Source: an uncultured Acidobacteriota bacterium
Lineage (GTDB): Bacteria; Acidobacteriota; Thermoanaerobaculia; Multivoradales; UBA5704
Assembly (NCBI GenBank): GCA_963770895.1
Contig: CAVYRF010000002.1
Span: 4,896,001-4,960,000, forward strand
DNA: 64,000 nt
Reading direction: 5' to 3'
Every line of letters begins with the position of its first letter. Positions within the stretch are counted from its first letter, which is position 1. The notes beneath the pieces are model-generated. The model saw nothing but the letters and a program-made list of their open reading frames with translations, had not been told where the DNA came from and did not search any database. The position numbers were made by a program, and so were the translations under genes. Shown here piece by piece: positions 1-64,000 of this stretch.

Positions 1-647
1 CGGGTCGGTCCGTCGGCCACAAAGATGTCGGCCGCGTCGCCCACCGGGTCCGCCGCGTTTGCCGTGTCCGCCGTGTCCGCTGCCTCGTAGCACTGCCAGC
101 CGGGCACCTCATCACCCACCACCACGCGGGTGAAGGAGCCCCGCACGTCCTGGAGCTTCTCGACGCCGGCCGCATCGGTCACCACGTGAAGGATCCCGCC
201 GCGCTCCAAGCGGTCTTCCAGGTCGGCGGCAGACAGCAGCGTCGTAGCCGGGCTCAGCACCGCGCCCAGCTTCAAAGCCGCCAGCGTGATCTCCCACAGC
301 GCGCTGACGTTCGGCAGCATCGCCAGCACCCGGTCGCCGCGCCGCCAACCCAGCCCGCGCAAAAAGTTGGCCGCCCGGTTCGACCGCCGCGCCATCTCGG
401 CGAAGCTGATGCGCGTCTCGCCCCCGCCGTCGTCCACCAGCCACAGCGCCGTCCGCAAGTTGCCATTCGCCATGACGTCGAAGTAGTCCAGCGCCCAATT
501 GAACCGATCGAGCACCGGCCAGCGGAATCCCGCGCACGCCGCCGCCAGGTCTTCGCGCTGCGCCAGCAGGAAGTCGCGCGCCGCCAGGAACGCATCGGCG
601 CCGCTGCCGGCCGCCGCCAGCTCCGGCGTGGCACGTGGCTCACCCAT
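1..647 (-). CDS. AMP-binding acyl-CoA synthetase, N-terminal part (runs off the window edge)
   Basis: Hand-translated frame not in the ORF track: ATG at 647 after a GGGAGG RBS gives MGEPRATPELAAAGSGADAFLAARDFLL..FRWPVLDRFNWALDYFD..SFAEMARRSNRAANFLRGLGWRRGDRVLAMLPNVSALWEITLAALKLGAV. Open to position 1. Confidence 0.85.
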   Translation of the reverse strand, partial: MGEPRATPELAAAGSGADAFLAARDFLLAQREDLAAACAGFRWPVLDRFNWALDYFDVMANGNLRTALWLVDDGGGETRISFAEMARRSNRAANFLRGLGWRRGDRVLAMLPNVSALWEITLAALKLGAVLSPATTLLSAADLEDRLERGGILHVVTDAAGVEKLQDVRGSFTRVVVGDEVPGWQCYEAADTADTANAADPVGDAADIFVADGPT

Positions 648-874
648 GGTGACCTCCCAGTACATCGCGCCGCCGAACGCCGGCAGGGCGTCTCTAAGAA
701 AGGGATTTCGACCTTACCACAGCCCTTCCCGGGCGCCGCCCGCTACCTCCGGCCGCCGGCCACCGCCTGTCTCACCGTCAGCGAGGCAACGCACCCAACT
801 TACAGCGAGGCTCGCCCGGCCCCTCCGGCCGCCGCCGCGCGCGCACCTCGACCGCCCACGAAAGGAGCATCAAA

Positions 875-1060
875 ATGCGCAAGGATGCCAGAACCAAGCT
901 GCCGCTCCACCGCGACACCCTCCACCGCCTCGACAGCGACAACCTGCACACCGCCGCAATGAGGCGCGCCCGCGGCGGCCTCGCCGGTGTCGGCGTCGGC
1001 ATCGTCTCGAGCGACGACCGCGAGTGCACCTACAGCCGCGCCTGCGACACCCTCAACTAA
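875..1060 (+). CDS. Small RiPP-precursor-like peptide (61 aa)
   Basis: AAAGGAG RBS; leader KLPLHRDTLHRL; double-Gly motif RARGG; Ser/Thr/Cys-containing core LAGVGVGIVSSDDRECTYSRACDTLN. Confidence 0.65.
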   Translation: MRKDARTKLPLHRDTLHRLDSDNLHTAAMRRARGGLAGVGVGIVSSDDRECTYSRACDTLN

Positions 1061-1337
1061 GGTCGCCGCCGCCTTCGCTCCTGCGTGACGCCGCCCCCGC
1101 GGCTGCAGGCGCCGCGCAGGAGCCTAATGGACACCGGCGACCAGGGCGGTCCGGGAGCCCACCACCGACATCACCGGCCAGAAGTGATTCGGGGGAAGCG
1201 GCCGCGGTGCGGCCGCCCCTCAGGTGGAAAGGTGGAGTCCCCGCCGGAGCGCTAACGCACCACCAAAGGGGGCGGGGAGCTGGGGCGAGGGCTGGGCGGA
1301 TGACCCCGAATCTTGGACCATTCGCCGGCTTTTCCGG

Positions 1338-1746
1338 TCAGCCAGGTTCCTGGAAAAGGGCGACTGAACCACCCGGCCCGCAAATCAGCATGAAACCCTG
1401 TGACCCGCTGAGTTGCCACGCTTCGTAGGTGTCATCTGGGTGAACCTCGATCGAGACCCCGTGCTCGAATTCAACCGTCAGGTCACCCATATCCACGATG
1501 GAAATTCCCAAAACCCGCGCGTTGAACAGAATTAGCACAGGTCCAAGAGTTGGAGTGTCCTCGGGTGTCAGCACTTGTCGCCCTCGAGGAGTCTTAAAAG
1601 TAAATGGAGACTCAACGAACAGCTGCGCCTGCCCGGACTTGTCAGAAAAGGAATAAGCCCAAGCGAAAGTCAATTTGGATAAGCTGTACGACCCCATCCT
1701 CGTCGAGTTCCAGGTGCCAGCCCTTCTCTTCGTCGCGAAGCCTCAT
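1338..1746 (-). pseudogene. DUF6188-like putative immunity protein with a +1 frameshift near 1646-1649
   Basis: ATG 1746 with AGGAG RBS gives MRLRDEEKGWHLELDEDGVVQLIQIDFRLGLFL. One extra T shifts out of the frame SDKSGQAQLFVESPF..EVHPDDTYEAWQLSGSQGFMLICGPGGSVALF. Length is 409 nt (408+1). Confidence 0.65.
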
Positions 1747-2210
1747 TCTGGAGCTCCTTGAGGATTTCCGTTCAGCGGTTCCTCGTAAATTCGCGGAATG
1801 TGCGTCTCAGCTTGTGCCCCCCTGACGTACGCCCAAATGACTGGGCAGATTTAAAGGCGTGAGTCCCAGCTGCTCACTCGCCTTCCCCTGTTGGGTGCGG
1901 CCCAGTGTCTAGATGAAGCCTGATATCAGCTTGGCCAGTCTTTGCCTTCGCGGCGGCTTCTAGCCAGTCATCCCAGGCGGCTGGATCTGCAGTTGTGCCA
2001 TTGTTTAGCAGTGACATCCCACCGAGGAATCCGGCCAGATCATCTGGAGCCTGTCATCTCAAGGAGGTGTTCCAGGAAGAGGTACATGGCGACATAGGCC
2101 TCTCTGCAGGTCAGAGATTCCATGCGTTAACCTTTCCGTCGCGATGCACTGCGTCCGGCCGAAGCCGGCTACGGTGGCCGCCTGGTCTGGCGACAGAGCG
2201 CGACCTACGA

Positions 2211-2280
2211 TCAACCTTCTCCGACCCAATCCTCTTTCTTAACATTAAACTCCCATTCTGCCTGTCCCATGGCGTCGTCC
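2211..2280 (-). pseudogene. 3' remnant of the 90-aa immunity gene family
   Basis: Encodes DDAMGQAEWEFNVKKEDWVGEG*, nearly identical to the ends of 13282..13554 and 26883..27155. Confidence 0.8.
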
Positions 2281-2354
2281 GCCCCACGAGGCGACCGTAC
2301 TCATCATGGTGCGCTCGCCAAGGTTCGACGCGCCCTGCCGTTGGCGAGACTCAT

Positions 2355-2939
2355 CTAACCATTTGCTAGAGTTTGTGCGCGCTCCAATAGATCGTGTCTT
2401 ATATCATTGTCAGTGAGCCCGGGTAGTACGGGTGGCCACTCGTTGAAAGGTACGTCCATGAGCTCTAGGAGGCCTCGGTAAAATGACTCCCAGACCTCGG
2501 GCTCACTCGGATCATGGTCTTGAAAGCCTCTTAGCAATAATCTGGCTGCTTCCGGCTTAAGGTCACTATATGTTGATCCTAGAAAGCCGAGTGCCGTAGC
2601 GGCCGCTGCGCGAACATAAGGGTCCTCGTTGAAGGCCTTCGACGCGATAATCGGGAAAAACTCGCGAAGTGCCCACATGCGACCGAGCACCTGAACAGTG
2701 ATTCGTCTTACGAGTGCTGCGTCAACTGGATCGCCGCTGTTGAAATCCAAATAGGCGCGTATGACATCCTTGCTCGCGAGGTCGCCGCTGCGACCGAGAA
2801 TATGTATCAGAGTGTATGGGTCGGTGCGGAATTCGCCAGAGGCAAGTTGATGCCGGAGGTCATTGAGCACGGCGCGACGGATACGCTTACCCTGCTTCGC
2901 ATGATCCAAGAGTACTTCGTAAATGAGGTCATTGTCCAT
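2355..2939 (-). CDS. HEAT-repeat-like immunity protein (Ntox28 cognate type), paralog of 19968..20552
   Basis: 194 aa, helical; shares FRTDPYTLIHI.GRS.DLASKD and VRA.AATALGFLGSTY.DLKPEAARLLL with 19968..20552; overlaps an Ntox28 tip by 11 bp. Confidence 0.8.
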   Translation of the reverse strand: MDNDLIYEVLLDHAKQGKRIRRAVLNDLRHQLASGEFRTDPYTLIHILGRSGDLASKDVIRAYLDFNSGDPVDAALVRRITVQVLGRMWALREFFPIIASKAFNEDPYVRAAAATALGFLGSTYSDLKPEAARLLLRGFQDHDPSEPEVWESFYRGLLELMDVPFNEWPPVLPGLTDNDIRHDLLERAQTLANG

Positions 2940-3075
2940 GTTGTTTGTATTGTCCCTTCAGGGCCTGAGTCGCGCTCTCGAGGTTCTTGCTGGCTACGCT
3001 CAGCTCGTTGGTCAGAGCCTGCCGCTGCGATTGAGAAAGATTGAGCTCCCTTCCGGTAGCGTCAAATAGCTTTGC
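2929..3075 (-). pseudogene. Orphan Ntox28 toxin C-terminal tip
   Basis: Translates ..QRQALTNELSVASKNLESATQALKGQYKQHGQ*, matching the C-terminus of 20542..26688. Confidence 0.75.
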
Positions 3076-3124
3076 TAACCGATGGCCCGCGCGTCAATTT
3101 GTGCAGTATTATGTAATAGGTCAA
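3076..3124 (-). pseudogene. 5' remnant of the 90-aa immunity gene family
   Basis: LTYYIILHKLTRGPSV versus MSYYIILHSLTLGPSV at 27155; directly abuts the IS256 insertion. Confidence 0.65.
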
Positions 3125-3127
3125 GGT

Positions 3128-4553
3128 GGCCTTGTCCCAGAATCCGTTGAAAGTTGACGGCGATCCTCGCCCCCATAGAGCATGGGGGTGCCAACTAAAG
3201 GAGGGTCACCGTCATGAAGAAGAGTGCCACGGCGAGAGGGAGAGAGGCAACTGCTGGGCACGAGGGAGCCTGTCGGCGAGTAGGCGTGGGGGGCGTGCTG
3301 GTGCGAGCCGGAGAGGCGCTACGGGAGCTGGTGATGGCGACGGGGCTCGCGGTGTTCGAGGCGATGCTGGAGGAGGACCGCGAGGCGCTGGTGGGTCCTG
3401 CCGGCAGCCGGCAGGGAGCGCAGCGCACGGCGTATCGCTACGGACATGAGCAGGGTCGCGTGGTCCTCGGCGGCCGCAAGGTGCAGCTGGGCCGGCCGCG
3501 GGTGCGCACCGTCGGGGGCGAGGAGTTGGCGCTGCCGAGTTGGGTCGCGATGCGACAGGAAGATCCTCTCGACGAGCGAGCTCTCGAGCAGATGAAGGTG
3601 GGCGTATCGACGCGCAAGTATGCCCGGAGCCTGGAGGCCCTGCCCGAGAGCCGGAACTCGTGCTCGGTCAGCCGTTCGAGCGTGTCCCGGCGCTTCGTCG
3701 CGCGGACCCGCCAGCAGATCACCCAGCGGCTGTCCGAGTCCCTCGAAGGCAGGGACTTCCCGGTGCTCATGATCGACGGCACGGTGCTTGGCGACCATGT
3801 GCTGCTGTTGGCGATGGGCATCGAGGCGGATGGGTCGAAGCGAGTGCTGGGGGTGGTGGAAGGCAGCAGCGAGAGCGAGCAGGCAGGGCGGGCGTTGCTG
3901 CGCAACTTGATCGAGCGCGGCCTGCTGGTAGAGCGGATGCGCCTGTTCGTTGTGGACGGCGGCAAGGGCGTGCGTGCCGCGATTAGAAAGACTTTTGCGG
4001 GCTGGGCATTGATCCAACGCTGCCAGATCCACAAGATGCGCAACGTGATCGATCATTTACCTGATAGTAAGCACGCGTGGGTGCGAACGGTGATCCGGAA
4101 GGCTTGGGCCGCTGGCTCTGTCGAGCAAGCCCGGAAGCGCCTCGTGGGCTTGGCAGAGCAACTGGAAGAGGCGCATCCAGGCGCAGCGTCGTCGTTGCGG
4201 GAAGGTCTCGATGAAACCTTAACAATCATCGGCCTGCGCATGTCGGCGACGCTCACTCGCAGTTTGCGCTCGACCAATCCAATCGAGAATCTCAACAGTG
4301 CTCTGAAGCACCTGGCTCGCCGTGTCAAGCGCTGGCGAGGAGGGACGATGGTCTTGCGCTGGGCGGTCACCGGGATCCTCGAAGCCGAGAAGCGCTTCCG
4401 TCGCATCAAGGGCTACCGCGACCTGCCGGCTCTCAGCATCGCCCTCGCTCGGTCTGCCCCTTCTTACCCAGAAAAGCTTGACCAGGAGACGCTCACTGCG
4501 TGAAACTACCGCCAACTTCGCCGTCGACTTTCAACGGAAAGTGGGACATCCCC
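3128..4553 (+). mobile_element. IS256-family element (solo, complete)
   Basis: 36-bp imperfect terminal inverted repeats (GGCCTTGTCCCAGAATCCGTTGAAAGTTGACGGCGA / GGGGATGTCCCACTTTCCGTTGAAAGTCGACGGCGA); 9-bp target duplication GGTCAAGGT at 3119-3127 and 4554-4562. Confidence 0.95.
3214..4503 (+). CDS. IS256-family (Mutator) DDE transposase
   Basis: 429 aa; motifs GVSTRKY, LMIDG, FVVDGGKG, QRCQIHKMRN, RSTNPIENLN. Confidence 0.93.
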   Translation: MKKSATARGREATAGHEGACRRVGVGGVLVRAGEALRELVMATGLAVFEAMLEEDREALVGPAGSRQGAQRTAYRYGHEQGRVVLGGRKVQLGRPRVRTVGGEELALPSWVAMRQEDPLDERALEQMKVGVSTRKYARSLEALPESRNSCSVSRSSVSRRFVARTRQQITQRLSESLEGRDFPVLMIDGTVLGDHVLLLAMGIEADGSKRVLGVVEGSSESEQAGRALLRNLIERGLLVERMRLFVVDGGKGVRAAIRKTFAGWALIQRCQIHKMRNVIDHLPDSKHAWVRTVIRKAWAAGSVEQARKRLVGLAEQLEEAHPGAASSLREGLDETLTIIGLRMSATLTRSLRSTNPIENLNSALKHLARRVKRWRGGTMVLRWAVTGILEAEKRFRRIKGYRDLPALSIALARSAPSYPEKLDQETLTA

Positions 4554-4573
4554 GGTCAAGGTTGTGTGTGGAT

Positions 4574-4951
4574 TTAGAGAACCCACCATCCTGAGGGCTT
4601 GGCGTCAAACATAACCGCCTCGGCTGCCCTGTAGTCCTGACTCCGAAGGGAAATTTTCACGACAGCCATGTCATCAAAAACAGTGCGCACCGAATCCTCG
4701 AGAGTGATGCGAGCGGAAGTCACCTTCCGCGTGATGCGCTTGCAGAGCTCATCCCTAAAACCGCACTGCCCCCAATGAAATTCACGGCCATCGGATTCGA
4801 CCACGGGCCGCGTTACCGCCGTGAGGACGGGTCCATCAAACCTCAGCTGGACGTAGTCCTGCACGAACTCAACAGAGCTTAACTGCTCACCGACGATCTT
4901 CTGCAACAAGCCTTCCTCGGTTTCGTCTGGGCGAAGCGTCATAGAAATCAT
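4574..4951 (-). CDS. Putative orphan immunity protein
   Basis: 125 aa, lower GC, GEQLSSVEFVQDYVQLRFDG motif; same strand and position as the rest of the immunity array. Confidence 0.65.
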   Translation of the reverse strand: MISMTLRPDETEEGLLQKIVGEQLSSVEFVQDYVQLRFDGPVLTAVTRPVVESDGREFHWGQCGFRDELCKRITRKVTSARITLEDSVRTVFDDMAVVKISLRSQDYRAAEAVMFDAKPSGWWVL

Positions 4952-5021
4952 TTTACTGCTGGGGCGGAGTCGGCGGCGACGGTGCCGGAGGCGGTTTGTC
5001 CGGGGCCGCCCGCCCCACGAT

Positions 5022-5432
5022 TCACGTACGGCCCTGCCCGGCTATCTCGCGCCACCTCATGAGGAGCCGATGATTGGGGTGAGATTCTGTTAGCCGAAAT
5101 GTCGACAATAAATTGCCAGCCTCGTCCCACTCGTCCCGCTCCAGTGCTATTCCATGCTCGCCCAGTGTTTTTTTCTTGAGTGCACCGCTCTCGTACCACT
5201 CCAAGGACAAGCCATTAAGTCCCCCTTGATGGATGTTGTCCTCTGCCTTCTTTGCGCCACTTGGATACCACGCCCGGCGGGGACCCTCTTGGACGCCATC
5301 GACAAATGTGATCTCGCTGATCAGATTGCCTTTCGCATCGAGCTCATAGCCGATGCCACTGAAGCGCTCACCCTCGTGCGTGTAGGAATAATCATCATTG
5401 AATTCAATCTCGCCAGCATCTACTCGCTTCAT
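5022..5432 (-). CDS. YwqK-family antitoxin (MORN-variant repeats)
   Basis: FSGIGYE..GNLISEITFVDGVQEG..WYPSG..G.SLEWYESG repeats; ATGA overlap with the deaminase stop codon. Confidence 0.85.
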   Translation of the reverse strand: MKRVDAGEIEFNDDYSYTHEGERFSGIGYELDAKGNLISEITFVDGVQEGPRRAWYPSGAKKAEDNIHQGGLNGLSLEWYESGALKKKTLGEHGIALERDEWDEAGNLLSTFRLTESHPNHRLLMRWREIAGQGRT

Positions 5433-6328
5433 GGTTGCTGCCCTTCTGCTTGCGATTGAGGGAGATTGTTGACGCCCTGCGTTAGGGTTTCACAGTTGCC
5501 ACACCGAGGTACCCACTGGCCGACCCGATTCGACCAGAGAGACACATTGTACATTTCGAACTCAGAAAGGTCGCCGGCGCCCATCCCGAGACCCTCCCGA
5601 GCAAGCAACGCTTCGTTCAGCGTAACGAATTCAGAATGCGTGCCTGGCTTCCCCCAGGTCTCGCCCATCGTGCGAGCTCCTGACTCAACGTCCGCTAGGT
5701 AGGCGTCAAGCCTGTCTTGCAACAGAGGATGGATCTCGTCAGGGATTTCCGTAGCGTTCTGCCCAAAGAACATATCATCGGTGACCGTATCCCTGATACC
5801 GGTTAGCACAGGACCTCGCTGCTGGTTGGTCTGAGTCTGCTTCAGGAGTTGCGCTCTCTCCACGGTAGCGGCCGGGAGCGGACTTTCCTTTTTGACGGCG
5901 ACGCCTGCGCCTTCCGGATCCTCTACAGTAGTGAGGTTTTCGGGCTTGCTGGGTGGTGGCGGCGGCGTTTCAGACGGATCCGGGAGCATACTGGGCACAT
6001 CTGGCCCCGTTGAGGCCCAGTGGAGAGCACCACCCAACACTCCTCCAAGGCCCATGCTGAAGGCATAGGCGCCGGGGCTCGACACCTGCCCTTCGATGGT
6101 GTCGCTGGTCGCTTGGCCGGCGAGACCGCCGACGGCTCCTCCGCCGGCCGATGCTAGGAGGGCGCTGCCTCCCAATGCTGTGATGCCGGCTCCGGCGAGC
6201 CCACCTGTGGCGGCGGCGGCGGCGGTGACCGCGAAGGTCTTGGCGGCGAACTTGAGATCTTTTTTGACGTCGGCGTCGACGGCCTTGGCGACCTGGGTGA
6301 GGTTGCCGGCGTTGATATTGTCGCCCAG
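5429..6328 (-). pseudogene. Orphan pre-toxin plus YwqJ-like deaminase toxin domain (no own start codon)
   Basis: Glycine-zipper region, then GPVLTGIRD..IHPLLQDRL..PGTHSEFVTLNEAL..VPRCGNC (HxE..PxCxxC zinc-deaminase motif); joined out of frame to an upstream RHS-gene fragment at 6328. Confidence 0.85.
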
Positions 6329-7576
6329 TACATGGCGGCGACGTCGTTGCCCAGGATCACGCCGGCTCCGGTGCCGTAGGCGTTGGTGGTGGTGACGACC
6401 GAAGGTCCGCCGCAGCTGCCGAGGATCGGCGACGGGATGGGGCAGGCGGCCAGGTTGCCGTTGGGCGCCAGCACGTCGTCGAAGACCGCCGCGTTCTGCT
6501 GGTTCGAGCCCGGCGGGTTGTTGCACTGCACGTCGTCGCGGCGCGCCGCCGGGCCGACGGCGAAGGTCACCGGCACGTTCGAGATCGAGTTGCCGTAGGA
6601 GTCCTGGACCTGGACGTGCACGTCGCCGGCGTACATGCCGGGGTTGCCGCCCATCTGCTGGCTCGGCTCCTGGCTGACGATGGTCGCGGGCGGGCCGGGG
6701 AAGCCGTAGGCATAGAAGGGGGCGTCGGGGGAGAGCGCGCCGTCGTGGGTCGAGACCGAGGCGTCGACGAGCTGGACGAGCGCCTGGGTGGCATAGGCGT
6801 CGGTCGGGCTCTGCAGCAGGAACGCCGGGCTGGCCGCGGTCTGCTGGCCGAGGCGGATGGTTACCGCGGCGTGGCCGAGCGGGTCGGTGACGACCGCGAC
6901 CGAGGTGCTTTCGGCCGAGGTCGCCGGATCGACAAGGGTGCCGCCGCCGGTGCCCGCGGCGGTGGTGAAGGTGACGGTGGCCCCCTGGACGGGCTTGCCG
7001 GACGCGTCGCGCGCCACGACGGCGAGCTGGGCCGGCAGCAGGGTCCCCACCTGGCCCATCTGGTTGTTGGTCGCCGAGACGATGACCAGGCTGGCCGCCG
7101 AGAGCGGATCGGCGTTGGGCTGCACCGTGCCGTACGGGTCTGCGAGCGCGTTGGCGGCGAACTGCAGCGTCCACTGGTCGGGCGACTCGGCGGAGGCGCC
7201 GCCGGCGAGGCCGCCGGCGATCAGGTAGGCGGCGCCGCCGCTCACCGGGTCCTCCACCACCCAGATCGAGCCGGTCCAGGAGTCGCGCGTGACGGCGGTC
7301 GCCGGCACGTCCACGGTGAGGCCCTGGCTCAGCCAGTTCTGGACGTCGGCCAGGACCGCCGCCGGCTGCTGGAGGTTGGACGGCAGCGGTGTGGCGTTCT
7401 GGGCGGTGAGGTGGAGCACCGGGATGCCGGCCTGGTTGGCGACGCCGATGCCCTTGTCGGCCGAGACGGAATCGACCTGGAAGTCCTGCTCGAAGGTGAG
7501 GTGCTCCCAGGACGAGCCTTCGAGCGCCGAGACGCGCATTCCAGTCGAAGGCGGTCGAGGGGTCGGCGCCGCGCGC
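6328..7576 (-). pseudogene. Internal duplicate of the N-terminal region of the main RHS gene (equals 41795..43042)
   Basis: Near-identical DNA at offset 35467; 1-bp insertion near 7540. Confidence 0.9.
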
Positions 7577-7653
7577 AGAGGCTGAGCGCTGCCGGCATCG
7601 CTTTCGAGGTGGATGTCTCCTGGTGCTGTTAACCCTTGCGTAACGCTTGTGGA

Positions 7654-8046
7654 TTAGTCCTTGACTGGTTCGACGGATTCAATCTCGGCGGCCTGGCAAA
7701 GAAAGCGTATGTCATTATGCTCGTAGTCGAAGGCCTCTAGCTTGACTCCCTCTAGCTGCCTGTCGGAAATATCAACTATAGCGAATCCGGTAATTTGCGT
7801 AGGGCTGCCGCCGAACCCTCGAATATTTAACTCTCTGACGGCTGTAAACTTCATATGCAGGCGATAATTGTTCGTCGAGCGATCTGTTTCGAGAGCGAGA
7901 AGTAAGGAGTAGGTCGATCGGGGTGATCGAGGGTCCTCGAAGAAGGTCAGGGCGGATACCCTCGAAAACGCCGTGTAGCCTGCCTTGCCTACCACCGCGT
8001 ACAGCTTGTCCTCGCCTTTGACTTGGGCTTTCATCGCATCACTCAT
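7654..8046 (-). CDS. Putative immunity protein (Imm50-like) for the 8039 toxin
   Basis: ATG at 8046 overlaps the toxin stop; MKFTAVRELNIRGFGGSPTQITGFAIVDISDRQLEGVKLEAFDYEHNDIRFLCQAAEI; family assignment tentative. Confidence 0.7.
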   Translation of the reverse strand: MSDAMKAQVKGEDKLYAVVGKAGYTAFSRVSALTFFEDPRSPRSTYSLLLALETDRSTNNYRLHMKFTAVRELNIRGFGGSPTQITGFAIVDISDRQLEGVKLEAFDYEHNDIRFLCQAAEIESVEPVKD

Positions 8047-11000
8047 GATCCGGATGAGAGCCAGGGAAAGGCCCGGTTTCCTTTCCGTTCTGAAGCCCGG
8101 GACCCCATTCCGTAACGTGGTGATGCGGGTCAGTGTGGGATTCCGGCATTCCATGGTCTGTCCAGTCCGTACGCGCTGTTTGTCTTCCATATTTATCTCT
8201 AGTCACCGTCGATCGCTCCCATTGTCCTGTTTTTTCATTGAACTTGTAGTGCTCATGCGTGTATTCCTGTCCCGTAGGTTGACCCTGGCGACCTGCGTTA
8301 GCCGTGCTCTCAGGAGGGTCAGGAATCATTTGGGGCTTGGGTTGTTCGCCTTCACCCGAGCCCTTTGGCGGGACTTTACTCCCGCTTGATACGGCCGTCG
8401 AGTCCCCGGCCTGCCCAGTCTCGCTGAGGTTCTGGAATTGCTCCCAGCTGGTGGGCGTATCGCTCTCCGCTGCGGCGCTGCCATGGCCGACTGTGAATTG
8501 GTCAGCGCCGTTGCCGTCTGGATTCTCGACGGTGATGCTGGCTTGGGGCTTGCTCGTGGTGGCGACGGGAGCTGGCGTGTCAGGTGCCGGGACTCCTGAT
8601 GTAGTGGTGTCGATTTCAGTTCCGCTCTCGAAGGTCGTTGGCGTTTCGCCCGGAGCGGTGAAACCGTGAATGGCGCCTCCGAGGACAGCTCCGCCGGCGC
8701 CGGCCACGACATAGGTGCCGAGGCTCGAAGTGCGCCCCTCAATGGCATCGTCAATGGTCTGGCTGGCGACACCTCCGGTAGCTCCACCGACAACGGCTGC
8801 ACTGAGCGCGCCTGCCCCTGCGGCGGTGGCGGCGACCGTTGCCAAACCTCCTGTCGCTGCGCCTACGGCGGTGACCGCGAAGGTTTTCGCGGCAAACTTC
8901 AACTCCTTCTTGACTTCTTTGTCGACTCCTTTGGCGACCTGAGTGAGGGTGGTGGCGTTGATGGCGTCGCCGATGCCGGCTTTGACCATGATGGCGTCGG
9001 CTTCGGCGGGGGTGAGGCCGCCTTGTTGGACAAGGGCCAGATGGAAGGCGACGGGGTCCTTCTTGGCTTGGGCTGTTGTTACGGCTTGGCGGTGGTCATT
9101 TTCATCGACGATGAAGGTCGTGCCCTGCTTGTTGACCGATGCCGCACGGCCTTCGGGATCCAGGTACACGGTCGGATTGGCGTAGGCGTAGAGGTAGCGG
9201 TGGAGGCTGGGCGGGTTGTCGGTTTTGCCGTCGGCGGGGTCTTCGGTCAGGAAGCGGCCGATGGTGGGGTCGTAGAAGCGGGCTTTGCAGTAGTAGAGGC
9301 CGGTTTCGGTGTCGAGCTCGTGGCCGGTGAAGGCGAAGGCGTTGAAGGTGGTGCCGGTGGTTGCGCGGTAGTTGCCCCAGGCGTCGTATTGGTAGGTGGC
9401 CCGGAGGCTGCCGGTGGTGGTGGTGAGGTCGGTGATCGAGCCTAAGGCGTCGAAGAGGTAGAAGGAGCGGCCTTCGGTCTGCTGGTTTTGGGAGAGGAGG
9501 CGGTCGGGGCCGTAGTCGTATTTGGCCAGGGTCTGGTTGTTGGCGTCGGTTTCCAGGAGGACGGATTTGTCGTCGAAGGTGTAGTGGATGTAGCCGAGGG
9601 CGCCTTGCTTGAGGACTCTCAGGCCCTTGTAGTCGTACTCGTAGGTGCCCAGCGTCGAAGAGGCTTGCGAGACGGCGGTGAGCTGGTCGCGGACGTCGTA
9701 GCGGAAGGTGGTGGTGGTGCCGTTCTGGGTCTTTGCGAGCTGGTTGCCGTTGGCGTCGAAGGTGTAGGCGATGCTTTGCGCGCTGTTGAGGTTGTCGGTG
9801 AGGGTGGTGAGCTGGTGGCGCGCGTTATAGGTCAGGGTGTGGTCGGTGAGGGGGGAGCTGTCGGCGTTGCTGGTGGCTTTTTCGGTGGTGCGGTCGCCGA
9901 CCTTGTCGTAGGTGTAGGCGACCTGCTGATCGGGGTAGGTGACGCCGGTGAGGCGGTCGGCGGGGTCGGAGGTGTAGGTGGTGATCTGGCCTGCGGCGGG
10001 GCCGTTGGCGCGGATTTCGAGCTGGCTTGTGCGGTTGCTGTCGGGGTCGTACTGGTATTGGAAGTGGCTGAGGACGGTCGCGGCGCCGAGGCGGTTTTCC
10101 TGGACCTGGATGCGGGCGGCGTCGTCGTAGGTGGTGTTTTCGTTGGTGCCGTTGGGGTAGGTGACGGTCTGGAGGCGGCTGTCGCGCAGGTAGGCGTAGT
10201 TAGTGATGCCGGCTCCGTTGACGTTGACGGCGGTGAGGCGGTTGAGGGCGTCGTAGGTGTAGCGGGTGACCAGGTTGTCGGGGTCCTGGAGGGTGGTGCG
10301 GTTGCCGTTGGGGTCGTAGGTGTAGGCGAGGGTGAGGTTGTAGCGATCGGTGACGGTGAGGAGGCGATCGAACAGATCGTAGGTGCGGGCGGTCTGGCGG
10401 GTGTTGGGGGCGCCGGACCAGGTCTCCTGGATCGCCGTGGGGTTGTTGTTGGGATCGTAGGTGAGGGCGATGGACTGGAGGTCGTCGGTCGTGGGCGGCG
10501 CCGGGGGCGGATAGGTGGCCAGGGCCTGGCGGTCGATGGCGTCGTAGGCGTAGGCGATGGTCTGGCCGTCGGCGTCGGTGAGGCCGGTGCGGTTGCCGTT
10601 GGGGTCGTAGGCGTAGGACTCGACGGCGTTGTCAGGGTAGGTCTTCCGGGTGACTCGATTGAGGGTGTCGTATTGCCAGGCGGTGGTCTTGGATTCGCCG
10701 TCGGTGGTGGTGAGGCGGTTGCTGTCCAGGTCGTAGGTGTAGCTGGTGCGATCGCCCACGGGGTCCTGGACGGCGATGAGGCGGTTGGCTGCGTCGTAGG
10801 CGTAGGTCCAGGGCTGGCCGGGGAAGGCGGGGCGCTGTCTCTGGATGCGGTTGCCGTCGCCGTCGTAGGCGTAGGTGGTGGTGTCGCCGGCGTTGTCGGT
10901 TTCGGTGAGGAGGTGGCGCCGCAGGTCGTGGGTGTAGGTGGTGACGCGGCCCTCGGGGTCGGTGGCGGTGGCGCGGTCGCCCATGGTGTCCAGGGTGAAG

Positions 11001-12657
11001 GTGGTGATGGCGGCCAGCGGGCGCTCTTCGGCGGTCTGCAGATTCCTTTCGTCGTATTCGTAGCCGGTGGTGTTGCTGTTGGCGTCGGTGACGAAGCGGC
11101 GGTTGCCGGCGGGGTCGTATTGGATGGTTTGGAGCAGCACTCGGGCCTTGGTGGTCTGGGTGAGGCGCCCTTCGGGGTCGTAGGTGTGGGAGCTGAGGGT
11201 GCCGCGGCGGTCGATCTCGGTGAGCTTGCTGCCCAGGCCGTCGTAGGTGAAGGTCTGGGTGTAGGCCAGCGGCTGCGGGGCGGTGGTCAGGATCAGCCGG
11301 TTGAGGGCGTCGTAGGCGAAGGCAGTGGTCTGGCCCTTGCGATCGGTCTGCGCCAGGCGGTTGCCGACGGCGTCGTAGGTGACGGTGGTGGTGTAGGCGA
11401 AGGGCTGCGGGTCGGTGGTCTGCACCAGGCGGTCGAGGCGGTCGAACTGATAGGTGGTGATCGATCCGCGCGGATCGGTTTCGGCGACCTGGTTGCCGGC
11501 CACGTCCCAGGCCTTGGTGATCGTGCGGCTGGCGGGCAGATCCTGCTCGACGAGGCGGTGGAGCGCGTCGTAGTGGTTGGTGGTGAGGTTGCCGTTGGCG
11601 TCGGTCTGGGTGGTGGGGTCGCCGTTGGCGTCGTAGGTGGCGGCGCTGACGGCTCCGATCGTGTCGGTCGTCGCGATCAGGCGGTTGAGCGGGTCGTAGG
11701 CGTGGGTGACGGCGTCGCCATTGGGGAGCTGCTCGGAGATGCGGTTGTTGACCAGGTCGTAGCCGTAGGTGGTGACCAGGCTGCGGTTGGGCTGCGTGAC
11801 CCGGTTGAGCAGCACGGTCGTCTGGGTGAGGCGGTTGCGCGCGTCGTAGGCGAAGTTAGTGGTGTTGAGGAGCGGATCGATCTTGCGCGTGGTGTTGCCG
11901 TCGGCGTCGTATTCGAAGGTGGTGGTGTCGCCGAGCGAATCGGTGCGCTGGACGGCGCGGTTGAGGGGGTCGAAGACGGCGGTGTGGACGCGGTCCTGCG
12001 GCTGGTTGCGCTGGCGCTCGCTGACCAGGTTGCCGTTGCCGTCCCAGGTGTCGACGGTCTCGGTGGGGGAGCCCGTCTGCCAGGGCGGCAGGTCCTTCTG
12101 GAGCATGCGGTTGAGCTCGTCGTAGGTGATCGTGGTGAGGCGCCCCAGCGGGTCCTGCTGCTGCGTGACGTTGCCGTTGCCGTCCAAGGTGAAGAGGGTC
12201 GACACGAGGCCCGAGTCGCTGGTGCGGTCGGTGCGGATGCGGCGGTTCAAGCCGTCGTAGGTGTGATGGGTGACGCGCGTGCTGAAACCCGGCTGCGAGG
12301 AGTCGCTCAGGGTTTCGCTGGCGACGTTGCCGACCCCGTCGTAGGTGTAGGCGGTGGTCTTGCCGAGCGGTTCGGTGCGCCCTGCCAGCCGCTCGGCGTC
12401 GTCGTATTGGAAGGTGGTGTCGTGGCGCGGCGACGCGCTGTCGAACCAGTCGGTTTCGAGCGTCTTGTTGCTGGCCAGGTCGTACTGGTAGAGCTTGGTG
12501 CCGGCGGCGGCGTTGTCGATCTGCACCGGCCGCCCCTGGAGGTCGGAGGTGGTCGTCGTCACCCGCCCCAGGGCGTCGGTCCTGGTGACGACGTCGCTGA
12601 CGTCGTCGTAGGCGGTGGTTTCGACGGCCGGGGTGCTGCCGGCCAGGGGGTAGGTCT
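8039..12657 (-). CDS. Orphan RHS module: partial YD-repeat cage, RHS core, glycine-zipper pre-toxin and His-rich putative RNase toxin
   Basis: YD repeats; core ends YAYANPTVYLDPEGR; tip RDKYGRQTARTDWTDHGMPESHTDPHHH; 8851..12657 duplicates 35164..38970; first in-frame start is GTG 12562. Confidence 0.88.
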
Positions 12658-12941
12658 CGCCGCGGCCTGTGCGGGTGCCGGCGTCTGGGGGGGGCCGGAG
12701 CCTGGACCGGCGCAGCTTTGGCGGTCTGCGCCCGCTGGGTCTGCGCCTGCTGGGCCTGCGCCGGCGCCGCTTTGACCGTCTGCGCCGGTGCCACGCCGGC
12801 TCCCCTGCCGATCCAACCCAGGCTCAGGCCTAGCGCGGCCAGAGTGGCGCCGCGCCGGCGCCTGGCCAGGTCTGGCGGTTTGGCACGGGGCATGGTGGGT
12901 CGGCGGCGGGTCGACGGCATCGGGATGGGATCGCTCATCAT
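12658..12941 (-). pseudogene. Signal-peptide/N-terminal stub of the RHS gene, deletion-fused to the orphan RHS out of frame
   Basis: MSDPIPMP..RRRRGATLAALGLSLGWIGRGAGVAPA-QTVK; the junction joins main-gene position ~45938 to 38970. Confidence 0.8.
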
Positions 12942-12995
12942 CGGTTCGAGAAGCGACGCGGTCAGTGGCCGACCGGCAGACAGCCGGTGAAGAGG

Positions 12996-13131
12996 GCCGA
13001 CCAGATGCAGAACCTCGGCTTCCAGCTGACCGCCGTCACCGCCAACCAGGTGGTCTACAACTTCTACCAGGCGACCACCCTGTCGCTCTCCGGCATCGGC
13101 GTCCCCGGCACCGTACCTGGCCCTCGGGCCG
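12996..13131 (+). repeat. Inverted fragment of the choice-of-anchor A end of the giant gene
   Basis: Reads ADQMQNLGFQLTAVTANQVVYNFYQATTLSLSGIGVPGTV on the plus strand; the source (~46586-46718) is on the minus strand. Confidence 0.85.
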
Positions 13132-13281
13132 GAGCTGATTTCGGGTCGGCCTCCCGTTTTCACTATCGGCCTCGCCGATCTCTATGAAGGCAGCGGATAG
13201 TGTGCAGTTGTGCCTGGCCGCCCACCTGGGACTATCTGTCTACGATGGCCGCTCGGTCTGGCGAATGAGCGCGACCTACGA

Positions 13282-13554
13282 TCAACCTTCTTCGCCCCAA
13301 GCCTCTTTCTTAACATTAAACTCCCATTCTGCCTGTCTCATGGCGTCTTCCACGGATTCGTGAAAGGTGTCAGTCATCTCCTCGCCGTCTTTGTCAAGAT
13401 AGAGGAGGTAGTAGCCTTGGGAGTCTGGAATCTTGACGATTTGCAGCTGGGCAGGAAGTGGCAGAAGCTGGCCATCGCGAAAGTGGCGGGTGTTGCCTGT
13501 AGCTCCAACTAATGGCCCAATCTTCAGCGTGTGCAGTATTTTAAAATAGCTCAT
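13282..13554 (-). CDS. 90-aa immunity paralog of 26883..27155
   Basis: GNTRHFRDGQLLPLP..GYYLLYLDKDGEEMTDTFHESVEDAMRQAEWEFNVKKE; conserved leader CGATTTCAAGG. Confidence 0.8.
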   Translation of the reverse strand: MSYFKILHTLKIGPLVGATGNTRHFRDGQLLPLPAQLQIVKIPDSQGYYLLYLDKDGEEMTDTFHESVEDAMRQAEWEFNVKKEAWGEEG

Positions 13555-13734
13555 ATTTCTTGTGTAGGCTCGATTTCAAGGCTATTGATTCCTGTGTAAA
13601 AAATGTCCTATTTGAGCTGCAAAAAAAGAGGACTGTGCGCCAGGAAGGATCGAAGCAGAAGCTGATTCCGCTGAAGGCTGCGATGGCCGTGCCGCGCGGC
13701 GGCGGTGAGTGCGTCGAGTTGAGTTGGTGCCAGG

Positions 13735-13817
13735 TACAAGCGCGTGCATCGGCTCTATTGCGAAGAAGGCTTGACGGTGCGCCTGCGCAAGCGGGTTTGC
13801 CGAGAGCAGCGCCGACC
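13735..13817 (+). mobile_element. IS3-family OrfB scrap
   Basis: YKRVHRLYCEEGLTVRLRKR resembles the IS3/IS407 (N)HKRVYRLYREEGL motif; no element ends seen. Confidence 0.6.
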
Positions 13818-13963
13818 GTGGCCGCGCTCGCCGCCTACGACCGCGTCAAGGCGGCGGCCGCGGCGACGAGAAGGTGACCGCCGCCCGCGGAGCCAGCACG
13901 GTGCCGGGGACGCAGATGCCGGACAGCGACAGCCTGGTCGCCTAGTAGAAGTTGTAGACCACC
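13818..13963. repeat. Two abutting scraps: inverted RHS-gene piece (13818-13866) and direct giant-gene piece (13867-13963, equals 46570-46666)
   Basis: VAALAAYDRVKAA on the plus strand (source ~45165-45212 on minus), followed by a match to 46570-46666. Confidence 0.8.
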
Positions 13964-13999
13964 CGAGCCAACAGCTTCCAAACGGCGAGCGCTGTGCGG

Positions 14000-14434
14000 T
14001 CAGCGTTCTGGATATAGACCAAGCCAGATGGCTTCGAGATCGGCCGTGCTTAGTTGCCATTTGCGGTAGCGGAGGCTCGTGCACTCTACTTCCCACGCTA
14101 GTATGTTTGCGTTTATGCAATCCTGTTCAAAGGAAATTCTGGGCGGCGCATCGCAGTCGTGGATATAGGTGAAGCGCCTTACTTCCTGAAACATTAGTTC
14201 TGCTGGCGGAACATCCTTGAATTGCGATTGAAACTGCAGGACCAGAGTGCCCCAGCCACCGAAGATCATTTGCTGTAGCTCGTCGACAATGTCTCGTCCT
14301 GCCCACTGTGCTTTCACGGCTATCGCATCGTGAAAGTCACGGACAAGGTGATACAGCTGTCGCGCATCTTGTTCGGATCGCACGTCAATCCATTCCGTGC
14401 GTGAAGCGTTGTGCTTGTCTGATGGGTTAGTCAT
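14000..14434 (-). CDS. Putative immunity protein (FHDA motif, Imm50-like)
   Basis: ATG 14434 overlaps the toxin-tip stop (ATGACTAA); VRDFHDAIAVK..ELMFQEVRRF..WEVECTSLRYR. Confidence 0.7.
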   Translation of the reverse strand: MTNPSDKHNASRTEWIDVRSEQDARQLYHLVRDFHDAIAVKAQWAGRDIVDELQQMIFGGWGTLVLQFQSQFKDVPPAELMFQEVRRFTYIHDCDAPPRISFEQDCINANILAWEVECTSLRYRKWQLSTADLEAIWLGLYPER

Positions 14435-14708
14435 GGGTGTCGAATGGAATATGGGGGCTACGATCGCCGCCGCCAGTTGAGTGACGCGGATGCAGCTCAT
14501 CGTACTTGAAAGTATGAAAGCCTTCTCCGTGTTCAGCAGATTCTCCGAAGTCAAACTGCCGTATGCGACTTCCGAAAGCGTCGTATGTGGTCACTTGCTT
14601 TAGGTCTCCGTTTGGAAGGAACCGTTCGTAGGCAGAATATGGTGCAGCTCGCGTTGGAGCTCGCCCCAGGAGTCTTGCTGTGTAGTATTCGTCGGGTAAG
14701 AAACTCGT
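14427..14708 (-). pseudogene. Orphan toxin tip (His-rich putative RNase), not in the ORF track
   Basis: Hand translation: TSFLPDEYYTARLLGRAPTRAAPYSAYERFLPNGDLKQVTTYDAFGSRIRQFDFGESAEHGEGFHTFKYDELHPRHSTGGGDRSPHIPFDTHD*. Confidence 0.7.
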
Positions 14709-17700
14709 CCGGCTGGCTGGGCTGACCGTTGGGTCCCTGCGTGCCGACCTTGACGCTGGGGTAGAAGACGAAGGGCGCCATGGTGAGCGTGCCGGCGGAC
14801 ACGTTGACCGTGTACATGGCGGCGACGTCGTTGCCCAGGATCACGCCGGCTCCGGTGCCGTAGGCGTTGGTGGTGGTGACGACCGAGGGTCCGCCGCAGC
14901 TGCCCAGGATCGGCGACGGGATGGGGCAGGCGGCCAGGTTGCCGTTGGGCGCCAGCGCGTCGTCGAAGACCGCCGCGTTCTGCTGGTTCGAGCCCGGCGG
15001 GTTGTTGCACTGCACGTCGTCGCGGCGCGCCGCCGGGCCGACGGCGAAGGTCACCGGCACGTTCGAGATCGAGTTGCCGTAGGAGTCCTGGACCTGGACG
15101 TGCACGTCGCCGGCGTACATGCCGGGGTTGCCGCCCATCTGCTGGCTCGGCTCCTGGCTGACGATGGTCGCGGGCGGGCCGGGGAAGCCGTAGGCATAGA
15201 AGGGGGCGTCGGGGGAGAGCGCGCCGTCGTGGGTCGAGACCGAGGCGTCGACGAGCTGGACGAGCGCCTGGGTGGCGTAGGCGTCGGTCGGGCTCTGCAG
15301 CAGGAACGCCGGGCTGGCCGCGGTCTGCTGGCCGAGGCGGATGGTTACCGCGGCGTGGCCGAGCGGGTCGGTGACGACCGCGACCGAGGTGCTTTCGGCC
15401 GAGGTCGCCGGATCGACAAGGGTGCCGCCGCCGGTGCCCGCGGCGGTGGTGAAGGTGACGGTGGCCCCCTGGACGGGCTTGCCGGACGCGTCGCGCGCCA
15501 CGACGGCGAGCTGGGCCGGCAGCAGGGTCCCCACCTGGCCCATCTGGTTGTTGGTCGCCGAGACGATGACCAGGCTGGCCGCCGAGAGCGGATCGGCGTT
15601 GGGCTGCACCGTGCCGTACGGGTCTGCGAGCGCGTTGGCGGCGAACTGCAGCGTCCACTGGTCGGGCGACTCGGCGGAGGCGCCGCCGGCGAGGCCGCCG
15701 GCGATCAGGTAGGCGGCGCCGCCGCTCACCGGGTCCTCCACCACCCAGATCGAGCCGGTCCAGGAGTCGCGCGTGACGGCGGTCGCCGGCACGTCCACGG
15801 TGAGGCCCTGGCTCAGCCAGTTCTGGATGTCGGCCAGGACCGCCGCCGGCTGCTGGAGGTTGGACGGCAGCGGTGTGGCGTTCTGGGCGGTGAGGTGGAG
15901 CACCGGGATGCCGGCCTGGTTGGCGACGCCGATGCCCTTGTCGGCCGAGACGGAATCGACCTGGAAGTCCTGCTCGAAGGTGAGGTGCTCCCAGGACGAG
16001 CCTTCGAGCGCCGAGACGCGCATCCAGTCGAAGGCGGTCGAGGGATCGGCGCCGCGCGCGAACGGTTCGGCGACGCGCAGCGGCGCGTCGAGGGTGACGC
16101 CCTGCCACTGGAAGGCGTAGGGGAGCGACGCCACCAGGTCGATGGTGACCGCGTTGCCGACCACCGACAGCGACGGCAGCGGCCGCAGCACGCCGACGTC
16201 GAAGAGGCCGCCCAGCTCGGTTTCGGCCTGGTCCCAGTGCTGGCTGTAGGCGAGCGCCTCCTGGGAGAGGAGGTGGGCTCCCTGCGACTCCACGTCGCCG
16301 GGGTCGGGGGTGGCGGGCGCGGGCGGCGCGATCGCTTCTTCGGCCCCCACGTTGAGGGCGTAGTAGCTGCCGGCGGTGAGCGATTCGTCGATCGTCTCGC
16401 TGCCGCAGGGGCCGGCGAAGGTGACCTCCAGGCGGTGGGCGATGCCCATCGCGATCGGTTGGGTACCGACGGTGTTGGCGGCGCCGTCGACGTCGATCTG
16501 CGGCAGGAGCTCGACCAGGTAGAGGGGCACCAGGTCCAGGCCGCCGAACGATTCGACGGTCAGCTCGTCGTCGGCGGTCGCCGGGATGTAGGAGAGCGTC
16601 AGGCGCTCGCCGGCCACGGCGAGGACCGGCAGCGTCACGTCGAGCGATTCCTGGTCGGTCGGGTTGGGGCCGACCCGCGCCACCAGGTGGACGGTGTGGG
16701 CGACCGCGGGGGCGACCTGCGGCGCCTCGGAGGTGACCGCCACGACCGGCATCGGCAGCGAGCTCGGCAGCAGGCCCAGGGTCATGGCGTTGACCGTGCG
16801 CGTGCCGAGCTGCGCGGCGTAGGCCGGCGCGCCCGGCTGCTGCGCGAGGTAGCCGTTCACCGCCAGGCGGATCGCCGCCAGCGGGTCCTGCAGCTGCGGC
16901 GCCGCAAACGTCTGCTGGATGAGGCCGGACACCGAATAGCCCATCTGCCGCAGGACGCCCGTCGGCGGCAGGTCGGCGATCGTCTTGATCGCGGGCGCCA
17001 GCGGCAGCCAGGTGGCGCCCGAGACGTCCACCACCGCGCCGCGGTAGTTGGTGTAGGGCGCGTACACCTCGACCCAGGTATGGTCGACGTCGAACGCCGC
17101 GACGCCGCCCCCCTGCACGACCGGTGTGTGTGCCACCCCGGCGCGCGAGAGCGCCGCGTCGACCGTCGTCACCAGGGTCGCGGGCGCGGCCGCCGACGGG
17201 TTGTCAGCGACGCCCAGGCTGGTCGCCAGCGCCGCCACCGGCAGCTGCACGACGCCGTGCACGTAGCGGGCGCCGGTGCCGCTCGCGCGCAGCAGGGCGA
17301 TGAGCAGGCTGGCCTGGTCGACGTCGTTGCCGGCGCCCTGGCGCAGCGTGCCGACGGCGCCCTTCATCGAGCCGCCGTACCACTCGCCGCGGATGGTGTT
17401 GCGCACCCACTCGAAGATCTGCACGTAGTCGTAGCCCAGGGCCGCCGCTTGCGCCGTGATCTCCGGCGTCAGCGGCGCTTCCGTGGTGCCCGCCAGATCC
17501 GCCGACCCGGCCGCCGCCGCCTGCGGATTGGCATACGCCGGCACCACGGCCGGCGACGTCGCCGGCGCCTGCGGCGCCAGCCCCTGGCGCCGGTAGGGCA
17601 GGAGGCTCGACCGCAGCTTGGGGTGCGGCGGCGACGCCAGCGCCGCGGCCAGCGCCTGCCGCACCCCGGCCAGCGCCTGGACCGCCGCGGCGCGCGCCGC

Positions 17701-19239
17701 CTGAGCGTCTGCCGGGGCAGCCGCCGGAGGAGAGGCGGCGGGGGCCGCCGGCGCGGCGGCGGTCGCACCGGTGGGCGCGGGCGCGGCGGGGGCGGTGCCG
17801 GGCGCCGCAGGCGCGGTGCTGGGCGCCGCAGGCGCGGTGCCGGGCGCACCGGGGGCGGTGCTGGGTGCACCGGGGGCTGTGCCGGGCGCACCGGGGGCGG
17901 TGCCGGGTGCACCGGGAACGGCTGCCGGGGCGGCGAGGGCCTTGCGCAGCGCTGCGAGCGGCGCGGCGATCGGTGCGAGCACGGCGTCCACGGCGCCGCG
18001 GTAGGTCGCCTGCGCTGTCGCCAGCCGATCGGCCGCCGTGGACGAAAGGTGGCGCTGCGCGACGTGCGCTGCCACTTCGGCGAAGCGCCGGCCCATCGCC
18101 GCGTCCGCCGCCTTGACGCGGTCGTAGGCGGCGAGCGCCGCCACTGGATCGATCGGCGCCGCTGCCGCGGCGCGGGCGGCGGTCGCTGTGGAGGCGGCGG
18201 AGGCGCCGCGGGCAGCCGTCGTCGTGGAGGCGGCGGAGGCGCCGGAAGACCCGGCGGTAGGTATGGCTGGCGGTGCGAGCGGCGCCGCGTCGCCGGCGCC
18301 GACGGGCGGCGGCACCTGGTAGCCGATGCCGGGGCGCCACGACAGGCCCGCGACCCTGGCCAGGGCGGCGAGCGCCGCGTTCACCTCGGTTTCGGGGCGG
18401 CCGGCGATGGTCCCGCTGCCGGGGGCCGCAGGCGCTGCCGCCGCGGCGGCGGAACGGTTGGTTCGCGCGGCGCCGGCCGCTCCGGGAGCGAGACCGCCCG
18501 GCGCTCCGGGCGCTCCGGCCGCCGCGGTGGGCGCCCGGCGCGGTGCGGGGAGCACGGCGCCGCCGGGAGTGGCGACGCTCTTGGCCATGGGGGAGGCCCC
18601 CGGCGCGCCCGCGGGGAGGGCCGCGCTGCCCGCGCGCGCCGCCGGCTGCATCGGCTTGCCGTCCTGGTGTTGGACCGGCACCGGCGACTGGCCGGGATGG
18701 ACCACGGCGACGATCACCGGGATCTTGATCTTCGCCACCGCGCCCGGCGGCATGGCGGCCGGCGACGACTTGGCAGATGCGGTGCCGCCCGAGTGCTGGC
18801 CGGGCGCCGTCGTGGTCGGCGCCGGGGTCGCCACCGGGGCGCCTTTCGGCGCTGGGGTGGGCGGCGCCGCCGTGGGCTGTGAGGGTGCCGGCGCCTGGAC
18901 CGGCGCAGCTTTGGTGGTCTGCTGCTGCTGGGTCTGGGTCGGCTGGATCTGCACCTGCTGTACCTGCGCCAGCTGTGTCTGCGCCTGCTGTGCCTGCGCC
19001 TGCTGGGTCTGCGCCGGTGCCGCCTTGACCGTCTGCGCCGGCGCCACGCCGGCGCCGCCGCCGATCCAACCCAGGCCCAGGCCGAGCGCGGCAAGCGCGG
19101 CGCCCCGCCAGCGCCTGCCCGGCGCGGGCCGGGCGGGGTGGGTGGCGCCTGCGCCGGGTCTCAGGAGACGGCTGGAGTCGGCGGCGCGGCGTGCGGCGGG
19201 TCGGCGGCGGGTCGGCGGCATCGGGGTGGGATCGCTCAT
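14551..19239 (-). CDS. Truncated N-terminal-half copy of the RHS protein (signal peptide, Ala/Pro linker, transglutaminase-like and Ig domains; no RHS)
   Basis: 14704..19289 duplicates 41687..46498; ATG 19239 corresponds to main ATG 46447; ends in a ~50 aa out-of-frame tail. Confidence 0.85.
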   Translation of the reverse strand: MSDPTPMPPTRRRPAARRAADSSRLLRPGAGATHPARPAPGRRWRGAALAALGLGLGWIGGGAGVAPAQTVKAAPAQTQQAQAQQAQTQLAQVQQVQIQPTQTQQQQTTKAAPVQAPAPSQPTAAPPTPAPKGAPVATPAPTTTAPGQHSGGTASAKSSPAAMPPGAVAKIKIPVIVAVVHPGQSPVPVQHQDGKPMQPAARAGSAALPAGAPGASPMAKSVATPGGAVLPAPRRAPTAAAGAPGAPGGLAPGAAGAARTNRSAAAAAAPAAPGSGTIAGRPETEVNAALAALARVAGLSWRPGIGYQVPPPVGAGDAAPLAPPAIPTAGSSGASAASTTTAARGASAASTATAARAAAAAPIDPVAALAAYDRVKAADAAMGRRFAEVAAHVAQRHLSSTAADRLATAQATYRGAVDAVLAPIAAPLAALRKALAAPAAVPGAPGTAPGAPGTAPGAPSTAPGAPGTAPAAPSTAPAAPGTAPAAPAPTGATAAAPAAPAASPPAAAPADAQAARAAAVQALAGVRQALAAALASPPHPKLRSSLLPYRRQGLAPQAPATSPAVVPAYANPQAAAAGSADLAGTTEAPLTPEITAQAAALGYDYVQIFEWVRNTIRGEWYGGSMKGAVGTLRQGAGNDVDQASLLIALLRASGTGARYVHGVVQLPVAALATSLGVADNPSAAAPATLVTTVDAALSRAGVAHTPVVQGGGVAAFDVDHTWVEVYAPYTNYRGAVVDVSGATWLPLAPAIKTIADLPPTGVLRQMGYSVSGLIQQTFAAPQLQDPLAAIRLAVNGYLAQQPGAPAYAAQLGTRTVNAMTLGLLPSSLPMPVVAVTSEAPQVAPAVAHTVHLVARVGPNPTDQESLDVTLPVLAVAGERLTLSYIPATADDELTVESFGGLDLVPLYLVELLPQIDVDGAANTVGTQPIAMGIAHRLEVTFAGPCGSETIDESLTAGSYYALNVGAEEAIAPPAPATPDPGDVESQGAHLLSQEALAYSQHWDQAETELGGLFDVGVLRPLPSLSVVGNAVTIDLVASLPYAFQWQGVTLDAPLRVAEPFARGADPSTAFDWMRVSALEGSSWEHLTFEQDFQVDSVSADKGIGVANQAGIPVLHLTAQNATPLPSNLQQPAAVLADIQNWLSQGLTVDVPATAVTRDSWTGSIWVVEDPVSGGAAYLIAGGLAGGASAESPDQWTLQFAANALADPYGTVQPNADPLSAASLVIVSATNNQMGQVGTLLPAQLAVVARDASGKPVQGATVTFTTAAGTGGGTLVDPATSAESTSVAVVTDPLGHAAVTIRLGQQTAASPAFLLQSPTDAYATQALVQLVDASVSTHDGALSPDAPFYAYGFPGPPATIVSQEPSQQMGGNPGMYAGDVHVQVQDSYGNSISNVPVTFAVGPAARRDDVQCNNPPGSNQQNAAVFDDALAPNGNLAACPIPSPILGSCGGPSVVTTTNAYGTGAGVILGNDVAAMYTVNVSAGTLTMAPFVFYPSVKVGTQGPNGQPSQPDEFLTRRILHSKTPGASSNASCTIFCLRTVPSKRRPKASDHIRRFRKSHTAV

Positions 19240-19381
19240 CGTCGGTTCGAGAGGCGGCGCGGTCAGTGGCCGACCGGCAGGCAGCCGGTTGCTCGCCCCC
19301 TCCAGGGGGCTCCCACAAGGGGACGGTCTTGCTGTGCGACGAAACCCGACCGCCAAGCTCCCACTCCGAGTCAGAGCTTGC

Positions 19382-19675
19382 TCAGCCAGAGGCAAGCGAG
19401 GCGCACAATTGCCTAAGTCTACTAACTTCTTCCAGAAGCAGCGGTATGTCTTGCCTGGCATGAGCAATAAAATCCTGATCTCCGATGGTGGCGCCAGACA
19501 ATTCAATATCGTTGCCTCTACCAGAAGGGCCACCAGTCATTATGAAACTTGAGCCGGACGTGTGGTCCCGACCCTCAACGAACGATCTCCAAGGGCCGGG
19601 TGTTGCTCTCTGACACCTGGTCCGGATTGCGTCGAGATGGCCTTCGGTCAAGAACGCGCGCGTCGCAGAGTTCAT
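19382..19675 (-). CDS. Hypothetical 97-aa protein (ATPGPW..DFIAHARQDIP motif), probable orphan immunity
   Basis: GAAGGTGG RBS; lower GC; position within the array. Confidence 0.65.
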   Translation of the reverse strand: MNSATRAFLTEGHLDAIRTRCQRATPGPWRSFVEGRDHTSGSSFIMTGGPSGRGNDIELSGATIGDQDFIAHARQDIPLLLEEVSRLRQLCASLASG

Positions 19676-19743
19676 GGCACCACCTTCACTAATTCGGGTT
19701 CGCGCCTGTAGGCGTAAAGAGATTCTCGGCTTGGCCAGGAGTT

Positions 19744-19943
19744 ACTCGCCGCGGACGGTGTTGCGCACCCAATCGAAGACCTGCACGTAGTCGTAGCCCA
19801 AGGCTGTCGCCTGCGCCGTGATCTCCGGCGTCAGCGGCTCCTCCGTGGTGCCCCGGCACCGGCGACTGGCCGGGATGGACCCCGGCGACGATCACCGAGA
19901 TCTTGATCTTCGCCACCGCGCCCGGCGACATGGCGGCCGGCGA
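19744..19943 (-). pseudogene. Two fused, diverged scraps of the RHS gene N-terminus
   Basis: PGAVAKIKISVIVAGVHPGQSPVP joined to GTTEEPLTPEITAQATALGYDYVQVFDWVRNTVRGE. Confidence 0.8.
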
Positions 19944-19967
19944 TGGGGGCCAAGGAAAGGTCCTGTT

Positions 19968-20552
19968 TCATTGACTAGCTAAGTCTTGTGCACGCTCTAA
20001 CACGGCTTGTTCTATATCATCTTCTTTGAGCGTCGATGCTACGGCTGGCCACTTGCTAAATGGTGCGTCGATCAGCTCCAGGAGGCCTACGTAGAATGCC
20101 TTCCTGACCTCGGGCGCGCTCGGATCGTATTCTTGAAGACCTTTCAACAGTAATCTGGCTGCTTCCGGCTTAAGGTCGGCATATGTTGACCCCAGAAATC
20201 CTAGTGCTGTAGCCGCGACCGCACGGACATAAGCATTTTCCTTAAAGGCCTTGGAAGCAATGACCGGGAAATACTCGCGGAGTGCCCACATGCGCCCCAG
20301 GACCTGAACAGTGAGTCGCCGAATCAGCGCTGCGTCATCAGGGTCGTCGCTCCGATAGTCAAGATAGGTGCTTACGATGTCCTTGCTCGCAAGATCTTTG
20401 CTGCGACCGATTATATGTATCAGCGTGTATGGGTCGGTGCGAAACTCACCAGTGATGAGTTGATCCCGGATGTCGTCGAGTACAGAAGAAGGTAGCGGTG
20501 TCCCCTCCTTTGCCTGATCTAAGAGCGCTAAGTAATTGAGATCATTTGGCAT
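19968..20552 (-). CDS. HEAT-repeat-like immunity protein for the Ntox28 toxin
   Basis: 194 aa; 11-bp overlap with the toxin stop; YVRAVAATALGFLG HEAT-like segment. Confidence 0.82.
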   Translation of the reverse strand: MPNDLNYLALLDQAKEGTPLPSSVLDDIRDQLITGEFRTDPYTLIHIIGRSKDLASKDIVSTYLDYRSDDPDDAALIRRLTVQVLGRMWALREYFPVIASKAFKENAYVRAVAATALGFLGSTYADLKPEAARLLLKGLQEYDPSAPEVRKAFYVGLLELIDAPFSKWPAVASTLKEDDIEQAVLERAQDLASQ

Positions 20553-23500
20553 GTTGTGTGTATTGCCCTTTCAAGGCCTGTTTCGCCGCATCGAGGTTCT
20601 TGCTGGCTACGCTCAGCTCGTTGGTCAAGGCCTGGCGCTCCAACTCCGGCAGATTAGGATTGCCGAGTCTCGCGTTGATTTGAAGGATTCTTTTGTGCAG
20701 TGATTCTGCCGCTTCGGTGACCTCCTTGAGATGCTGACCGCCTTTCTGTTGTCCTGTTGCTGACTCATAAGACGCAGCTTCGAGATCTCGCCTGGAAGTG
20801 TGCTGTATAATTTTTGCCGTTTTCGTCTTCTCGATTGCGGACTCAACTGCTTCGGATGTAAGTGACCAGCCTTCCTCGATGAGAGCTTTGGCAGCTCGAC
20901 GCTCGACGATCTTCTTGATGCCTTCCTTTATCAGTACTACGAGTGCGCCTGCTCCGGCGCCCGCCTGCTCAACTTCCACTGCCTTCTCGGTGACCTTCGC
21001 GGCCTCTACGGCGACTTTTGTGCTTTTCTTTGTGAGCGCGGCGATGCCGGTGTCGTCATTTTGCTGAGGAGGCGCCTCGTCATCCTGGTCCTTGCGTTCG
21101 ACGTGTTTGTCAAAGATATCTGACCACTCTTGCACAGCGACCTGCAGGCCTTCTGTCCCCTCTTGAACGAGGTCGGTGACCTTTTCCCAGATGCTCTTTG
21201 CTTTCTTCGGCGGTTTCTTCTCTTGCGCCGGGGCCTGGGTGGGTTGCTGCTCCGACGACGGGTTGGTGGTGGTGAGTTGCCAGGGTTGCCCAGGCTGCTG
21301 CTGGACTTTGATCTCAGGCGCGCGCAACTCTGGCGGCAGGTCGTTGGCGTCCTCGGTCGTTTCACCCGTCGGGTCCCAATAGACCGTTGGATTGTCGTAT
21401 GCGTAGAGGTACCGCTGCAGGCTGGGCGGGTTGTCGGTTTTGCCGTCGGCGGGGTCTTCGGTCAGGAAGCGGCCGATGGTGGGGTCGTAGAAGCGGGCTT
21501 TGCAGTAGTAGAGGCCGGTTTCGGTGTCGAGCTCGTGGCCGGTGAAGGCGAAGGCGTTGAAGGTGGTGCCGGTGGTTGCGCGGTAGTTGCCCCAGGCGTC
21601 GTATTGGTAGGTGGCCCGGAGGCTGCCGGTGGTGGTGGTGAGGTCGGTGATCGAGCCTAAGGCGTCGAAGAGGTAGAAGGAGCGGCCTTCGGTCTGCTGG
21701 TTTTGGGAGAGGAGGCGGTCGGGGCCGTAGTCGTATTTGGCCAGGGTCTGGTTGTTGGCGTCGGTTTCCAGGAGGACGGATTTGTCGTCGAAGGTGTAGT
21801 GGATGTAGCCGAGGGCGCCTTGCTTGAGGACTCTCAGGCCCTTGTAGTCGTACTCGTAGGTGCCCAGGATCGAGGCGGCTTGCGAGACGGCGGTGAGCTG
21901 GTCGCGGACGTCGTAGTGGAAGGTGGTGGTGGTGCCGTTCTGGGTCTTTGCGAGCTGGTTGCCGTTGGCGTCGAAGGTGTAGGCGATGCTTTGCGCGCTG
22001 TTGAGGTTGTCGGTGAGGGTGGTGAGCTGGTGGCGCGCGTTGTAGGTCAGGGTGTGGTCGGTGAGGGGGGAGCTGTCGGCGTTGCTGGTGGCTTTTTCGG
22101 TGGTGCGGTCGCCGACCTTGTCGTAGGTGTAGGCGACCTGCTGATCGGGGTAGGTGACGCCGGTGAGGCGGTCGGCGGGGTCGGAGGTGTAGGTGGTGAT
22201 CTGGCCTGCGGCGGGGCCGTTGGCGCGGATTTCGAGCTGGCTTGTGCGGTTGCTGTCGGGGTCGTACTGGTATTGGAAGTGGCTGAGGACGGTCGCGGCG
22301 CCGAGGCGGTTTTCCTGGACCTGGATGCGGGCGGCGTCGTCGTAGGTGGTGTTTTCGTTGGTGCCGTTGGGGTAGGTGACGGTCTGGAGGCGGCTGTCGC
22401 GCAGGTAGGCGTAGTTAGTGATGCCGGCTCCGTTGACGTTGACGGCGGTGAGGCGGTTGAGGGCGTCGTAGGTGTAGCGGGTGACCAGGTTGTCGGGGTC
22501 CTGGAGGGTGGTGCGGTTGCCGTTGGGGTCGTAGGTGTAGGCGAGGGTGAGGTTGTAGCGATCGGTGACGGTGAGGAGGCGATCGAACAGATCGTAGGTG
22601 CGGGCGGTCTGGCGGGTGTTGGGGGCGCCGGACCAGGTCTCCTGGATCGCCGTGGGGTTGTTGTTGGGATCGTAGGTGAGGGCGATGGACTGGAGGTCGT
22701 CGGTCGTGGGCGGCGCCGGGGGCGGATAGGTGGCCAGGGCCTGGCGGTCGATGGCGTCGTAGGCGTAGGCGATGGTCTGGCCGTCGGCGTCGGTGAGGCC
22801 GGTGCGGTTGCCGTTGGGGTCGTAGGCGTAGGACTCGACGGCGTTGTCAGGGTAGGTCTTCTGGGTGACTCGATTGAGGGTGTCGTATTGCCAGGCGGTG
22901 GTCTTGGATTCGCCGTCGGTGGTGGTGAGGCGATTGCTGTCCAGGTCGTAGGTGTAGCTGGTGCGATCGCCCACGGGGTCCTGGACGGCGGTGAGGCGGT
23001 TGGCCGCGTCGTAGGCGTAGGTCCAGGGTTGGCCGGGGAAGGCGGGGCGCTGTCTCTGGATGCGGTTGCCGTCGCCGTCGTAGGCGTAGGTGGTGGTGTC
23101 GCCGGCGTTGTCGGTTTCGGTGAGGAGGTGGCGCCGCAGGTCGTGGGTGTAGGTGGTGACGCGGCCTTCGGGGTCGGTGGCGGTGGCGCGGTCGCCCATG
23201 GTGTCCAGGGTGAAGGTGGTGATGGCGGCCAGCGGGCGCTCTTCGGCGGTCTGCAGGTTCCTTTCGTCGTATTCGTAGCCGGTGGTGTTGCTGTTGGCGT
23301 CGGTGACGAAGCGGCGGTTGCCGGCGGGGTCGTATTGGATGGTTTGGAGCAGCACTCCGGCCTTGGTGGTCTGGGTGAGGCGCCCTTCGGGGTCGTAGGT
23401 GTGGGAGCTGAGGGTGCCGCGGCGGTCGATCTCGGTGAGCTTGCTGCCCAGGCCGTCGTAGGTGAAGGTCTGGGTGTAGGCCAGCGGCTGCGGGGCGGTG

Positions 23501-26500
23501 GTCAGGATCAGCCGGTTGAGGGCGTCGTAGGCGAAGGCAGTGGTCTGGCCCTTGCGATCGGTCTGCGCCAGGCGGTTGCCGACGGCGTCGTAGGTGACGG
23601 TGGTGGTGTAGGCGAAGGGCTGCGGGTCGGTGGTCTGCACCAGGCGGTCGAGGCGGTCGAACTGATAGGTGGTGATCGATCCGCGCGGATCGGTTTCGGC
23701 GACCTGGTTGCCGGCCACGTCCCAGGCCTTGGTGATCGTGCGGCTGGCGGGCAGATCCTGCTCGACGAGGCGGTGGAGCGCGTCGTAGTGGTCAGTGGTG
23801 AGGTTGCCGTTGGCGTCGGTCTGGGTGGTGGGGTCGCCGTTGGCGTCGTAGGTGGCGGCGCTGACGGCTCCGATCGTGTCGGTCGTCGCGATCAGGCGGT
23901 TGAGCGGGTCGTAGGCGTGGGTGACGGCGTCGCCATTGGGGAGCTGCTCGGAGATGCGGTTGTTGACCAGGTCGTAGCCGTAGGTGGTGACCAGGCTGCG
24001 GTTGGGCTGCGTGACCCGGTTGAGCAGCACGGTCGTCTGGGTGAGGCGGTTGCGCGGGTCGTAGGCGAAGTTGGTGGTGTTGAGGAGCGGATCGATCTTG
24101 CGCGTGGTGTTGCCGTCGGCGTCGTATTCGAAGGTGGTGGTGTCGCCGAGCGAATCGGTGCGCTGGACGGCGCGGTTGAGGGGGTCGAAGACGGCGGTGT
24201 GGACGCGGTCCTGCGGCTGGTTGCGCTGGCGCTCGCTGACCAGGTTGCCGTTGCCGTCCCAGGTGTCGACGGTCTCGGTGGGGGAGCCCGTCTGCCAGGG
24301 CGGCAGATCCTTCTGGAGCATGCGGTTGAGCTCGTCGTAGGTGATGGTGGTGAGGCGCCCCAGCGGGTCCTGCTGCTGCGTAACGTTGCCGTTGCCGTCC
24401 AAGGTGAAGAGGGTCGACACGAGGCCCGAGTCGCTGGTGCGGTCGGTGCGGATGCGGCGGTTCAGGCCGTCGTAGGTGTGGTGGGTGATGCGCGTGCTGA
24501 AGCCCGGCTGCGAGGAGTCGCTCAAGGTTTCGCTGGCGACGTTGCCGACCCCGTCGTAGGTGTAGGTGGTGGTCTTGCCGAGCGGTTCGTCGCGCTCTGC
24601 CAGCCGCTCGGCGTCGTCGTATTGGAAGGTGGTGTCGTGGCGCGGCGACGCGCTGTCGAACCAGTCGGTTTCGAGCGTCTTGTTGCTGGCCAGGTCGTAC
24701 TGGTAGAGCTTGGTGCCGGCGGCGGCGTTGTCGATCTGCACCGGCCTCCCCTGCAGGTCGGAGGTGGTCGTCGTCACCCGCCCCAGGGCGTCGGTCCTGG
24801 TGACGACGTCGCCGACGTCGTCGTAGGCGGTGGTTTCGACGGCCGGAGCGCTGCCGACCAGGGGGTAGGTCTTGCTGGTGACGCGGTTGAGCGTGTCGTA
24901 GGTGAAGCTGGTGACGTTGCCGTTGGGGTCGGTCTGGGTGAGCGGCAGGCTGCGCACGCTCCAGGCCGTGGCGGTGACGCCGCCCAGCGGGTTCTTGCTG
25001 GAGGCGAGGTTGCCGTAGGCGTCGTAGGTAAAGGCCGTGGTGTTGCCGCGCGCGTCGGTGGTCGAGGCGCGGTCGCCGCTCGGCAGATAGGTGTTGCCGA
25101 TGGTCAGGATCTGCTGGTTGCCCGAATCGTCGTGGACGGTGACCTGCTGCTGCGTCAGGTTGCCGGCTCCGTCGTAGGTGTACGACGTGGTGACGCCGTT
25201 GCGGTCGGTGCGGGTGGCGACGCGCTGCTTGATGTAGGGCGGCGTGAAGTTGGCCGGCGGCTCGTAGGTGGTCTGGATCGAATAGCTGTGGGTCTGCCCC
25301 TGGACGTCGGTGACGGCGACCGCTTCCGACAGCTGGTTGCCGTAGGCGTCGTAGGTGTAGCTGGTGGTGACGCCGTTGGCGTCGGTGCGGCTGGTCATCA
25401 GCACGTCGTCGACCGCCCAGGTCATCTGGGTGGTGTCCTGCAGCGGATCGACGATCTGCAGCGCGCTGCCGTACTGGTTGAGGGTGTAGGTGGTGAGCTT
25501 GCCGCGCGGGTCGCTGACGCCGACCCCCAGGCCTTGCGAGGCGCGGCTGACCAGGTCCGGCAGGTCGTAGCTGAACTGCGTGACGCCGCCCATCGGCTCG
25601 GTGAGCTGGGTGACGTTCCAGCTGGGCACCTGGACGTTGCCCTGCAGGCCGATCGCCGCCGCCCCGTACTGGTAGGTCGTGGTCGCGGTGTCGAGCTGGT
25701 TTTCGGCCGCGATCAGCTTGTGGCGCAGCGCCAGCCCGTACGATGGCGGCACGGCGTAGGTGTAGGTCTCGATGCGGCTGCCGCCCTCGCGGCTGGCCTC
25801 GGTGAGGTTGCCGTAGCCGTCGTACTGGAAGCTCATCGCCATGCCGTCGGGGCCGGCGATCTGACTGATCAGCGACCGCTGCTCGCCGGTCGGCTGCAGG
25901 GCTGTCTTCTGGTAGGTGAAGGCGAGGGCGCGGCCGGCGTCGTCGGCGACGGTGAGCAGCAGCGGCGGCTGGGTGGGGTCGCTGGTGTCGTAGGTGAGCC
26001 GCGTGGTGAGGCCGTTGGGATCGGCGACGTAGGAGAGCGGGAACTCGGAGGGGGCGCCCGAGGTGCCGGGGATGAAGTGATAGCGCAGCCCGGACTTGCT
26101 GTAGAAGTCGAAGCTGCCGTCGGCGCTGTTGGCGACCAGGCTGCCGTGGTAGCCGCGCAGCGGCGTGTAGTTGCCGTGGCCGTCGCCGACGAAGCGCATG
26201 CCGGAGCCTTCGCCGCCGATGACGATGACGTCGCCGCAGGGGGTGACGACGATCTTCGCGTCGTAGCTGTGGCTCCAGCCGACGCCGAGCGGGCCGGGCT
26301 CGTCGCCGGCGTTGCTCGAATAGTTGCGCGACAGGTCGAGCGCGGGCCCATGGCCGGGCAGGGACATGTCGTCGCGCGCCAGCGACAGGTGGCCGTCGAA
26401 GAGGTCGACGCCCTTGACGATGACGTGCCCGACCGGCAGGGTGTCACGGGAGCGGAACTCCGACACGATCGTGCCGGTCACGTCCTCGGTGGTGCCGTCG

Positions 26501-26688
26501 GCGTCGGCGACGCCGTGCAGGGTGTACTGGTAGGTGCCCGGCGCGAGCGAGTAGGCGGCCGGCGGCGTGCCTGCCGGCGACAGGATGACGCTCTGTTGGC
26601 CGGCGGCGTACTCCTGGCTCTGGAACAGGGTCTGGCTGGGGCCGTCGTTGGCGGAGCCGTCGGTGTTGAGGCTGGAGATGGGCGCCAC
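20542..26688 (-). CDS. Large orphan RHS protein (DUF6531 plus complete cage and core) with an Ntox28 toxin
   Basis: 2048 aa; ~21380..26705 duplicates the main gene up to 40803; core YAYDNPTVYWDPTGE; tip HTSRRDLEAA..QHLKEV..LHKRILQINARLGNPNL..ALTNELSVASKNLD; no signal peptide. Confidence 0.9.
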   Translation of the reverse strand: MAPISSLNTDGSANDGPSQTLFQSQEYAAGQQSVILSPAGTPPAAYSLAPGTYQYTLHGVADADGTTEDVTGTIVSEFRSRDTLPVGHVIVKGVDLFDGHLSLARDDMSLPGHGPALDLSRNYSSNAGDEPGPLGVGWSHSYDAKIVVTPCGDVIVIGGEGSGMRFVGDGHGNYTPLRGYHGSLVANSADGSFDFYSKSGLRYHFIPGTSGAPSEFPLSYVADPNGLTTRLTYDTSDPTQPPLLLTVADDAGRALAFTYQKTALQPTGEQRSLISQIAGPDGMAMSFQYDGYGNLTEASREGGSRIETYTYAVPPSYGLALRHKLIAAENQLDTATTTYQYGAAAIGLQGNVQVPSWNVTQLTEPMGGVTQFSYDLPDLVSRASQGLGVGVSDPRGKLTTYTLNQYGSALQIVDPLQDTTQMTWAVDDVLMTSRTDANGVTTSYTYDAYGNQLSEAVAVTDVQGQTHSYSIQTTYEPPANFTPPYIKQRVATRTDRNGVTTSYTYDGAGNLTQQQVTVHDDSGNQQILTIGNTYLPSGDRASTTDARGNTTAFTYDAYGNLASSKNPLGGVTATAWSVRSLPLTQTDPNGNVTSFTYDTLNRVTSKTYPLVGSAPAVETTAYDDVGDVVTRTDALGRVTTTTSDLQGRPVQIDNAAAGTKLYQYDLASNKTLETDWFDSASPRHDTTFQYDDAERLAERDEPLGKTTTYTYDGVGNVASETLSDSSQPGFSTRITHHTYDGLNRRIRTDRTSDSGLVSTLFTLDGNGNVTQQQDPLGRLTTITYDELNRMLQKDLPPWQTGSPTETVDTWDGNGNLVSERQRNQPQDRVHTAVFDPLNRAVQRTDSLGDTTTFEYDADGNTTRKIDPLLNTTNFAYDPRNRLTQTTVLLNRVTQPNRSLVTTYGYDLVNNRISEQLPNGDAVTHAYDPLNRLIATTDTIGAVSAATYDANGDPTTQTDANGNLTTDHYDALHRLVEQDLPASRTITKAWDVAGNQVAETDPRGSITTYQFDRLDRLVQTTDPQPFAYTTTVTYDAVGNRLAQTDRKGQTTAFAYDALNRLILTTAPQPLAYTQTFTYDGLGSKLTEIDRRGTLSSHTYDPEGRLTQTTKAGVLLQTIQYDPAGNRRFVTDANSNTTGYEYDERNLQTAEERPLAAITTFTLDTMGDRATATDPEGRVTTYTHDLRRHLLTETDNAGDTTTYAYDGDGNRIQRQRPAFPGQPWTYAYDAANRLTAVQDPVGDRTSYTYDLDSNRLTTTDGESKTTAWQYDTLNRVTQKTYPDNAVESYAYDPNGNRTGLTDADGQTIAYAYDAIDRQALATYPPPAPPTTDDLQSIALTYDPNNNPTAIQETWSGAPNTRQTARTYDLFDRLLTVTDRYNLTLAYTYDPNGNRTTLQDPDNLVTRYTYDALNRLTAVNVNGAGITNYAYLRDSRLQTVTYPNGTNENTTYDDAARIQVQENRLGAATVLSHFQYQYDPDSNRTSQLEIRANGPAAGQITTYTSDPADRLTGVTYPDQQVAYTYDKVGDRTTEKATSNADSSPLTDHTLTYNARHQLTTLTDNLNSAQSIAYTFDANGNQLAKTQNGTTTTFHYDVRDQLTAVSQAASILGTYEYDYKGLRVLKQGALGYIHYTFDDKSVLLETDANNQTLAKYDYGPDRLLSQNQQTEGRSFYLFDALGSITDLTTTTGSLRATYQYDAWGNYRATTGTTFNAFAFTGHELDTETGLYYCKARFYDPTIGRFLTEDPADGKTDNPPSLQRYLYAYDNPTVYWDPTGETTEDANDLPPELRAPEIKVQQQPGQPWQLTTTNPSSEQQPTQAPAQEKKPPKKAKSIWEKVTDLVQEGTEGLQVAVQEWSDIFDKHVERKDQDDEAPPQQNDDTGIAALTKKSTKVAVEAAKVTEKAVEVEQAGAGAGALVVLIKEGIKKIVERRAAKALIEEGWSLTSEAVESAIEKTKTAKIIQHTSRRDLEAASYESATGQQKGGQHLKEVTEAAESLHKRILQINARLGNPNLPELERQALTNELSVASKNLDAAKQALKGQYTQHAK

Positions 26689-26882
26689 GGTGAGGGTGAC
26701 CTGGGTTGGCGATTTCTCAGATTTCCGATTTTGGACAGGGGTGGCCCAAACTCTATGCCGGTCGGTCAGAAAACCGGACAGGTTTTGGTCCGCACCCCAG
26801 ACGAAAGGTCTTTCTTTGTTTACAGACGCTTACGGTGCGCTATGTCAGGAGGTCTGGAGTCTGGCGACTGCGCGACTTACCA

Positions 26883-27155
26883 TCAAGCTTCTTCGACCCA
26901 GTCCTCTTTCTTAACATTAAACTCCCATTCTGCCTGGCCCATGGCGTCTTCCACGGAGTCGTGATAGGTGTCAGTCATCTCCTCGCCGTCTTTGTCAAGA
27001 TAGAGGAGGTAATAGCCTTGGGAGTCTGGAATCTTGACGATTAGCAGCCGGGAAGGAAGTGGCAGAAGCTGGCCATCACGAAAGTGCCGAGTGTTACCTG
27101 TAGCTATAACTGATGGCCCAAGCGTCAATGAGTGCAGTATTATGTAATAGCTCAT
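26883..27155 (-). CDS. Cognate immunity protein (90 aa) of the main RHS toxin
   Basis: Removing the IS stack places this ATG ~27 bp after the toxin stop; DTYHDSVEDAMGQAEWEF motif. Confidence 0.8.
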   Translation of the reverse strand: MSYYIILHSLTLGPSVIATGNTRHFRDGQLLPLPSRLLIVKIPDSQGYYLLYLDKDGEEMTDTYHDSVEDAMGQAEWEFNVKKEDWVEEA

Positions 27156-27207
27156 AGTCGTGTGTGGGTCCGATTTCAAGGACTAAGGCGTCGTCAATAA
27201 ACAACAT

Positions 27208-27537
27208 TTACACATGAGGCCGAATAATGTAGTTCCATTCGCCATGGAAGGATTGGGGCAGCAGGTTCACGGTGGCGATCTCCTTGTCAGAGACCTTGCG
27301 CCCGACGGGATAGGCTCGTCGGTCCAGTCGGCATGTCACCCTAAGCCCCTGAGCGGTGGTGGTCTTGGCGATCAGACGCACGATAGTCTCGTAGTCGCGA
27401 AGCGGTTCTCCTCGCCAGTTGGATGAGATGAAAGAAAACAGGCGGTGCTCTACCTTGTTCCACTTGCTCGTCCCGGGAGGAAAGTGACAAACCATGATGG
27501 AGAGCCCTGAGTCGTCGGCCAGCTCCTGAAGCTCCAT
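27208..27537 (-). pseudogene. ISAzo13 transposase, C-terminal part
   Basis: VCHFPPGTSKWNKVEHRLFSFISSNWRG..FHGEWNYII. Confidence 0.92.
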
Positions 27538-27650
27538 TGTATCTGTTTACCGGGCCAGGGCTGGTAGCCGGGGTGTCGCAGTGGCCCGTCGAGGTAGCGT
27601 GAATCGAGCACTTGTGTCGCCTCTCGGATTTTGGTCTAATCCACATAGCG

Positions 27651-28964
27651 ATGCTAAGTTACGAGGAGTTGGTTAAAGTCAACTCTGAGCTTTTGGGCCG
27701 CGTCGGCGAGTTGCAGCGCCTCGTCGAGCAGCAGCAGCGCCAGATCGAGCGCCAGCAGCGCCGGATTGATGAGCTCGAGAAGCTGATCGAGGACTTGCGA
27801 CGGCGGGGCAAACGGCAGGCGGCTCCATTCTCCAAGGGAGCGCCCAAGGACCAACCCAAGCCGCCAGGTCGTAAGCCGGGAGCCGAATACGGCAAGCAAG
27901 CGGTGCGCAACGTCCCGCAGACCATCGACGAGCGGCTCACCGTGGACTGTCCACTGTGGTGCCCCGATTGCCATGGTCGGGTGCGGCTTGCGGGCGAGAA
28001 GAGCCAGTACCAGATCGACTTGCCGGTGATCCGCCCGCGGACAACCGAGTTCATCGTCCATTACGGGCAGTGCGAGTCCTGCGGCAAGCAGGTGCAAGGT
28101 CGGCATGCACGGCAGATCTCGGACGCGCTCGATGTGGGTCGCGTGCAGCTGGGTCCGGAAGTGATCTCGCTCGCCGCCTGGCTCAACAAGGTGGGCGGCC
28201 TGTCCTACGGCAAGATCGAAGCGGTGCTGCGGGATGCGGCGCATCTCGACGTGGCGCGTTCGAGCTTGTGTCGGGCCGTGGGCCGGCTCGCCAAGACGGC
28301 GGAGCCGGCCTACCAGGACTTGATCGACCGGGTGCGCGCGGCACCGGTGGTCTACCCTGACGAAACCGGTTGGCGGGTGGCAGGACATGGCGGGTGGCTG
28401 TGGGTGTTCACGACGCCGCAAGAAACGGTCTATTCGATTGCGCGCGGTCGCGGCTACACCGAGGCGGCCATGATCTTGACCGAGCAGTACGCTGGCGTCA
28501 TCGGCGCCGACGGTTGGGCGGCGTACGGCTGTTTCGAGCACGCGGATCATCAGACGTGCGTGGCGCACCTGCTGCGGCGCTGCGGGGAGATGTTGGAGAC
28601 GGCGACACGCGGCGCGGTGCGGTTCCCGCGCGCCGTCAAGGGGTTGTTGCAGGCCGCCTTGGCCCTGCGCGATCGGCGCGACGCCGAGGAGTTGAGCCTG
28701 CACGGGCTGCGGGTGGCCCAGGGGCGCTTGGGAGCACGGCTCGACCGGTTGCTGGCTGGCGCTTTCACCAACGAGGCGAATCAGCGGTTGGCCAAGCACC
28801 TGGTAAACCATCGCGACGCCCTGTTCCTGTTCTTGCAGCGGCCGGATGTCGAAGCGACCAACTGGCCGGCGGAGCAGGCGATTCGTCCTGCGGTGGTCAA
28901 CCGCAAGTCGTGCGGTGGCAACCGCAGCTGGCACGGGGCTCACTCCCAGGCGGTCCTGATGAGC
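27651..28964 (+). pseudogene. IS66 transposase (TnpC) interrupted by IS21; last 35 aa lie at 33273..33380
   Basis: Coiled coil, CPDC/CESC zinc finger, YPDETGW, GADGWAAY, QTCVAHLLR, TNWPAEQAIR; resumes VLRTCHQQ after the IS21. Confidence 0.9.
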
Positions 28965-29176
28965 TGCCTGCACCGGAGGAAAGTGGACACCGATTCCGAT
29001 CCAAAGTGGACACCCGTTCCGATTGAAAGTGGACAGGGATTCCGACTGAATCTGGACACTGTCCAGGCTGCATCGGAATCGGTGTCCAGATTGGATCGGA
29101 ATCGGTGCGGGTTTTAGGGGTGACGCTGGGGTGATCCTCGCTAACAGGGTATGACCTCTCCGGAAGGGGAAGGTGA

Positions 29177-30754
29177 ATGCCCAGAGCGAGGATGCTGATG
29201 CGCAAGATACGGGAGTTGTTGAGGTTAAAGTGGGAGCTTGGCTTGTCCCACCGCCAGGCCGAGCGTTCGCTGCAGATCGGCCGCGGGACGGTGGAGAATT
29301 ATCTGCGTCGGGCGGTGGTGGCCGGGCTGAGCTGGGAGGTGGTCGGAGGGCTGAGTGACGAGGAGCTCGAGCAGCGGCTGTTCCCGTCAGCGAGCGCGGC
29401 GCCGCCGCCGGCAGGCAGGGCGGCGCCGGACTGGGCAAAGGTGCATCAGGAGCTCAAGCGCAAGGGTGTGACGCTGGCGCTGCTGTGGCAGGAGTACCGG
29501 GCGACGGACGAGGAGGGTTACGGGTACAGCAGGTTTTGCGAGCTGTATCGGGCCTGGGAGGGAAGGCTCGAGCCGTGCCTGCGTCAAGACGATGCCGGCG
29601 GCGAGAAGCTCATCGTCGACTACGCCGGGCAGACGGTTTCGGTGCACGACGCCGCCACGGGTGCAAGCCGGGAAGCCGCGATTTTCGTCGCGGTGCTCGG
29701 GGCGAGCACCTACACCTACGTGGAGGCGACGTGGAGCCAGGGTGTGGAGGACTGGATCGGCTCTCATGTCCGGACGTTCTCCTACCTCGGTGGGGTCAGC
29801 GAACTGGTGATTCCGGACAATCTCAAGAGCGGCGTCACCAAGCCCTGTCGCTACGAGCCGGACGTCAACCGTACGTATGCGGAGATGGCCGAGCACTACG
29901 GTGTCGCCGTGATTCCGGCGCGGATCAAGAAGCCGCGCGACAAGGCCAAGGGCGAAAACGGCGTCCTTCAGGTCTCGCGTTGGATCCTGGCGCGACTGCG
30001 GAACGAGAAATTTTTCAGCCTGCGGGAGCTCAATGACCGGATCGGCGAGCACCTGGTCGAGCTCAACGGACGGCCGCTGAAGGTCTTGGGGATCAGCCGG
30101 CGGGAGCTGTTCGAGCGGGTGGATCAGCCGGTGCTTCGCCCCCTGCCACCGACTCCTTATGAGCCGGCTGAGTGGAAGACCGTGCGAGTCGCGCCGGACT
30201 ACCATGTGGAGTTTGAGCTGCATTACTACAGCGTGCCCTATCAGCTTCTGCGCCAGCAGCTCGAGCTACGCGCGACCGCGCAGACGGTGGAGGTGTTTCA
30301 CCGCGGCAAACGGGTCGCGGCTCATCGTCGCGACCCTCGAAAGGGCAAGCACACGACGACGAGCGAGCACATGCCGAAATCTCACCAGGCGTATTTGGAA
30401 TGGACGCCGACGCGACTGATCGAGTGGGCCAAGAAGACGGGCAGCGCCACGGCAGAGCTGGTGGCGGCGATCCTCGCCAGCCGGTTGCACCCTCAGCAGG
30501 GCTTCCGATCGTGTCTCGGCTTGATGCGCTTGGGCGAGCGATACGGCGCTGAGCGGCTGGAGGCCTCGTCCCGACGCGCCCTGGCGATCGAGGGTCTCTC
30601 GTACAAGAGCGTCAAGTCCATCCTCGACCACGGTTTGGACCGGCAGCCACTGGCCGAGCCCGGCGAGAGTCGAGCGCCCGTTGCGCATGGCAACGTGCGG
30701 GGCGCCGGGTACTACGAGAGCGAGCCTCAGACCGAGGAGGCCGGCCCATGCTGA
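29177..30754 (+). CDS. istA: IS21 transposase IstA
   Basis: 525 aa; VDYAG, IPDNLKSGV, PRDKAKGENGV, YYSVPY, HGNVRGAGYY. Confidence 0.95.
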   Translation: MPRARMLMRKIRELLRLKWELGLSHRQAERSLQIGRGTVENYLRRAVVAGLSWEVVGGLSDEELEQRLFPSASAAPPPAGRAAPDWAKVHQELKRKGVTLALLWQEYRATDEEGYGYSRFCELYRAWEGRLEPCLRQDDAGGEKLIVDYAGQTVSVHDAATGASREAAIFVAVLGASTYTYVEATWSQGVEDWIGSHVRTFSYLGGVSELVIPDNLKSGVTKPCRYEPDVNRTYAEMAEHYGVAVIPARIKKPRDKAKGENGVLQVSRWILARLRNEKFFSLRELNDRIGEHLVELNGRPLKVLGISRRELFERVDQPVLRPLPPTPYEPAEWKTVRVAPDYHVEFELHYYSVPYQLLRQQLELRATAQTVEVFHRGKRVAAHRRDPRKGKHTTTSEHMPKSHQAYLEWTPTRLIEWAKKTGSATAELVAAILASRLHPQQGFRSCLGLMRLGERYGAERLEASSRRALAIEGLSYKSVKSILDHGLDRQPLAEPGESRAPVAHGNVRGAGYYESEPQTEEAGPC

Positions 30755-31379
30755 GGCACGCGACTCTGGACCAGCTCCAAGAGCTCAAGCTCAACGGCAT
30801 GGCAAAAGCCTTCGCCGAGCAGCTGTCGATGCACGACGTCTCGGCGCTGAGCTTCGAGGAGCGGCTCGGCTTGTTGGTCGAGCGAGAGGCCGCCGAACGC
30901 TCGAGCCGCCGGCTCACCGCACGACTGCGCAAGGCCAATCTCCGAGAGCAAGCCGTGCTCGAAGACACCGACTGGCGGGCGCGCCGAAATCTCGACAAGG
31001 CGCAGATGCTTCGCCTGGGCTCGTGCCAGTGGATCGCCGACCATCTCAACGTGCTGATCACCGGCAAGGCGGGAGTGGGAAAGACCTTTCTCGCCTGCGC
31101 CTTGGCGCACAAGGCGTGCCGTGAGGACTACACCGCGCTCTATCTACGTGTGCCCAGGCTGTTTCGCAACCTCGCCATCGCCCGCGGTGACGGCAGTTAC
31201 GATCGGTTGCTCAACACCTATGCCCGAGCCGATCTGCTCGTCCTCGACGATTTTGGACTGGTGCCGATCGGCGGTCCAGAGCGGCGGGACCTCTTGGAGA
31301 TCCTCGAGGATCGCTACGGCCGCCGCTCGACGCTGGTCGCCAGCCAGCTGCCGGTGAAGAGCTGGTACGAAATCATCGG

Positions 31380-32783
31380 GAGGTATGGTCAAGAGTTGTG
31401 TTTGAGGGCCGGAGATCAGGCGGCTATCTTCTTGACTCCATCTTCGAATTTCACGCCTGCGATCACGTCTGCAAGTAGCGATGAAGCGCCATTGAGCGCT
31501 CGCCAGCGCTTCTGCGCCGACATCGCGAGCTTGAACACCATCGTCAGACAGGCAAGGCGGCTGCCACTGCCTTTCGTCTTATCGGTGCGCAGGCGGACCG
31601 TGGCAAACGTCGATTCGATCGGGTTGGTCGTGCGCAGGTGGATCCAATGCTCGGCTGGGAAGTCGTAGAACGCCAGCAGCTCGGTCCGGTCGTTGCGCAG
31701 GCAGGTGACCGCCGCGCTGTACTTGGCGCCGAACATGTCGACGAACAGGTCGAAAGCCTGGTCGGCCTCGGCGCGAGTGGCCGCCATCCAGATGTCGTGG
31801 AGCATCGACTTGGCCTTGGCCTGGCTGCTCGTGGGCATCTTGTTGAGGACATTGACTGTTTTGTGCACCCAACAGCGCTGGAGCCGGGTGTTCGGGTAGA
31901 CCTTCGGCAGTGCCTTCCAGAAGCCGAGTGCACCATCGCCGATGGCCAGCTCCGGATCCACCACCAGGCCGCGCGATCGCAAAGCCAGCAGCAGCTCTTG
32001 CCAGGATTGCTCGCTCTCCCGGTACCCATCGGCCACCCCCAGCAGCTCCTTCTTGCCCTCGGCTGTGGCGCCCATGATCACCAGGATGCATTGCCGGCTG
32101 TTACCGGGGCTTTCCAGTCGCACGTTGAAGTACACGCCGTCGGCCCAAAGGTAAACGTAGCGCTGGGCTGCCAGCGAGCGGGCCTGCCAGGCATTGAACT
32201 CGTCCTCCCAGCCGCTCTTCAGACGGCCAATTGTCGTGGCCGAGAGCCCCGGTGCCTGCGGGCCAAGCAGCGCCGCCAAGGCTTCGCTGAAGTCGCCGCT
32301 GCTTACGCCTTTGAGGTACAACCACGGCAACAACTCTTCAAGCGACCGAGTGCGACGCAGGTATTTCGGCAGGATCGACGACTGGAACCCTTCGCGATCG
32401 GCAGGCTGCCGGCGGTCTCGCACGCGAGGCTGCTGCACCGCGATATCGCCCACCGGCGTCTGTAGCTTCCGCTCCGGCAAATGGCCGTTGCGCACCACCA
32501 CCCGGTGACCAGCCTCGTCGCGCAGCCCCTCGTGGCTCTTCAGGTACTCGGCGACCTCTGCCTCGATCGCCTCGGCGAGCATCTTCCGCGCGCCCTGTCG
32601 CAGAACCTCACCCAACACATCGGAGACTGATTCGCGCGGCTCGCCTGGGAACTGGACCAACTTTCCGCTACCATCGTCCATGGTGGCGTACCTCCTGCCC
32701 CTCGGGGCGGAATGGGTGCCTCGAACACACCCAGGGTACGCCGCCTTCTCGCCTACCTCAAACACAAGATCTGGTTATACCTC
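31380..32783 (-). mobile_element. IS256-family element (innermost; different from the 3128 element)
   Basis: 28-bp inverted repeats GAGGTATGGTCAAGAGTTGTGTTTGAGG / GAGGTATAACCAGATCTTGTGTTTGAGG; 9-bp duplication AATCATCGG at 31371-31379 and 32784-32792. Confidence 0.95.
31416..32681 (-). CDS. IS256-family transposase
   Basis: LYLKGVSSGDF, YLWADGVY, IGDGALGFW, QRCWVHK, LRTTNPIESTF. Confidence 0.93.
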   Translation of the reverse strand: MDDGSGKLVQFPGEPRESVSDVLGEVLRQGARKMLAEAIEAEVAEYLKSHEGLRDEAGHRVVVRNGHLPERKLQTPVGDIAVQQPRVRDRRQPADREGFQSSILPKYLRRTRSLEELLPWLYLKGVSSGDFSEALAALLGPQAPGLSATTIGRLKSGWEDEFNAWQARSLAAQRYVYLWADGVYFNVRLESPGNSRQCILVIMGATAEGKKELLGVADGYRESEQSWQELLLALRSRGLVVDPELAIGDGALGFWKALPKVYPNTRLQRCWVHKTVNVLNKMPTSSQAKAKSMLHDIWMAATRAEADQAFDLFVDMFGAKYSAAVTCLRNDRTELLAFYDFPAEHWIHLRTTNPIESTFATVRLRTDKTKGSGSRLACLTMVFKLAMSAQKRWRALNGASSLLADVIAGVKFEDGVKKIAA

Positions 32784-33476
32784 AATCATCGGCGACCCTA
32801 CCCTCGCGGACGGCATCCTCGACCGGCTCGTCCACGGCGCCTACGCCGTCGAGATGGATGGCGAATCGATGCGCGGCAAGCGCCGGAAGGCGGTCGTCAA
32901 CGACGACACGGATCCATCGTGAGCCGCCTTGACGAAATCCGCAAGCTCCTGTGGAAAGTCACCCCCTCTTCCCCCGGCACCCCCATCACCCCCGGCCGGA
33001 GGTCTGCCGGCCTATGGAAGGCTGCCCACCCCCGCCCTGCCCCCGGCACCCTCCCACAGGCCTTGGAAAACCGCTTTGCGGTTTCCCACAGCCCTCCGGC
33101 CCCGACGGCGACGAGCCAGACCGCTCTATACTGGAACAAGAAACAAGAGAGGAGATCTCGAGACCTCAAAGTGGACACCTTCAACTGAGGATCACCTGAG
33201 CGTCGCTTCGCTCCGATTGCTGTCCACTTTGGATCGGAACGGCTGTCCACTTTCGCCGGAATACGCATGAGCGTCCTGCGGACCTGTCATCAGCAGCATC
33301 TCGATCCTCTGCGGACCTGTACCCAGCTACTCCGGACGCCTGGAATACCGCCCCACGAGCTGCTGCCGGCGCCGCCGTGAGCCTCGCGGCCGACGCTCCA
33401 GGCGCCAGTGGCTTCACATTGCGCTCGAAATACTGAGCTGTCCAAGATCTCGGTCGGTAAACAGGTACGCTCCATT

Positions 33477-34345
33477 TTCCATTGACGCAGACGATAGCCG
33501 TTGCTGCCCCCACCATCAGCGGTGATGAGAAGAGTCCTTGCCTTGGGATAGAGCCGCCGCCCTTCGGCGCGCCACCAACCGCGAATCGACGCCACCGCGA
33601 AGGCGCCAGTGTCGTGGTCAATGCCTATCGTCACGAAGCCAGTGTTTCGACCCAGATCGTAGACACCGTACGGGTACGCGCGCGGCACGGAGGGAGCTGG
33701 AAAGTCGTGGACATTGACCCGCTGCGGATCCCCTCCCTTTCGCCACTGCTGGCCCTTGTTCTGGTAGTTGCCGAGGATCTCCTTCTTCTTCGTGTCAACC
33801 GAGATGACCGGCCGCTTTGCAGCCAAGGCTTTGCGCACTTGCTCGTTGATGTATTGAAACTGAGCATCGCGATCCGGATGGCTGCTCCCCTCGTCTGCCT
33901 TCCGGTTGCCTTGAAGGCTGTAGTCCATTTGTCGCAGCAACTGCGCCACCTTCTCATGGCTGACCGGATGGTTCTGAGCCGCAAGTTCCGCGGCGAGGAC
34001 GCGGGTGCTCTTGCTTGTCCAGCGTAGCGGGGACTCTGGGTCGCCGCTCGTCAGCGGCTCCACGAGAGCCTCCAACCGGCTCAGCAGGTCGGGGTCGAGC
34101 ATTTCCAGCGATGGTCGCCCACCGCCTTCGCGCCGGACCCGACCCGCAGGTAGAGGGGCACTCTCGAGTTCCTGTAGACCCTTCGTGATTGTGACGCGAG
34201 ACAAACCGCATGCCCGACTGACCGTCGACACACCGCCATGCCCCAGTTGACGAGCCTCGCTCGCCGCAAAGAGTCGTCGTGCACGCTCGTCCAGATGGGG
34301 CCAGAGGAGAGCCACCTTTTGCTGAAGCGATCGAAGATCTGTCAT
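33477..34345 (-). pseudogene. ISAzo13 transposase, N-terminal part
   Basis: LDERARRLFAA, GDPESPLRWTSKS, HPDRDAQF, ISVDTKKKE, ITADGGGSNG; cut at RQWKME. Confidence 0.92.
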
Positions 34346-34402
34346 CTCCAAATCGTTGTATCACCATCTCCACGGCATGTCAATGTTATTTATTGACGCT
34401 GC

Positions 34403-37400
34403 CTAACTCGGTGGTTCCGGCGAGTTGTCTGGGCTCGGTGGCTGAGGCTCGGTCGGATTGGGTGTTGGCTTCTGATCTGGCATAATATTGACACGCGTAT
34501 TCTCGCTAGGCTTCCCCCCTTCCCCCGCCTCAAAGTGTCCGTGAAGCTGAGGGGCTTTGACTTCGTGGGACCCAAATCTAATGATTCTGGTGCCGTCCGC
34601 TGAGACATATCGACCTGGTGAGACCTCAGTGTACCCATCACCTAGGTATTGTAGCGCGGCATCGAGAAATTCGGACTCTGATACGCTACCTCCGAAATAT
34701 TCTGGTGCACGCCCCTTTGGCGTAGAGCTACGAAGGTTTAACCCTGTATTATCGCCTGACTGACCCTCCGGCCGAAGTGTTTCCCAAGGACTCTGGGTAT
34801 CGGATTTTGGCGCAGCACTCTTGCGCAAAACAAAGTCGCCAAGGCGAATATCGCCGTCTTCACCTTCGAGGGTAGAGTCGCCGTCCGGAGTGCTCTTTGT
34901 TGCCGGAGGTGCGGGAGCCTCGATCTCTGTGCCGCTTGGGAAGATACTTGGTGTTTTACCCCCGCCGGCGGTGAAGCCGTGGATTGCGGCTCCGAGAACG
35001 GCACCGCCGACGGCAGATCCGGCGTATGTGCCTAAGCTTGAGACTTGGCCTTCGATTGCGTCACTGGTCCCTTGGCCGGCAAGGCCTCCGACGGCTCCTC
35101 CCACGGCCGTTGCGGTGATTGCACCGGCTCCCGCCGCTGCGGCTGCCGCTGTAGCGACTCCTCCTGTCGCTGCGCCCACGGCGGTGACCGCGAATGTTTT
35201 CGCGGCAAACTTCAACTCCTTCTTGACTTCTTTGTCGACTCCTTTGGCGACCTGAGTGAGGGTGGTGGCGTTGATGGCGTCGCCGATGCCGGCTTTGACC
35301 ATGATGGCGTCGGCTTCGGCGGGGGTGAGGCCGCCTTGTTGGACAAGGGCCAGATGGAAGGCGACGGGATCTTTCTTGGCTTGGGCTGTTGTTACGGCTT
35401 GGCGGTGGTCATTTTCATCGACGATGAAGGTCGTGCCCTGCTTGTTGACGGATGCCGCACGGCCATCAGGATCCAGGTACACGGTTGGGTTGGCGTAGGC
35501 GTAGAGGTAGCGGTGGAGGCTCGGTGGGTTGTCGGTTTTGCCGTCGGCGGGGTCTTCGGTTAGGAAGCGGCCGATGGTGGGGTCGTAGAAGCGGGCTTTG
35601 AAGTAGTACAAGCCCGTCTCGATGTCGAGCTCGTGGCCAGTGAAGGCGAAGGCGTTGAAGCTCCCGCCACTCGTCGAGCGGTAGTTGCCCCAGGCGTCGT
35701 ATTGATAGGTGGCCCGGAGGCTGCCGGTGGTGGTGGTGAGGTCGGTGATCGAGCCCAAGGCGTCGAAGAGGTAGAAGGAGCGGCCTTCGGTCTGCTGGTT
35801 TTGGGAGAGGAGGCGGTCGGGGCCGTAGTCGTATTTGGCGAGGGTCTGATTGTTGGCGTCGGTTTCCAGGAGGACGGATTTGTCGTCGAAGGTGTAGTGG
35901 ATGTAGCCGAGGGCGCCCTGCTTCAGGACTCTCAGGCCCTTGTAGTCGTACTCGTAGGTGCCCAGCGTCGAAGAGGCTTGCGAAACGGCGGTGAGCTGGT
36001 CGCGGACGTCGTAGTGGAAGGTGGTGGTGGTGCTGTTTTGGGTCTTTGCGAGCTGGTTGCCGTTGGCGTCGAAGGTGTAGGCGATGCTTTGCGCGCTGTT
36101 GAGGTTGTCGGTGAGGGTGGTGAGCTGGTGGCGCGCGTTGTAGGTCAGGGTGTGGTTGGTGAGGGGGGAGCTGTCGGCGTTGCTGGTGGCTTTTTCGGTG
36201 GTGCGGTCGCCGACCTTGTCGTAGGTGTAGGCGACCTGCTGGTCGGGGTAGGCGACGCCGGTGAGGCGGTCGGCGGGGTCGTAGGTGTAGGTGGTGGTCT
36301 GGCCTGCGGCGGGGCCGTTGGCGCGGATTTCAAGCTGGCTTGTGCGGTTGCTGTCGGGGTCGTACTGGTATTGGAAGTGGCTGAGGACGGTCGCGGCGCC
36401 GAGGCGGTTTTCCTGGACCTGGATGCGGGCGGCGGCGTCGTAGGTGGTGTTTTCGTTGGTGCCGTTGGGGTAGGTGACGGTCTGGATGCGGCTGTCGCGC
36501 AGGTAGGCGTAGTTGGTGATGCCGGCTCCGTTGACGTTGACGGCGGTGAGGCGGTTGAGGGCGTCGTAGGTGTAGCGGGTGACCAGGTTGTCGGGGTCCT
36601 GGAGGCTGGTGCGGTTGCCGTTGGGGTCGTAGGTGTAGGCGAGGGTGAGGCCGTAGCGATCGGTGACGGTGAGGAGGCGATCGAACAGATCGTAGGTGTG
36701 GGCGGTCTGGCGGGTGTGTGGGGCGCCGGACCAGGTTTCCTGGATCGCCGTGGGGTTGTTGTTGGGATCGTAGGTGAGGGCGATGGACTGGAGGTCGTCG
36801 GTGGTGGGCGGCGCCGGGGGCGGATAGGTGGCGAAGGTCTGGCGGTCGATGGCGTCGTAGGCGTAGGCGATGGTCTGGCCGTCGGCGTCGGTGAGGCCGG
36901 TGCGGTTGCCGTTGGGGTCGTAGGCGTAGGACTCGACGGCATTGTCGGGGTAGGTCTTCTGGGTGACTCGGTTGAGGATGTCGTATTGCCAGGCGGTGGT
37001 CTTGGATTCGCCGTCGGTGGTGGTGAGGCGATTGCTGTCCAGGTCGTAGGTGTAGCTGGTGCGATCGCCCACGGGGTCCTGGACGGCGGTGAGGCGGTTG
37101 GCCGCGTCGTAGGTGTAGGTCCAGGGTTGGCCGGGGAAGGCGGGGCGCTGTCTCTGGATGCGGTTGCCGTCGCCGTCGTAGGCGTAGGTGGTGGTGTCGC
37201 CGGCGTTGTCGGTTTCGGTGAGGAGGTGGCGCCGCAGGTCGTGGGTGTAGGTGGTGACGCGGCCTTCGGGGTCGGTGGCGTTGGCGCGGTCGCCCATGGT
37301 GTCCAGGGTGAAGGTGGTGATGGCGGCCAGCGGGCGCTCTTCGGCGGTCTGCAGGTTCCTTTCGTCGTATTCGTAGCCGGTGGTGTTGCTGTTGGCGTCG

Positions 37401-40400
37401 GTGACGAAGCGGCGGTTGCCGGCGGGGTCGTATTGGATGGTCTGCAGCAGCACTCCAGCCTTGGTAGTCTGGGTGAGGCGCCCTTCGGGGTCGTAGGTGT
37501 GGGAGCTGAGGGTGCCGCGGCGGTCGACTTCGGTGAGCTTGCTGCCCAGGCCGTCGTAGGTGAAGGTCTGGGTGTAGGCCAGCGGCTGCGGGGCGGTGGT
37601 CAGGATCAGCCGGTTGAGGGAGTCGTAGGCGAAGGCGGTGGTCTGGCCCTTGCGATCGGTCTGCGCCAGGCGGTTGCCGACGGCGTCGTAGGTGACGGTG
37701 GTGGTGTAGGCGAAGGGCTGCGGGTCGGTGGTCTGCACCAGGCGGTCGAGGCGGTCGAACTGATAGGTGGTGATCGACCCGCGCGGATCGGTTTCCGCGA
37801 CCTGGTTGCCGGCCACGTCCCAGGCCTTGGTGACCGTGCGGCTGGCGGGCAGATCCTGCTCGACGAGGCGGTGCAGCGCGTCGTAGTGGTCAGTGGTGAG
37901 GTTGCCGTTGGCGTCGGTCTGGGTGGTGGGGTCGCCGTTGGCGTCGTAGGTGGCGGCGCTGACGGCTCCGATCGTGTCGGTCGTCGCGATCAGGCGGTTG
38001 AGCGCATCGTAGGCGTGGGTGACGGCGTTGCCGTTGGGGAGCTGCTCGGAGATGCGGTTGTTGACCAGGTCGTAGCCGTAGGTGGTGACCAGGCTGCGGT
38101 TGGGCTGCGTGACCCGGTTGAGCAGCACGGTCGTCTGGGTGAGACGGTTGCGCGCGTCGTAGGCGAAGTTGGTGGTGTTGAGGAGCGGATCGATCTTGCG
38201 CGTGGTGTTGCCGTCGGCGTCGTATTCGAAGGTGGTGGTGTCGCCGAGCGAATCGGTGCGCTGGACGGCGCGGTTGAGGGGGTCGAAGACGGCGGTGTGG
38301 ACGCGGTCCTGCGGCTGGTTGCGCTGGCGCTCGCTGACCAGGTTGCCGTTGCCGTCCCAGGTGTCGACGGTCTCGGTGGGGGAGCCCGTCTGCCAGGGCG
38401 GCAGGTCCTTCTGGAGCATGCGGTTGAGCTCGTCGTAGGTGATCGTGGTGAGGCGCCCCAGCGGGTCCTGCTGCTGCGTGACGTTGCCGTTGCCGTCCAA
38501 GGTGAAGAGGGTCGACACGAGGCCCGAGTCGCTGGTGCGGTCGGTGCGGATGCGGCGGTTCAAGCCGTCGTAGGTGTGATGGGTGACGCGCGTGCTGAAA
38601 CCCGGCTGCGAGGAGTCGCTCAGGGTTTCGCTGGCGACGTTGCCGACCCCGTCGTAGGTGTAGGCGGTGGTCTTGCCGAGCGGTTCGGTGCGCCCTGCCA
38701 GCCGCTCGGCGTCGTCGTATTGGAAGGTGGTGTCGTGGCGCGGCGACGCGCTGTCGAACCAGTCGGTTTCGAGCGTCTTGTTGCTGGCCAGGTCGTACTG
38801 GTAGAGCTTGGTGCCGGCGGCGGCGTTGTCGATCTGCACCGGCCGCCCCTGCAGGTCGGAGGTGGTCGTCGTCACCCGCCCCAGGGCGTCGGTCCTGGTG
38901 ACGACGTCGCTGACGTCGTCGTAGGCGGTGGTTTCGACGGCCGGAGCGCTGCCGACCAGGGGGTAGGTCTTGCTGGTGACCCGGTTGAGCGTGTCGTAGG
39001 CGAAGCTGGTGACGTTGCCGTTGGGATCGGTCTGGGTGAGCGGCAGGCTGCGCACGCTCCAGGCGGTTGCGGTGACGCCGCCCAGCGGGTTCTTGCTGGT
39101 GGCGAGGTTGCCGTAGGCGTCGTAGGTAAAGGCCGTGGTGTTGCCGCGCGCGTCGGTGGTCGAGGCGCGGTCGCCGCTCGGCAGGTAGGTGTTGCCGATG
39201 GTCAGGATCTGCTGGTTGCCCGAATCGTCGTGGACGGTGACCTGCTGCTGCGTCAGGTTGCCGGCTCCGTCGTAGGTGTACGACGTGGTGACGCCGTTGC
39301 GGTCGGTGCGGGTGGCGACGCGCTGCTTGATGTAGGGCGGCGTGAAGTTGGCCGGCGGCTCGTAGGTGGTCTGGATCGAATAATTGTGGGTCTGCCCCTG
39401 GACGTCGGTGACGGCGACCGCTTCCGACACCTGGTTGCCGTAGGCGTCGTAGGTGTAGCTGGTGGTGACGCCGTTGGCGTCGGTGCGGCTGGTCATCAGC
39501 ACGTCGTCGACCGCCCAGGTCATCTGGGTGGTGTCCTGCAGCGGATCGACGATCTGCAGCGCGCTGCCGTACTGGTTGAGGGTGTAGGTGGTGAGCTTGC
39601 CGCGCGGGTCGCTGACGCCGACCCCCAGGCCTTGCGAGGCGCGGCTGACCAGGTCCGGCAGGTCGTAGCTGAACTGCGTGACGCCGCCCATCGGCTCGGT
39701 GAGCTGGGTGACGTTCCAGCTGGGCACCTGGACGTTGCCCTGCAGGCCGATCGCCGCCGCCCCGTACTGGTAGGTCGTGGTCGCGGTGTCGAGCTGGTTT
39801 TCGGCGGCGATCAGCTTGTGGCGCAGCGCCAGCCCGTACGACGGCGGCACGGCGTAGGTGTAGGTCTCGACGCGGCTGCCGCCCTCGCGGCTGGCCTCGG
39901 TGAGGTTGCCGTAGCCGTCGTACTGGAAGCTCATCGCCATGCCGTCGGGGCCGGCGACCTGACTGATCAGCGACCGCTGCTCGCCGGTCGGCTGCATGGC
40001 TGTCTTCTGGTAGGTGAAGGCGAGGGCGCGGCCGGCGTCGTCGGCGACGGTGAGCAGCAGCGGCGGCTGGGTGGGGTCGCTGGTGTCGTAGGTGAGCCGC
40101 GTGGTGAGGCCGTTGGGATCGGCGACGTAGGAGAGCGGGAACTCGGAGGGGGCGCCCGAGGTGCCGGGGATGAAGTGATAGCGCAGCCCGGACTTGCTGT
40201 AGAAGTCGAAGCTGCCGTCGGCGCTGTTGGCGACCAGGCTGCCGTGGTAGCCGCGCAGCGGCGTGAAGTTGCCGTGGCCGTCGCCGACGAAGCGCATGCC
40301 GGAGCCTTCGCCGCCGATGACGATGACGTCGCCGCAGGGGGTGACGACGATCTTCGAGTCGTAGCTGTGGCTCCAGCCGACGCCGAGCGGGCCGGGCTCG

Positions 40401-43400
40401 TCGCCGGCGTTGCTCGAATAGTTGCGCGACAGGTCGAGCGCGGGGCCGTGTCCGGGCAGCGACAGATCGTCGCGCGCCAGCGACAGGTGGCCGTCGAAGA
40501 GGTCGACGCCCTTGACGATGACGTGCCCGACCGGCAGGGTGTCACGGGAGCGGAACTCCGACACGATCGTGCCGGTCACGTCCTCGGTCGTGCCGTCGGC
40601 GTCGGCGACGCCGTGCAGGGTGTACTGGTAGGTGCCCGGCGCGAGCGAGTAGGCGGCCGGCGGCGTGCCTGCCGGCGACAGGATGACGCTCTGTTGCCCG
40701 GCGGCGTACTCCTGGCTCTGGAACAGGGTTTGGCTGGGGCCGTCGTTGGCGGAGCCGTCGGTGTTGAGGCTGGAGATAGGCGCCACGGTGAGGGTGACCT
40801 GGGCACCTTGGGCGAGCGTCCAGCTGAGCGGCGCCAGGGTCGGGCAGTAGCGCTGGTTGAGCAGGTCGACGTCCTGCGACACGTAGACCGCCGGCGCGTG
40901 GGTGGCGAAGATGCCCTGGTGCAGCGGCATGGTGAAGAGGTCGGAGTCGACCTCGTCGACGCTGCCGGCGTTGAGGATGAGCTGCGCCTGGTTGACGTTC
41001 TGCAGGCTGAAGGCCGCGCCGCGCGGGATGGTGGCCGTGCCGGTGGCGGTGGTGGCCGAGCCGACGGCGACCGAGGTGACGGCGCTGTTGGTGAGGAACT
41101 CGACGCTGGCGGTGGCCGCGGTGTAGGCCGGCGGATCGATGCCGTAGTTGACCTGGGTGCTGCCCGCCGTCTCGCCGCTGGCGGTCAGCACCATCGGCTG
41201 CGGCTGGGTGCCGCTCACCTGCGGGTTGAGGCCCCAGAGGGTGGCGACCTGGGAGGGCGACAGGGGTTGCGGGGTGGGCCCCACCAGCTGGCTCGACCCG
41301 TCAGGGAAGATGACCTGGGACAGCGTTTCGACGGTGCCCTGCACGGTGACGGCGTTGCTGGCGGGCGTGGCGCCGGCGGTGACGATGGCCGACGAGACCT
41401 TGGTGGTGGCGTCGTAGATCGTGGCGCTCGCCGAGCCGCCGTTGTCGACGGTGAAGGTCAGCGAGCCGTCGAGCGGGTGGAGCGTGAAGGTGGAATCGAA
41501 ATACGGATAGGGCTGGCCGCCGCCCGGCGGCGTGCGCATGGTGTAGGCGGCGAGCATGCCGACCAACTCGACCTGGATCGGCTTGGTGTAGGTGTGCCCG
41601 GCGCGCACGGCGTTGATGATCTGGCCGTAGGCGTTGACGTCGGCGGTGCCGGTCGGCGACAGGCCGGTCCATTCGCAGAAGTCCTGCTCGTCCGGCTGGC
41701 TGGGCTGACCGTTGGGTCCCTGCGTGCCGACCTTGACGCTGGGGTAGAAGACGAAGGGCGCCATGGTGAGCGTGCCGGCGGACACGTTGACCGTGTACAT
41801 GGCGGCGACGTCGTTGCCCAGGATCACGCCGGCTCCGGTGCCGTAGGCGTTGGTGGTGGTGACGACCGAGGGTCCGCCGCAGCTGCCCAGGATCGGCGAC
41901 GGGATGGGGCAGGCGGCCAGGTTGCCGTTGGGCGCCAGCGCGTCGTCGAAGACCGCCGCGTTCTGCTGGTTCGAGCCCGGCGGGTTGTTGCACTGCACGT
42001 CGTCGCGGCGCGCCGCCGGGCCGACGGCGAAGGTCACCGGCACGTTCGAGATCGAGTTGCCGAAGGAGTCCTGGACCTGGACGTGCACGTCGCCGGCGTA
42101 CATGCCGGGGTTGCCGCCCATCTGCTGGCTCGGCTCCTGGCTGACGATGGTCGCGGGCGGGCCGGGGAAGCCGTAGGCATAGAAGGGGGCGTCGGGGGAG
42201 AGCGCGCCGTCGTGGGTCGAGACCGAGGCGTCGACGAGCTGGACGAGCGCCTGGGTGGCATAGGCGTCGGTCGGGTTCTGCAGCAGGAACGCCGGGCTGG
42301 CCGCGGTCTGCTGGCCGAGGCGGATGGTTACCGCGGCGTGGCCGAGCGGGTCGGTGACGACCGCGACCGAGGTGCTTTCGGCCGAGGTCGCCGGATCGAC
42401 AAGGGTGCCGCCGCCGGTGCCCGCGGCGCTGGTGAAGGTGACGGTGGCCCCCTGGACGGGCTTGCCGGACGCGTCGCGCGCCACGACGGCGAGCTGGGCC
42501 GGCAGCAGGGTCCCCACCTGGCCCACCTGGTTGTTGGTCGCCGAGACGATGACCAGGCTGGCCGCCGAGAGCGGATCGGCGTTGGGCTGCACCGTGCCGT
42601 ACGGGTCTGCGAGCGCGTTGGCGGCGAACTGCAGCGTCCACTGGTCGGGCGACTCGGCGGAGGCGCCGCCGGCGAGGCCGCCGGCGATCAGGTAGGCGGC
42701 GCCGCCGCTCACCGGGTCCTCCACCACCCAGATCGAGCCGGTCCAGGAGTCGCGCGTGACGGCGGTCGCCGGCACGTCCACGGTGAGGCCCTGGCTCAGC
42801 CAGTTCTGGATGTCGGCCAGGACCGCCGCCGGCTGCTGGAGGTTGGACGGCAGCGGTGTGGCGTTCTGGGCGGTGAGGTGGAGCACCGGGATGCCGGCCT
42901 GGTTGGCGACGCCGATGCCCTTGTCGGCCGAGACGGAATCGACCTGGAAGTCCTGCTCGAAGGTGAGGTGCTCCCAGGACGAGCCTTCGAGCGCCGAGAC
43001 GCGCATCCAGTCGAAGGCGGTCGAGGGATCGGCGCCGCGCGCGAACGGTTCGGCGACGCGCAGCGGCGCGTCGAGGGTGACGCCCTGCCACTGGAAGGCG
43101 TAGGGGAGCGACGCCACCAGGTCGATGGTGACCGCGTTGCCGACCACCGACAGCGACGGCAGCGGCCGCATCACGCCGACGTCGAAGAGGCCGCCCAGCT
43201 CGGTTTCGGCCTGGTCCCAGTGCTGGCTGTAGGCGAGCGCCTCCTGGGAGAGGAGGTGGGCTCCCTGCGACTCGACGTCGCCGGGGTCGGGGGTGGCGGG
43301 CGCGGGCGGCGCGATCGCTTCTTCGGCCCCCACGTTGAGGGCGTAGTAGCTGCCGGCGGTGAGCGATTCGTCGATCGTCTCGCTGCCGTAGGGGCCGGCG

Positions 43401-46400
43401 AAGGTGACCTCCAGGCGGTGGGCGATGCCCATCGCGATCGGTTGGGTGCCGACGGTGTTGGCGGCGCCGTCGACGTCGATCTGCGGCAGGAGCTCGACCA
43501 GGTAGAGGGGCACCAGGTCCAGGCCGCCGAACGATTCGACGGTCAGCTCGTCGTCGGCGGTGGCCGGGATGTAGGAGAGCGTCAGGCGCTCGCCGGCCAC
43601 GGCGAGGACCGGCAGCGTCACGTCGAGCGATTCCTGGTCGGTCGGGTTGGGGCCGACCCGCGCCACCAGGTGGACGGTGTGGGCGACCGCGGGGGCGACC
43701 TGCGGCGCCTCGGAGGTGACCGCCACGACCGGCATCGGCAGCGAGCTCGGCAGCAGGCCCAGGGTCATGGCGTTGACCGTGCGCGTGCCGAGCTGCGCGG
43801 CGTAGGCCGGCGCGCCCGGCTGCTGCGCGAGGTAGCCGTTCACCGCCAGGCGGATCGCCGCCAGCGGGTCCTGCAGCTGCGGCGCCGCAAACGTCTGCTG
43901 GATGAGGCCGGACACCGAATAGCCCATCTGCCGCAGGACGCCCGTCGGCGGCAGGTCGGCGATCGTCTTGATCGCGGGCGCCAGCGGCAGCCAGGTGGCG
44001 CCCGAGACGTCCACCACCGCGCCGCGGTAGTTGGTGTAGGGCGCGTACACCTCGACCCAGGTATGGTCGACGTCGAACGCCGCGACGCCGCCCCCCTGCA
44101 CGACCGGTGTGTGTGCCACCCCGGCGCGCGAGAGCGCCGCGTCGACCGTCGTCACCAGGGTCGCGGGCGCGGCCGCCGACGGGTTGTCAGCGACGCCCAG
44201 GCTGGTCGCCAGCGCCGCCACCGGCAGCTGCACGACGCCGTGCACGTAGCGGGCGCCGGTGCCGCTCGCGCGCAGCAGGGCGATGAGCAGGCTGGCCTGG
44301 TCGACGTCGTTGCCGGCGCCCTGGCGCAGCGTGCCGACGGCGCCCTTCATCGAGCCGCCGTACCACTCGCCGCGGATGGTGTTGCGCACCCACTCGAAGA
44401 TCTGCACGTAGTCGTAGCCCAGGGCCGCCGCTTGCGCCGTGATCTCCGGCGTCAGCGGCGCTTCCGTGGTGCCCGCCAGATCCGCCGACCCGGCCGCCGC
44501 CGCCTGCGGATTGGCATACGCCGGCACCACGGCCGGCGACGTCGCCGGCGCCTGCGGCGCCAGCCCCTGGCGCCGGTAGGGCAGGAGGCTCGACCGCAGC
44601 TTGGGGTGCGGCGGCGACGCCAGCGCCGCGGCCAGCGCCTGCCGCACCCCGGCCAGCGCCTGGACCGCCGCGGCGCGCGCCGCCTGAGCGTCTGCCGGGG
44701 CAGCCGCCGGAGGAGAGGCGGCGGGGGCCGCCGGCGCGGCGGCGGTCGCACCGGTGGGCGCGGGTGCGGCGGGGGCGGTGCCGGGCGCCGCAGGCGCGGT
44801 GCTGGGCGCCGCAGGCGCGGTGCCGGGCGCACCGGGGGCGGTGCTGGGTGCACCGGGGGCGGTGCCGGGCGCACCGGGGGCGGTGCTGGGTGCACCGGGG
44901 GCTGTGCCAGGCGCGCCGGGGGCGATGCCGGGCGCACCGGGGGCTGTGCCGGGCGCACCGGGGGAGGTGCCGGGTGCACCGGGAACGGCTGCCGGGGCGG
45001 CGAGGGCCTTGCGCAGCGCTGCGAGCGGCGCGGCGATCGGTGCGAGCACGGCGTCCACGGCGCCGCGGTAGGTCGCCTGCGCTGTCGCCAGCCGATCGGC
45101 CGCCGTGGACGAAAGGTGGCGCTGCGCGACGTGCGCCGCCACTTCGGCGAAGCGCCGGCCCATCGCCGCGTCCGCCGCCTTGACGCGGTCGTAGGCGGCG
45201 AGCGCCGCCACTGGATCGATCGGCGCCGCTGCCGCGGCGCGGGCGGCGGTCGCTGTGGAGGCGGCGGAGGCGCCGCGGGCAGCCGTCGTCGTGGAGGCGG
45301 CAGAGGCGCCGGAAGACCCGGCGGTAGGTATGGCTGGCGGTGCGAGCGGCGCCGCGCCGCCGGCGCCGACGGGCGGCGGCACCTGGTAGCCGATGCCGGG
45401 GCGCCACGACAGGCCCGCGACCCTGGCCAGGGCGGCGAGCGCCGCGTTCACCTCGGTTTCGGGGCGGCCGGCGATGGTCCCGCTGCCGGGGGCCGCAGGC
45501 GCTGCCGCCGCGGCGGCGGAACGGTTGGTTCGCGCGGCGCCGGCCGCTCCGGGAGCGAGACCGCCCGGCGCTCCGGGCGCTCCGGCCGCCGCGGTGGGCG
45601 CCCGGCGCGGTGCGGGGAGCACGGCGCCGCCGGGAGTGGCGACGCTCTTGGCCATGGGGGAGGCCCCCGGCGCGCCCGCGGGGAGGGCCGCGCTGCCCGC
45701 GCGCGCCGCCGGCTGCATCGGCTTGCCGTCCTGGTGTTGGACCGGCACCGGCGACTGGCCGGGATGGACCACGGCGACGATCACCGGGATCTTGATCTTC
45801 GCCACCGCGCCCGGCGGTATGGAGGCCGGCGCGGACTTGGCGGACGCGGTGCCACCCGAACGCTGGCCGGGCGCCGTCGTGGTCGGCGCCGGGGTCGCCA
45901 GCGGGGCGCTTTTCGGCGCCGGGGCAGTCGGCGGCGACGCCGCGGGCTGTGCGGGTGCCGGTGTCTGGAGCCGTGCCGGAGCCTGGGGCGGTGCCGGCGT
46001 CTGGGGCGGTGCCGGCGCCTGGACCGCCGCAGCTTTGGCGGTCTGCGGCTGCTGGGTCTGGGCCGGCTGGGTCTTCACCTGCAGGGCCTGCGCCAGCTGT
46101 GCTTGCGCCGGCTGGGTCTGCGCCGGCTGGGTCTGCGCCAGCTGGGTCTGCGCCAGCTGGGTCTGCGCCAGCTGGGTCTGCTGAATCTGGGCCGGCTGGG
46201 CCTGTGCCTGCTGCATCTGCGCCGGCGGCGCCTTGACCGTTTGCGCCGGCGCCACGCCGGCGCCGCTGCCGATCCAGCCCAGGCTCAGGCCGAGCGCGGC
46301 CAGCGCGGCGCCCCGCCAGCGCCTGCCCGGCGCGGGGCGGTCGGGGTGGGTGGCGCCTGCGCCGGGTCGCAGGAGACCGCTGGAGTCGGCGGCGCGGCGT

Positions 46401-46447
46401 GCGGCGGGTCGGCTGCGGGTCGGCGGCATCGGGGTGGGATCGCTCAT
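34403..46447 (-). CDS. Full-length giant RHS polymorphic toxin (~4,014 aa): signal peptide, Gln/Ala/Pro linker, transglutaminase-like, Ig, DUF6531, RHS, pre-toxin, toxin
   Basis: RRWRGAALAALGLSLGWIG..APA-Q; IFEWVRN..DQASLLIALLRASG..HTWVE; GVDLFDGHL..RNYSS..GPLGVGWSHSYD; YD repeats; NPTVYLDPDGR; tip YLGDGYTEVSPGRYVSADGTRIIRF..HGHFE. Start placed at ATG 46447. Confidence 0.93.
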   Translation of the reverse strand: MSDPTPMPPTRSRPAARRAADSSGLLRPGAGATHPDRPAPGRRWRGAALAALGLSLGWIGSGAGVAPAQTVKAPPAQMQQAQAQPAQIQQTQLAQTQLAQTQLAQTQPAQTQPAQAQLAQALQVKTQPAQTQQPQTAKAAAVQAPAPPQTPAPPQAPARLQTPAPAQPAASPPTAPAPKSAPLATPAPTTTAPGQRSGGTASAKSAPASIPPGAVAKIKIPVIVAVVHPGQSPVPVQHQDGKPMQPAARAGSAALPAGAPGASPMAKSVATPGGAVLPAPRRAPTAAAGAPGAPGGLAPGAAGAARTNRSAAAAAAPAAPGSGTIAGRPETEVNAALAALARVAGLSWRPGIGYQVPPPVGAGGAAPLAPPAIPTAGSSGASAASTTTAARGASAASTATAARAAAAAPIDPVAALAAYDRVKAADAAMGRRFAEVAAHVAQRHLSSTAADRLATAQATYRGAVDAVLAPIAAPLAALRKALAAPAAVPGAPGTSPGAPGTAPGAPGIAPGAPGTAPGAPSTAPGAPGTAPGAPSTAPGAPGTAPAAPSTAPAAPGTAPAAPAPTGATAAAPAAPAASPPAAAPADAQAARAAAVQALAGVRQALAAALASPPHPKLRSSLLPYRRQGLAPQAPATSPAVVPAYANPQAAAAGSADLAGTTEAPLTPEITAQAAALGYDYVQIFEWVRNTIRGEWYGGSMKGAVGTLRQGAGNDVDQASLLIALLRASGTGARYVHGVVQLPVAALATSLGVADNPSAAAPATLVTTVDAALSRAGVAHTPVVQGGGVAAFDVDHTWVEVYAPYTNYRGAVVDVSGATWLPLAPAIKTIADLPPTGVLRQMGYSVSGLIQQTFAAPQLQDPLAAIRLAVNGYLAQQPGAPAYAAQLGTRTVNAMTLGLLPSSLPMPVVAVTSEAPQVAPAVAHTVHLVARVGPNPTDQESLDVTLPVLAVAGERLTLSYIPATADDELTVESFGGLDLVPLYLVELLPQIDVDGAANTVGTQPIAMGIAHRLEVTFAGPYGSETIDESLTAGSYYALNVGAEEAIAPPAPATPDPGDVESQGAHLLSQEALAYSQHWDQAETELGGLFDVGVMRPLPSLSVVGNAVTIDLVASLPYAFQWQGVTLDAPLRVAEPFARGADPSTAFDWMRVSALEGSSWEHLTFEQDFQVDSVSADKGIGVANQAGIPVLHLTAQNATPLPSNLQQPAAVLADIQNWLSQGLTVDVPATAVTRDSWTGSIWVVEDPVSGGAAYLIAGGLAGGASAESPDQWTLQFAANALADPYGTVQPNADPLSAASLVIVSATNNQVGQVGTLLPAQLAVVARDASGKPVQGATVTFTSAAGTGGGTLVDPATSAESTSVAVVTDPLGHAAVTIRLGQQTAASPAFLLQNPTDAYATQALVQLVDASVSTHDGALSPDAPFYAYGFPGPPATIVSQEPSQQMGGNPGMYAGDVHVQVQDSFGNSISNVPVTFAVGPAARRDDVQCNNPPGSNQQNAAVFDDALAPNGNLAACPIPSPILGSCGGPSVVTTTNAYGTGAGVILGNDVAAMYTVNVSAGTLTMAPFVFYPSVKVGTQGPNGQPSQPDEQDFCEWTGLSPTGTADVNAYGQIINAVRAGHTYTKPIQVELVGMLAAYTMRTPPGGGQPYPYFDSTFTLHPLDGSLTFTVDNGGSASATIYDATTKVSSAIVTAGATPASNAVTVQGTVETLSQVIFPDGSSQLVGPTPQPLSPSQVATLWGLNPQVSGTQPQPMVLTASGETAGSTQVNYGIDPPAYTAATASVEFLTNSAVTSVAVGSATTATGTATIPRGAAFSLQNVNQAQLILNAGSVDEVDSDLFTMPLHQGIFATHAPAVYVSQDVDLLNQRYCPTLAPLSWTLAQGAQVTLTVAPISSLNTDGSANDGPSQTLFQSQEYAAGQQSVILSPAGTPPAAYSLAPGTYQYTLHGVADADGTTEDVTGTIVSEFRSRDTLPVGHVIVKGVDLFDGHLSLARDDLSLPGHGPALDLSRNYSSNAGDEPGPLGVGWSHSYDSKIVVTPCGDVIVIGGEGSGMRFVGDGHGNFTPLRGYHGSLVANSADGSFDFYSKSGLRYHFIPGTSGAPSEFPLSYVADPNGLTTRLTYDTSDPTQPPLLLTVADDAGRALAFTYQKTAMQPTGEQRSLISQVAGPDGMAMSFQYDGYGNLTEASREGGSRVETYTYAVPPSYGLALRHKLIAAENQLDTATTTYQYGAAAIGLQGNVQVPSWNVTQLTEPMGGVTQFSYDLPDLVSRASQGLGVGVSDPRGKLTTYTLNQYGSALQIVDPLQDTTQMTWAVDDVLMTSRTDANGVTTSYTYDAYGNQVSEAVAVTDVQGQTHNYSIQTTYEPPANFTPPYIKQRVATRTDRNGVTTSYTYDGAGNLTQQQVTVHDDSGNQQILTIGNTYLPSGDRASTTDARGNTTAFTYDAYGNLATSKNPLGGVTATAWSVRSLPLTQTDPNGNVTSFAYDTLNRVTSKTYPLVGSAPAVETTAYDDVSDVVTRTDALGRVTTTTSDLQGRPVQIDNAAAGTKLYQYDLASNKTLETDWFDSASPRHDTTFQYDDAERLAGRTEPLGKTTAYTYDGVGNVASETLSDSSQPGFSTRVTHHTYDGLNRRIRTDRTSDSGLVSTLFTLDGNGNVTQQQDPLGRLTTITYDELNRMLQKDLPPWQTGSPTETVDTWDGNGNLVSERQRNQPQDRVHTAVFDPLNRAVQRTDSLGDTTTFEYDADGNTTRKIDPLLNTTNFAYDARNRLTQTTVLLNRVTQPNRSLVTTYGYDLVNNRISEQLPNGNAVTHAYDALNRLIATTDTIGAVSAATYDANGDPTTQTDANGNLTTDHYDALHRLVEQDLPASRTVTKAWDVAGNQVAETDPRGSITTYQFDRLDRLVQTTDPQPFAYTTTVTYDAVGNRLAQTDRKGQTTAFAYDSLNRLILTTAPQPLAYTQTFTYDGLGSKLTEVDRRGTLSSHTYDPEGRLTQTTKAGVLLQTIQYDPAGNRRFVTDANSNTTGYEYDERNLQTAEERPLAAITTFTLDTMGDRANATDPEGRVTTYTHDLRRHLLTETDNAGDTTTYAYDGDGNRIQRQRPAFPGQPWTYTYDAANRLTAVQDPVGDRTSYTYDLDSNRLTTTDGESKTTAWQYDILNRVTQKTYPDNAVESYAYDPNGNRTGLTDADGQTIAYAYDAIDRQTFATYPPPAPPTTDDLQSIALTYDPNNNPTAIQETWSGAPHTRQTAHTYDLFDRLLTVTDRYGLTLAYTYDPNGNRTSLQDPDNLVTRYTYDALNRLTAVNVNGAGITNYAYLRDSRIQTVTYPNGTNENTTYDAAARIQVQENRLGAATVLSHFQYQYDPDSNRTSQLEIRANGPAAGQTTTYTYDPADRLTGVAYPDQQVAYTYDKVGDRTTEKATSNADSSPLTNHTLTYNARHQLTTLTDNLNSAQSIAYTFDANGNQLAKTQNSTTTTFHYDVRDQLTAVSQASSTLGTYEYDYKGLRVLKQGALGYIHYTFDDKSVLLETDANNQTLAKYDYGPDRLLSQNQQTEGRSFYLFDALGSITDLTTTTGSLRATYQYDAWGNYRSTSGGSFNAFAFTGHELDIETGLYYFKARFYDPTIGRFLTEDPADGKTDNPPSLHRYLYAYANPTVYLDPDGRAASVNKQGTTFIVDENDHRQAVTTAQAKKDPVAFHLALVQQGGLTPAEADAIMVKAGIGDAINATTLTQVAKGVDKEVKKELKFAAKTFAVTAVGAATGGVATAAAAAAGAGAITATAVGGAVGGLAGQGTSDAIEGQVSSLGTYAGSAVGGAVLGAAIHGFTAGGGKTPSIFPSGTEIEAPAPPATKSTPDGDSTLEGEDGDIRLGDFVLRKSAAPKSDTQSPWETLRPEGQSGDNTGLNLRSSTPKGRAPEYFGGSVSESEFLDAALQYLGDGYTEVSPGRYVSADGTRIIRFGSHEVKAPQLHGHFEAGEGGKPSENTRVNIMPDQKPTPNPTEPQPPSPDNSPEPPS
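44770..44984 (-). repeat. 21-bp coding tandem repeat (APGTAPG) x10; x6 in the copy at ~17787-17917
   Basis: Units counted in both translations; 84-bp length difference. Confidence 0.85.
46044..46215 (-). repeat. 15-bp coding tandem repeat (QTQLA/QTQPA) after the signal peptide
   Basis: CTGCGCCAGCTGGGT units; shorter versions in the copies near 18920-19015 and 12720-12760. Confidence 0.75.
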
Positions 46448-46470
46448 CGTCGGTTCGAGAGGCGGCGCGG

Positions 46471-49400
46471 TCAATGGCCGACCGGCAGACAGCCGGTGAA
46501 CAGGGATTCGTTGGACTGGCCGCCGCCGCTGACCGAGGCGCCGACCAGGCTACCGTTGATGTTGCCGTTCGAGAAGGTGACCGCCGCCCGCGGCGCCAGC
46601 ACGGTGCCGGGGACGCCGATGCCGGACAGCGACAGGGTGGTGGCCTGGTAGAAGTTGTAGACCACCTGGCTGGCGGTGACGCCGGTCAGCTGGAAGCCGA
46701 AGTTCTGCATCTGGTCGGCGGTGCCGTTGACGTTGACCAGGGCGGTCGAGCCCGCCGGCACCTGGATGCTGAAGCTCACCGCGGCGGCCAGGTCGCTGCC
46801 GTGGACGCTGAAGACGTTGAGCGTCGGGTCGGTGCCGGCGAGCTGGATGGCCTTCCAGGGCTGGACGGTGGTGGTGCCGTTGGCGGCCAGGGTGCTCCAG
46901 TAGGTGGAGAGGATGGTGAGGGCGCGGCCGGTGCCGGCGAAGTCGAGCGGCTGGTCATGGCGCGCCGTGCCGTTGGGGATGTTGACGCTGGTGAGCGAAA
47001 GGGCGCTGCCATAGACGGCGTTGCCGTGGCTGACGGTGCCGCCGTTGAAGCTGAGCGAACCGCCGGCGATGAGCACGTCGTCGGTGCCGCCGGTGGCGGT
47101 GAGCGATTGGCCGACGCTGTAGCTCGCGAGCGTCGCGTTGCCGCCGGCGGCCAGGCGCCCTTGGGTGTCGGTGCCGCTCTGCGTCACGTTGCCGAGCGCG
47201 AAGAGGTTGAAGCGGCCGGCGGCGCCCAGCGGGTCGGCGCTGCACACCAGCGGGCAGGTGCCGCTGTCGTAGGAGACCAGCGCCGCGGTGAGGCTGGCGG
47301 CGGTCTGCGGGTCGGAGCCCGCGAGCGTTGTGCCGATCGCGTGCTGGGCCAGGAAGGCGTCGGCGTTGGCGGCCGCGGTCTGACCGCCGGTCGCGCCGCC
47401 CGCCGCCAGGTCCAGCGTGGTCGCCGCGAGCTGCTGGGCGAGGAGCCAGAGCGGGTCGTTGCCGGCGTAGCCGAGGATGCCGAGCACCGCGCCCTGGCCG
47501 TATGCCACGCCGCCCAGGGTGAGCGTGGACGCCGTCCAGCTCTCCAGGTGGTGGCGCCAGTAGGCCGGCGGCTGCGGGCAGAAGGGCCGCGGCAGCAGCA
47601 CCACCTGCGCCGCGCTCTTCGCCACCGCCGCCCCCGCGGGCTGGGTGAGGACCACCTGGAACTGCCGGTCGACGGTGTCGCCCGCGATGCCGAGCGCGGT
47701 CACCTGCACGCTTTGCTCGACGGTGCCGGGGGCGAAGGTGAGCGTCCCCGATGCCGTCTGGTAGTCGGTGCCGGCGACCGCCGTGTCGTCGACCGTCGCG
47801 TAGTGGACGGTGACGGCCTGGCTCGCGGCGCAGGAGAGCTTCACCTGTACCACGACCGGCTCCGACTGCCCGGCCGCCGGCGACAGCGCCGCCGCGTCGA
47901 GCGCCGCCAGCGCCGGCGTCTCGACCGCGACCAGGGACAGCCCGTCGAACCACGCCGTGCCGCCGCCGCCCGCGGGCAGCTGCGACAGGAGCCGCACGCG
48001 CACCCAGCCGGTGCCCGCCGGCGCCTGCCGCTGGTCGGCGACCGCGAGCCACCCCTGGGCGCTGGCGGTCCACCCCGAGTCGTAGGAGCCGAGCACGTTG
48101 ACGTTGGCCGCGTCGCGGTACTCGACGACGATGCGCGCCGTGCTCGCGGCCGCGCCGCCGCCGGCGTTGCCGGTCAGCAGGGCACCCTGGAAGGCGAACG
48201 TCTGGCCGCCCGCCGACGCGATCTTCTGCGCCCACGCCGACAGGTCCACGTCCTGCTTGATCTCGCCCGCCGCGTCCTGGGTCAGGAAGTCGTCGTCGCC
48301 CGCGAAGGGCGCCGGCGGCGCGCTGCCCACCTGCCAGGTGGTGCCGGCGACCAGGTCCCAATCCGGGATGAGGTCCGACGCCGTCGGCAGCTCGGCGCCG
48401 GGGTTTGCCAGCAGGTTGGGCGAGGCGCACGCCGGCCCGGCCTGGATGGTGCCGAGCGCCGTGCCGCGCGCGAGCGCCGCGCCCTGCGGCTGGCTGAGCT
48501 GCAGGTTGAAGCTGGCGGCGCCCGCGAGCTGCGGGTCGGCCAGCACCGGCACCAGGACGTCCTGCTGGACCGTGCCGGGGCTGAAGGTGAGGGTGCCCGC
48601 GACCGGCAGGAAGTCCACCCACGCCGCGGCCGTCCCGGCCACCGCCGCGTACTGGACGCTGACCGCGGTGGGCGCCGGCGCCGACAGGCTGACCGGGAAG
48701 AGTGCCGGCACGCTGCCGCTGGCCGGCGAGGTGACCGTGGTGTCGGCCACCGACAGGCTGAGCGGCAGGGTCACCCCGGTCACCGTCGGATCGCCTGCCT
48801 GCGGCGTCGACGGGTCGTCGGAGAGGAGAGTCGGCAGCCCCTGGACCGCCGCGCTCGCCTGGTTGCTGACCGCGCTGACGCCGGCCGGCAGCGGGTTGGC
48901 GATCACCACCTGGAAGGTGATGGTGACCGGCGCGCTGCCCAGGACGGTGCCCACCGTCACCTGCACCGGGTTTTGCCCGGCGACGGTGCCCTGGCTGGCC
49001 GTGATCGACCCCGCCACCAGGTTGGTGTTGGCCGGGATCGCGTCGGTCACGGTCACCGCGTTGGCCGGGCCGCCGGTGTTGGTGAGCGTCAGCGTGTACT
49101 TGAGGGTGTCGCCCGGGCTCACCACGCCGTTGCCGTCGGCGTCCACCAAGAGCGCCGCGGTCTTGGTGAAGGTCAAGGCCGGCGGCGCCGCGGCCTCGAT
49201 CGCGAACGACACGCCGGCCTGCGACTGGTTGCCGGCCGCGTCGACCGCCGCGACCTGCAGCTGGTAGTTGCCGGCGGCGCTCACCTGCGTGCCCGACACG
49301 AACGGCTGCCCGTTGAGCGTGGCCGTGACCGTCCCCGGATGGGCATCGGTCACCGTCACCACCGGCGTCACCGGCGCCGTGTAGGTCGCGCCGTTGGTCA

Positions 49401-52400
49401 CCCCGCCGACCGTGATGACGGGCGGCGTCTTGTCGAGCGCGAACGTCACGGTGAGCGAGGACTGATTGCCCGCCGCGTCGGTCGCGCTGACCGCGAGCGT
49501 GTAGCTGCCCTCGGCGCTCACCGGCGTGCCCGAGGTGAAGGTCTGGCCGTTGAGCGTGATCGTCTGCGTGCCGGGATGGGAGTCGGTCACCGTCACGACC
49601 GGCGTCACCGTGGTGCCGTACACACCGCCTGTGCCGACCCCGGTTACCGAGATGACGGGCGGCGTCTTGTCGATCGCGAACGTGACGCTGGCGCTCGCCT
49701 GGTTGCCGGCCGCGTCGGTCGCCGTGACCGCGAGCGTGTAGCTGCCTGCCGCCGTCACCGCCGTGCCGGACGCGAACGGCTGGCCGTTCAAGGTGATCGT
49801 CTGGGTCGCCGAGTAGGCATCGGTGACGGTCACGACCGGGGTCACGGCGGTGTTGTAAAGGCCGCCCTGGGCGACGCCGGTGATGGTGATGGCCGGCGGC
49901 GTGGTGTCGATGGTGAAGGTGACGCTGGCGCTGGCCTGGTTGCCGGCGGCGTCGGTGACGGCGGCCGCCAGGGTGTGGCTGCCCGGCGCCGCGACGGCGG
50001 TGCCGGAGGTGAAGGGCTGGCCGTCCAGGGTGACGGTCGCGCTGTAGGTGGCGGTCGCGGCGGTGATGGTCACGACCGGGGTCACCGCGGTGTCGTAGAG
50101 GCCGCCCTGGGCGACGCCGGTGATGGTGATGACCGGCGGCGCGCTGCTCACGGTGACGGCGACGGCGGCGCTCTGGGCGCTGTTGCCGGCGGCGTCGGTC
50201 GCTTGCGCGGTGAGGGTGTGGGCGCCGGCGGCGACGCCGGTGAGGGCCAGCCGGTAGGTGCCGGCGGTGGGATCGGCGGGCGCCGCCGGCTGCCAGGCGC
50301 CGCCGTCCAGGCTCACCGCCACGGCGGTGACCGCCGACAGCGGATCGCGCACCGTGACGATCACCTGGAAGGCGCCGCCGACCGCCGCCCCCGCCGCCGG
50401 TTGGGTGATGGTCACCGCGGGCGGGGTGCGGTCGTAGATGGTGAAGCCGACCACGGCCAGGGTCACCGTTTGGGTGGCGCCGCCGCCGCCGCCGCTGCCG
50501 CCCGCGGCCGGCAGGTCGGCCTCGAGCACCGCCAGGCGGCCGCCCAGGCCGAGCGTCGTGGTGTCGAAGCTGGCGCTGCCGGCGACCGTCGCGCCGGCGC
50601 CCAGGTCGAGCGTCGCCGACTGGCGGGCCAGCTCGTGGCCCGAGGCGGCGTCGAGCACCCGCACGCGCACCGCGACGCCGGCGAGCGCCGCGCCCGGGTT
50701 GGTGACGCCGTAGCTCGCGGCGAGCGTGCTGCCGGCCGACGGCGCGCGGTCGTTGAGCGAGAGGGTGCCGGTCACCGCCGCCGCCGCCGCGGTGAGGCTG
50801 AACTGGGTGCCGGCGGCGGCCGCCGCCTGGCCGCCGTCCAGGACGGTCATCGCCACCTGGTAGGTGCCGGCGGCGGTCGTGCCGCTCGGCCAGTCGACGC
50901 TCACCGCGCCCTGGCCGCCGGGCAGGAGCGTGCCGAGCGCCCGCGTCCAGTCGCCCAGCACCGCCGGCGCCGCGCCGCTCCCGGCCGCCGCCGGGGCGAG
51001 CACCTGGAGGTGCACGGCGACCCCGGTCAAGGCGGCGTCGCCGGTCGGGTAGCCCACCTGGGCGGTGACGTGGACGCTGGCGCCGACCGGGTAGGTGGTG
51101 CTGTCGGTCGCCACCGCCGCGGTGAGCTGCGCCACGGTGACGATGGTGAAGGGCGCGACGGCCTCGGCCACGACGCTGCCCTGACCGTCTTCGAGCTTGA
51201 CGTCGGCCAGGTAGGAGCCGGCGAAGGTGGCGCCGGTGTTCCAGGTGGTCTGCTGCGTCCACCGCTGGCCGTAGGCGAGCTGGCCGACGGCGAGCGCCGG
51301 CAGGGTGGTGACGGCGTTGCCCTGGCTGTCTTCGATGGTCACCACCGCCTGGCCGCTCCAGGGCGCGCTGCCGTTCCAGACGGTGACGCTGGCGGTCACC
51401 GTCGAGCTGGGCTGGTAGCTGGCCTGGTCGGTCGCGATCGCCACCGTCGGCGGCCCCGCCGCCACCACCTGGAACGCGATCTGCGCCTGGTCGTTGTCTT
51501 TCCGCAGCTCCTGCACCAGGCCCTGCGGATCGATCTGCGCGGCGAGCGTCCAGGCGCCCACCGGCCCGGCGATCGCGCCGTCCTGGTAGAGCGTTGCCGC
51601 GCTCCCCGCCGGGATCGCCGGCACCGCCAGGGCGGCCGCGAGCTGCACCTGGGCGCCGCCCGGGCCATAGGCGGTGAGGGCGAGGGTCGTCGCCGGCGCG
51701 TCGGCCGGCCCCTGGTTGTGGACCGTCGCCGAGATGCGCAGCGCCTGGCCGGGGAGCGGCGCCGCCGGGATCACCGCCATGTCGGCCGGCGCGATGGCGA
51801 GGTCGGGCAGGTTCGCCGCCAGGCGGTCGACCTGGCGCGGCGCCGAGGGCGCGCTGACGTTGCCGGCGGCGTCGGTCGCCGTGGCGGTGAAGGTGTTCGG
51901 CCCCAGCTGCAGCTGCTGGCCCGCGAAGGTGAAGCGGCCGGCGGGCGCGATGCGCAGCTCGTCGCCGGCATCCGCCACCAGGTAGCCGCCCGGCACCCAC
52001 GCCACGTCCGCCGCGTCGTTGCCGCCCAGGTCGGAGAGCACGCTCCCCGGCGCGCTGCCGCCCGCGAACGGCGCCAGCGGCGCCACCATCAGCCCCGCCA
52101 CGCCGGCGTAGGCGAACCCGGTCCCGTCCGGCGACAGCTGCGGCAGGAGCGGCCCGGCCTCGACGTCGGTCAGGTCGACGGCGGCGCCGCTTCCGACCGT
52201 CGCCAGGCGCACCTTTTCGCCGCCCGCCGCCTGCGCCTGGGTGAAGGCCACGGCGCTGCCGTCGGGGGTGAAGCCGGGGCGGCCCGAGCCGGGGTTGGCC
52301 TCGACCAGCGCCGCCGCGTTGGGCGCCGCCGTCTGCACCACGACCAGCCCGGTGGCGCCACCGCTGCCGCCGGCGCCGCCCGTGCCGCCCGCGGGCAGCG

Positions 52401-55400
52401 GCCCCAAGTAGGCCAGCCACGACCCCTCGGGAGACCAGACCGGCGCCGCGATCCCCGGCGCCAGCGACGGGTCGATCGCCGCCACCAGCGTCCAGCCCGC
52501 CGCCGCGGGCGCCGTGGGGTCGAAGATCCAGAGCCCCGACTGGCCGCCCACCGACCCCACCGCCGCCAGGCGCAGGCCGTCCGGCGCCGCCGCCACGCTC
52601 GCCACCCAGTCCATGGTGGCGACGGCGGTGCGCACGGCGCCCGCGAAGCGGTAGCTGTCGATCTCGCCGCTGCCGCTGAGCAGCAGCAGGCCGCTGCCGT
52701 CCGCCAGCCAGCCGCCGGCGAGCCCGTTGGCCGCCGCCGGCAGCGTCAGGCTGGCGCCGCCGCCCGCGCCCTGGAAGTCGTAGAGCACCACCTGCTGGCC
52801 GGTCTGCGGCAGCAGCAGGTAGCGGCCGTCCGGCGACGGCACCGCCGGCGCTCCCGGCGCGGCGCCGGCATCGGCCGTCGCCACCGCCGCCGCGGCCTGG
52901 GTGCTGCGCGTGCCGCCCGTCCCGGCCGGCGGCGTGAGCACCACCGTCGCCCCCGGCGCCGCCGTGCCCGCCAGGTCGGCCGTCGCGCCGGTGGTGGCGA
53001 AGGCGAGCGTCGAGATCGCCGGGAAGGTGAGCACCGGCGCCAGCCCGGCGGGCGGCGGCGCCACCGCCACGGTGACCGCCACGGTGTTGGACGGCGGGCC
53101 GGCGTTGCCCGCCGTATCCACCGCCACCACCGTGTAGTGCCACGTGCCGTTGGGCCGCCCGGTGTCGGTGTAGGCGGTCGTGGGCGCCGTCACCGTCGCG
53201 ATCTGCGTCCCCTCGCGCAGCACCTGGTAGAAGGCGAGGTTGGCGTCGGCGCTCGCCGTCCAGGTGAGGCCGACGCTGGCGCCGACCGCCGCGCCGGCCA
53301 GGGTCACCGCCGGCGGCCCCGCGTTGGCGACCGCCACGGCCGCCGCCGCCGAGGGCTGGCTTTCGAGCCCCAGCGGGCCCACCGCGACGACCTGGTAGGA
53401 GTGGTTGCCGTTGGCCGGCGCGTCGGTCGCCGCGGTGGCGGCGGTGAGCGGGCGCTCGTAGACGCGCAGCTCCGCCACCCACGGCTCGGCCGACGTCGGC
53501 AGCAGCTGCAGCCGGAGCTTGCCGGTCAGGTAGCTCAGCGGCAGCGTCTGCACGGTCTGCGCCCCGCTCGCGCCGCGCACCTGCGCCAGCGGCACCCAGA
53601 CGCTGCCGTCCCAGCCTTGGAGGTCGAAGTCGCCGGCGTTCTGCGGCGTGCCGTCGGGGCCGCCCGCCCAGTCGATCTGCACCTGGATGAGCAGGCGCGG
53701 CGCCGGCCAATCGACCTCCAGCCACTGGTTGCGCAGGTCGGGGTCGCTGCCCGCCTCGGGCACCCAGAACGTCGTCTCGTCGCCGTCGATCGCCGCCGGT
53801 GCGCCGTCGGGATCGGACGCCGCCGGGCTCGAGGCGCCGGCGCTGAGCGGGCCGTCGACCGGCGTCGGCGCCGGGTCGTCGGCGCCGTCGCGCAGCAGCC
53901 GGTAGCCGATCACCTGGTCGGCGGCGGGATTGGGGTTCCAGGCCAGGGCCACGCTCAGGGTGCCGTCCGTGGCGGCGGTGGCGGTGAGGCCGGTCGGCTG
54001 CGCCGGCGGCGCGCCGGCGACGACGTGCACGCTGGCCGGCTGGCTGACGTTGCCGGAGGCGTCGGTCGCCGTCACCGTCAGCACGTTGGTGCCGAGCGCC
54101 AGCGGCAGGCCGTTCCAGGCGAAGCTGCCGGTGCCGTCGGCGGCGACCGCCGGGATGGCGACGCTGCCGGCCGGGCCGCTGTCGGTTCCCGCGACCTGCG
54201 CGCCGGCCGCCGCGCCGCTGCCGGCGAGGGCGGTCGAGCTGGCCGCGGTGGGCGTGTAAGGCTGGGCCAGGACCGGCGCGTAAACCACCGCCGTGACCGG
54301 GCCCGCCGGCTGCGAGGCGTTGCCCGCCGTGTTGACGGCGGTGACGGTGTAGGACCAGGTGCCGGCGGCCAGCCCCTGGTCGGCGTAGGTGGTGGCGGCG
54401 ATCGGCGCCGGGGTGAGCTGGGTCGCCGTGCCGTCGGCGGCGGTGCGCGTGACCAGGTAGCCGGCCAGGCCGGCTACCGGCGGCGTCGCCGCGCTCCAGG
54501 TGAGGGTCACGGTGCCGCCCGCCACCGCCGCCGCCAGCCCGGCCGGCGCCGGCGGCGCCACCAGGTTCTGGTGCGCCACCGCGATCGGCGCCGGCGCCGG
54601 GTCGGTGGCGCCGCCGGTGTCGGTCGCCACCGCCTGGATCAGGTAGTTGCCGTAGGCCAGCGACGAGGCGTCCCAGAGGACCTCCCAGGGCGCCGCGGTG
54701 AGCGGGGCGCCGAGGTTGGTCCAGGCCGTGCCGCCCGCCGCCTGCCACTGGAACTGCACGCTGGCGATGTCGAGGTCGGCGCTGGTGCCGACGACGTCGA
54801 GCGTGCTCTGGAAGGCCGTCCCCGCCGCCGGCTGGGTGATCACGACGTGCGGCGGGTGGTTGTCGAGCGACGCCTGGGCGGGCGCCGACGGGGCGCTCTG
54901 GTTGCCGGCGGTGTCGAGCGCGTAGAGGACGTAGACGAACGTGCCGTCCGGCAGGTTGGCGTCGCTCCACGACGTCGTTTGCAGCAGGTAGGGGGTGAGG
55001 TCGCCGACCACGGCGCCCACGGCGTCGACCAGCTGGCCGTTGCGGTACAGCAGGTAGCCGGCCAGGTCGCTTTCCGTGTTGGGGTTCCAGGCGACCTGGA
55101 TGCCGGTGCCCTGCGCCGTCGCGGTGAGCCCGGTGGGCGCGGCCGGCGGCGTGTTGTCGGTGGTCACCGTGATCTCGGCGGCGGCGACGTTGCCCTGCAG
55201 GTCCTGCGCCTCGAGGCGGATGGTCAAGGCCGAGTTGTCGGGGATCGCGGTGGTGTCCCACTCGGCCAGCTCCTCGTCCACCACCGCCAGCGGCGAGGTG
55301 CGGAGCAGGTTCGGCGGCGCGCTGCCCAAAGGCGTCACGTAGACGCGGTACTCGGCGAAGTCGTTCAGCTTCTCGGCGGTGCCGACGATCGAGACGACGC

Positions 55401-58400
55401 CGCCGACGCGGCTGCCGCCCGCGGGCCGCGACAGGATCGCCGTCGGCAGGGAGGGGTCGACCACCGCCTGCGCCGGTGCCGAGGGGGCGCTGGCCAGGTC
55501 CTCCTGGTCGACCGCCACCAGCGTGTAGGTGTAGGTCCCGGCGCTCAGCCCGGCGTCGACGTAGGCGGTGCCGGTGAGCAGCTGCTGGGGATCGACCGCC
55601 GCGCCGTTGCGCAACAGGCGGTAGCCGGCCAGATCGGTCTCGCTGTTGGCGAGCCACGACAGGTGCACGCTCTGCTGGCTGACCTGCGCCGCGACGCCCT
55701 GCGGCGCCGCCGGCGGATGGGTGTGGACGTTCACCTGCACCTGGGTCGACGCCTGGTTGCCCGCCTTGTCGACGGCGGTCAGCTGGAGCGTCGCCGGGCC
55801 GTCCGGCGGCAGCGCGGTCCACGACGCGAGGGCGCCGGCGGTGACCGGCGCCGTGCCGGAGCCGACCGGCGAGAACAGCTGCGCCGCGCCGGGCGCGCTG
55901 CTGGCGACCGCCAGCTGGTAGCTCACCAGGTTGGCGTCCGCGGCCGTGCCGATGACGTTCATCGGCCCGGTGACGTAGGCGCCGGCGGCCGGCGTCGCGA
56001 TGGCGACGACCGGCGGCGTGTTGTCGATGGTGATCGCCGCCTGCGCGCTGGCGGTCTGCGCCGCCAGGTCGGTGGCCTCCAGGCGCAGCACGTAGGAGCC
56101 GCTGGCGACGCCGGTCAAGCTCCAGGCGAAGATCGGCGACGGCAGCGGCAGCGTCGTGCCGGTGGCGAGCGTCGTCCACGTCGCGGGCTGGGCGCCGGCG
56201 CCCAGCTGCAGCGTCCAGCTCTGCAGGTGGGCGTCGGTGATGGTGCCGGCGACCGGCACGACGCCGCCCACGGCGCCCAGCACGGCAGCGGCTGCGGGCG
56301 CCGCCAGGGTCACCTGGGGTGGCGTCGAGATCACGCCGAAGGGGATGATCTGCTCGGTCTGGTTCTGCGCCGCGTCGGCGGCGTCCACCTTGAGCGCGTA
56401 CTGGCCGTCGGTCAGGCCGGAGAGGCTGGCGAGCGCGGCGGCGGCGGTCACGGCGGTCGAGCCGGTGGCGATCTGGGTCCATGCCGGCGCCTGCGGCGTC
56501 GAGGTGATGGCGACGCTCCAGCTGGTGAGCGTCGGGTCGGTGATCGCGCCCAGGACCGACCCGGTCGGCGTCACCCAGCCGCCGGCGGCCGGGCGCGTCA
56601 CCGTCACCTGCGGCAGCGTGCCGTCCACCTGGACGGTGATCGCCTGCTGGTCGGTGTACTGGGCGTTGGTGGCCGAGGCCACCGAGAGCACCACCGAGTA
56701 GGTGCCGTCGGCGACCGTCGTGCCGGCGTCGTTCCTGCCGTTCCACACTGCCGCGGCGGAGCCCGCCGGCGCCGCCGCCCCCGCCAGGAGGGTGCGCACG
56801 GTGTTGCCGCCGGCGTCCTGCACGGTCAGGTTGGCGGTCACCGGCGAGCCGACGCTCCACAGGATGTTGGTGGTCTCCAGGCGGCCGTCGCCGTTGGGTG
56901 AGAAGAGGCGCGGCTGCGCCTCGAGGTCGGTGATCAGCAGGCTCAGGTTGGCCAGGTTCACCTGCACCGTCGTCTGCGCGGTGTTGCCGGCCAGGTCCAC
57001 CGCCGTCAGGCGCAGCGTGTAGAGGCCGGTCAGGCCGAAGGTATTGAAGGAGCCCAGGTAGCCGCCGATGACCGCCGACGTGCGGGTGGCGAGCGTCGCC
57101 CAGGTCTGCGGCGCGCTGCCGGCGCCGACCTCGAGCGACCAGCTCGCCAGGTTGAGGTCGTTGGCCGTCCCCTGCACTTCGACGACCAGGCCGAGCGGAT
57201 CGGCCGGCCCCGATGGGTAGGTGATGGCGACGACGGGCGGCGTGTTGTCCAGGATCAGGCAGGTGATCGCCGCGCCGTGGTTGCCGCAGTCGTCGTCGGT
57301 GAAGCCGGCGATGACCTGGTAGACCCCGTCCGCCAGGGTCGCGCCGTTGTCGTCCTCGCCGTCCCAGGCGACGTTTTGCGGCGTCCCCACCTCGACCCCG
57401 GAGACGATCTGGCGCACCGGCGGCGCGCCGGTTGCGGTGCAGGTGGTGGGGAGCTCCGGCCCCGCCTGCAGGTAGGCGGCCGGCACGACCGACAGGCCGG
57501 CGTGCGCCGGCTCGCCGGCGGCGACCGTCAGCGTCACGGTGTCGTCGACGCCGTCGCCGTTGGGCGAGAAGTACTGCGGGCCGGCCGTCAGGCTGGGATC
57601 GCTGACCACGGCGTCGACGGTGAAGGAGGTGGCGGCGCAGGTCGCCCAGCCGCTGGGGTTGGTCGCCTTGAGCTGGGCCGTCACGGTGCCGGCGACGTCG
57701 CCGACGGCGCCCAGCGCGCCGGAAACCTGGGCCGGCGTGCTGAGGTCGCCCGGCTGGTGGTCGCTCGGCTGGACCCCGCTGTCGGCCACCTCGCTGCCGT
57801 CGGCGGCCTGGAAGGTGAGCCTGTAGCCGACCGCGAGGGCGTCCTGGACGGTGCCCCGCACCACCACCCGGTTCTGGATGCCGCAGACGCTGCGGCCGGG
57901 AAGCGGGTAGGTGAAGGCGGCCGTGGGCGGCGTGTGCTCGACGGTCACCGGCACCGAGAGCAGGAAGGCGTCGCCGTGGATGTTGGTGACCTGGGCCTGC
58001 CAGGTGTAGGTGCCGGCAGGGGTCGATGCGGTGTCGAAGTCGTACTGGTAGAGCTTGTCGGCGGTCGGGTTGCTGACGCTGTAGAAGATGCCGTTGGCGT
58101 CGCTCAGGGTGAGCAGCTGGAGCGGCGTGCCGTCGAGGCTGTGCGGCGTCAGGTCGAGCACCCGCGCCGTCGCGGGGACGGCGTCGCAGGCCGCCGGCGA
58201 TACCGGTTCCAGGCTGGTTTCCAGGGCGACGCAGCTGAACTCGAAGCCCTCGGCGGGAATGGTGATGGTGTCGGTGACCGTGGCTCCCGTCGCCGGGTCG
58301 ATCTGCGGCAGGGTGGTCACGACCAGCGCCATCTGGTAGGGGATGCAGCCCTGCCATTCGGGCGAGGTGAAGATGAAGTTGGTGCCGTCGTTCGCCACCG

Positions 58401-61400
58401 GCGCGAAGGTCTGCGGAGCGTTGAAGCGCGGGTCCTTGGTGCTGGTCACGATGAGCGAGATCTGGCTCACTCCCGACAGGCCGGAGGTGGTCGCGACCAT
58501 CACCGGATCGCGGGGTGGATCCAGGTCCTGCTGGGTGAGCAGCGCGCCCACGGCGGAGCTGAACCGCAGCGGGTCGAGGATCTGCTGCAGGACGGCGCCG
58601 ATGGCGTTGAGCTGCACCAGCTGCGAGGTCCAGGTGGTGGCGGTGACGTCCACGGTGCGGACGCGCGCCACGGTCTCGACGCCCGGAGTGACGTTCTGGA
58701 GGTCCCAATCCATTTCGAAGACGGTGTTGGGGATGGCCGTCTGGGACACGTTCGAGCCGGGCGGATAGAAGGTGGCGATCGGCTCCGACACCCAGGCGTT
58801 GGGATCGGGCGTGCCGCTCGCGGGCGCCGGCTGCGTGTCGACGAACACCTGGACCATCGGCGCCAGGACCGACTCGCTGACCTGGATGCGGACCGGCGCC
58901 TGGATCTCGCCGTAGCGCAGCGGCGGCTGCGGCGGCTGGGGACCCGGACCGGCAATCGCCGGCACGCACGAGATCGGCGCGACCGGCAGCAGCTGGCCGG
59001 TCGCCGGGCTGAAGCCCTTGTTGCCGAAGCCGCTCAGGAAGAGCTGCTGCGGCCCCGGCGCCACCTGCTGCTGGGCGCTGTTGCCGGCGACGTCGGTGGC
59101 GAGCACGCGGAAGCTGTGGTTCTCGAACTGCGCCGCGGTGAGCTGGCCGGAGACCGCCGGCTCCCAATCCGCGGGCGCGGCGCCGACGCCGGTCTGGACG
59201 CTCACCGAGGCGAGGCCCACCGCGTCCTTGACCGCCGCGGAAAAAGCCGGCGCGTAGGCGAGGATGGACGGCGGCTGGCCGGCGGCTTGCGAGGGGTTGC
59301 CGATGCAAGCCTCGGCAGCGGTGACCCCGAGGGTGATCGCGGGCGGTTGGGTGGCGACGGTGATCGGCAGCTGGTAGCCCAGCACCTTCATGGTGTAGTC
59401 GCCGTCCGGCACGACCGTCCCGGCGTCGCTGGTGCCGTCCCAGGTGAGGTCGAAGGACTCGCCGACCTGGTCGTCGTCGGCGGTGATGGTGCGCACCGGG
59501 TTCGCGTTGGCGTCGTAGAAGACGAAGCTCAGGTGCACCGGCTGGAGCACCGTGTAGTGGATGTCCGCGGTGTCGTCGACGCCGTCGCCGTTGGGCGAGA
59601 TGTAGCGCGGCGTCAGGCTCAGGTCGGTGATGAAGGGCGAGGTGCTGGAGGAGGCGCGCGCCGTCGCCGTGCGGCTGTTGCCGGCGAGGTCGCGAACGGT
59701 CAGGCGCACCACGTACGAGCCTGGGCCGGGCGGCACCCAGGCGGTGAATTCGCCGGCCACGACCGGGGTCGACGAAGGCGGCGCGATCGGCGTCCACACC
59801 CCCGGATTGGCGGTGTTCTCATAGTCCAGCTGGTAGCTTGCGAAGTGCAGGTCGGCCGCGGTGCCGGAGAGGATCTCGGCGCCGGAAGCGGGATCGACGC
59901 GGATCTGCAGGTCGGCGGTGAGGTTCTGCAGCGACGCGAGCGCCCAGGTGTGACCCGCCGCCGCCTCGCAGCTGTTCGACTGGCCGCTCTCGTCGAAGGA
60001 GTAGAGCATGTAGCGGCCGGCCGGCGAGAAGGCCTGGAAGGAGAGGCCCTGGATCTGCGGCAGGAGCGGCGCCGAGGTGCCGGCGACCAGGTCGAAGAGG
60101 GTGGACGCGTCAGCGGCGCTGGCGTTGTCGGCGGTGTCGAAGAGGGCGAGCGCCAGCTGGTTGGGGGCCCACGTCAGGAGGGGATAGACCACCGGCTCGA
60201 CCGGCGCCGTCGCGGCGTCCCGCGGTCGCATGGTGGCGCCGGCGCGGGCGCCGGCCTCGGCCCTGGCCGCGGGCGCCATCGCGGCGGGTGCCGTCGCGGG
60301 CGGCGGCTGGTCCGCGGCCAGCCCTTCGGTGGCGTCCAGGGAGAGCTGCAGGCGGCCGGGCAGCACGTCGTTCCAGACCACCTCCATCTGGGCTTCGTGC
60401 AGGTCGATGGTGCGGCCGTCGAGCGCCGCCACGGCGGCCCGCACGTCGCGGCCGTCCGCGAGGCGGTGGGCGGCGGTGGGGGCCTGGCGGTTGAGGTTCG
60501 ACAGCAGCGACACGCGGTCGACCGTGGCGGCGCTCGCTCCGGTCTGGCGGATGCGCAGGCGCAGCTCGCCGCGGGTGCCGCGCAGGCGGCGCCCGAGATC
60601 CAGGCGGTGCTCGCGCTGGCGCGGGTCGAAGTGCAGCGCGCCGCGATCGACCCAGGCGTGGCCGTCCCAGACGGAGACGTGGAAGGACGTGCAGCCGGGC
60701 TGGAAGACCTGGGTGTAGGCGACCGTCGCCAGGGCACCGGTGGCCGGGTCGATCGTCACGGTCCGCTCGAAGCCCTCGCAGTTGTTGGGGCTGCGATATT
60801 CGAGCTGCGCCGCCAGGGTGGTCGCGTCGGACGACCACGACACGGCGACCGAGGGCGCGTCGTAGGAGGGCGCCGCCGGCAGCCCCAGCGCGAAGTCCGG
60901 GATGTCGGTGGGCATCGCGAAGGTGCCGAGCGGCGTGCCGTCGCGGCCGAAGACCTCGACCGCGCCGACGAGGCCCACCGCCAGCTGCTGGCTGTCGGGC
61001 GACCAGGCGGTGGAGGTGACGTAGCCGCTGACCGGGATCAGGTCGCCGCCGCCGCCGGCGAGGTCCACGATCCACACCCCCGAGCTGTCGGCGTTGCCGC
61101 CGGCGCCGGCGAGGAGCGTGTGGTCCGGCGACACCGCGCCGGCGCCGGTGACGGCGAACGAGTCGGGGCCGTCGCCGGTGCTGTCGAACAGCTGGCGCGC
61201 CGCGCCGCCGCCCACCGGCAGCACCTCGATGCCGCCGGTCTGGGAGGCGACGATGACGTTCTGGCCGGCCGGATCGAAGGTCAATAGCTCGGCCGACACG
61301 TCGGTCGAAAGGGCCGCCGGCGGCGCGGCGCCGTTGGTGGCGACGGTCCACAGGCCGCTCGCCGAGCTGGCGGCGGCGGTGCCGTCGAAGGCCAGGAGCC

Positions 61401-64000
61401 TCCCGTCCGGCGAGCCCAGGAGCTGCGACGGGACGCTGCCCAACGGCGCCGCCGGGCCGCCGAGAAAGAAGGTGTCGGGCACGATCGTCTGGATGCCGCC
61501 GCCGGTCGCACCCTCGGAGTAGATGCCGATGCCGTAGATGTTGGTGGGGTCGGGCAGGATCTCGTCGAAGTAGACCGTCTGCTCGTCGGCGCTGTAGAAG
61601 AGCACGCCGGGGCTCTGCGCCGGGCAGGTCAGGTTGAACGAGGTCAGGTAGGGCGTGCCGAGGGCGGCGAAGAGCGGCGAATGATCGGTGTCGACGGTGG
61701 CGACCGTCTCGCCCTGCTCGCTGCCGTCGCCGCCCAGCACGCGCAGCACGTAGTCGCCGTCCGCCACCACCCGGCCCAGGTCGTCCTTGCCGTCCCAGAC
61801 GAAGCTGCCGCCGGTGACGCCGGTGTAGCTGGTGCTCGCGACGTTGCGCACCGCGGTGCCCTGGGTGTCGACGATCTGGATGCTCGCGTTGGTCGTGCCG
61901 CCCAGGCGGAAGTCGAGCTCCGTCGTGTCCTGGACGCCGTCGCCGTTGGGCGAGAAGTAGCGGTTGGTGACGGTGAAGTTGCCCTGCTGCACGGTGATCG
62001 CGAGGCTCGCCTGGTTGTTGGCCTTGCTCGCTTCGACGACCGCGCCGGCGGGGTCGACGATCACGAACAGAGTGCGGTTGCCGCCGGGGCCGAGAGTCCA
62101 GGTGATGGTGCCGGGGGCGGTGCCGTTCCCCGGCAGGAGCGGGATGGTGACGGTGCCGGCCTGGGCGCCCCCGTGCGCCGGATCGCCGTCGTAGGCGGCG
62201 ACGAGCAGGTTCGGGATCGACTGCTGGCCCAGGTTGGCGACCGTCACCGTGAGGGTCACCGCCTGGCCGGGGACCGGGAAGGCGGGCGCCAGCTGCAGCG
62301 ACGCCGCGGTGATCGCAGCGTCGGGGAGCGACAGGATCGGCAGGACGATGAAGGTGGCGAGGTCGGCGCGGCTGAACAGCGACTGCTGGACGTTGGGGTC
62401 GACCGCGGCGTAGATCACCTGGCTGCCGGCGGGCGCCAGGCTGGGCGCCGTCGCGGCGGCGGTGGCGGTGCCGCCGGCCGGCACGGTGGGGATCACGGCG
62501 AGCGGCGCCAGCAGCGTGCCGCCCTGGGCGGGGTCGCCGAGGTAAAAGCCTACCTGCAGGTCGGTCACGTCCTGGACGCCGGGGTTGTGGACCACCAGGC
62601 TGGCGGTGAGCGGCCGGCCCTGGAGGCCGGGGTTGGGGGCGACGGTGAGGTCGCCGTCGCCCACCTCGATCTCGGCCTGCGTCACGGCGGCGGCGCTGAA
62701 GGCGAGCGACGCCTGGTTGTCAGCCGGGTTCGAGTCCTGGGGGAGCACCTGCACCTGGGCGGTGAAGGTGAGGTTGCCGGTCAGGTTCACCCGCCAGTTG
62801 ACCGACTCCTGGGCGCTGCCGCCGGCGGGGAGGATGACCGTGCCGGGAGTCAGCGTCTCGGTCGTGGTGCCGTCGGTCACGCTGTAGGCGACGGTCGCCG
62901 ACGGCGCGTCGACGGTGCCGTAGTTGTGGAAGGTGACCTTGAAGGTGGCTTCCTGGCCGGTGTAGGCGGGGCCCGCGAGCTGGATGTCCGCGGCGGCGAG
63001 CCCGAGGTCCAGGTTGGCGACCGTGGTGACCGAGGCCTGGGCGCTGTTGTTGCTCTTGTCGGCCTCGGAGATCAGGTTGTTGGGATCGGCGACGACCGTG
63101 TAGGTGGTGGTGCCGGGGGCCGCCAGGGTGGCCACGAAGTTGGCGACGGCGCTCGAGCGGGCGGGCAGCGCGACGGTGACGTCGCCCAGGGCGGTGCCGG
63201 TCTGCGGCGTGCCCTGGTAGAGGCGCACGTCGACGGTGGGCGCGGCGGTCTGGCCGTTGTTGTGCACCACCGCTGTAATGGCGAGCTGCACCGGCAGGGC
63301 CGAGGGCGCCGGCGGGCTGATCGAGATGTCGCTCGGCGCGATCGCCAGGTCGACGCCGGGAGGGGGCGCCGCGACGGTGATGGCCAGGGTCGCATGGTTG
63401 TCGGCCTTCGACAGCTCGGCCGTCTGGTCGTCGGGGTCGATCACCGCGTAGAGGACGTGGCTGCCGGCCTTGCCGAGCGTGTTCCAGGTGGCGGTCAGGG
63501 TGGCGGTCTGGCCCGAAGGGAGCGGCGGGATCGCCACGTCGGCGCCGATCGCGGCGCCGCCCGCTGCCGGGGCGCCGTCGTAGAGGCGCACCACGCCGGC
63601 GGGGGTGGCGACGTCGCCGTTGGACAGCACCGTCATGGTGATCGTCACCGTGTCGCCGTCGTCGGGAGCGGCGGGGGCGGCGGCGAGCGGCCCGGAGAAC
63701 GTCCAGTTGGGCAGCGTCACGCGCTGCAGGGCGGCGACCACGGCGGCGGTCGTCGCGGTGCTCCCTTCCCAGCTGCCGCTCGTCGCCTGGTGGGTGCCCA
63801 GGTAGGCGGCGGCGGAAGCGGAGTTGATCGCCGTGCCGCTTGCGAGGTCGAACGCCGCTTGCAGGGCGGCGGCGGTGTCGTGGGCGGTCGAGGGGCTGTC
63901 GCCGAAGCCGCCGTCGGGGTTCTGGCGCGCCGCCAGGAAGGCCAGGGCGCCGGCGGCGGCGGTTTGGCCGGCGGTGCTGCCGGAGGCAGGGCCTGCCAGG
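46471..64000 (-). CDS. Giant extracellular multidomain adhesin-like protein (>5,800 aa; 5' end outside the window)
   Basis: Frame stays open past GTG 63741 to the window edge (ALAFLAARQNPDGGFG). CARDB (IDPD..E..KADN), four xSPNGDG FlgD-Ig-type motifs, WSPDG propeller blades, FN3, discoidin-like, DUF11, two Calx-beta, and a C-terminal choice-of-anchor A (FNLFALGN..GRLAAGGN). Confidence 0.92.
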   Translation of the reverse strand, partial: LAGPASGSTAGQTAAAGALAFLAARQNPDGGFGDSPSTAHDTAAALQAAFDLASGTAINSASAAAYLGTHQATSGSWEGSTATTAAVVAALQRVTLPNWTFSGPLAAAPAAPDDGDTVTITMTVLSNGDVATPAGVVRLYDGAPAAGGAAIGADVAIPPLPSGQTATLTATWNTLGKAGSHVLYAVIDPDDQTAELSKADNHATLAITVAAPPPGVDLAIAPSDISISPPAPSALPVQLAITAVVHNNGQTAAPTVDVRLYQGTPQTGTALGDVTVALPARSSAVANFVATLAAPGTTTYTVVADPNNLISEADKSNNSAQASVTTVANLDLGLAAADIQLAGPAYTGQEATFKVTFHNYGTVDAPSATVAYSVTDGTTTETLTPGTVILPAGGSAQESVNWRVNLTGNLTFTAQVQVLPQDSNPADNQASLAFSAAAVTQAEIEVGDGDLTVAPNPGLQGRPLTASLVVHNPGVQDVTDLQVGFYLGDPAQGGTLLAPLAVIPTVPAGGTATAAATAPSLAPAGSQVIYAAVDPNVQQSLFSRADLATFIVLPILSLPDAAITAASLQLAPAFPVPGQAVTLTVTVANLGQQSIPNLLVAAYDGDPAHGGAQAGTVTIPLLPGNGTAPGTITWTLGPGGNRTLFVIVDPAGAVVEASKANNQASLAITVQQGNFTVTNRYFSPNGDGVQDTTELDFRLGGTTNASIQIVDTQGTAVRNVASTSYTGVTGGSFVWDGKDDLGRVVADGDYVLRVLGGDGSEQGETVATVDTDHSPLFAALGTPYLTSFNLTCPAQSPGVLFYSADEQTVYFDEILPDPTNIYGIGIYSEGATGGGIQTIVPDTFFLGGPAAPLGSVPSQLLGSPDGRLLAFDGTAAASSASGLWTVATNGAAPPAALSTDVSAELLTFDPAGQNVIVASQTGGIEVLPVGGGAARQLFDSTGDGPDSFAVTGAGAVSPDHTLLAGAGGNADSSGVWIVDLAGGGGDLIPVSGYVTSTAWSPDSQQLAVGLVGAVEVFGRDGTPLGTFAMPTDIPDFALGLPAAPSYDAPSVAVSWSSDATTLAAQLEYRSPNNCEGFERTVTIDPATGALATVAYTQVFQPGCTSFHVSVWDGHAWVDRGALHFDPRQREHRLDLGRRLRGTRGELRLRIRQTGASAATVDRVSLLSNLNRQAPTAAHRLADGRDVRAAVAALDGRTIDLHEAQMEVVWNDVLPGRLQLSLDATEGLAADQPPPATAPAAMAPAARAEAGARAGATMRPRDAATAPVEPVVYPLLTWAPNQLALALFDTADNASAADASTLFDLVAGTSAPLLPQIQGLSFQAFSPAGRYMLYSFDESGQSNSCEAAAGHTWALASLQNLTADLQIRVDPASGAEILSGTAADLHFASYQLDYENTANPGVWTPIAPPSSTPVVAGEFTAWVPPGPGSYVVRLTVRDLAGNSRTATARASSSTSPFITDLSLTPRYISPNGDGVDDTADIHYTVLQPVHLSFVFYDANANPVRTITADDDQVGESFDLTWDGTSDAGTVVPDGDYTMKVLGYQLPITVATQPPAITLGVTAAEACIGNPSQAAGQPPSILAYAPAFSAAVKDAVGLASVSVQTGVGAAPADWEPAVSGQLTAAQFENHSFRVLATDVAGNSAQQQVAPGPQQLFLSGFGNKGFSPATGQLLPVAPISCVPAIAGPGPQPPQPPLRYGEIQAPVRIQVSESVLAPMVQVFVDTQPAPASGTPDPNAWVSEPIATFYPPGSNVSQTAIPNTVFEMDWDLQNVTPGVETVARVRTVDVTATTWTSQLVQLNAIGAVLQQILDPLRFSSAVGALLTQQDLDPPRDPVMVATTSGLSGVSQISLIVTSTKDPRFNAPQTFAPVANDGTNFIFTSPEWQGCIPYQMALVVTTLPQIDPATGATVTDTITIPAEGFEFSCVALETSLEPVSPAACDAVPATARVLDLTPHSLDGTPLQLLTLSDANGIFYSVSNPTADKLYQYDFDTASTPAGTYTWQAQVTNIHGDAFLLSVPVTVEHTPPTAAFTYPLPGRSVCGIQNRVVVRGTVQDALAVGYRLTFQAADGSEVADSGVQPSDHQPGDLSTPAQVSGALGAVGDVAGTVTAQLKATNPSGWATCAATSFTVDAVVSDPSLTAGPQYFSPNGDGVDDTVTLTVAAGEPAHAGLSVVPAAYLQAGPELPTTCTATGAPPVRQIVSGVEVGTPQNVAWDGEDDNGATLADGVYQVIAGFTDDDCGNHGAAITCLILDNTPPVVAITYPSGPADPLGLVVEVQGTANDLNLASWSLEVGAGSAPQTWATLATRTSAVIGGYLGSFNTFGLTGLYTLRLTAVDLAGNTAQTTVQVNLANLSLLITDLEAQPRLFSPNGDGRLETTNILWSVGSPVTANLTVQDAGGNTVRTLLAGAAAPAGSAAAVWNGRNDAGTTVADGTYSVVLSVASATNAQYTDQQAITVQVDGTLPQVTVTRPAAGGWVTPTGSVLGAITDPTLTSWSVAITSTPQAPAWTQIATGSTAVTAAAALASLSGLTDGQYALKVDAADAAQNQTEQIIPFGVISTPPQVTLAAPAAAAVLGAVGGVVPVAGTITDAHLQSWTLQLGAGAQPATWTTLATGTTLPLPSPIFAWSLTGVASGSYVLRLEATDLAAQTASAQAAITIDNTPPVVAIATPAAGAYVTGPMNVIGTAADANLVSYQLAVASSAPGAAQLFSPVGSGTAPVTAGALASWTALPPDGPATLQLTAVDKAGNQASTQVQVNVHTHPPAAPQGVAAQVSQQSVHLSWLANSETDLAGYRLLRNGAAVDPQQLLTGTAYVDAGLSAGTYTYTLVAVDQEDLASAPSAPAQAVVDPSLPTAILSRPAGGSRVGGVVSIVGTAEKLNDFAEYRVYVTPLGSAPPNLLRTSPLAVVDEELAEWDTTAIPDNSALTIRLEAQDLQGNVAAAEITVTTDNTPPAAPTGLTATAQGTGIQVAWNPNTESDLAGYLLYRNGQLVDAVGAVVGDLTPYLLQTTSWSDANLPDGTFVYVLYALDTAGNQSAPSAPAQASLDNHPPHVVITQPAAGTAFQSTLDVVGTSADLDIASVQFQWQAAGGTAWTNLGAPLTAAPWEVLWDASSLAYGNYLIQAVATDTGGATDPAPAPIAVAHQNLVAPPAPAGLAAAVAGGTVTLTWSAATPPVAGLAGYLVTRTAADGTATQLTPAPIAATTYADQGLAAGTWSYTVTAVNTAGNASQPAGPVTAVVYAPVLAQPYTPTAASSTALAGSGAAAGAQVAGTDSGPAGSVAIPAVAADGTGSFAWNGLPLALGTNVLTVTATDASGNVSQPASVHVVAGAPPAQPTGLTATAATDGTLSVALAWNPNPAADQVIGYRLLRDGADDPAPTPVDGPLSAGASSPAASDPDGAPAAIDGDETTFWVPEAGSDPDLRNQWLEVDWPAPRLLIQVQIDWAGGPDGTPQNAGDFDLQGWDGSVWVPLAQVRGASGAQTVQTLPLSYLTGKLRLQLLPTSAEPWVAELRVYERPLTAATAATDAPANGNHSYQVVAVGPLGLESQPSAAAAVAVANAGPPAVTLAGAAVGASVGLTWTASADANLAFYQVLREGTQIATVTAPTTAYTDTGRPNGTWHYTVVAVDTAGNAGPPSNTVAVTVAVAPPPAGLAPVLTFPAISTLAFATTGATADLAGTAAPGATVVLTPPAGTGGTRSTQAAAAVATADAGAAPGAPAVPSPDGRYLLLPQTGQQVVLYDFQGAGGGASLTLPAAANGLAGGWLADGSGLLLLSGSGEIDSYRFAGAVRTAVATMDWVASVAAAPDGLRLAAVGSVGGQSGLWIFDPTAPAAAGWTLVAAIDPSLAPGIAAPVWSPEGSWLAYLGPLPAGGTGGAGGSGGATGLVVVQTAAPNAAALVEANPGSGRPGFTPDGSAVAFTQAQAAGGEKVRLATVGSGAAVDLTDVEAGPLLPQLSPDGTGFAYAGVAGLMVAPLAPFAGGSAPGSVLSDLGGNDAADVAWVPGGYLVADAGDELRIAPAGRFTFAGQQLQLGPNTFTATATDAAGNVSAPSAPRQVDRLAANLPDLAIAPADMAVIPAAPLPGQALRISATVHNQGPADAPATTLALTAYGPGGAQVQLAAALAVPAIPAGSAATLYQDGAIAGPVGAWTLAAQIDPQGLVQELRKDNDQAQIAFQVVAAGPPTVAIATDQASYQPSSTVTASVTVWNGSAPWSGQAVVTIEDSQGNAVTTLPALAVGQLAYGQRWTQQTTWNTGATFAGSYLADVKLEDGQGSVVAEAVAPFTIVTVAQLTAAVATDSTTYPVGASVHVTAQVGYPTGDAALTGVAVHLQVLAPAAAGSGAAPAVLGDWTRALGTLLPGGQGAVSVDWPSGTTAAGTYQVAMTVLDGGQAAAAAGTQFSLTAAAAAVTGTLSLNDRAPSAGSTLAASYGVTNPGAALAGVAVRVRVLDAASGHELARQSATLDLGAGATVAGSASFDTTTLGLGGRLAVLEADLPAAGGSGGGGGATQTVTLAVVGFTIYDRTPPAVTITQPAAGAAVGGAFQVIVTVRDPLSAVTAVAVSLDGGAWQPAAPADPTAGTYRLALTGVAAGAHTLTAQATDAAGNSAQSAAVAVTVSSAPPVITITGVAQGGLYDTAVTPVVTITAATATYSATVTLDGQPFTSGTAVAAPGSHTLAAAVTDAAGNQASASVTFTIDTTPPAITITGVAQGGLYNTAVTPVVTVTDAYSATQTITLNGQPFASGTAVTAAGSYTLAVTATDAAGNQASASVTFAIDKTPPVISVTGVGTGGVYGTTVTPVVTVTDSHPGTQTITLNGQTFTSGTPVSAEGSYTLAVSATDAAGNQSSLTVTFALDKTPPVITVGGVTNGATYTAPVTPVVTVTDAHPGTVTATLNGQPFVSGTQVSAAGNYQLQVAAVDAAGNQSQAGVSFAIEAAAPPALTFTKTAALLVDADGNGVVSPGDTLKYTLTLTNTGGPANAVTVTDAIPANTNLVAGSITASQGTVAGQNPVQVTVGTVLGSAPVTITFQVVIANPLPAGVSAVSNQASAAVQGLPTLLSDDPSTPQAGDPTVTGVTLPLSLSVADTTVTSPASGSVPALFPVSLSAPAPTAVSVQYAAVAGTAAAWVDFLPVAGTLTFSPGTVQQDVLVPVLADPQLAGAASFNLQLSQPQGAALARGTALGTIQAGPACASPNLLANPGAELPTASDLIPDWDLVAGTTWQVGSAPPAPFAGDDDFLTQDAAGEIKQDVDLSAWAQKIASAGGQTFAFQGALLTGNAGGGAAASTARIVVEYRDAANVNVLGSYDSGWTASAQGWLAVADQRQAPAGTGWVRVRLLSQLPAGGGGTAWFDGLSLVAVETPALAALDAAALSPAAGQSEPVVVQVKLSCAASQAVTVHYATVDDTAVAGTDYQTASGTLTFAPGTVEQSVQVTALGIAGDTVDRQFQVVLTQPAGAAVAKSAAQVVLLPRPFCPQPPAYWRHHLESWTASTLTLGGVAYGQGAVLGILGYAGNDPLWLLAQQLAATTLDLAAGGATGGQTAAANADAFLAQHAIGTTLAGSDPQTAASLTAALVSYDSGTCPLVCSADPLGAAGRFNLFALGNVTQSGTDTQGRLAAGGNATLASYSVGQSLTATGGTDDVLIAGGSLSFNGGTVSHGNAVYGSALSLTSVNIPNGTARHDQPLDFAGTGRALTILSTYWSTLAANGTTTVQPWKAIQLAGTDPTLNVFSVHGSDLAAAVSFSIQVPAGSTALVNVNGTADQMQNFGFQLTGVTASQVVYNFYQATTLSLSGIGVPGTVLAPRAAVTFSNGNINGSLVGASVSGGGQSNESLFTGCLPVGH
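49200..50140 (-). repeat. Four tandem ~79-aa Ig-like repeats
   Basis: PP.I...GV..G..Y...VTPVVT.T....TL.GQ.F.SGT.V...G...L.....DAAGNQ units spaced 237-240 bp apart. Confidence 0.8.

Follow-up and report, generated by a model that had tools for sequence, protein, structure and literature searches.

An RHS toxin with an inactive transglutaminase module is encoded next to a giant multi-domain protein on which it is predicted to dock in a soil acidobacterium

The window, a stretch of 64,000 nt, comes from a soil acidobacterium whose own genome comprises 8.16 Mb at 94.95% completeness. It holds two very large genes, both on the minus strand, encoding a giant protein and a polymorphic RHS toxin, P0001 (Table 1). 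The giant ORF continues for 1.6 kb beyond the window, where 535 extra codons lead to a GTG start at C2:4961601 (window-equivalent 65601), resulting in a full-length protein of 6,376 aa (GC3 0.97) with its signal-peptide-like start, an HExxH domain and most of a toroid domain lying past the window edge. P0001 comprises 4,014 aa from the ATG at 46447 or 4,023 aa from a TTG (ORF 34403..46474), and exactly 23 nt separate the TGA of the giant (46473-46471) from this ATG. The original prediction of a protein of more than 5,800 aa ending 23 bp before an RHS toxin of about 4,000 aa is thereby confirmed, and the two-gene arrangement is real.

Table 1 Features of the window and the evidence for them.
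Feature	Position	Strand	Evidence or remark
Giant partner gene	46471..64000, open at window edge	-	ORF and translation; C-terminal 5,842 of 6,376 aa
Toroid of giant (terpene-cyclase/prenyltransferase-like, alpha/alpha), in-window end	63691..64000	-	Giant residues 362-637; predicted docking socket
Choice-of-anchor A / pAdhesive_15, C-terminal domain of giant	46513..47232	-	Pfam 190 bits; TIGR04215 197.4 bits
TG-RHS polymorphic toxin gene P0001	34403..46447 (ATG)	-	ORF, Pfam/NCBIfam
Signal-peptide-like segment (RRWR, hydrophobic core, APA/Q)	46217..46306	-	Kyte-Doolittle window heuristic; homologue N-termini
TG module (inactive transglutaminase core plus ~450 aa, one compact unit)	42575..44617	-	P0001 residues 620-1300; AF2
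Transglutaminase core	44027-44452	-	Transglut_core 42.8 bits, P0001 675-816
Conserved PYxNYRG...W loop, in predicted interface	43985..44038	-	P0001 813-830
Conserved LGLLPSSLP loop	43730..43768	-	P0001 903-915; lowest-error predicted contacts
DUF6531, before RHS cage	40289..40507	-	Pfam 43.4 bits, residues 1990-2062
RHS/YD repeat cage	35462..40177	-	RHS_repeat 385.4 bits, 23 stretches; TIGR01643, TIGR03696
Rhs-associated core, PxxxxDPxG motif	35462-35701	-	Rhs_assc_core 68.9 bits, residues 3592-3671; tail alignment
Toxin tip (helical part, Gly/Ala-rich hydrophobic stretch, ~150 aa of no named family)	34406..35422	-	
ISAZ013-type DDE transposase	33290..34351	-	Pfam 289.8 bits; 51 nt downstream of P0001 stop
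RHS2048, 5'-truncated copy	20542..26688	-	97% identical to P0001 1897-3672
HEAT-repeat ORF after RHS2048	19968-20552		
TG1660, 3'-truncated copy	14551..19533	-	N-terminus and TG module, 93% identical to P0001 1-1596
RHS1507, 5'-truncated copy	8039..12562	-	92% identical to P0001 2534-3919
Weak Imm50-like ORF after RHS1507	7654-8190		
Orphan cassette	5429..7576	-	TG-region fragment overlapping other-frame ORF with C-terminal YwqJ-like deaminase domain

A Kyte-Doolittle window heuristic detected signal-peptide-like N-termini in 37 of 46 family members, among them P0001, in which an RRWR motif is followed by a hydrophobic stretch (ORF residues ~57-80). The ~1,900 aa of N-terminal domains originally ascribed to P0001 are confirmed only in part, as about 500 aa of this region are low-complexity sequence rich in P, A and Q. 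AF2 modelling of the TG module (pLDDT 90.7, pTM 0.91) revealed similarity to 3isr_A (Z 12.5, rmsd 3.7, 154 aligned), while Foldseek returned no match at E ≤ 0.001 and the part past the TGase core (model residues ~310-680) had no convincing PDB or structural match. All relatives aligned have G-N-D where the catalytic Cys would stand, and the triad Asp is absent in the RHS subfamily ('PLAPA'), in line with the earlier term pseudo-transglutaminase. At E ≤ 1e-30 the TG module family numbers 4,263 representative clusters, a figure that rises to 8,296 at E ≤ 1e-10. A Big_1 match in P0001 reached just 16.9 bits, under the cut-off. PF01841, PF20148 and PF05593 occur together in 41 of 45 homologues, with varied tip families. 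Pfam and NCBIfam returned no PAAR, VgrG, TpsA, LXG/WXG, SpvB or TcdB family for P0001, as had been read from the sequence before, and no T6SS, Tc or T9SS adaptor was found in its N-terminus by the same searches.

For the giant, Pfam and NCBIfam returned CARDB (149.6 bits), FlgD_ig (93.3), Big_13 (125.8), Big_3_3, Calx-beta (86.7) and F5_F8_type_C (34.7). Its N-terminal HExxH domain and toroid are followed by ~5,700 aa of CARDB, Ig, Calx-beta and lectin-like domains, the last including F5_F8_type_C, Calx-beta and an ice-binding-like adhesive domain. Of the labels first given to the giant, CARDB, Ig and choice-of-anchor A were recovered, whereas FN3 is unconfirmed because PF00041 was not returned at E ≤ 0.01. 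The choice-of-anchor A domain has so far aligned in a single relative (L014), the other partners ending near giant residues 6116-6152 in tblastn, and judged by these alignments it is accessory. A CHU_C / T9SS type-B-like match (TIGR04131-like, 62.6 bits) covers giant residues ~1211-1286 and, to judge from this internal position, is not a C-terminal sorting signal. Neither a membrane anchor nor a sorting signal was found on the giant with Pfam and NCBIfam, and neither Pfam (three pieces) nor NCBIfam assigned it a TcA-like, pore-forming or translocation domain.

Giant residues 362-637, of which the remainder lies at window-equivalent 64001-64518, show the alpha/alpha toroid fold of class II terpene cyclases and prenyltransferases in an AF2 model (pLDDT 87.4; 1gsz_A, Z 26.4, rmsd 2.7, 256 aligned), and a PDB profile search matched squalene-hopene cyclases at E 1e-18. 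On these models, the relationship to terpene cyclases is treated as a shared fold only. In the own genome, the toroid profile matched only three ORFs, two of which are the two giants encoded there. For the HExxH domain (giant residues ~40-350), there was no Pfam or NCBIfam family and no PDB relative by profile, and two fold searches with a 723-residue model of the giant gave toroid matches throughout and none for this domain. In the Atlas, unnamed Acidobacteriota clusters came up for it, together with a weak lead to Peptidase_M64 (score 0.81), a family present in 15% of the members. The HExxH and a downstream HW motif are kept in all giant homologues aligned. Across 401 genomes of the phylum, a query with the giant N-terminus had matches in 59, mostly to HExxH-only proteins 600-1,100 aa long that usually have no TG genes in their vicinity, and the TG query matched 8. 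In loci L014-L056 the HExxH profile had no match, though distant partners there keep the toroid.

TssC (VipB), Hcp and PAAR had no matches in the 94.95%-complete genome, while the E. coli control matched all three. Without T6SS matches in its genome and without a PAAR, prePAAR or VgrG-binding N-terminus, P0001 does not resemble a T6SS Rhs effector, and with neither SpvB nor TcdB in P0001 and no TcA in the three pieces of the giant, the pair does not resemble Tc/ABC components. SprA_N had no matches in the own genome, the control genomes being likewise silent. Two secretins are present, together with a sub-threshold T2SSL match (24.4 bits). Inspecting the upstream region for a secretion apparatus had been suggested originally; 20 kb to each side of the locus revealed neither an anchor for the giant nor a translocator dedicated to passage of the outer membrane.

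Toxins with a signal peptide, an inactive TGase, Ig and RHS were described by Zhang et al. 2012 (PMC3482391), whose accessible text places the class in a Sec/T2SS route and offers anchoring as a guess for the role of the inactive TGase. As outlined there, members combine a signal peptide, a TGase that has lost its triad, sometimes Ig domains, RHS and a variable toxin, and P0001 belongs with them: it shows triad loss in a TGase fold, an RHS array after the TGase, a variable tip and, by the hydrophobicity heuristic, a signal peptide. The toxin half of what was originally called an undescribed system is thus not new, because the same architecture is in that paper, and the list of established RHS routes given at the time was incomplete, having left out the Sec/T2SS inactive-TGase class. 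In contrast to the partner gene and predicted socket found here, the accessible text of PMC3482391 names no signature neighbour gene for the class and speaks of peptide binding in general; the words prenyltransferase, squalene, cohesin, dockerin and CARDB do not occur in it. A search of the freely accessible literature found no description of the partner gene and the docking mode, and the conserved giant partner appears to be new. PMC12096838, in which 'inactive transglutaminase' refers to membrane-vesicle mutants, and bioRxiv 2023.11.21.568195, on giant genes of Omnitrophota, turned out to be unrelated.

To determine how often the two genes stand together, we searched genome contigs with a profile from a three-sequence alignment (A2), which yielded 43 TG-module loci, 34 of them assessable with an upstream flank of at least 1.5 kb. 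An ORF counted as a giant-like partner if it was on the same strand, resembled the own giant, reached 800 aa or more and either overlapped the TG start or stopped no more than 520 nt ahead of it. Such an ORF lay directly upstream in 18 of the 34 loci (six with a 4-nt overlap), a further four had an ORF with the same toroid domain elsewhere in the locus, two had a different, cohesin-bearing large ORF upstream and 10 had no large partner within the flank, counts that overstate independence because relatedness or a shared MAG links many of the loci (L017-L021; L028/L035/L042; L046/L047; L052/L054). The co-occurrence expected from the original prediction was thus observed, often with translational coupling. 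Two loci without a partner (L026, L029) belong to genomes that hold ~6,000-aa giants with a toroid on other contigs, and in two of five genomes searched for a toroid (G409, G410) none was found.

In all five further genomes, full-length giants of 5,880-6,870 aa are located exactly upstream of the TG-RHS gene and have N-termini of the same type (43-68% identity). A second giant in G404 (contig C42) reaches the contig end, beyond which its downstream gene would lie. The own genome carries a second, diverged giant and TG pair on contig C1 (giant 53-61%, TG region 59% identical). Pairing was also found in Chromatiaceae (L033), Acidiferrobacterales (L041), Rhodoferax (L050) and Magnetococcales (L051), and in Pseudalkalibacillus (L039) a toxin made of TG, PT-HINT and AHH has a partner made of toroid and VWA. 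The order of the two genes is reversed in G221, and a single ORF of 6,863 aa (P0045) unites giant-like domains, TG module and RHS, which could be an assembly or gene-calling artefact.

Complex prediction of the TG module with the giant toroid, which covers one domain pair and is, like all evidence for binding, computational, resulted in an ipSAE of 0.91 in three of three runs compared to 0.00-0.01 for three controls, with 112-113 contacts, a partner pLDDT of 91 and agreement of at least 98% of contacts between runs. In the calibration of the tool, 116 of 157 solved complexes and 2 of 215 mismatched pairs attained the pass mark, counts that hold only roughly here because our own alignments were used. 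On the giant side, the predicted interface comprises residues 390-397, 431-434, 463-473, 505-521, 567-575 and 612-617. The two toxin loops involved are conserved, the PYxNYRG...W loop at R817 (91% of rows) and W828 (100%), the LGLLPSSLP loop at P909 (83%), L912 (80%) and P913 (86%), and, L045 aside, every row whose partner is a giant or has a toroid retains both motifs. Mean conservation of the predicted interface compared to the rest showed a modest gain (TG 0.56 vs 0.48; toroid 0.57 vs 0.52). In a Chloroflexota locus (L047), the first loop is replaced by a Dockerin_1-like insert, with matches of 18.9 and 15.6 bits under the Pfam cut-off of 22.9, and the partner shows Cohesin at 30-35 bits, suggesting an apparent non-homologous replacement of the TG-toroid pair by cohesin-dockerin in this phylum.

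Considering the gene structure, domain content and recurrent adjacency observed, the lack of TssC, Hcp and PAAR matches in this genome, and the predicted TG-toroid interface, we favour, with slightly better than even confidence, a two-gene polymorphic-toxin module in which a Sec-exported TG-RHS toxin docks on a giant scaffold. P0001 would be exported via Sec and consist of a signal peptide, a Cys-less TG module of ~650 aa, Ig-like spacers, DUF6531, an RHS cage bearing a self-cleavage motif and a variable tip; the giant would be co-transcribed with the toxin and likewise Sec-exported. The TG module would serve as the docking module, its PYxNYRG and LGLLPxxLP loops plugging into the partner toroid. 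As we propose, the scaffold, a long multi-domain protein, thereby carries the RHS cage through non-covalent contacts and probably also provides target-cell binding. For the passage of the outer membrane, a T2SS would be the likeliest route because two secretins are present. The docking prediction (0.91 vs 0.01) fits the original idea of the giant as a scaffold presenting the RHS cage, while we infer its surface anchoring, the site of this anchoring and the delivery of the tip, which would be contact-dependent.

Adjacency and predicted docking would apply equally to a released binary toxin, a soluble secreted complex with the unattached giant as receptor-binding carrier like the A component of ABC/Tc, and the lectin-like domains of the giant and its lack of an anchor or sorting signal in our searches agree with this. 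However, Pfam and NCBIfam gave no TcA-like, pore-forming or translocation domain in the giant, and arrays of tens of Ig-like domains typically belong to fibrillar adhesins that stay attached to the cell, which counts against a released toxin and makes it rather unlikely in our view. Alternatively, the giant could be a maturation or export helper, with the HExxH domain processing the toxin or the toroid holding it in the periplasm and the Ig array being an unrelated adhesin. This would be in line with the HExxH and HW motifs kept in all giant homologues aligned and with processing proteases being regular in Sec-type polymorphic toxins in the accessible text of PMC3482391. Yet distant toroid partners lack an HExxH profile match (L014-L056), 59 of 401 genomes of the phylum carry the domain on its own and mostly have no TG gene close to it, and neither an assignable fold nor more than the weak M64 lead (Atlas score 0.81) was obtained for it, so that we regard such a helper as distinctly improbable.

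Chance neighbours, lineage-inherited synteny and a false-positive interface could together mimic a functional link where none exists, considering that 10 of 34 assessable loci have no partner in the flank, that many positive loci are Acidobacteriota kin and that complex predictors give false passes (2 of 215 in the calibration). We find this very unlikely given that pairing extends to Pseudomonadota, Bacillota, Magnetococcales and 'Multivoradales', with varied toxin bodies and both gene orders, that the pair is still together in the own-genome copy at 53-61% identity, and that the toroid profile matches just three ORFs in 8.16 Mb and docking controls stayed at 0.00-0.01. Hardly credible to us is that P0001 is cargo of a known machine encoded elsewhere (T6SS, T9SS, Tc/T10SS, T5SS or T7SS), even though T6SS carries most characterised Gram-negative Rhs toxins in the accessible sources and the giant has internal CHU_C / T9SS type-B-like domains: the toxin is without PAAR, VgrG, TpsA, LXG, SpvB and TcdB families, the genome without TssC, Hcp and PAAR matches, the CHU_C-like domain lies inside the giant and not at its C-terminus, and most of the family (37 of 46) starts with a signal-peptide-like N-terminus.

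The favoured scaffold-docked toxin shares features with several known systems. As in Tc (ABC), where TcA meets the TcB-TcC RHS cocoon, a toxin-carrying RHS cage would sit non-covalently on a very large partner encoded next to it, but the partner here is an Ig/CARDB array with a toroid instead of a pentameric channel, and no SpvB, TcdB or TcA families were returned by Pfam and NCBIfam. The docking element of Tc is the TcB beta-propeller, whereas the pseudo-TGase module is predicted to fill this role here. Cellulosomes likewise use a large secreted scaffold that takes up cargo via a small docking module, and Chloroflexota TG proteins seem to use a cohesin-dockerin pair, albeit with sub-threshold dockerin matches; the window pair differs in relying on toroid and pseudo-TGase loops. 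A 'toxin on a stick' with a long extracellular filament, a polymorphic tip and downstream orphan tips recalls CdiB/CdiA, but the searches returned neither TpsA nor FhaB and detected no transporter of the CdiB type, and stick and toxin are two proteins. WapA of monoderms is held by cell-wall-binding repeats within its own polypeptide. In contrast, the holder here is a predicted separate giant protein and the host a diderm, while signal-peptide export and a surface-held RHS cage without T6SS would be common to P0001 and WapA of Bacillus subtilis and Streptococcus suis (accessible text of PMC12704120). Teneurin-like proteins (TLPs) are also Sec-signal toxins in a YD/RHS shell, with variable adhesion domains of their own and, in 96% of TLP N-termini, a TIP domain (Raoelijaona et al. 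2026, PMC13018210, accessible text); unlike these, P0001 has a TG module, and Pfam returned no NHL or Tox-GHH family for it.

What holds Sec-exported RHS and teneurin-like toxins in place and how they are delivered has still to be explained, as the accessible text of PMC13018210 acknowledges in calling the delivery machinery unknown. The pairing and the docking interface point to a mode of mounting RHS toxins not described before. The analysis provides the inactive-TGase class with a partner gene that is conserved, docking predicted down to residues and an apparent replacement by cohesin-dockerin. Going further, it is conceivable, although we hold this as a single claim at less than even confidence, that pseudo-transglutaminase plug and toroid socket form a widespread, unrecognised two-protein toxin display, which in diderms and monoderms would carry RHS cages, PT-HINT/AHH and M23 toxins, would mount and aim these Sec-exported toxins on a dedicated scaffold (giant in Acidobacteriota) and would be swapped for cohesin-dockerin in some Chloroflexota. 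If true, this would be a new delivery class beside CDI, T6SS-Rhs, WapA and Tc. Partner gene, docking prediction and apparent replacement together provide a concrete hypothesis for bench tests, in whose light thousands of giant and mid-size 'transglutaminase-like' proteins could be read.

The tip of P0001 matched no Pfam family at E ≤ 0.1; its nearest Atlas clusters are unnamed Bacillota, the first scoring 0.93 and the second, with LXG in 13% of its members, 0.90. No ORF, and with it no cognate immunity gene, was found between the P0001 stop and the ISAZ013 transposase. Owing to this IS 51 nt past the stop, no immunity gene is visible for P0001, and the present-day activity of this copy is therefore uncertain, which bears on the state of the copy and not on the toxin architecture. 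Further toxin-gene fragments stand in an IS-rich stretch of the window downstream of P0001. TG1660 is without the RHS part, and the TG fragment of the orphan cassette (6328-7576) is 99% identical to 41795-43042. Tail alignment showed that the tips differ among P0001, RHS1507 and RHS2048: the first ~230 aa of the tip are common to P0001 and RHS1507 before the sequences diverge, and the RHS2048 tip has a weak Ntox28 match. Truncated copies with other tips in IS-rich surroundings are what tip exchange at RHS loci usually draws on.

ORF analysis and domain searches confirmed that the gene of a giant protein ends shortly before that of P0001, an RHS toxin with a signal-peptide-like start, the two being separated by 23 nt between the TGA of the giant and the ATG of P0001. 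The giant ORF is open at the window edge and continues for 535 further codons in the source genome (window: C2:4896001-4960000; 8.16 Mb, 3 contigs, 70.7% GC, 94.95% complete), yielding a protein of 6,376 aa with a GC3 of 0.97. Pfam and NCBIfam searches assigned CARDB, FlgD_ig, Big_3_3, Big_13, F5_F8_type_C, and Calx-beta domains to its in-window part and a choice-of-anchor A/pAdhesive_15 domain to its C-terminus; an FN3 label, previously attached to the giant, was not reproduced in the Pfam search. A CHU_C/T9SS-type-B-like match was ruled out as a sorting signal because it is internal. Outside the window, the N-terminus resembles a signal peptide at its start and also contains a conserved HExxH domain and repeats of the type 'QNxDGGWG'. 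This HExxH...HW domain (window-equivalent 64519-65490; giant residues ~38-360) also occurs in loci L069-L085, shows a weak Atlas lead to Peptidase_M64, and is found on its own in 59 of 401 sampled Acidobacteriota genomes, the proteins concerned being mostly 600-1,100 aa long.

P0001 counts 4,023 aa from a TTG and ends in a variable C-terminal toxin part, the tip, of ~335 aa, to which no family was assigned. In line with the original observation, Pfam and NCBIfam returned no PAAR, VgrG, TpsA, LXG, SpvB, or TcdB for the toxin. A length-matched search with P0001 residues 600-1950 retrieved 45 proteins, 41 of which (~3,400-3,950 aa) combine Transglut_core, DUF6531, and RHS with varying tips (PT-HINT/Hint_2, TNT, Tox-SHH, WHH, colicin-DNase). 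Signal-peptide-like N-termini were scored by a crude heuristic in 37 of 46 family members including P0001. All aligned relatives carry G-N-D-x-D-Q-A-S-L-L at the Cys position of active transglutaminases (TGases), and the Asp of the triad is also lost in the RHS subfamily. Signal-peptide-bearing toxins of this kind, with an inactive TGase and RHS, are described by Zhang et al. 2012 (PMC3482391); P0001 is a further member of that class, and the view that its RHS architecture and Sec route were undescribed was wrong.

Features of the giant-toxin locus and of the toxin P0001
Feature	Position	Strand	Content or evidence
Two very long genes (giant, P0001)	fill 34403-64000	minus	ORF analysis
P0001 N-terminus			RRWR and hydrophobic segment, then ~500 aa P/A/Q-rich sequence
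Transglut_core	P0001 675-816		Pfam/NCBIfam; weak Big_1 match after it
DUF6531	P0001 1990-2062		followed by RHS/YD repeats
Rhs-associated core	P0001, between RHS/YD repeats and tip		PxxxxDPxG
3'-truncated toxin-gene copy	14551-19533		N-terminus and TG module
5'-truncated toxin-gene copy	19968-26688		from DUF6531 on; other tip, weak Ntox28 match, HEAT-repeat ORF behind
Shorter RHS copy	7654-12562		then weak Imm50-like ORF
Orphan cassette	5429-7576		YwqJ-like deaminase at its end
Further Mutator transposase	3214-4503
Shared Gly/Ala-rich hydrophobic segment	35000-35300; 8400-8700; ~6050-6330

An alignment of the TG region served as query in a survey restricted to a single genome of each species, and the resulting 43 loci were classified by one script; nine were left out for having an upstream flank shorter than 1.5 kb, leaving 34 assessable loci. 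In 18 of these, an upstream ORF of 800 aa or more on the same strand aligned with our giant and ended at most 520 nt ahead of the TG start or overlapped it (by exactly 4 nt in six). Four further loci had an ORF with the giant's toroid, a terpene-cyclase-like domain, elsewhere in the locus, two had another large ORF upstream, and ten had no large partner within the flank; many of the positive loci are mutually related, so that the counts do not represent independent events. Some of the ten are weaker negatives than this suggests: the genome in which L017 and L020 occur as additional toxin copies also encodes copies coupled to a giant, and the genomes of L026 and L029 encode toroid-bearing giants of ~6,000 aa on other contigs. 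The 'Candidatus Multivoradales' MAG containing L017-L021 has five TG-RHS genes, three in tandem within ~50 kb; only some of the five have a giant, or a remnant of one (1,126 aa), in front, and a 196-aa ORF without family assignment precedes L017 and L020. In all five further genomes tested, the gene directly upstream of the TG-RHS gene encodes a full-length giant of 5,880-6,870 aa, whose N-terminus is 43-68% identical. Our own genome harbors a second, diverged whole module outside the window (C1:591068-622742), with a giant (53-61% identical) that is split, apparently by a frameshift around residue 1630, into two overlapping ORFs of 1,731 and 5,315 aa; a TG-RHS ORF of 4,228 aa (TG region 59% identical) comes after it. 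The toroid profile matched only three ORFs in this 8.16-Mb genome, two of which are the giants.

The inactive-TGase unit (TG module, ~650 aa; 4,263 representative clusters at E<=1e-30) also heads non-RHS toxins. In Pseudalkalibacillus (L039), it is joined to PT-HINT and an AHH nuclease, and the preceding ORF encodes a 1,567-aa toroid and VWA protein; in an Acidiferrobacterales MAG (L041), it is joined to peptidase M23, with toroid ORFs on both flanks. The gene of an 885-aa toroid protein overlaps the TG protein gene in Chromatiaceae (L033), toroid ORFs lie upstream in Rhodoferax (L050) and Magnetococcales (L051), and the order is reversed in G221, with the TG gene ahead of, and overlapping, that of a 2,172-aa toroid protein. 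The common element of the partners is the toroid and not the HExxH domain, whose profile had no match in L014-L056. P0045 (6,863 aa, on a 31-kb assembly contig) unites giant-like Ig domains, a TG module (3474-4136), and RHS in a single ORF, possibly as a natural fusion of both genes or as an assembly artefact.

Because the toroid is common to the partners, it was chosen for complex prediction with the TG module. The model of giant residues 38-760 (pLDDT 87.4) contains, at ~330-595, an alpha/alpha toroid of the class II terpene-cyclase/prenyltransferase type (squalene-hopene cyclase 1gsz_A: Z 26.4, rmsd 2.7, 256 aligned; profile E 1e-18), followed by a CARDB domain. The TG module (P0001 620-1300) was modeled as a single compact unit (pLDDT 90.7, pTM 0.91) without a Foldseek match at E<=0.001; its first part alone resembles solved folds, namely TGase-fold proteins (e.g. 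3isr_A, Z 12.5). The predicted complex reached an ipSAE of 0.91 in three of three runs (controls 0.01, 0.00, 0.00), with 112-113 confident contacts and a partner pLDDT of 91. Among solved complexes, 116 of 157 met the tool's mark, as did 2 of 215 mismatched pairs; these counts are only a rough guide here because our own alignments were used. No solved TGase-toroid complex is known to us from which the predictor could have learned this result. The predicted interface on P0001 (653-658, 690, 813-830, 903-915) includes the conserved PYxNYRG...W and LGLLPSSLP loops (R817 in 91%, W828 in 100%, P913 in 86% of rows), and every aligned row whose partner is a giant or a toroid protein has both motifs, with the exception of a variant in L045.

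In the Chloroflexota MAGs L046 and L047, the upstream 1,800-aa partner lacks a toroid and carries an N-terminal Cohesin domain (34.6 and 30.1 bits, over cut-off). L047 has an insert matching Dockerin_1 (E 0.0018; 18.9 bits, cut-off 22.9) in place of the PYxNYRG loop, and the second loop of L049 holds a weaker, sub-threshold dockerin-like insert. If real, these sequences would suggest that one docking pair was swapped for another at loops predicted to touch the toroid, as expected if the job of the TG module is docking.

Taken together, the two-protein scaffold-plus-toxin idea has real computational support, even though the toxin architecture it invoked as undescribed is not. Sec would export both proteins, as suggested by the signal-peptide heuristic and the family pattern, and the TG module is predicted to plug into the toroid close to the giant's N-terminus. 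The ~5,700 aa of Ig-like, CARDB, Calx-beta, and lectin-like domains would then form a stalk, and probably a target binder, presenting the RHS cage, from which the tip may be set free via the self-cleavage motif of the RHS core, by analogy with established RHS biology. Mere adjacency of the two genes is a rival reading: the ten partner-less loci would fit it, and the recurrence of the pair across genomes and the predicted docking argue against it. That docking would apply equally to a released binary complex, a second rival; a third is a partner acting as maturation helper. Export of the toxin by a known secretion machine, a further rival, has to be set against the result that TssC, Hcp, and PAAR were not found in the whole genome (94.95% complete); an SprA search gave no match, and its control genomes gave none either. 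No secretion apparatus lies within 20 kb on either side. Two secretins and a below-threshold T2SSL match were detected, making T2SS the simplest candidate for outer-membrane passage.

A 2026 paper (PMC13018210) on bacterial teneurin-like toxins states that how such Sec-signal shell toxins are delivered has still to be elucidated. Full-text searches of freely accessible papers, main texts only, yielded no description of the partner gene, the TG-toroid docking, or the cohesin-dockerin replacement, nor did a word search of Zhang et al. 2012 (PMC3482391). The toxin belongs to a known 2012 class, and the conserved partner gene, predicted docking, and apparent cohesin-dockerin replacement appear not to have been described.

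The remainder of the window is an RHS locus of the usual kind, with heavy rearrangement. Comparing the DNA with itself, and the proteins with one another, revealed three partial toxin-gene copies (92-99% identity), interspersed with Mutator, IS66, IS21, and ISAZ013 transposases. Four different IS elements (IS66, IS21 istA/istB, Mutator, ISAZ013; 27612-34351) separate the intact toxin gene from the fragments. The ISAZ013 gene starts 51 nt past the P0001 stop, and this copy therefore has no visible immunity gene. A Gly/Ala-rich hydrophobic segment is common to the tips of P0001, the truncated copy RHS1507, and the deaminase orphan, where it precedes C-terminal toxin domains that differ; it may serve all three in membrane entry or as a pre-toxin module. 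Upstream neighbors within 20 kb include DUF6600, ABC1 kinase, fasciclin, GMC oxidoreductase, NusB, LeuRS, LptE, and Tol-Pal genes, and downstream neighbors a TonB-dependent receptor, an OEP, three phage-tail-collar proteins, and a Big_5 giant. Immediately ahead of the window (C2:4876001-4896000), a 2,779-aa Big_5/CopC-repeat protein is followed by three tandem phage-tail-collar-domain genes, adjoined by a TolC-like OEP gene. Further DUF6531/RHS genes of this genome, which lack a TG module, extend to the ends of contigs at C1 2242546-2242761 and C2 5821555-5832828; RHS repeats are probably where the assembly was broken.
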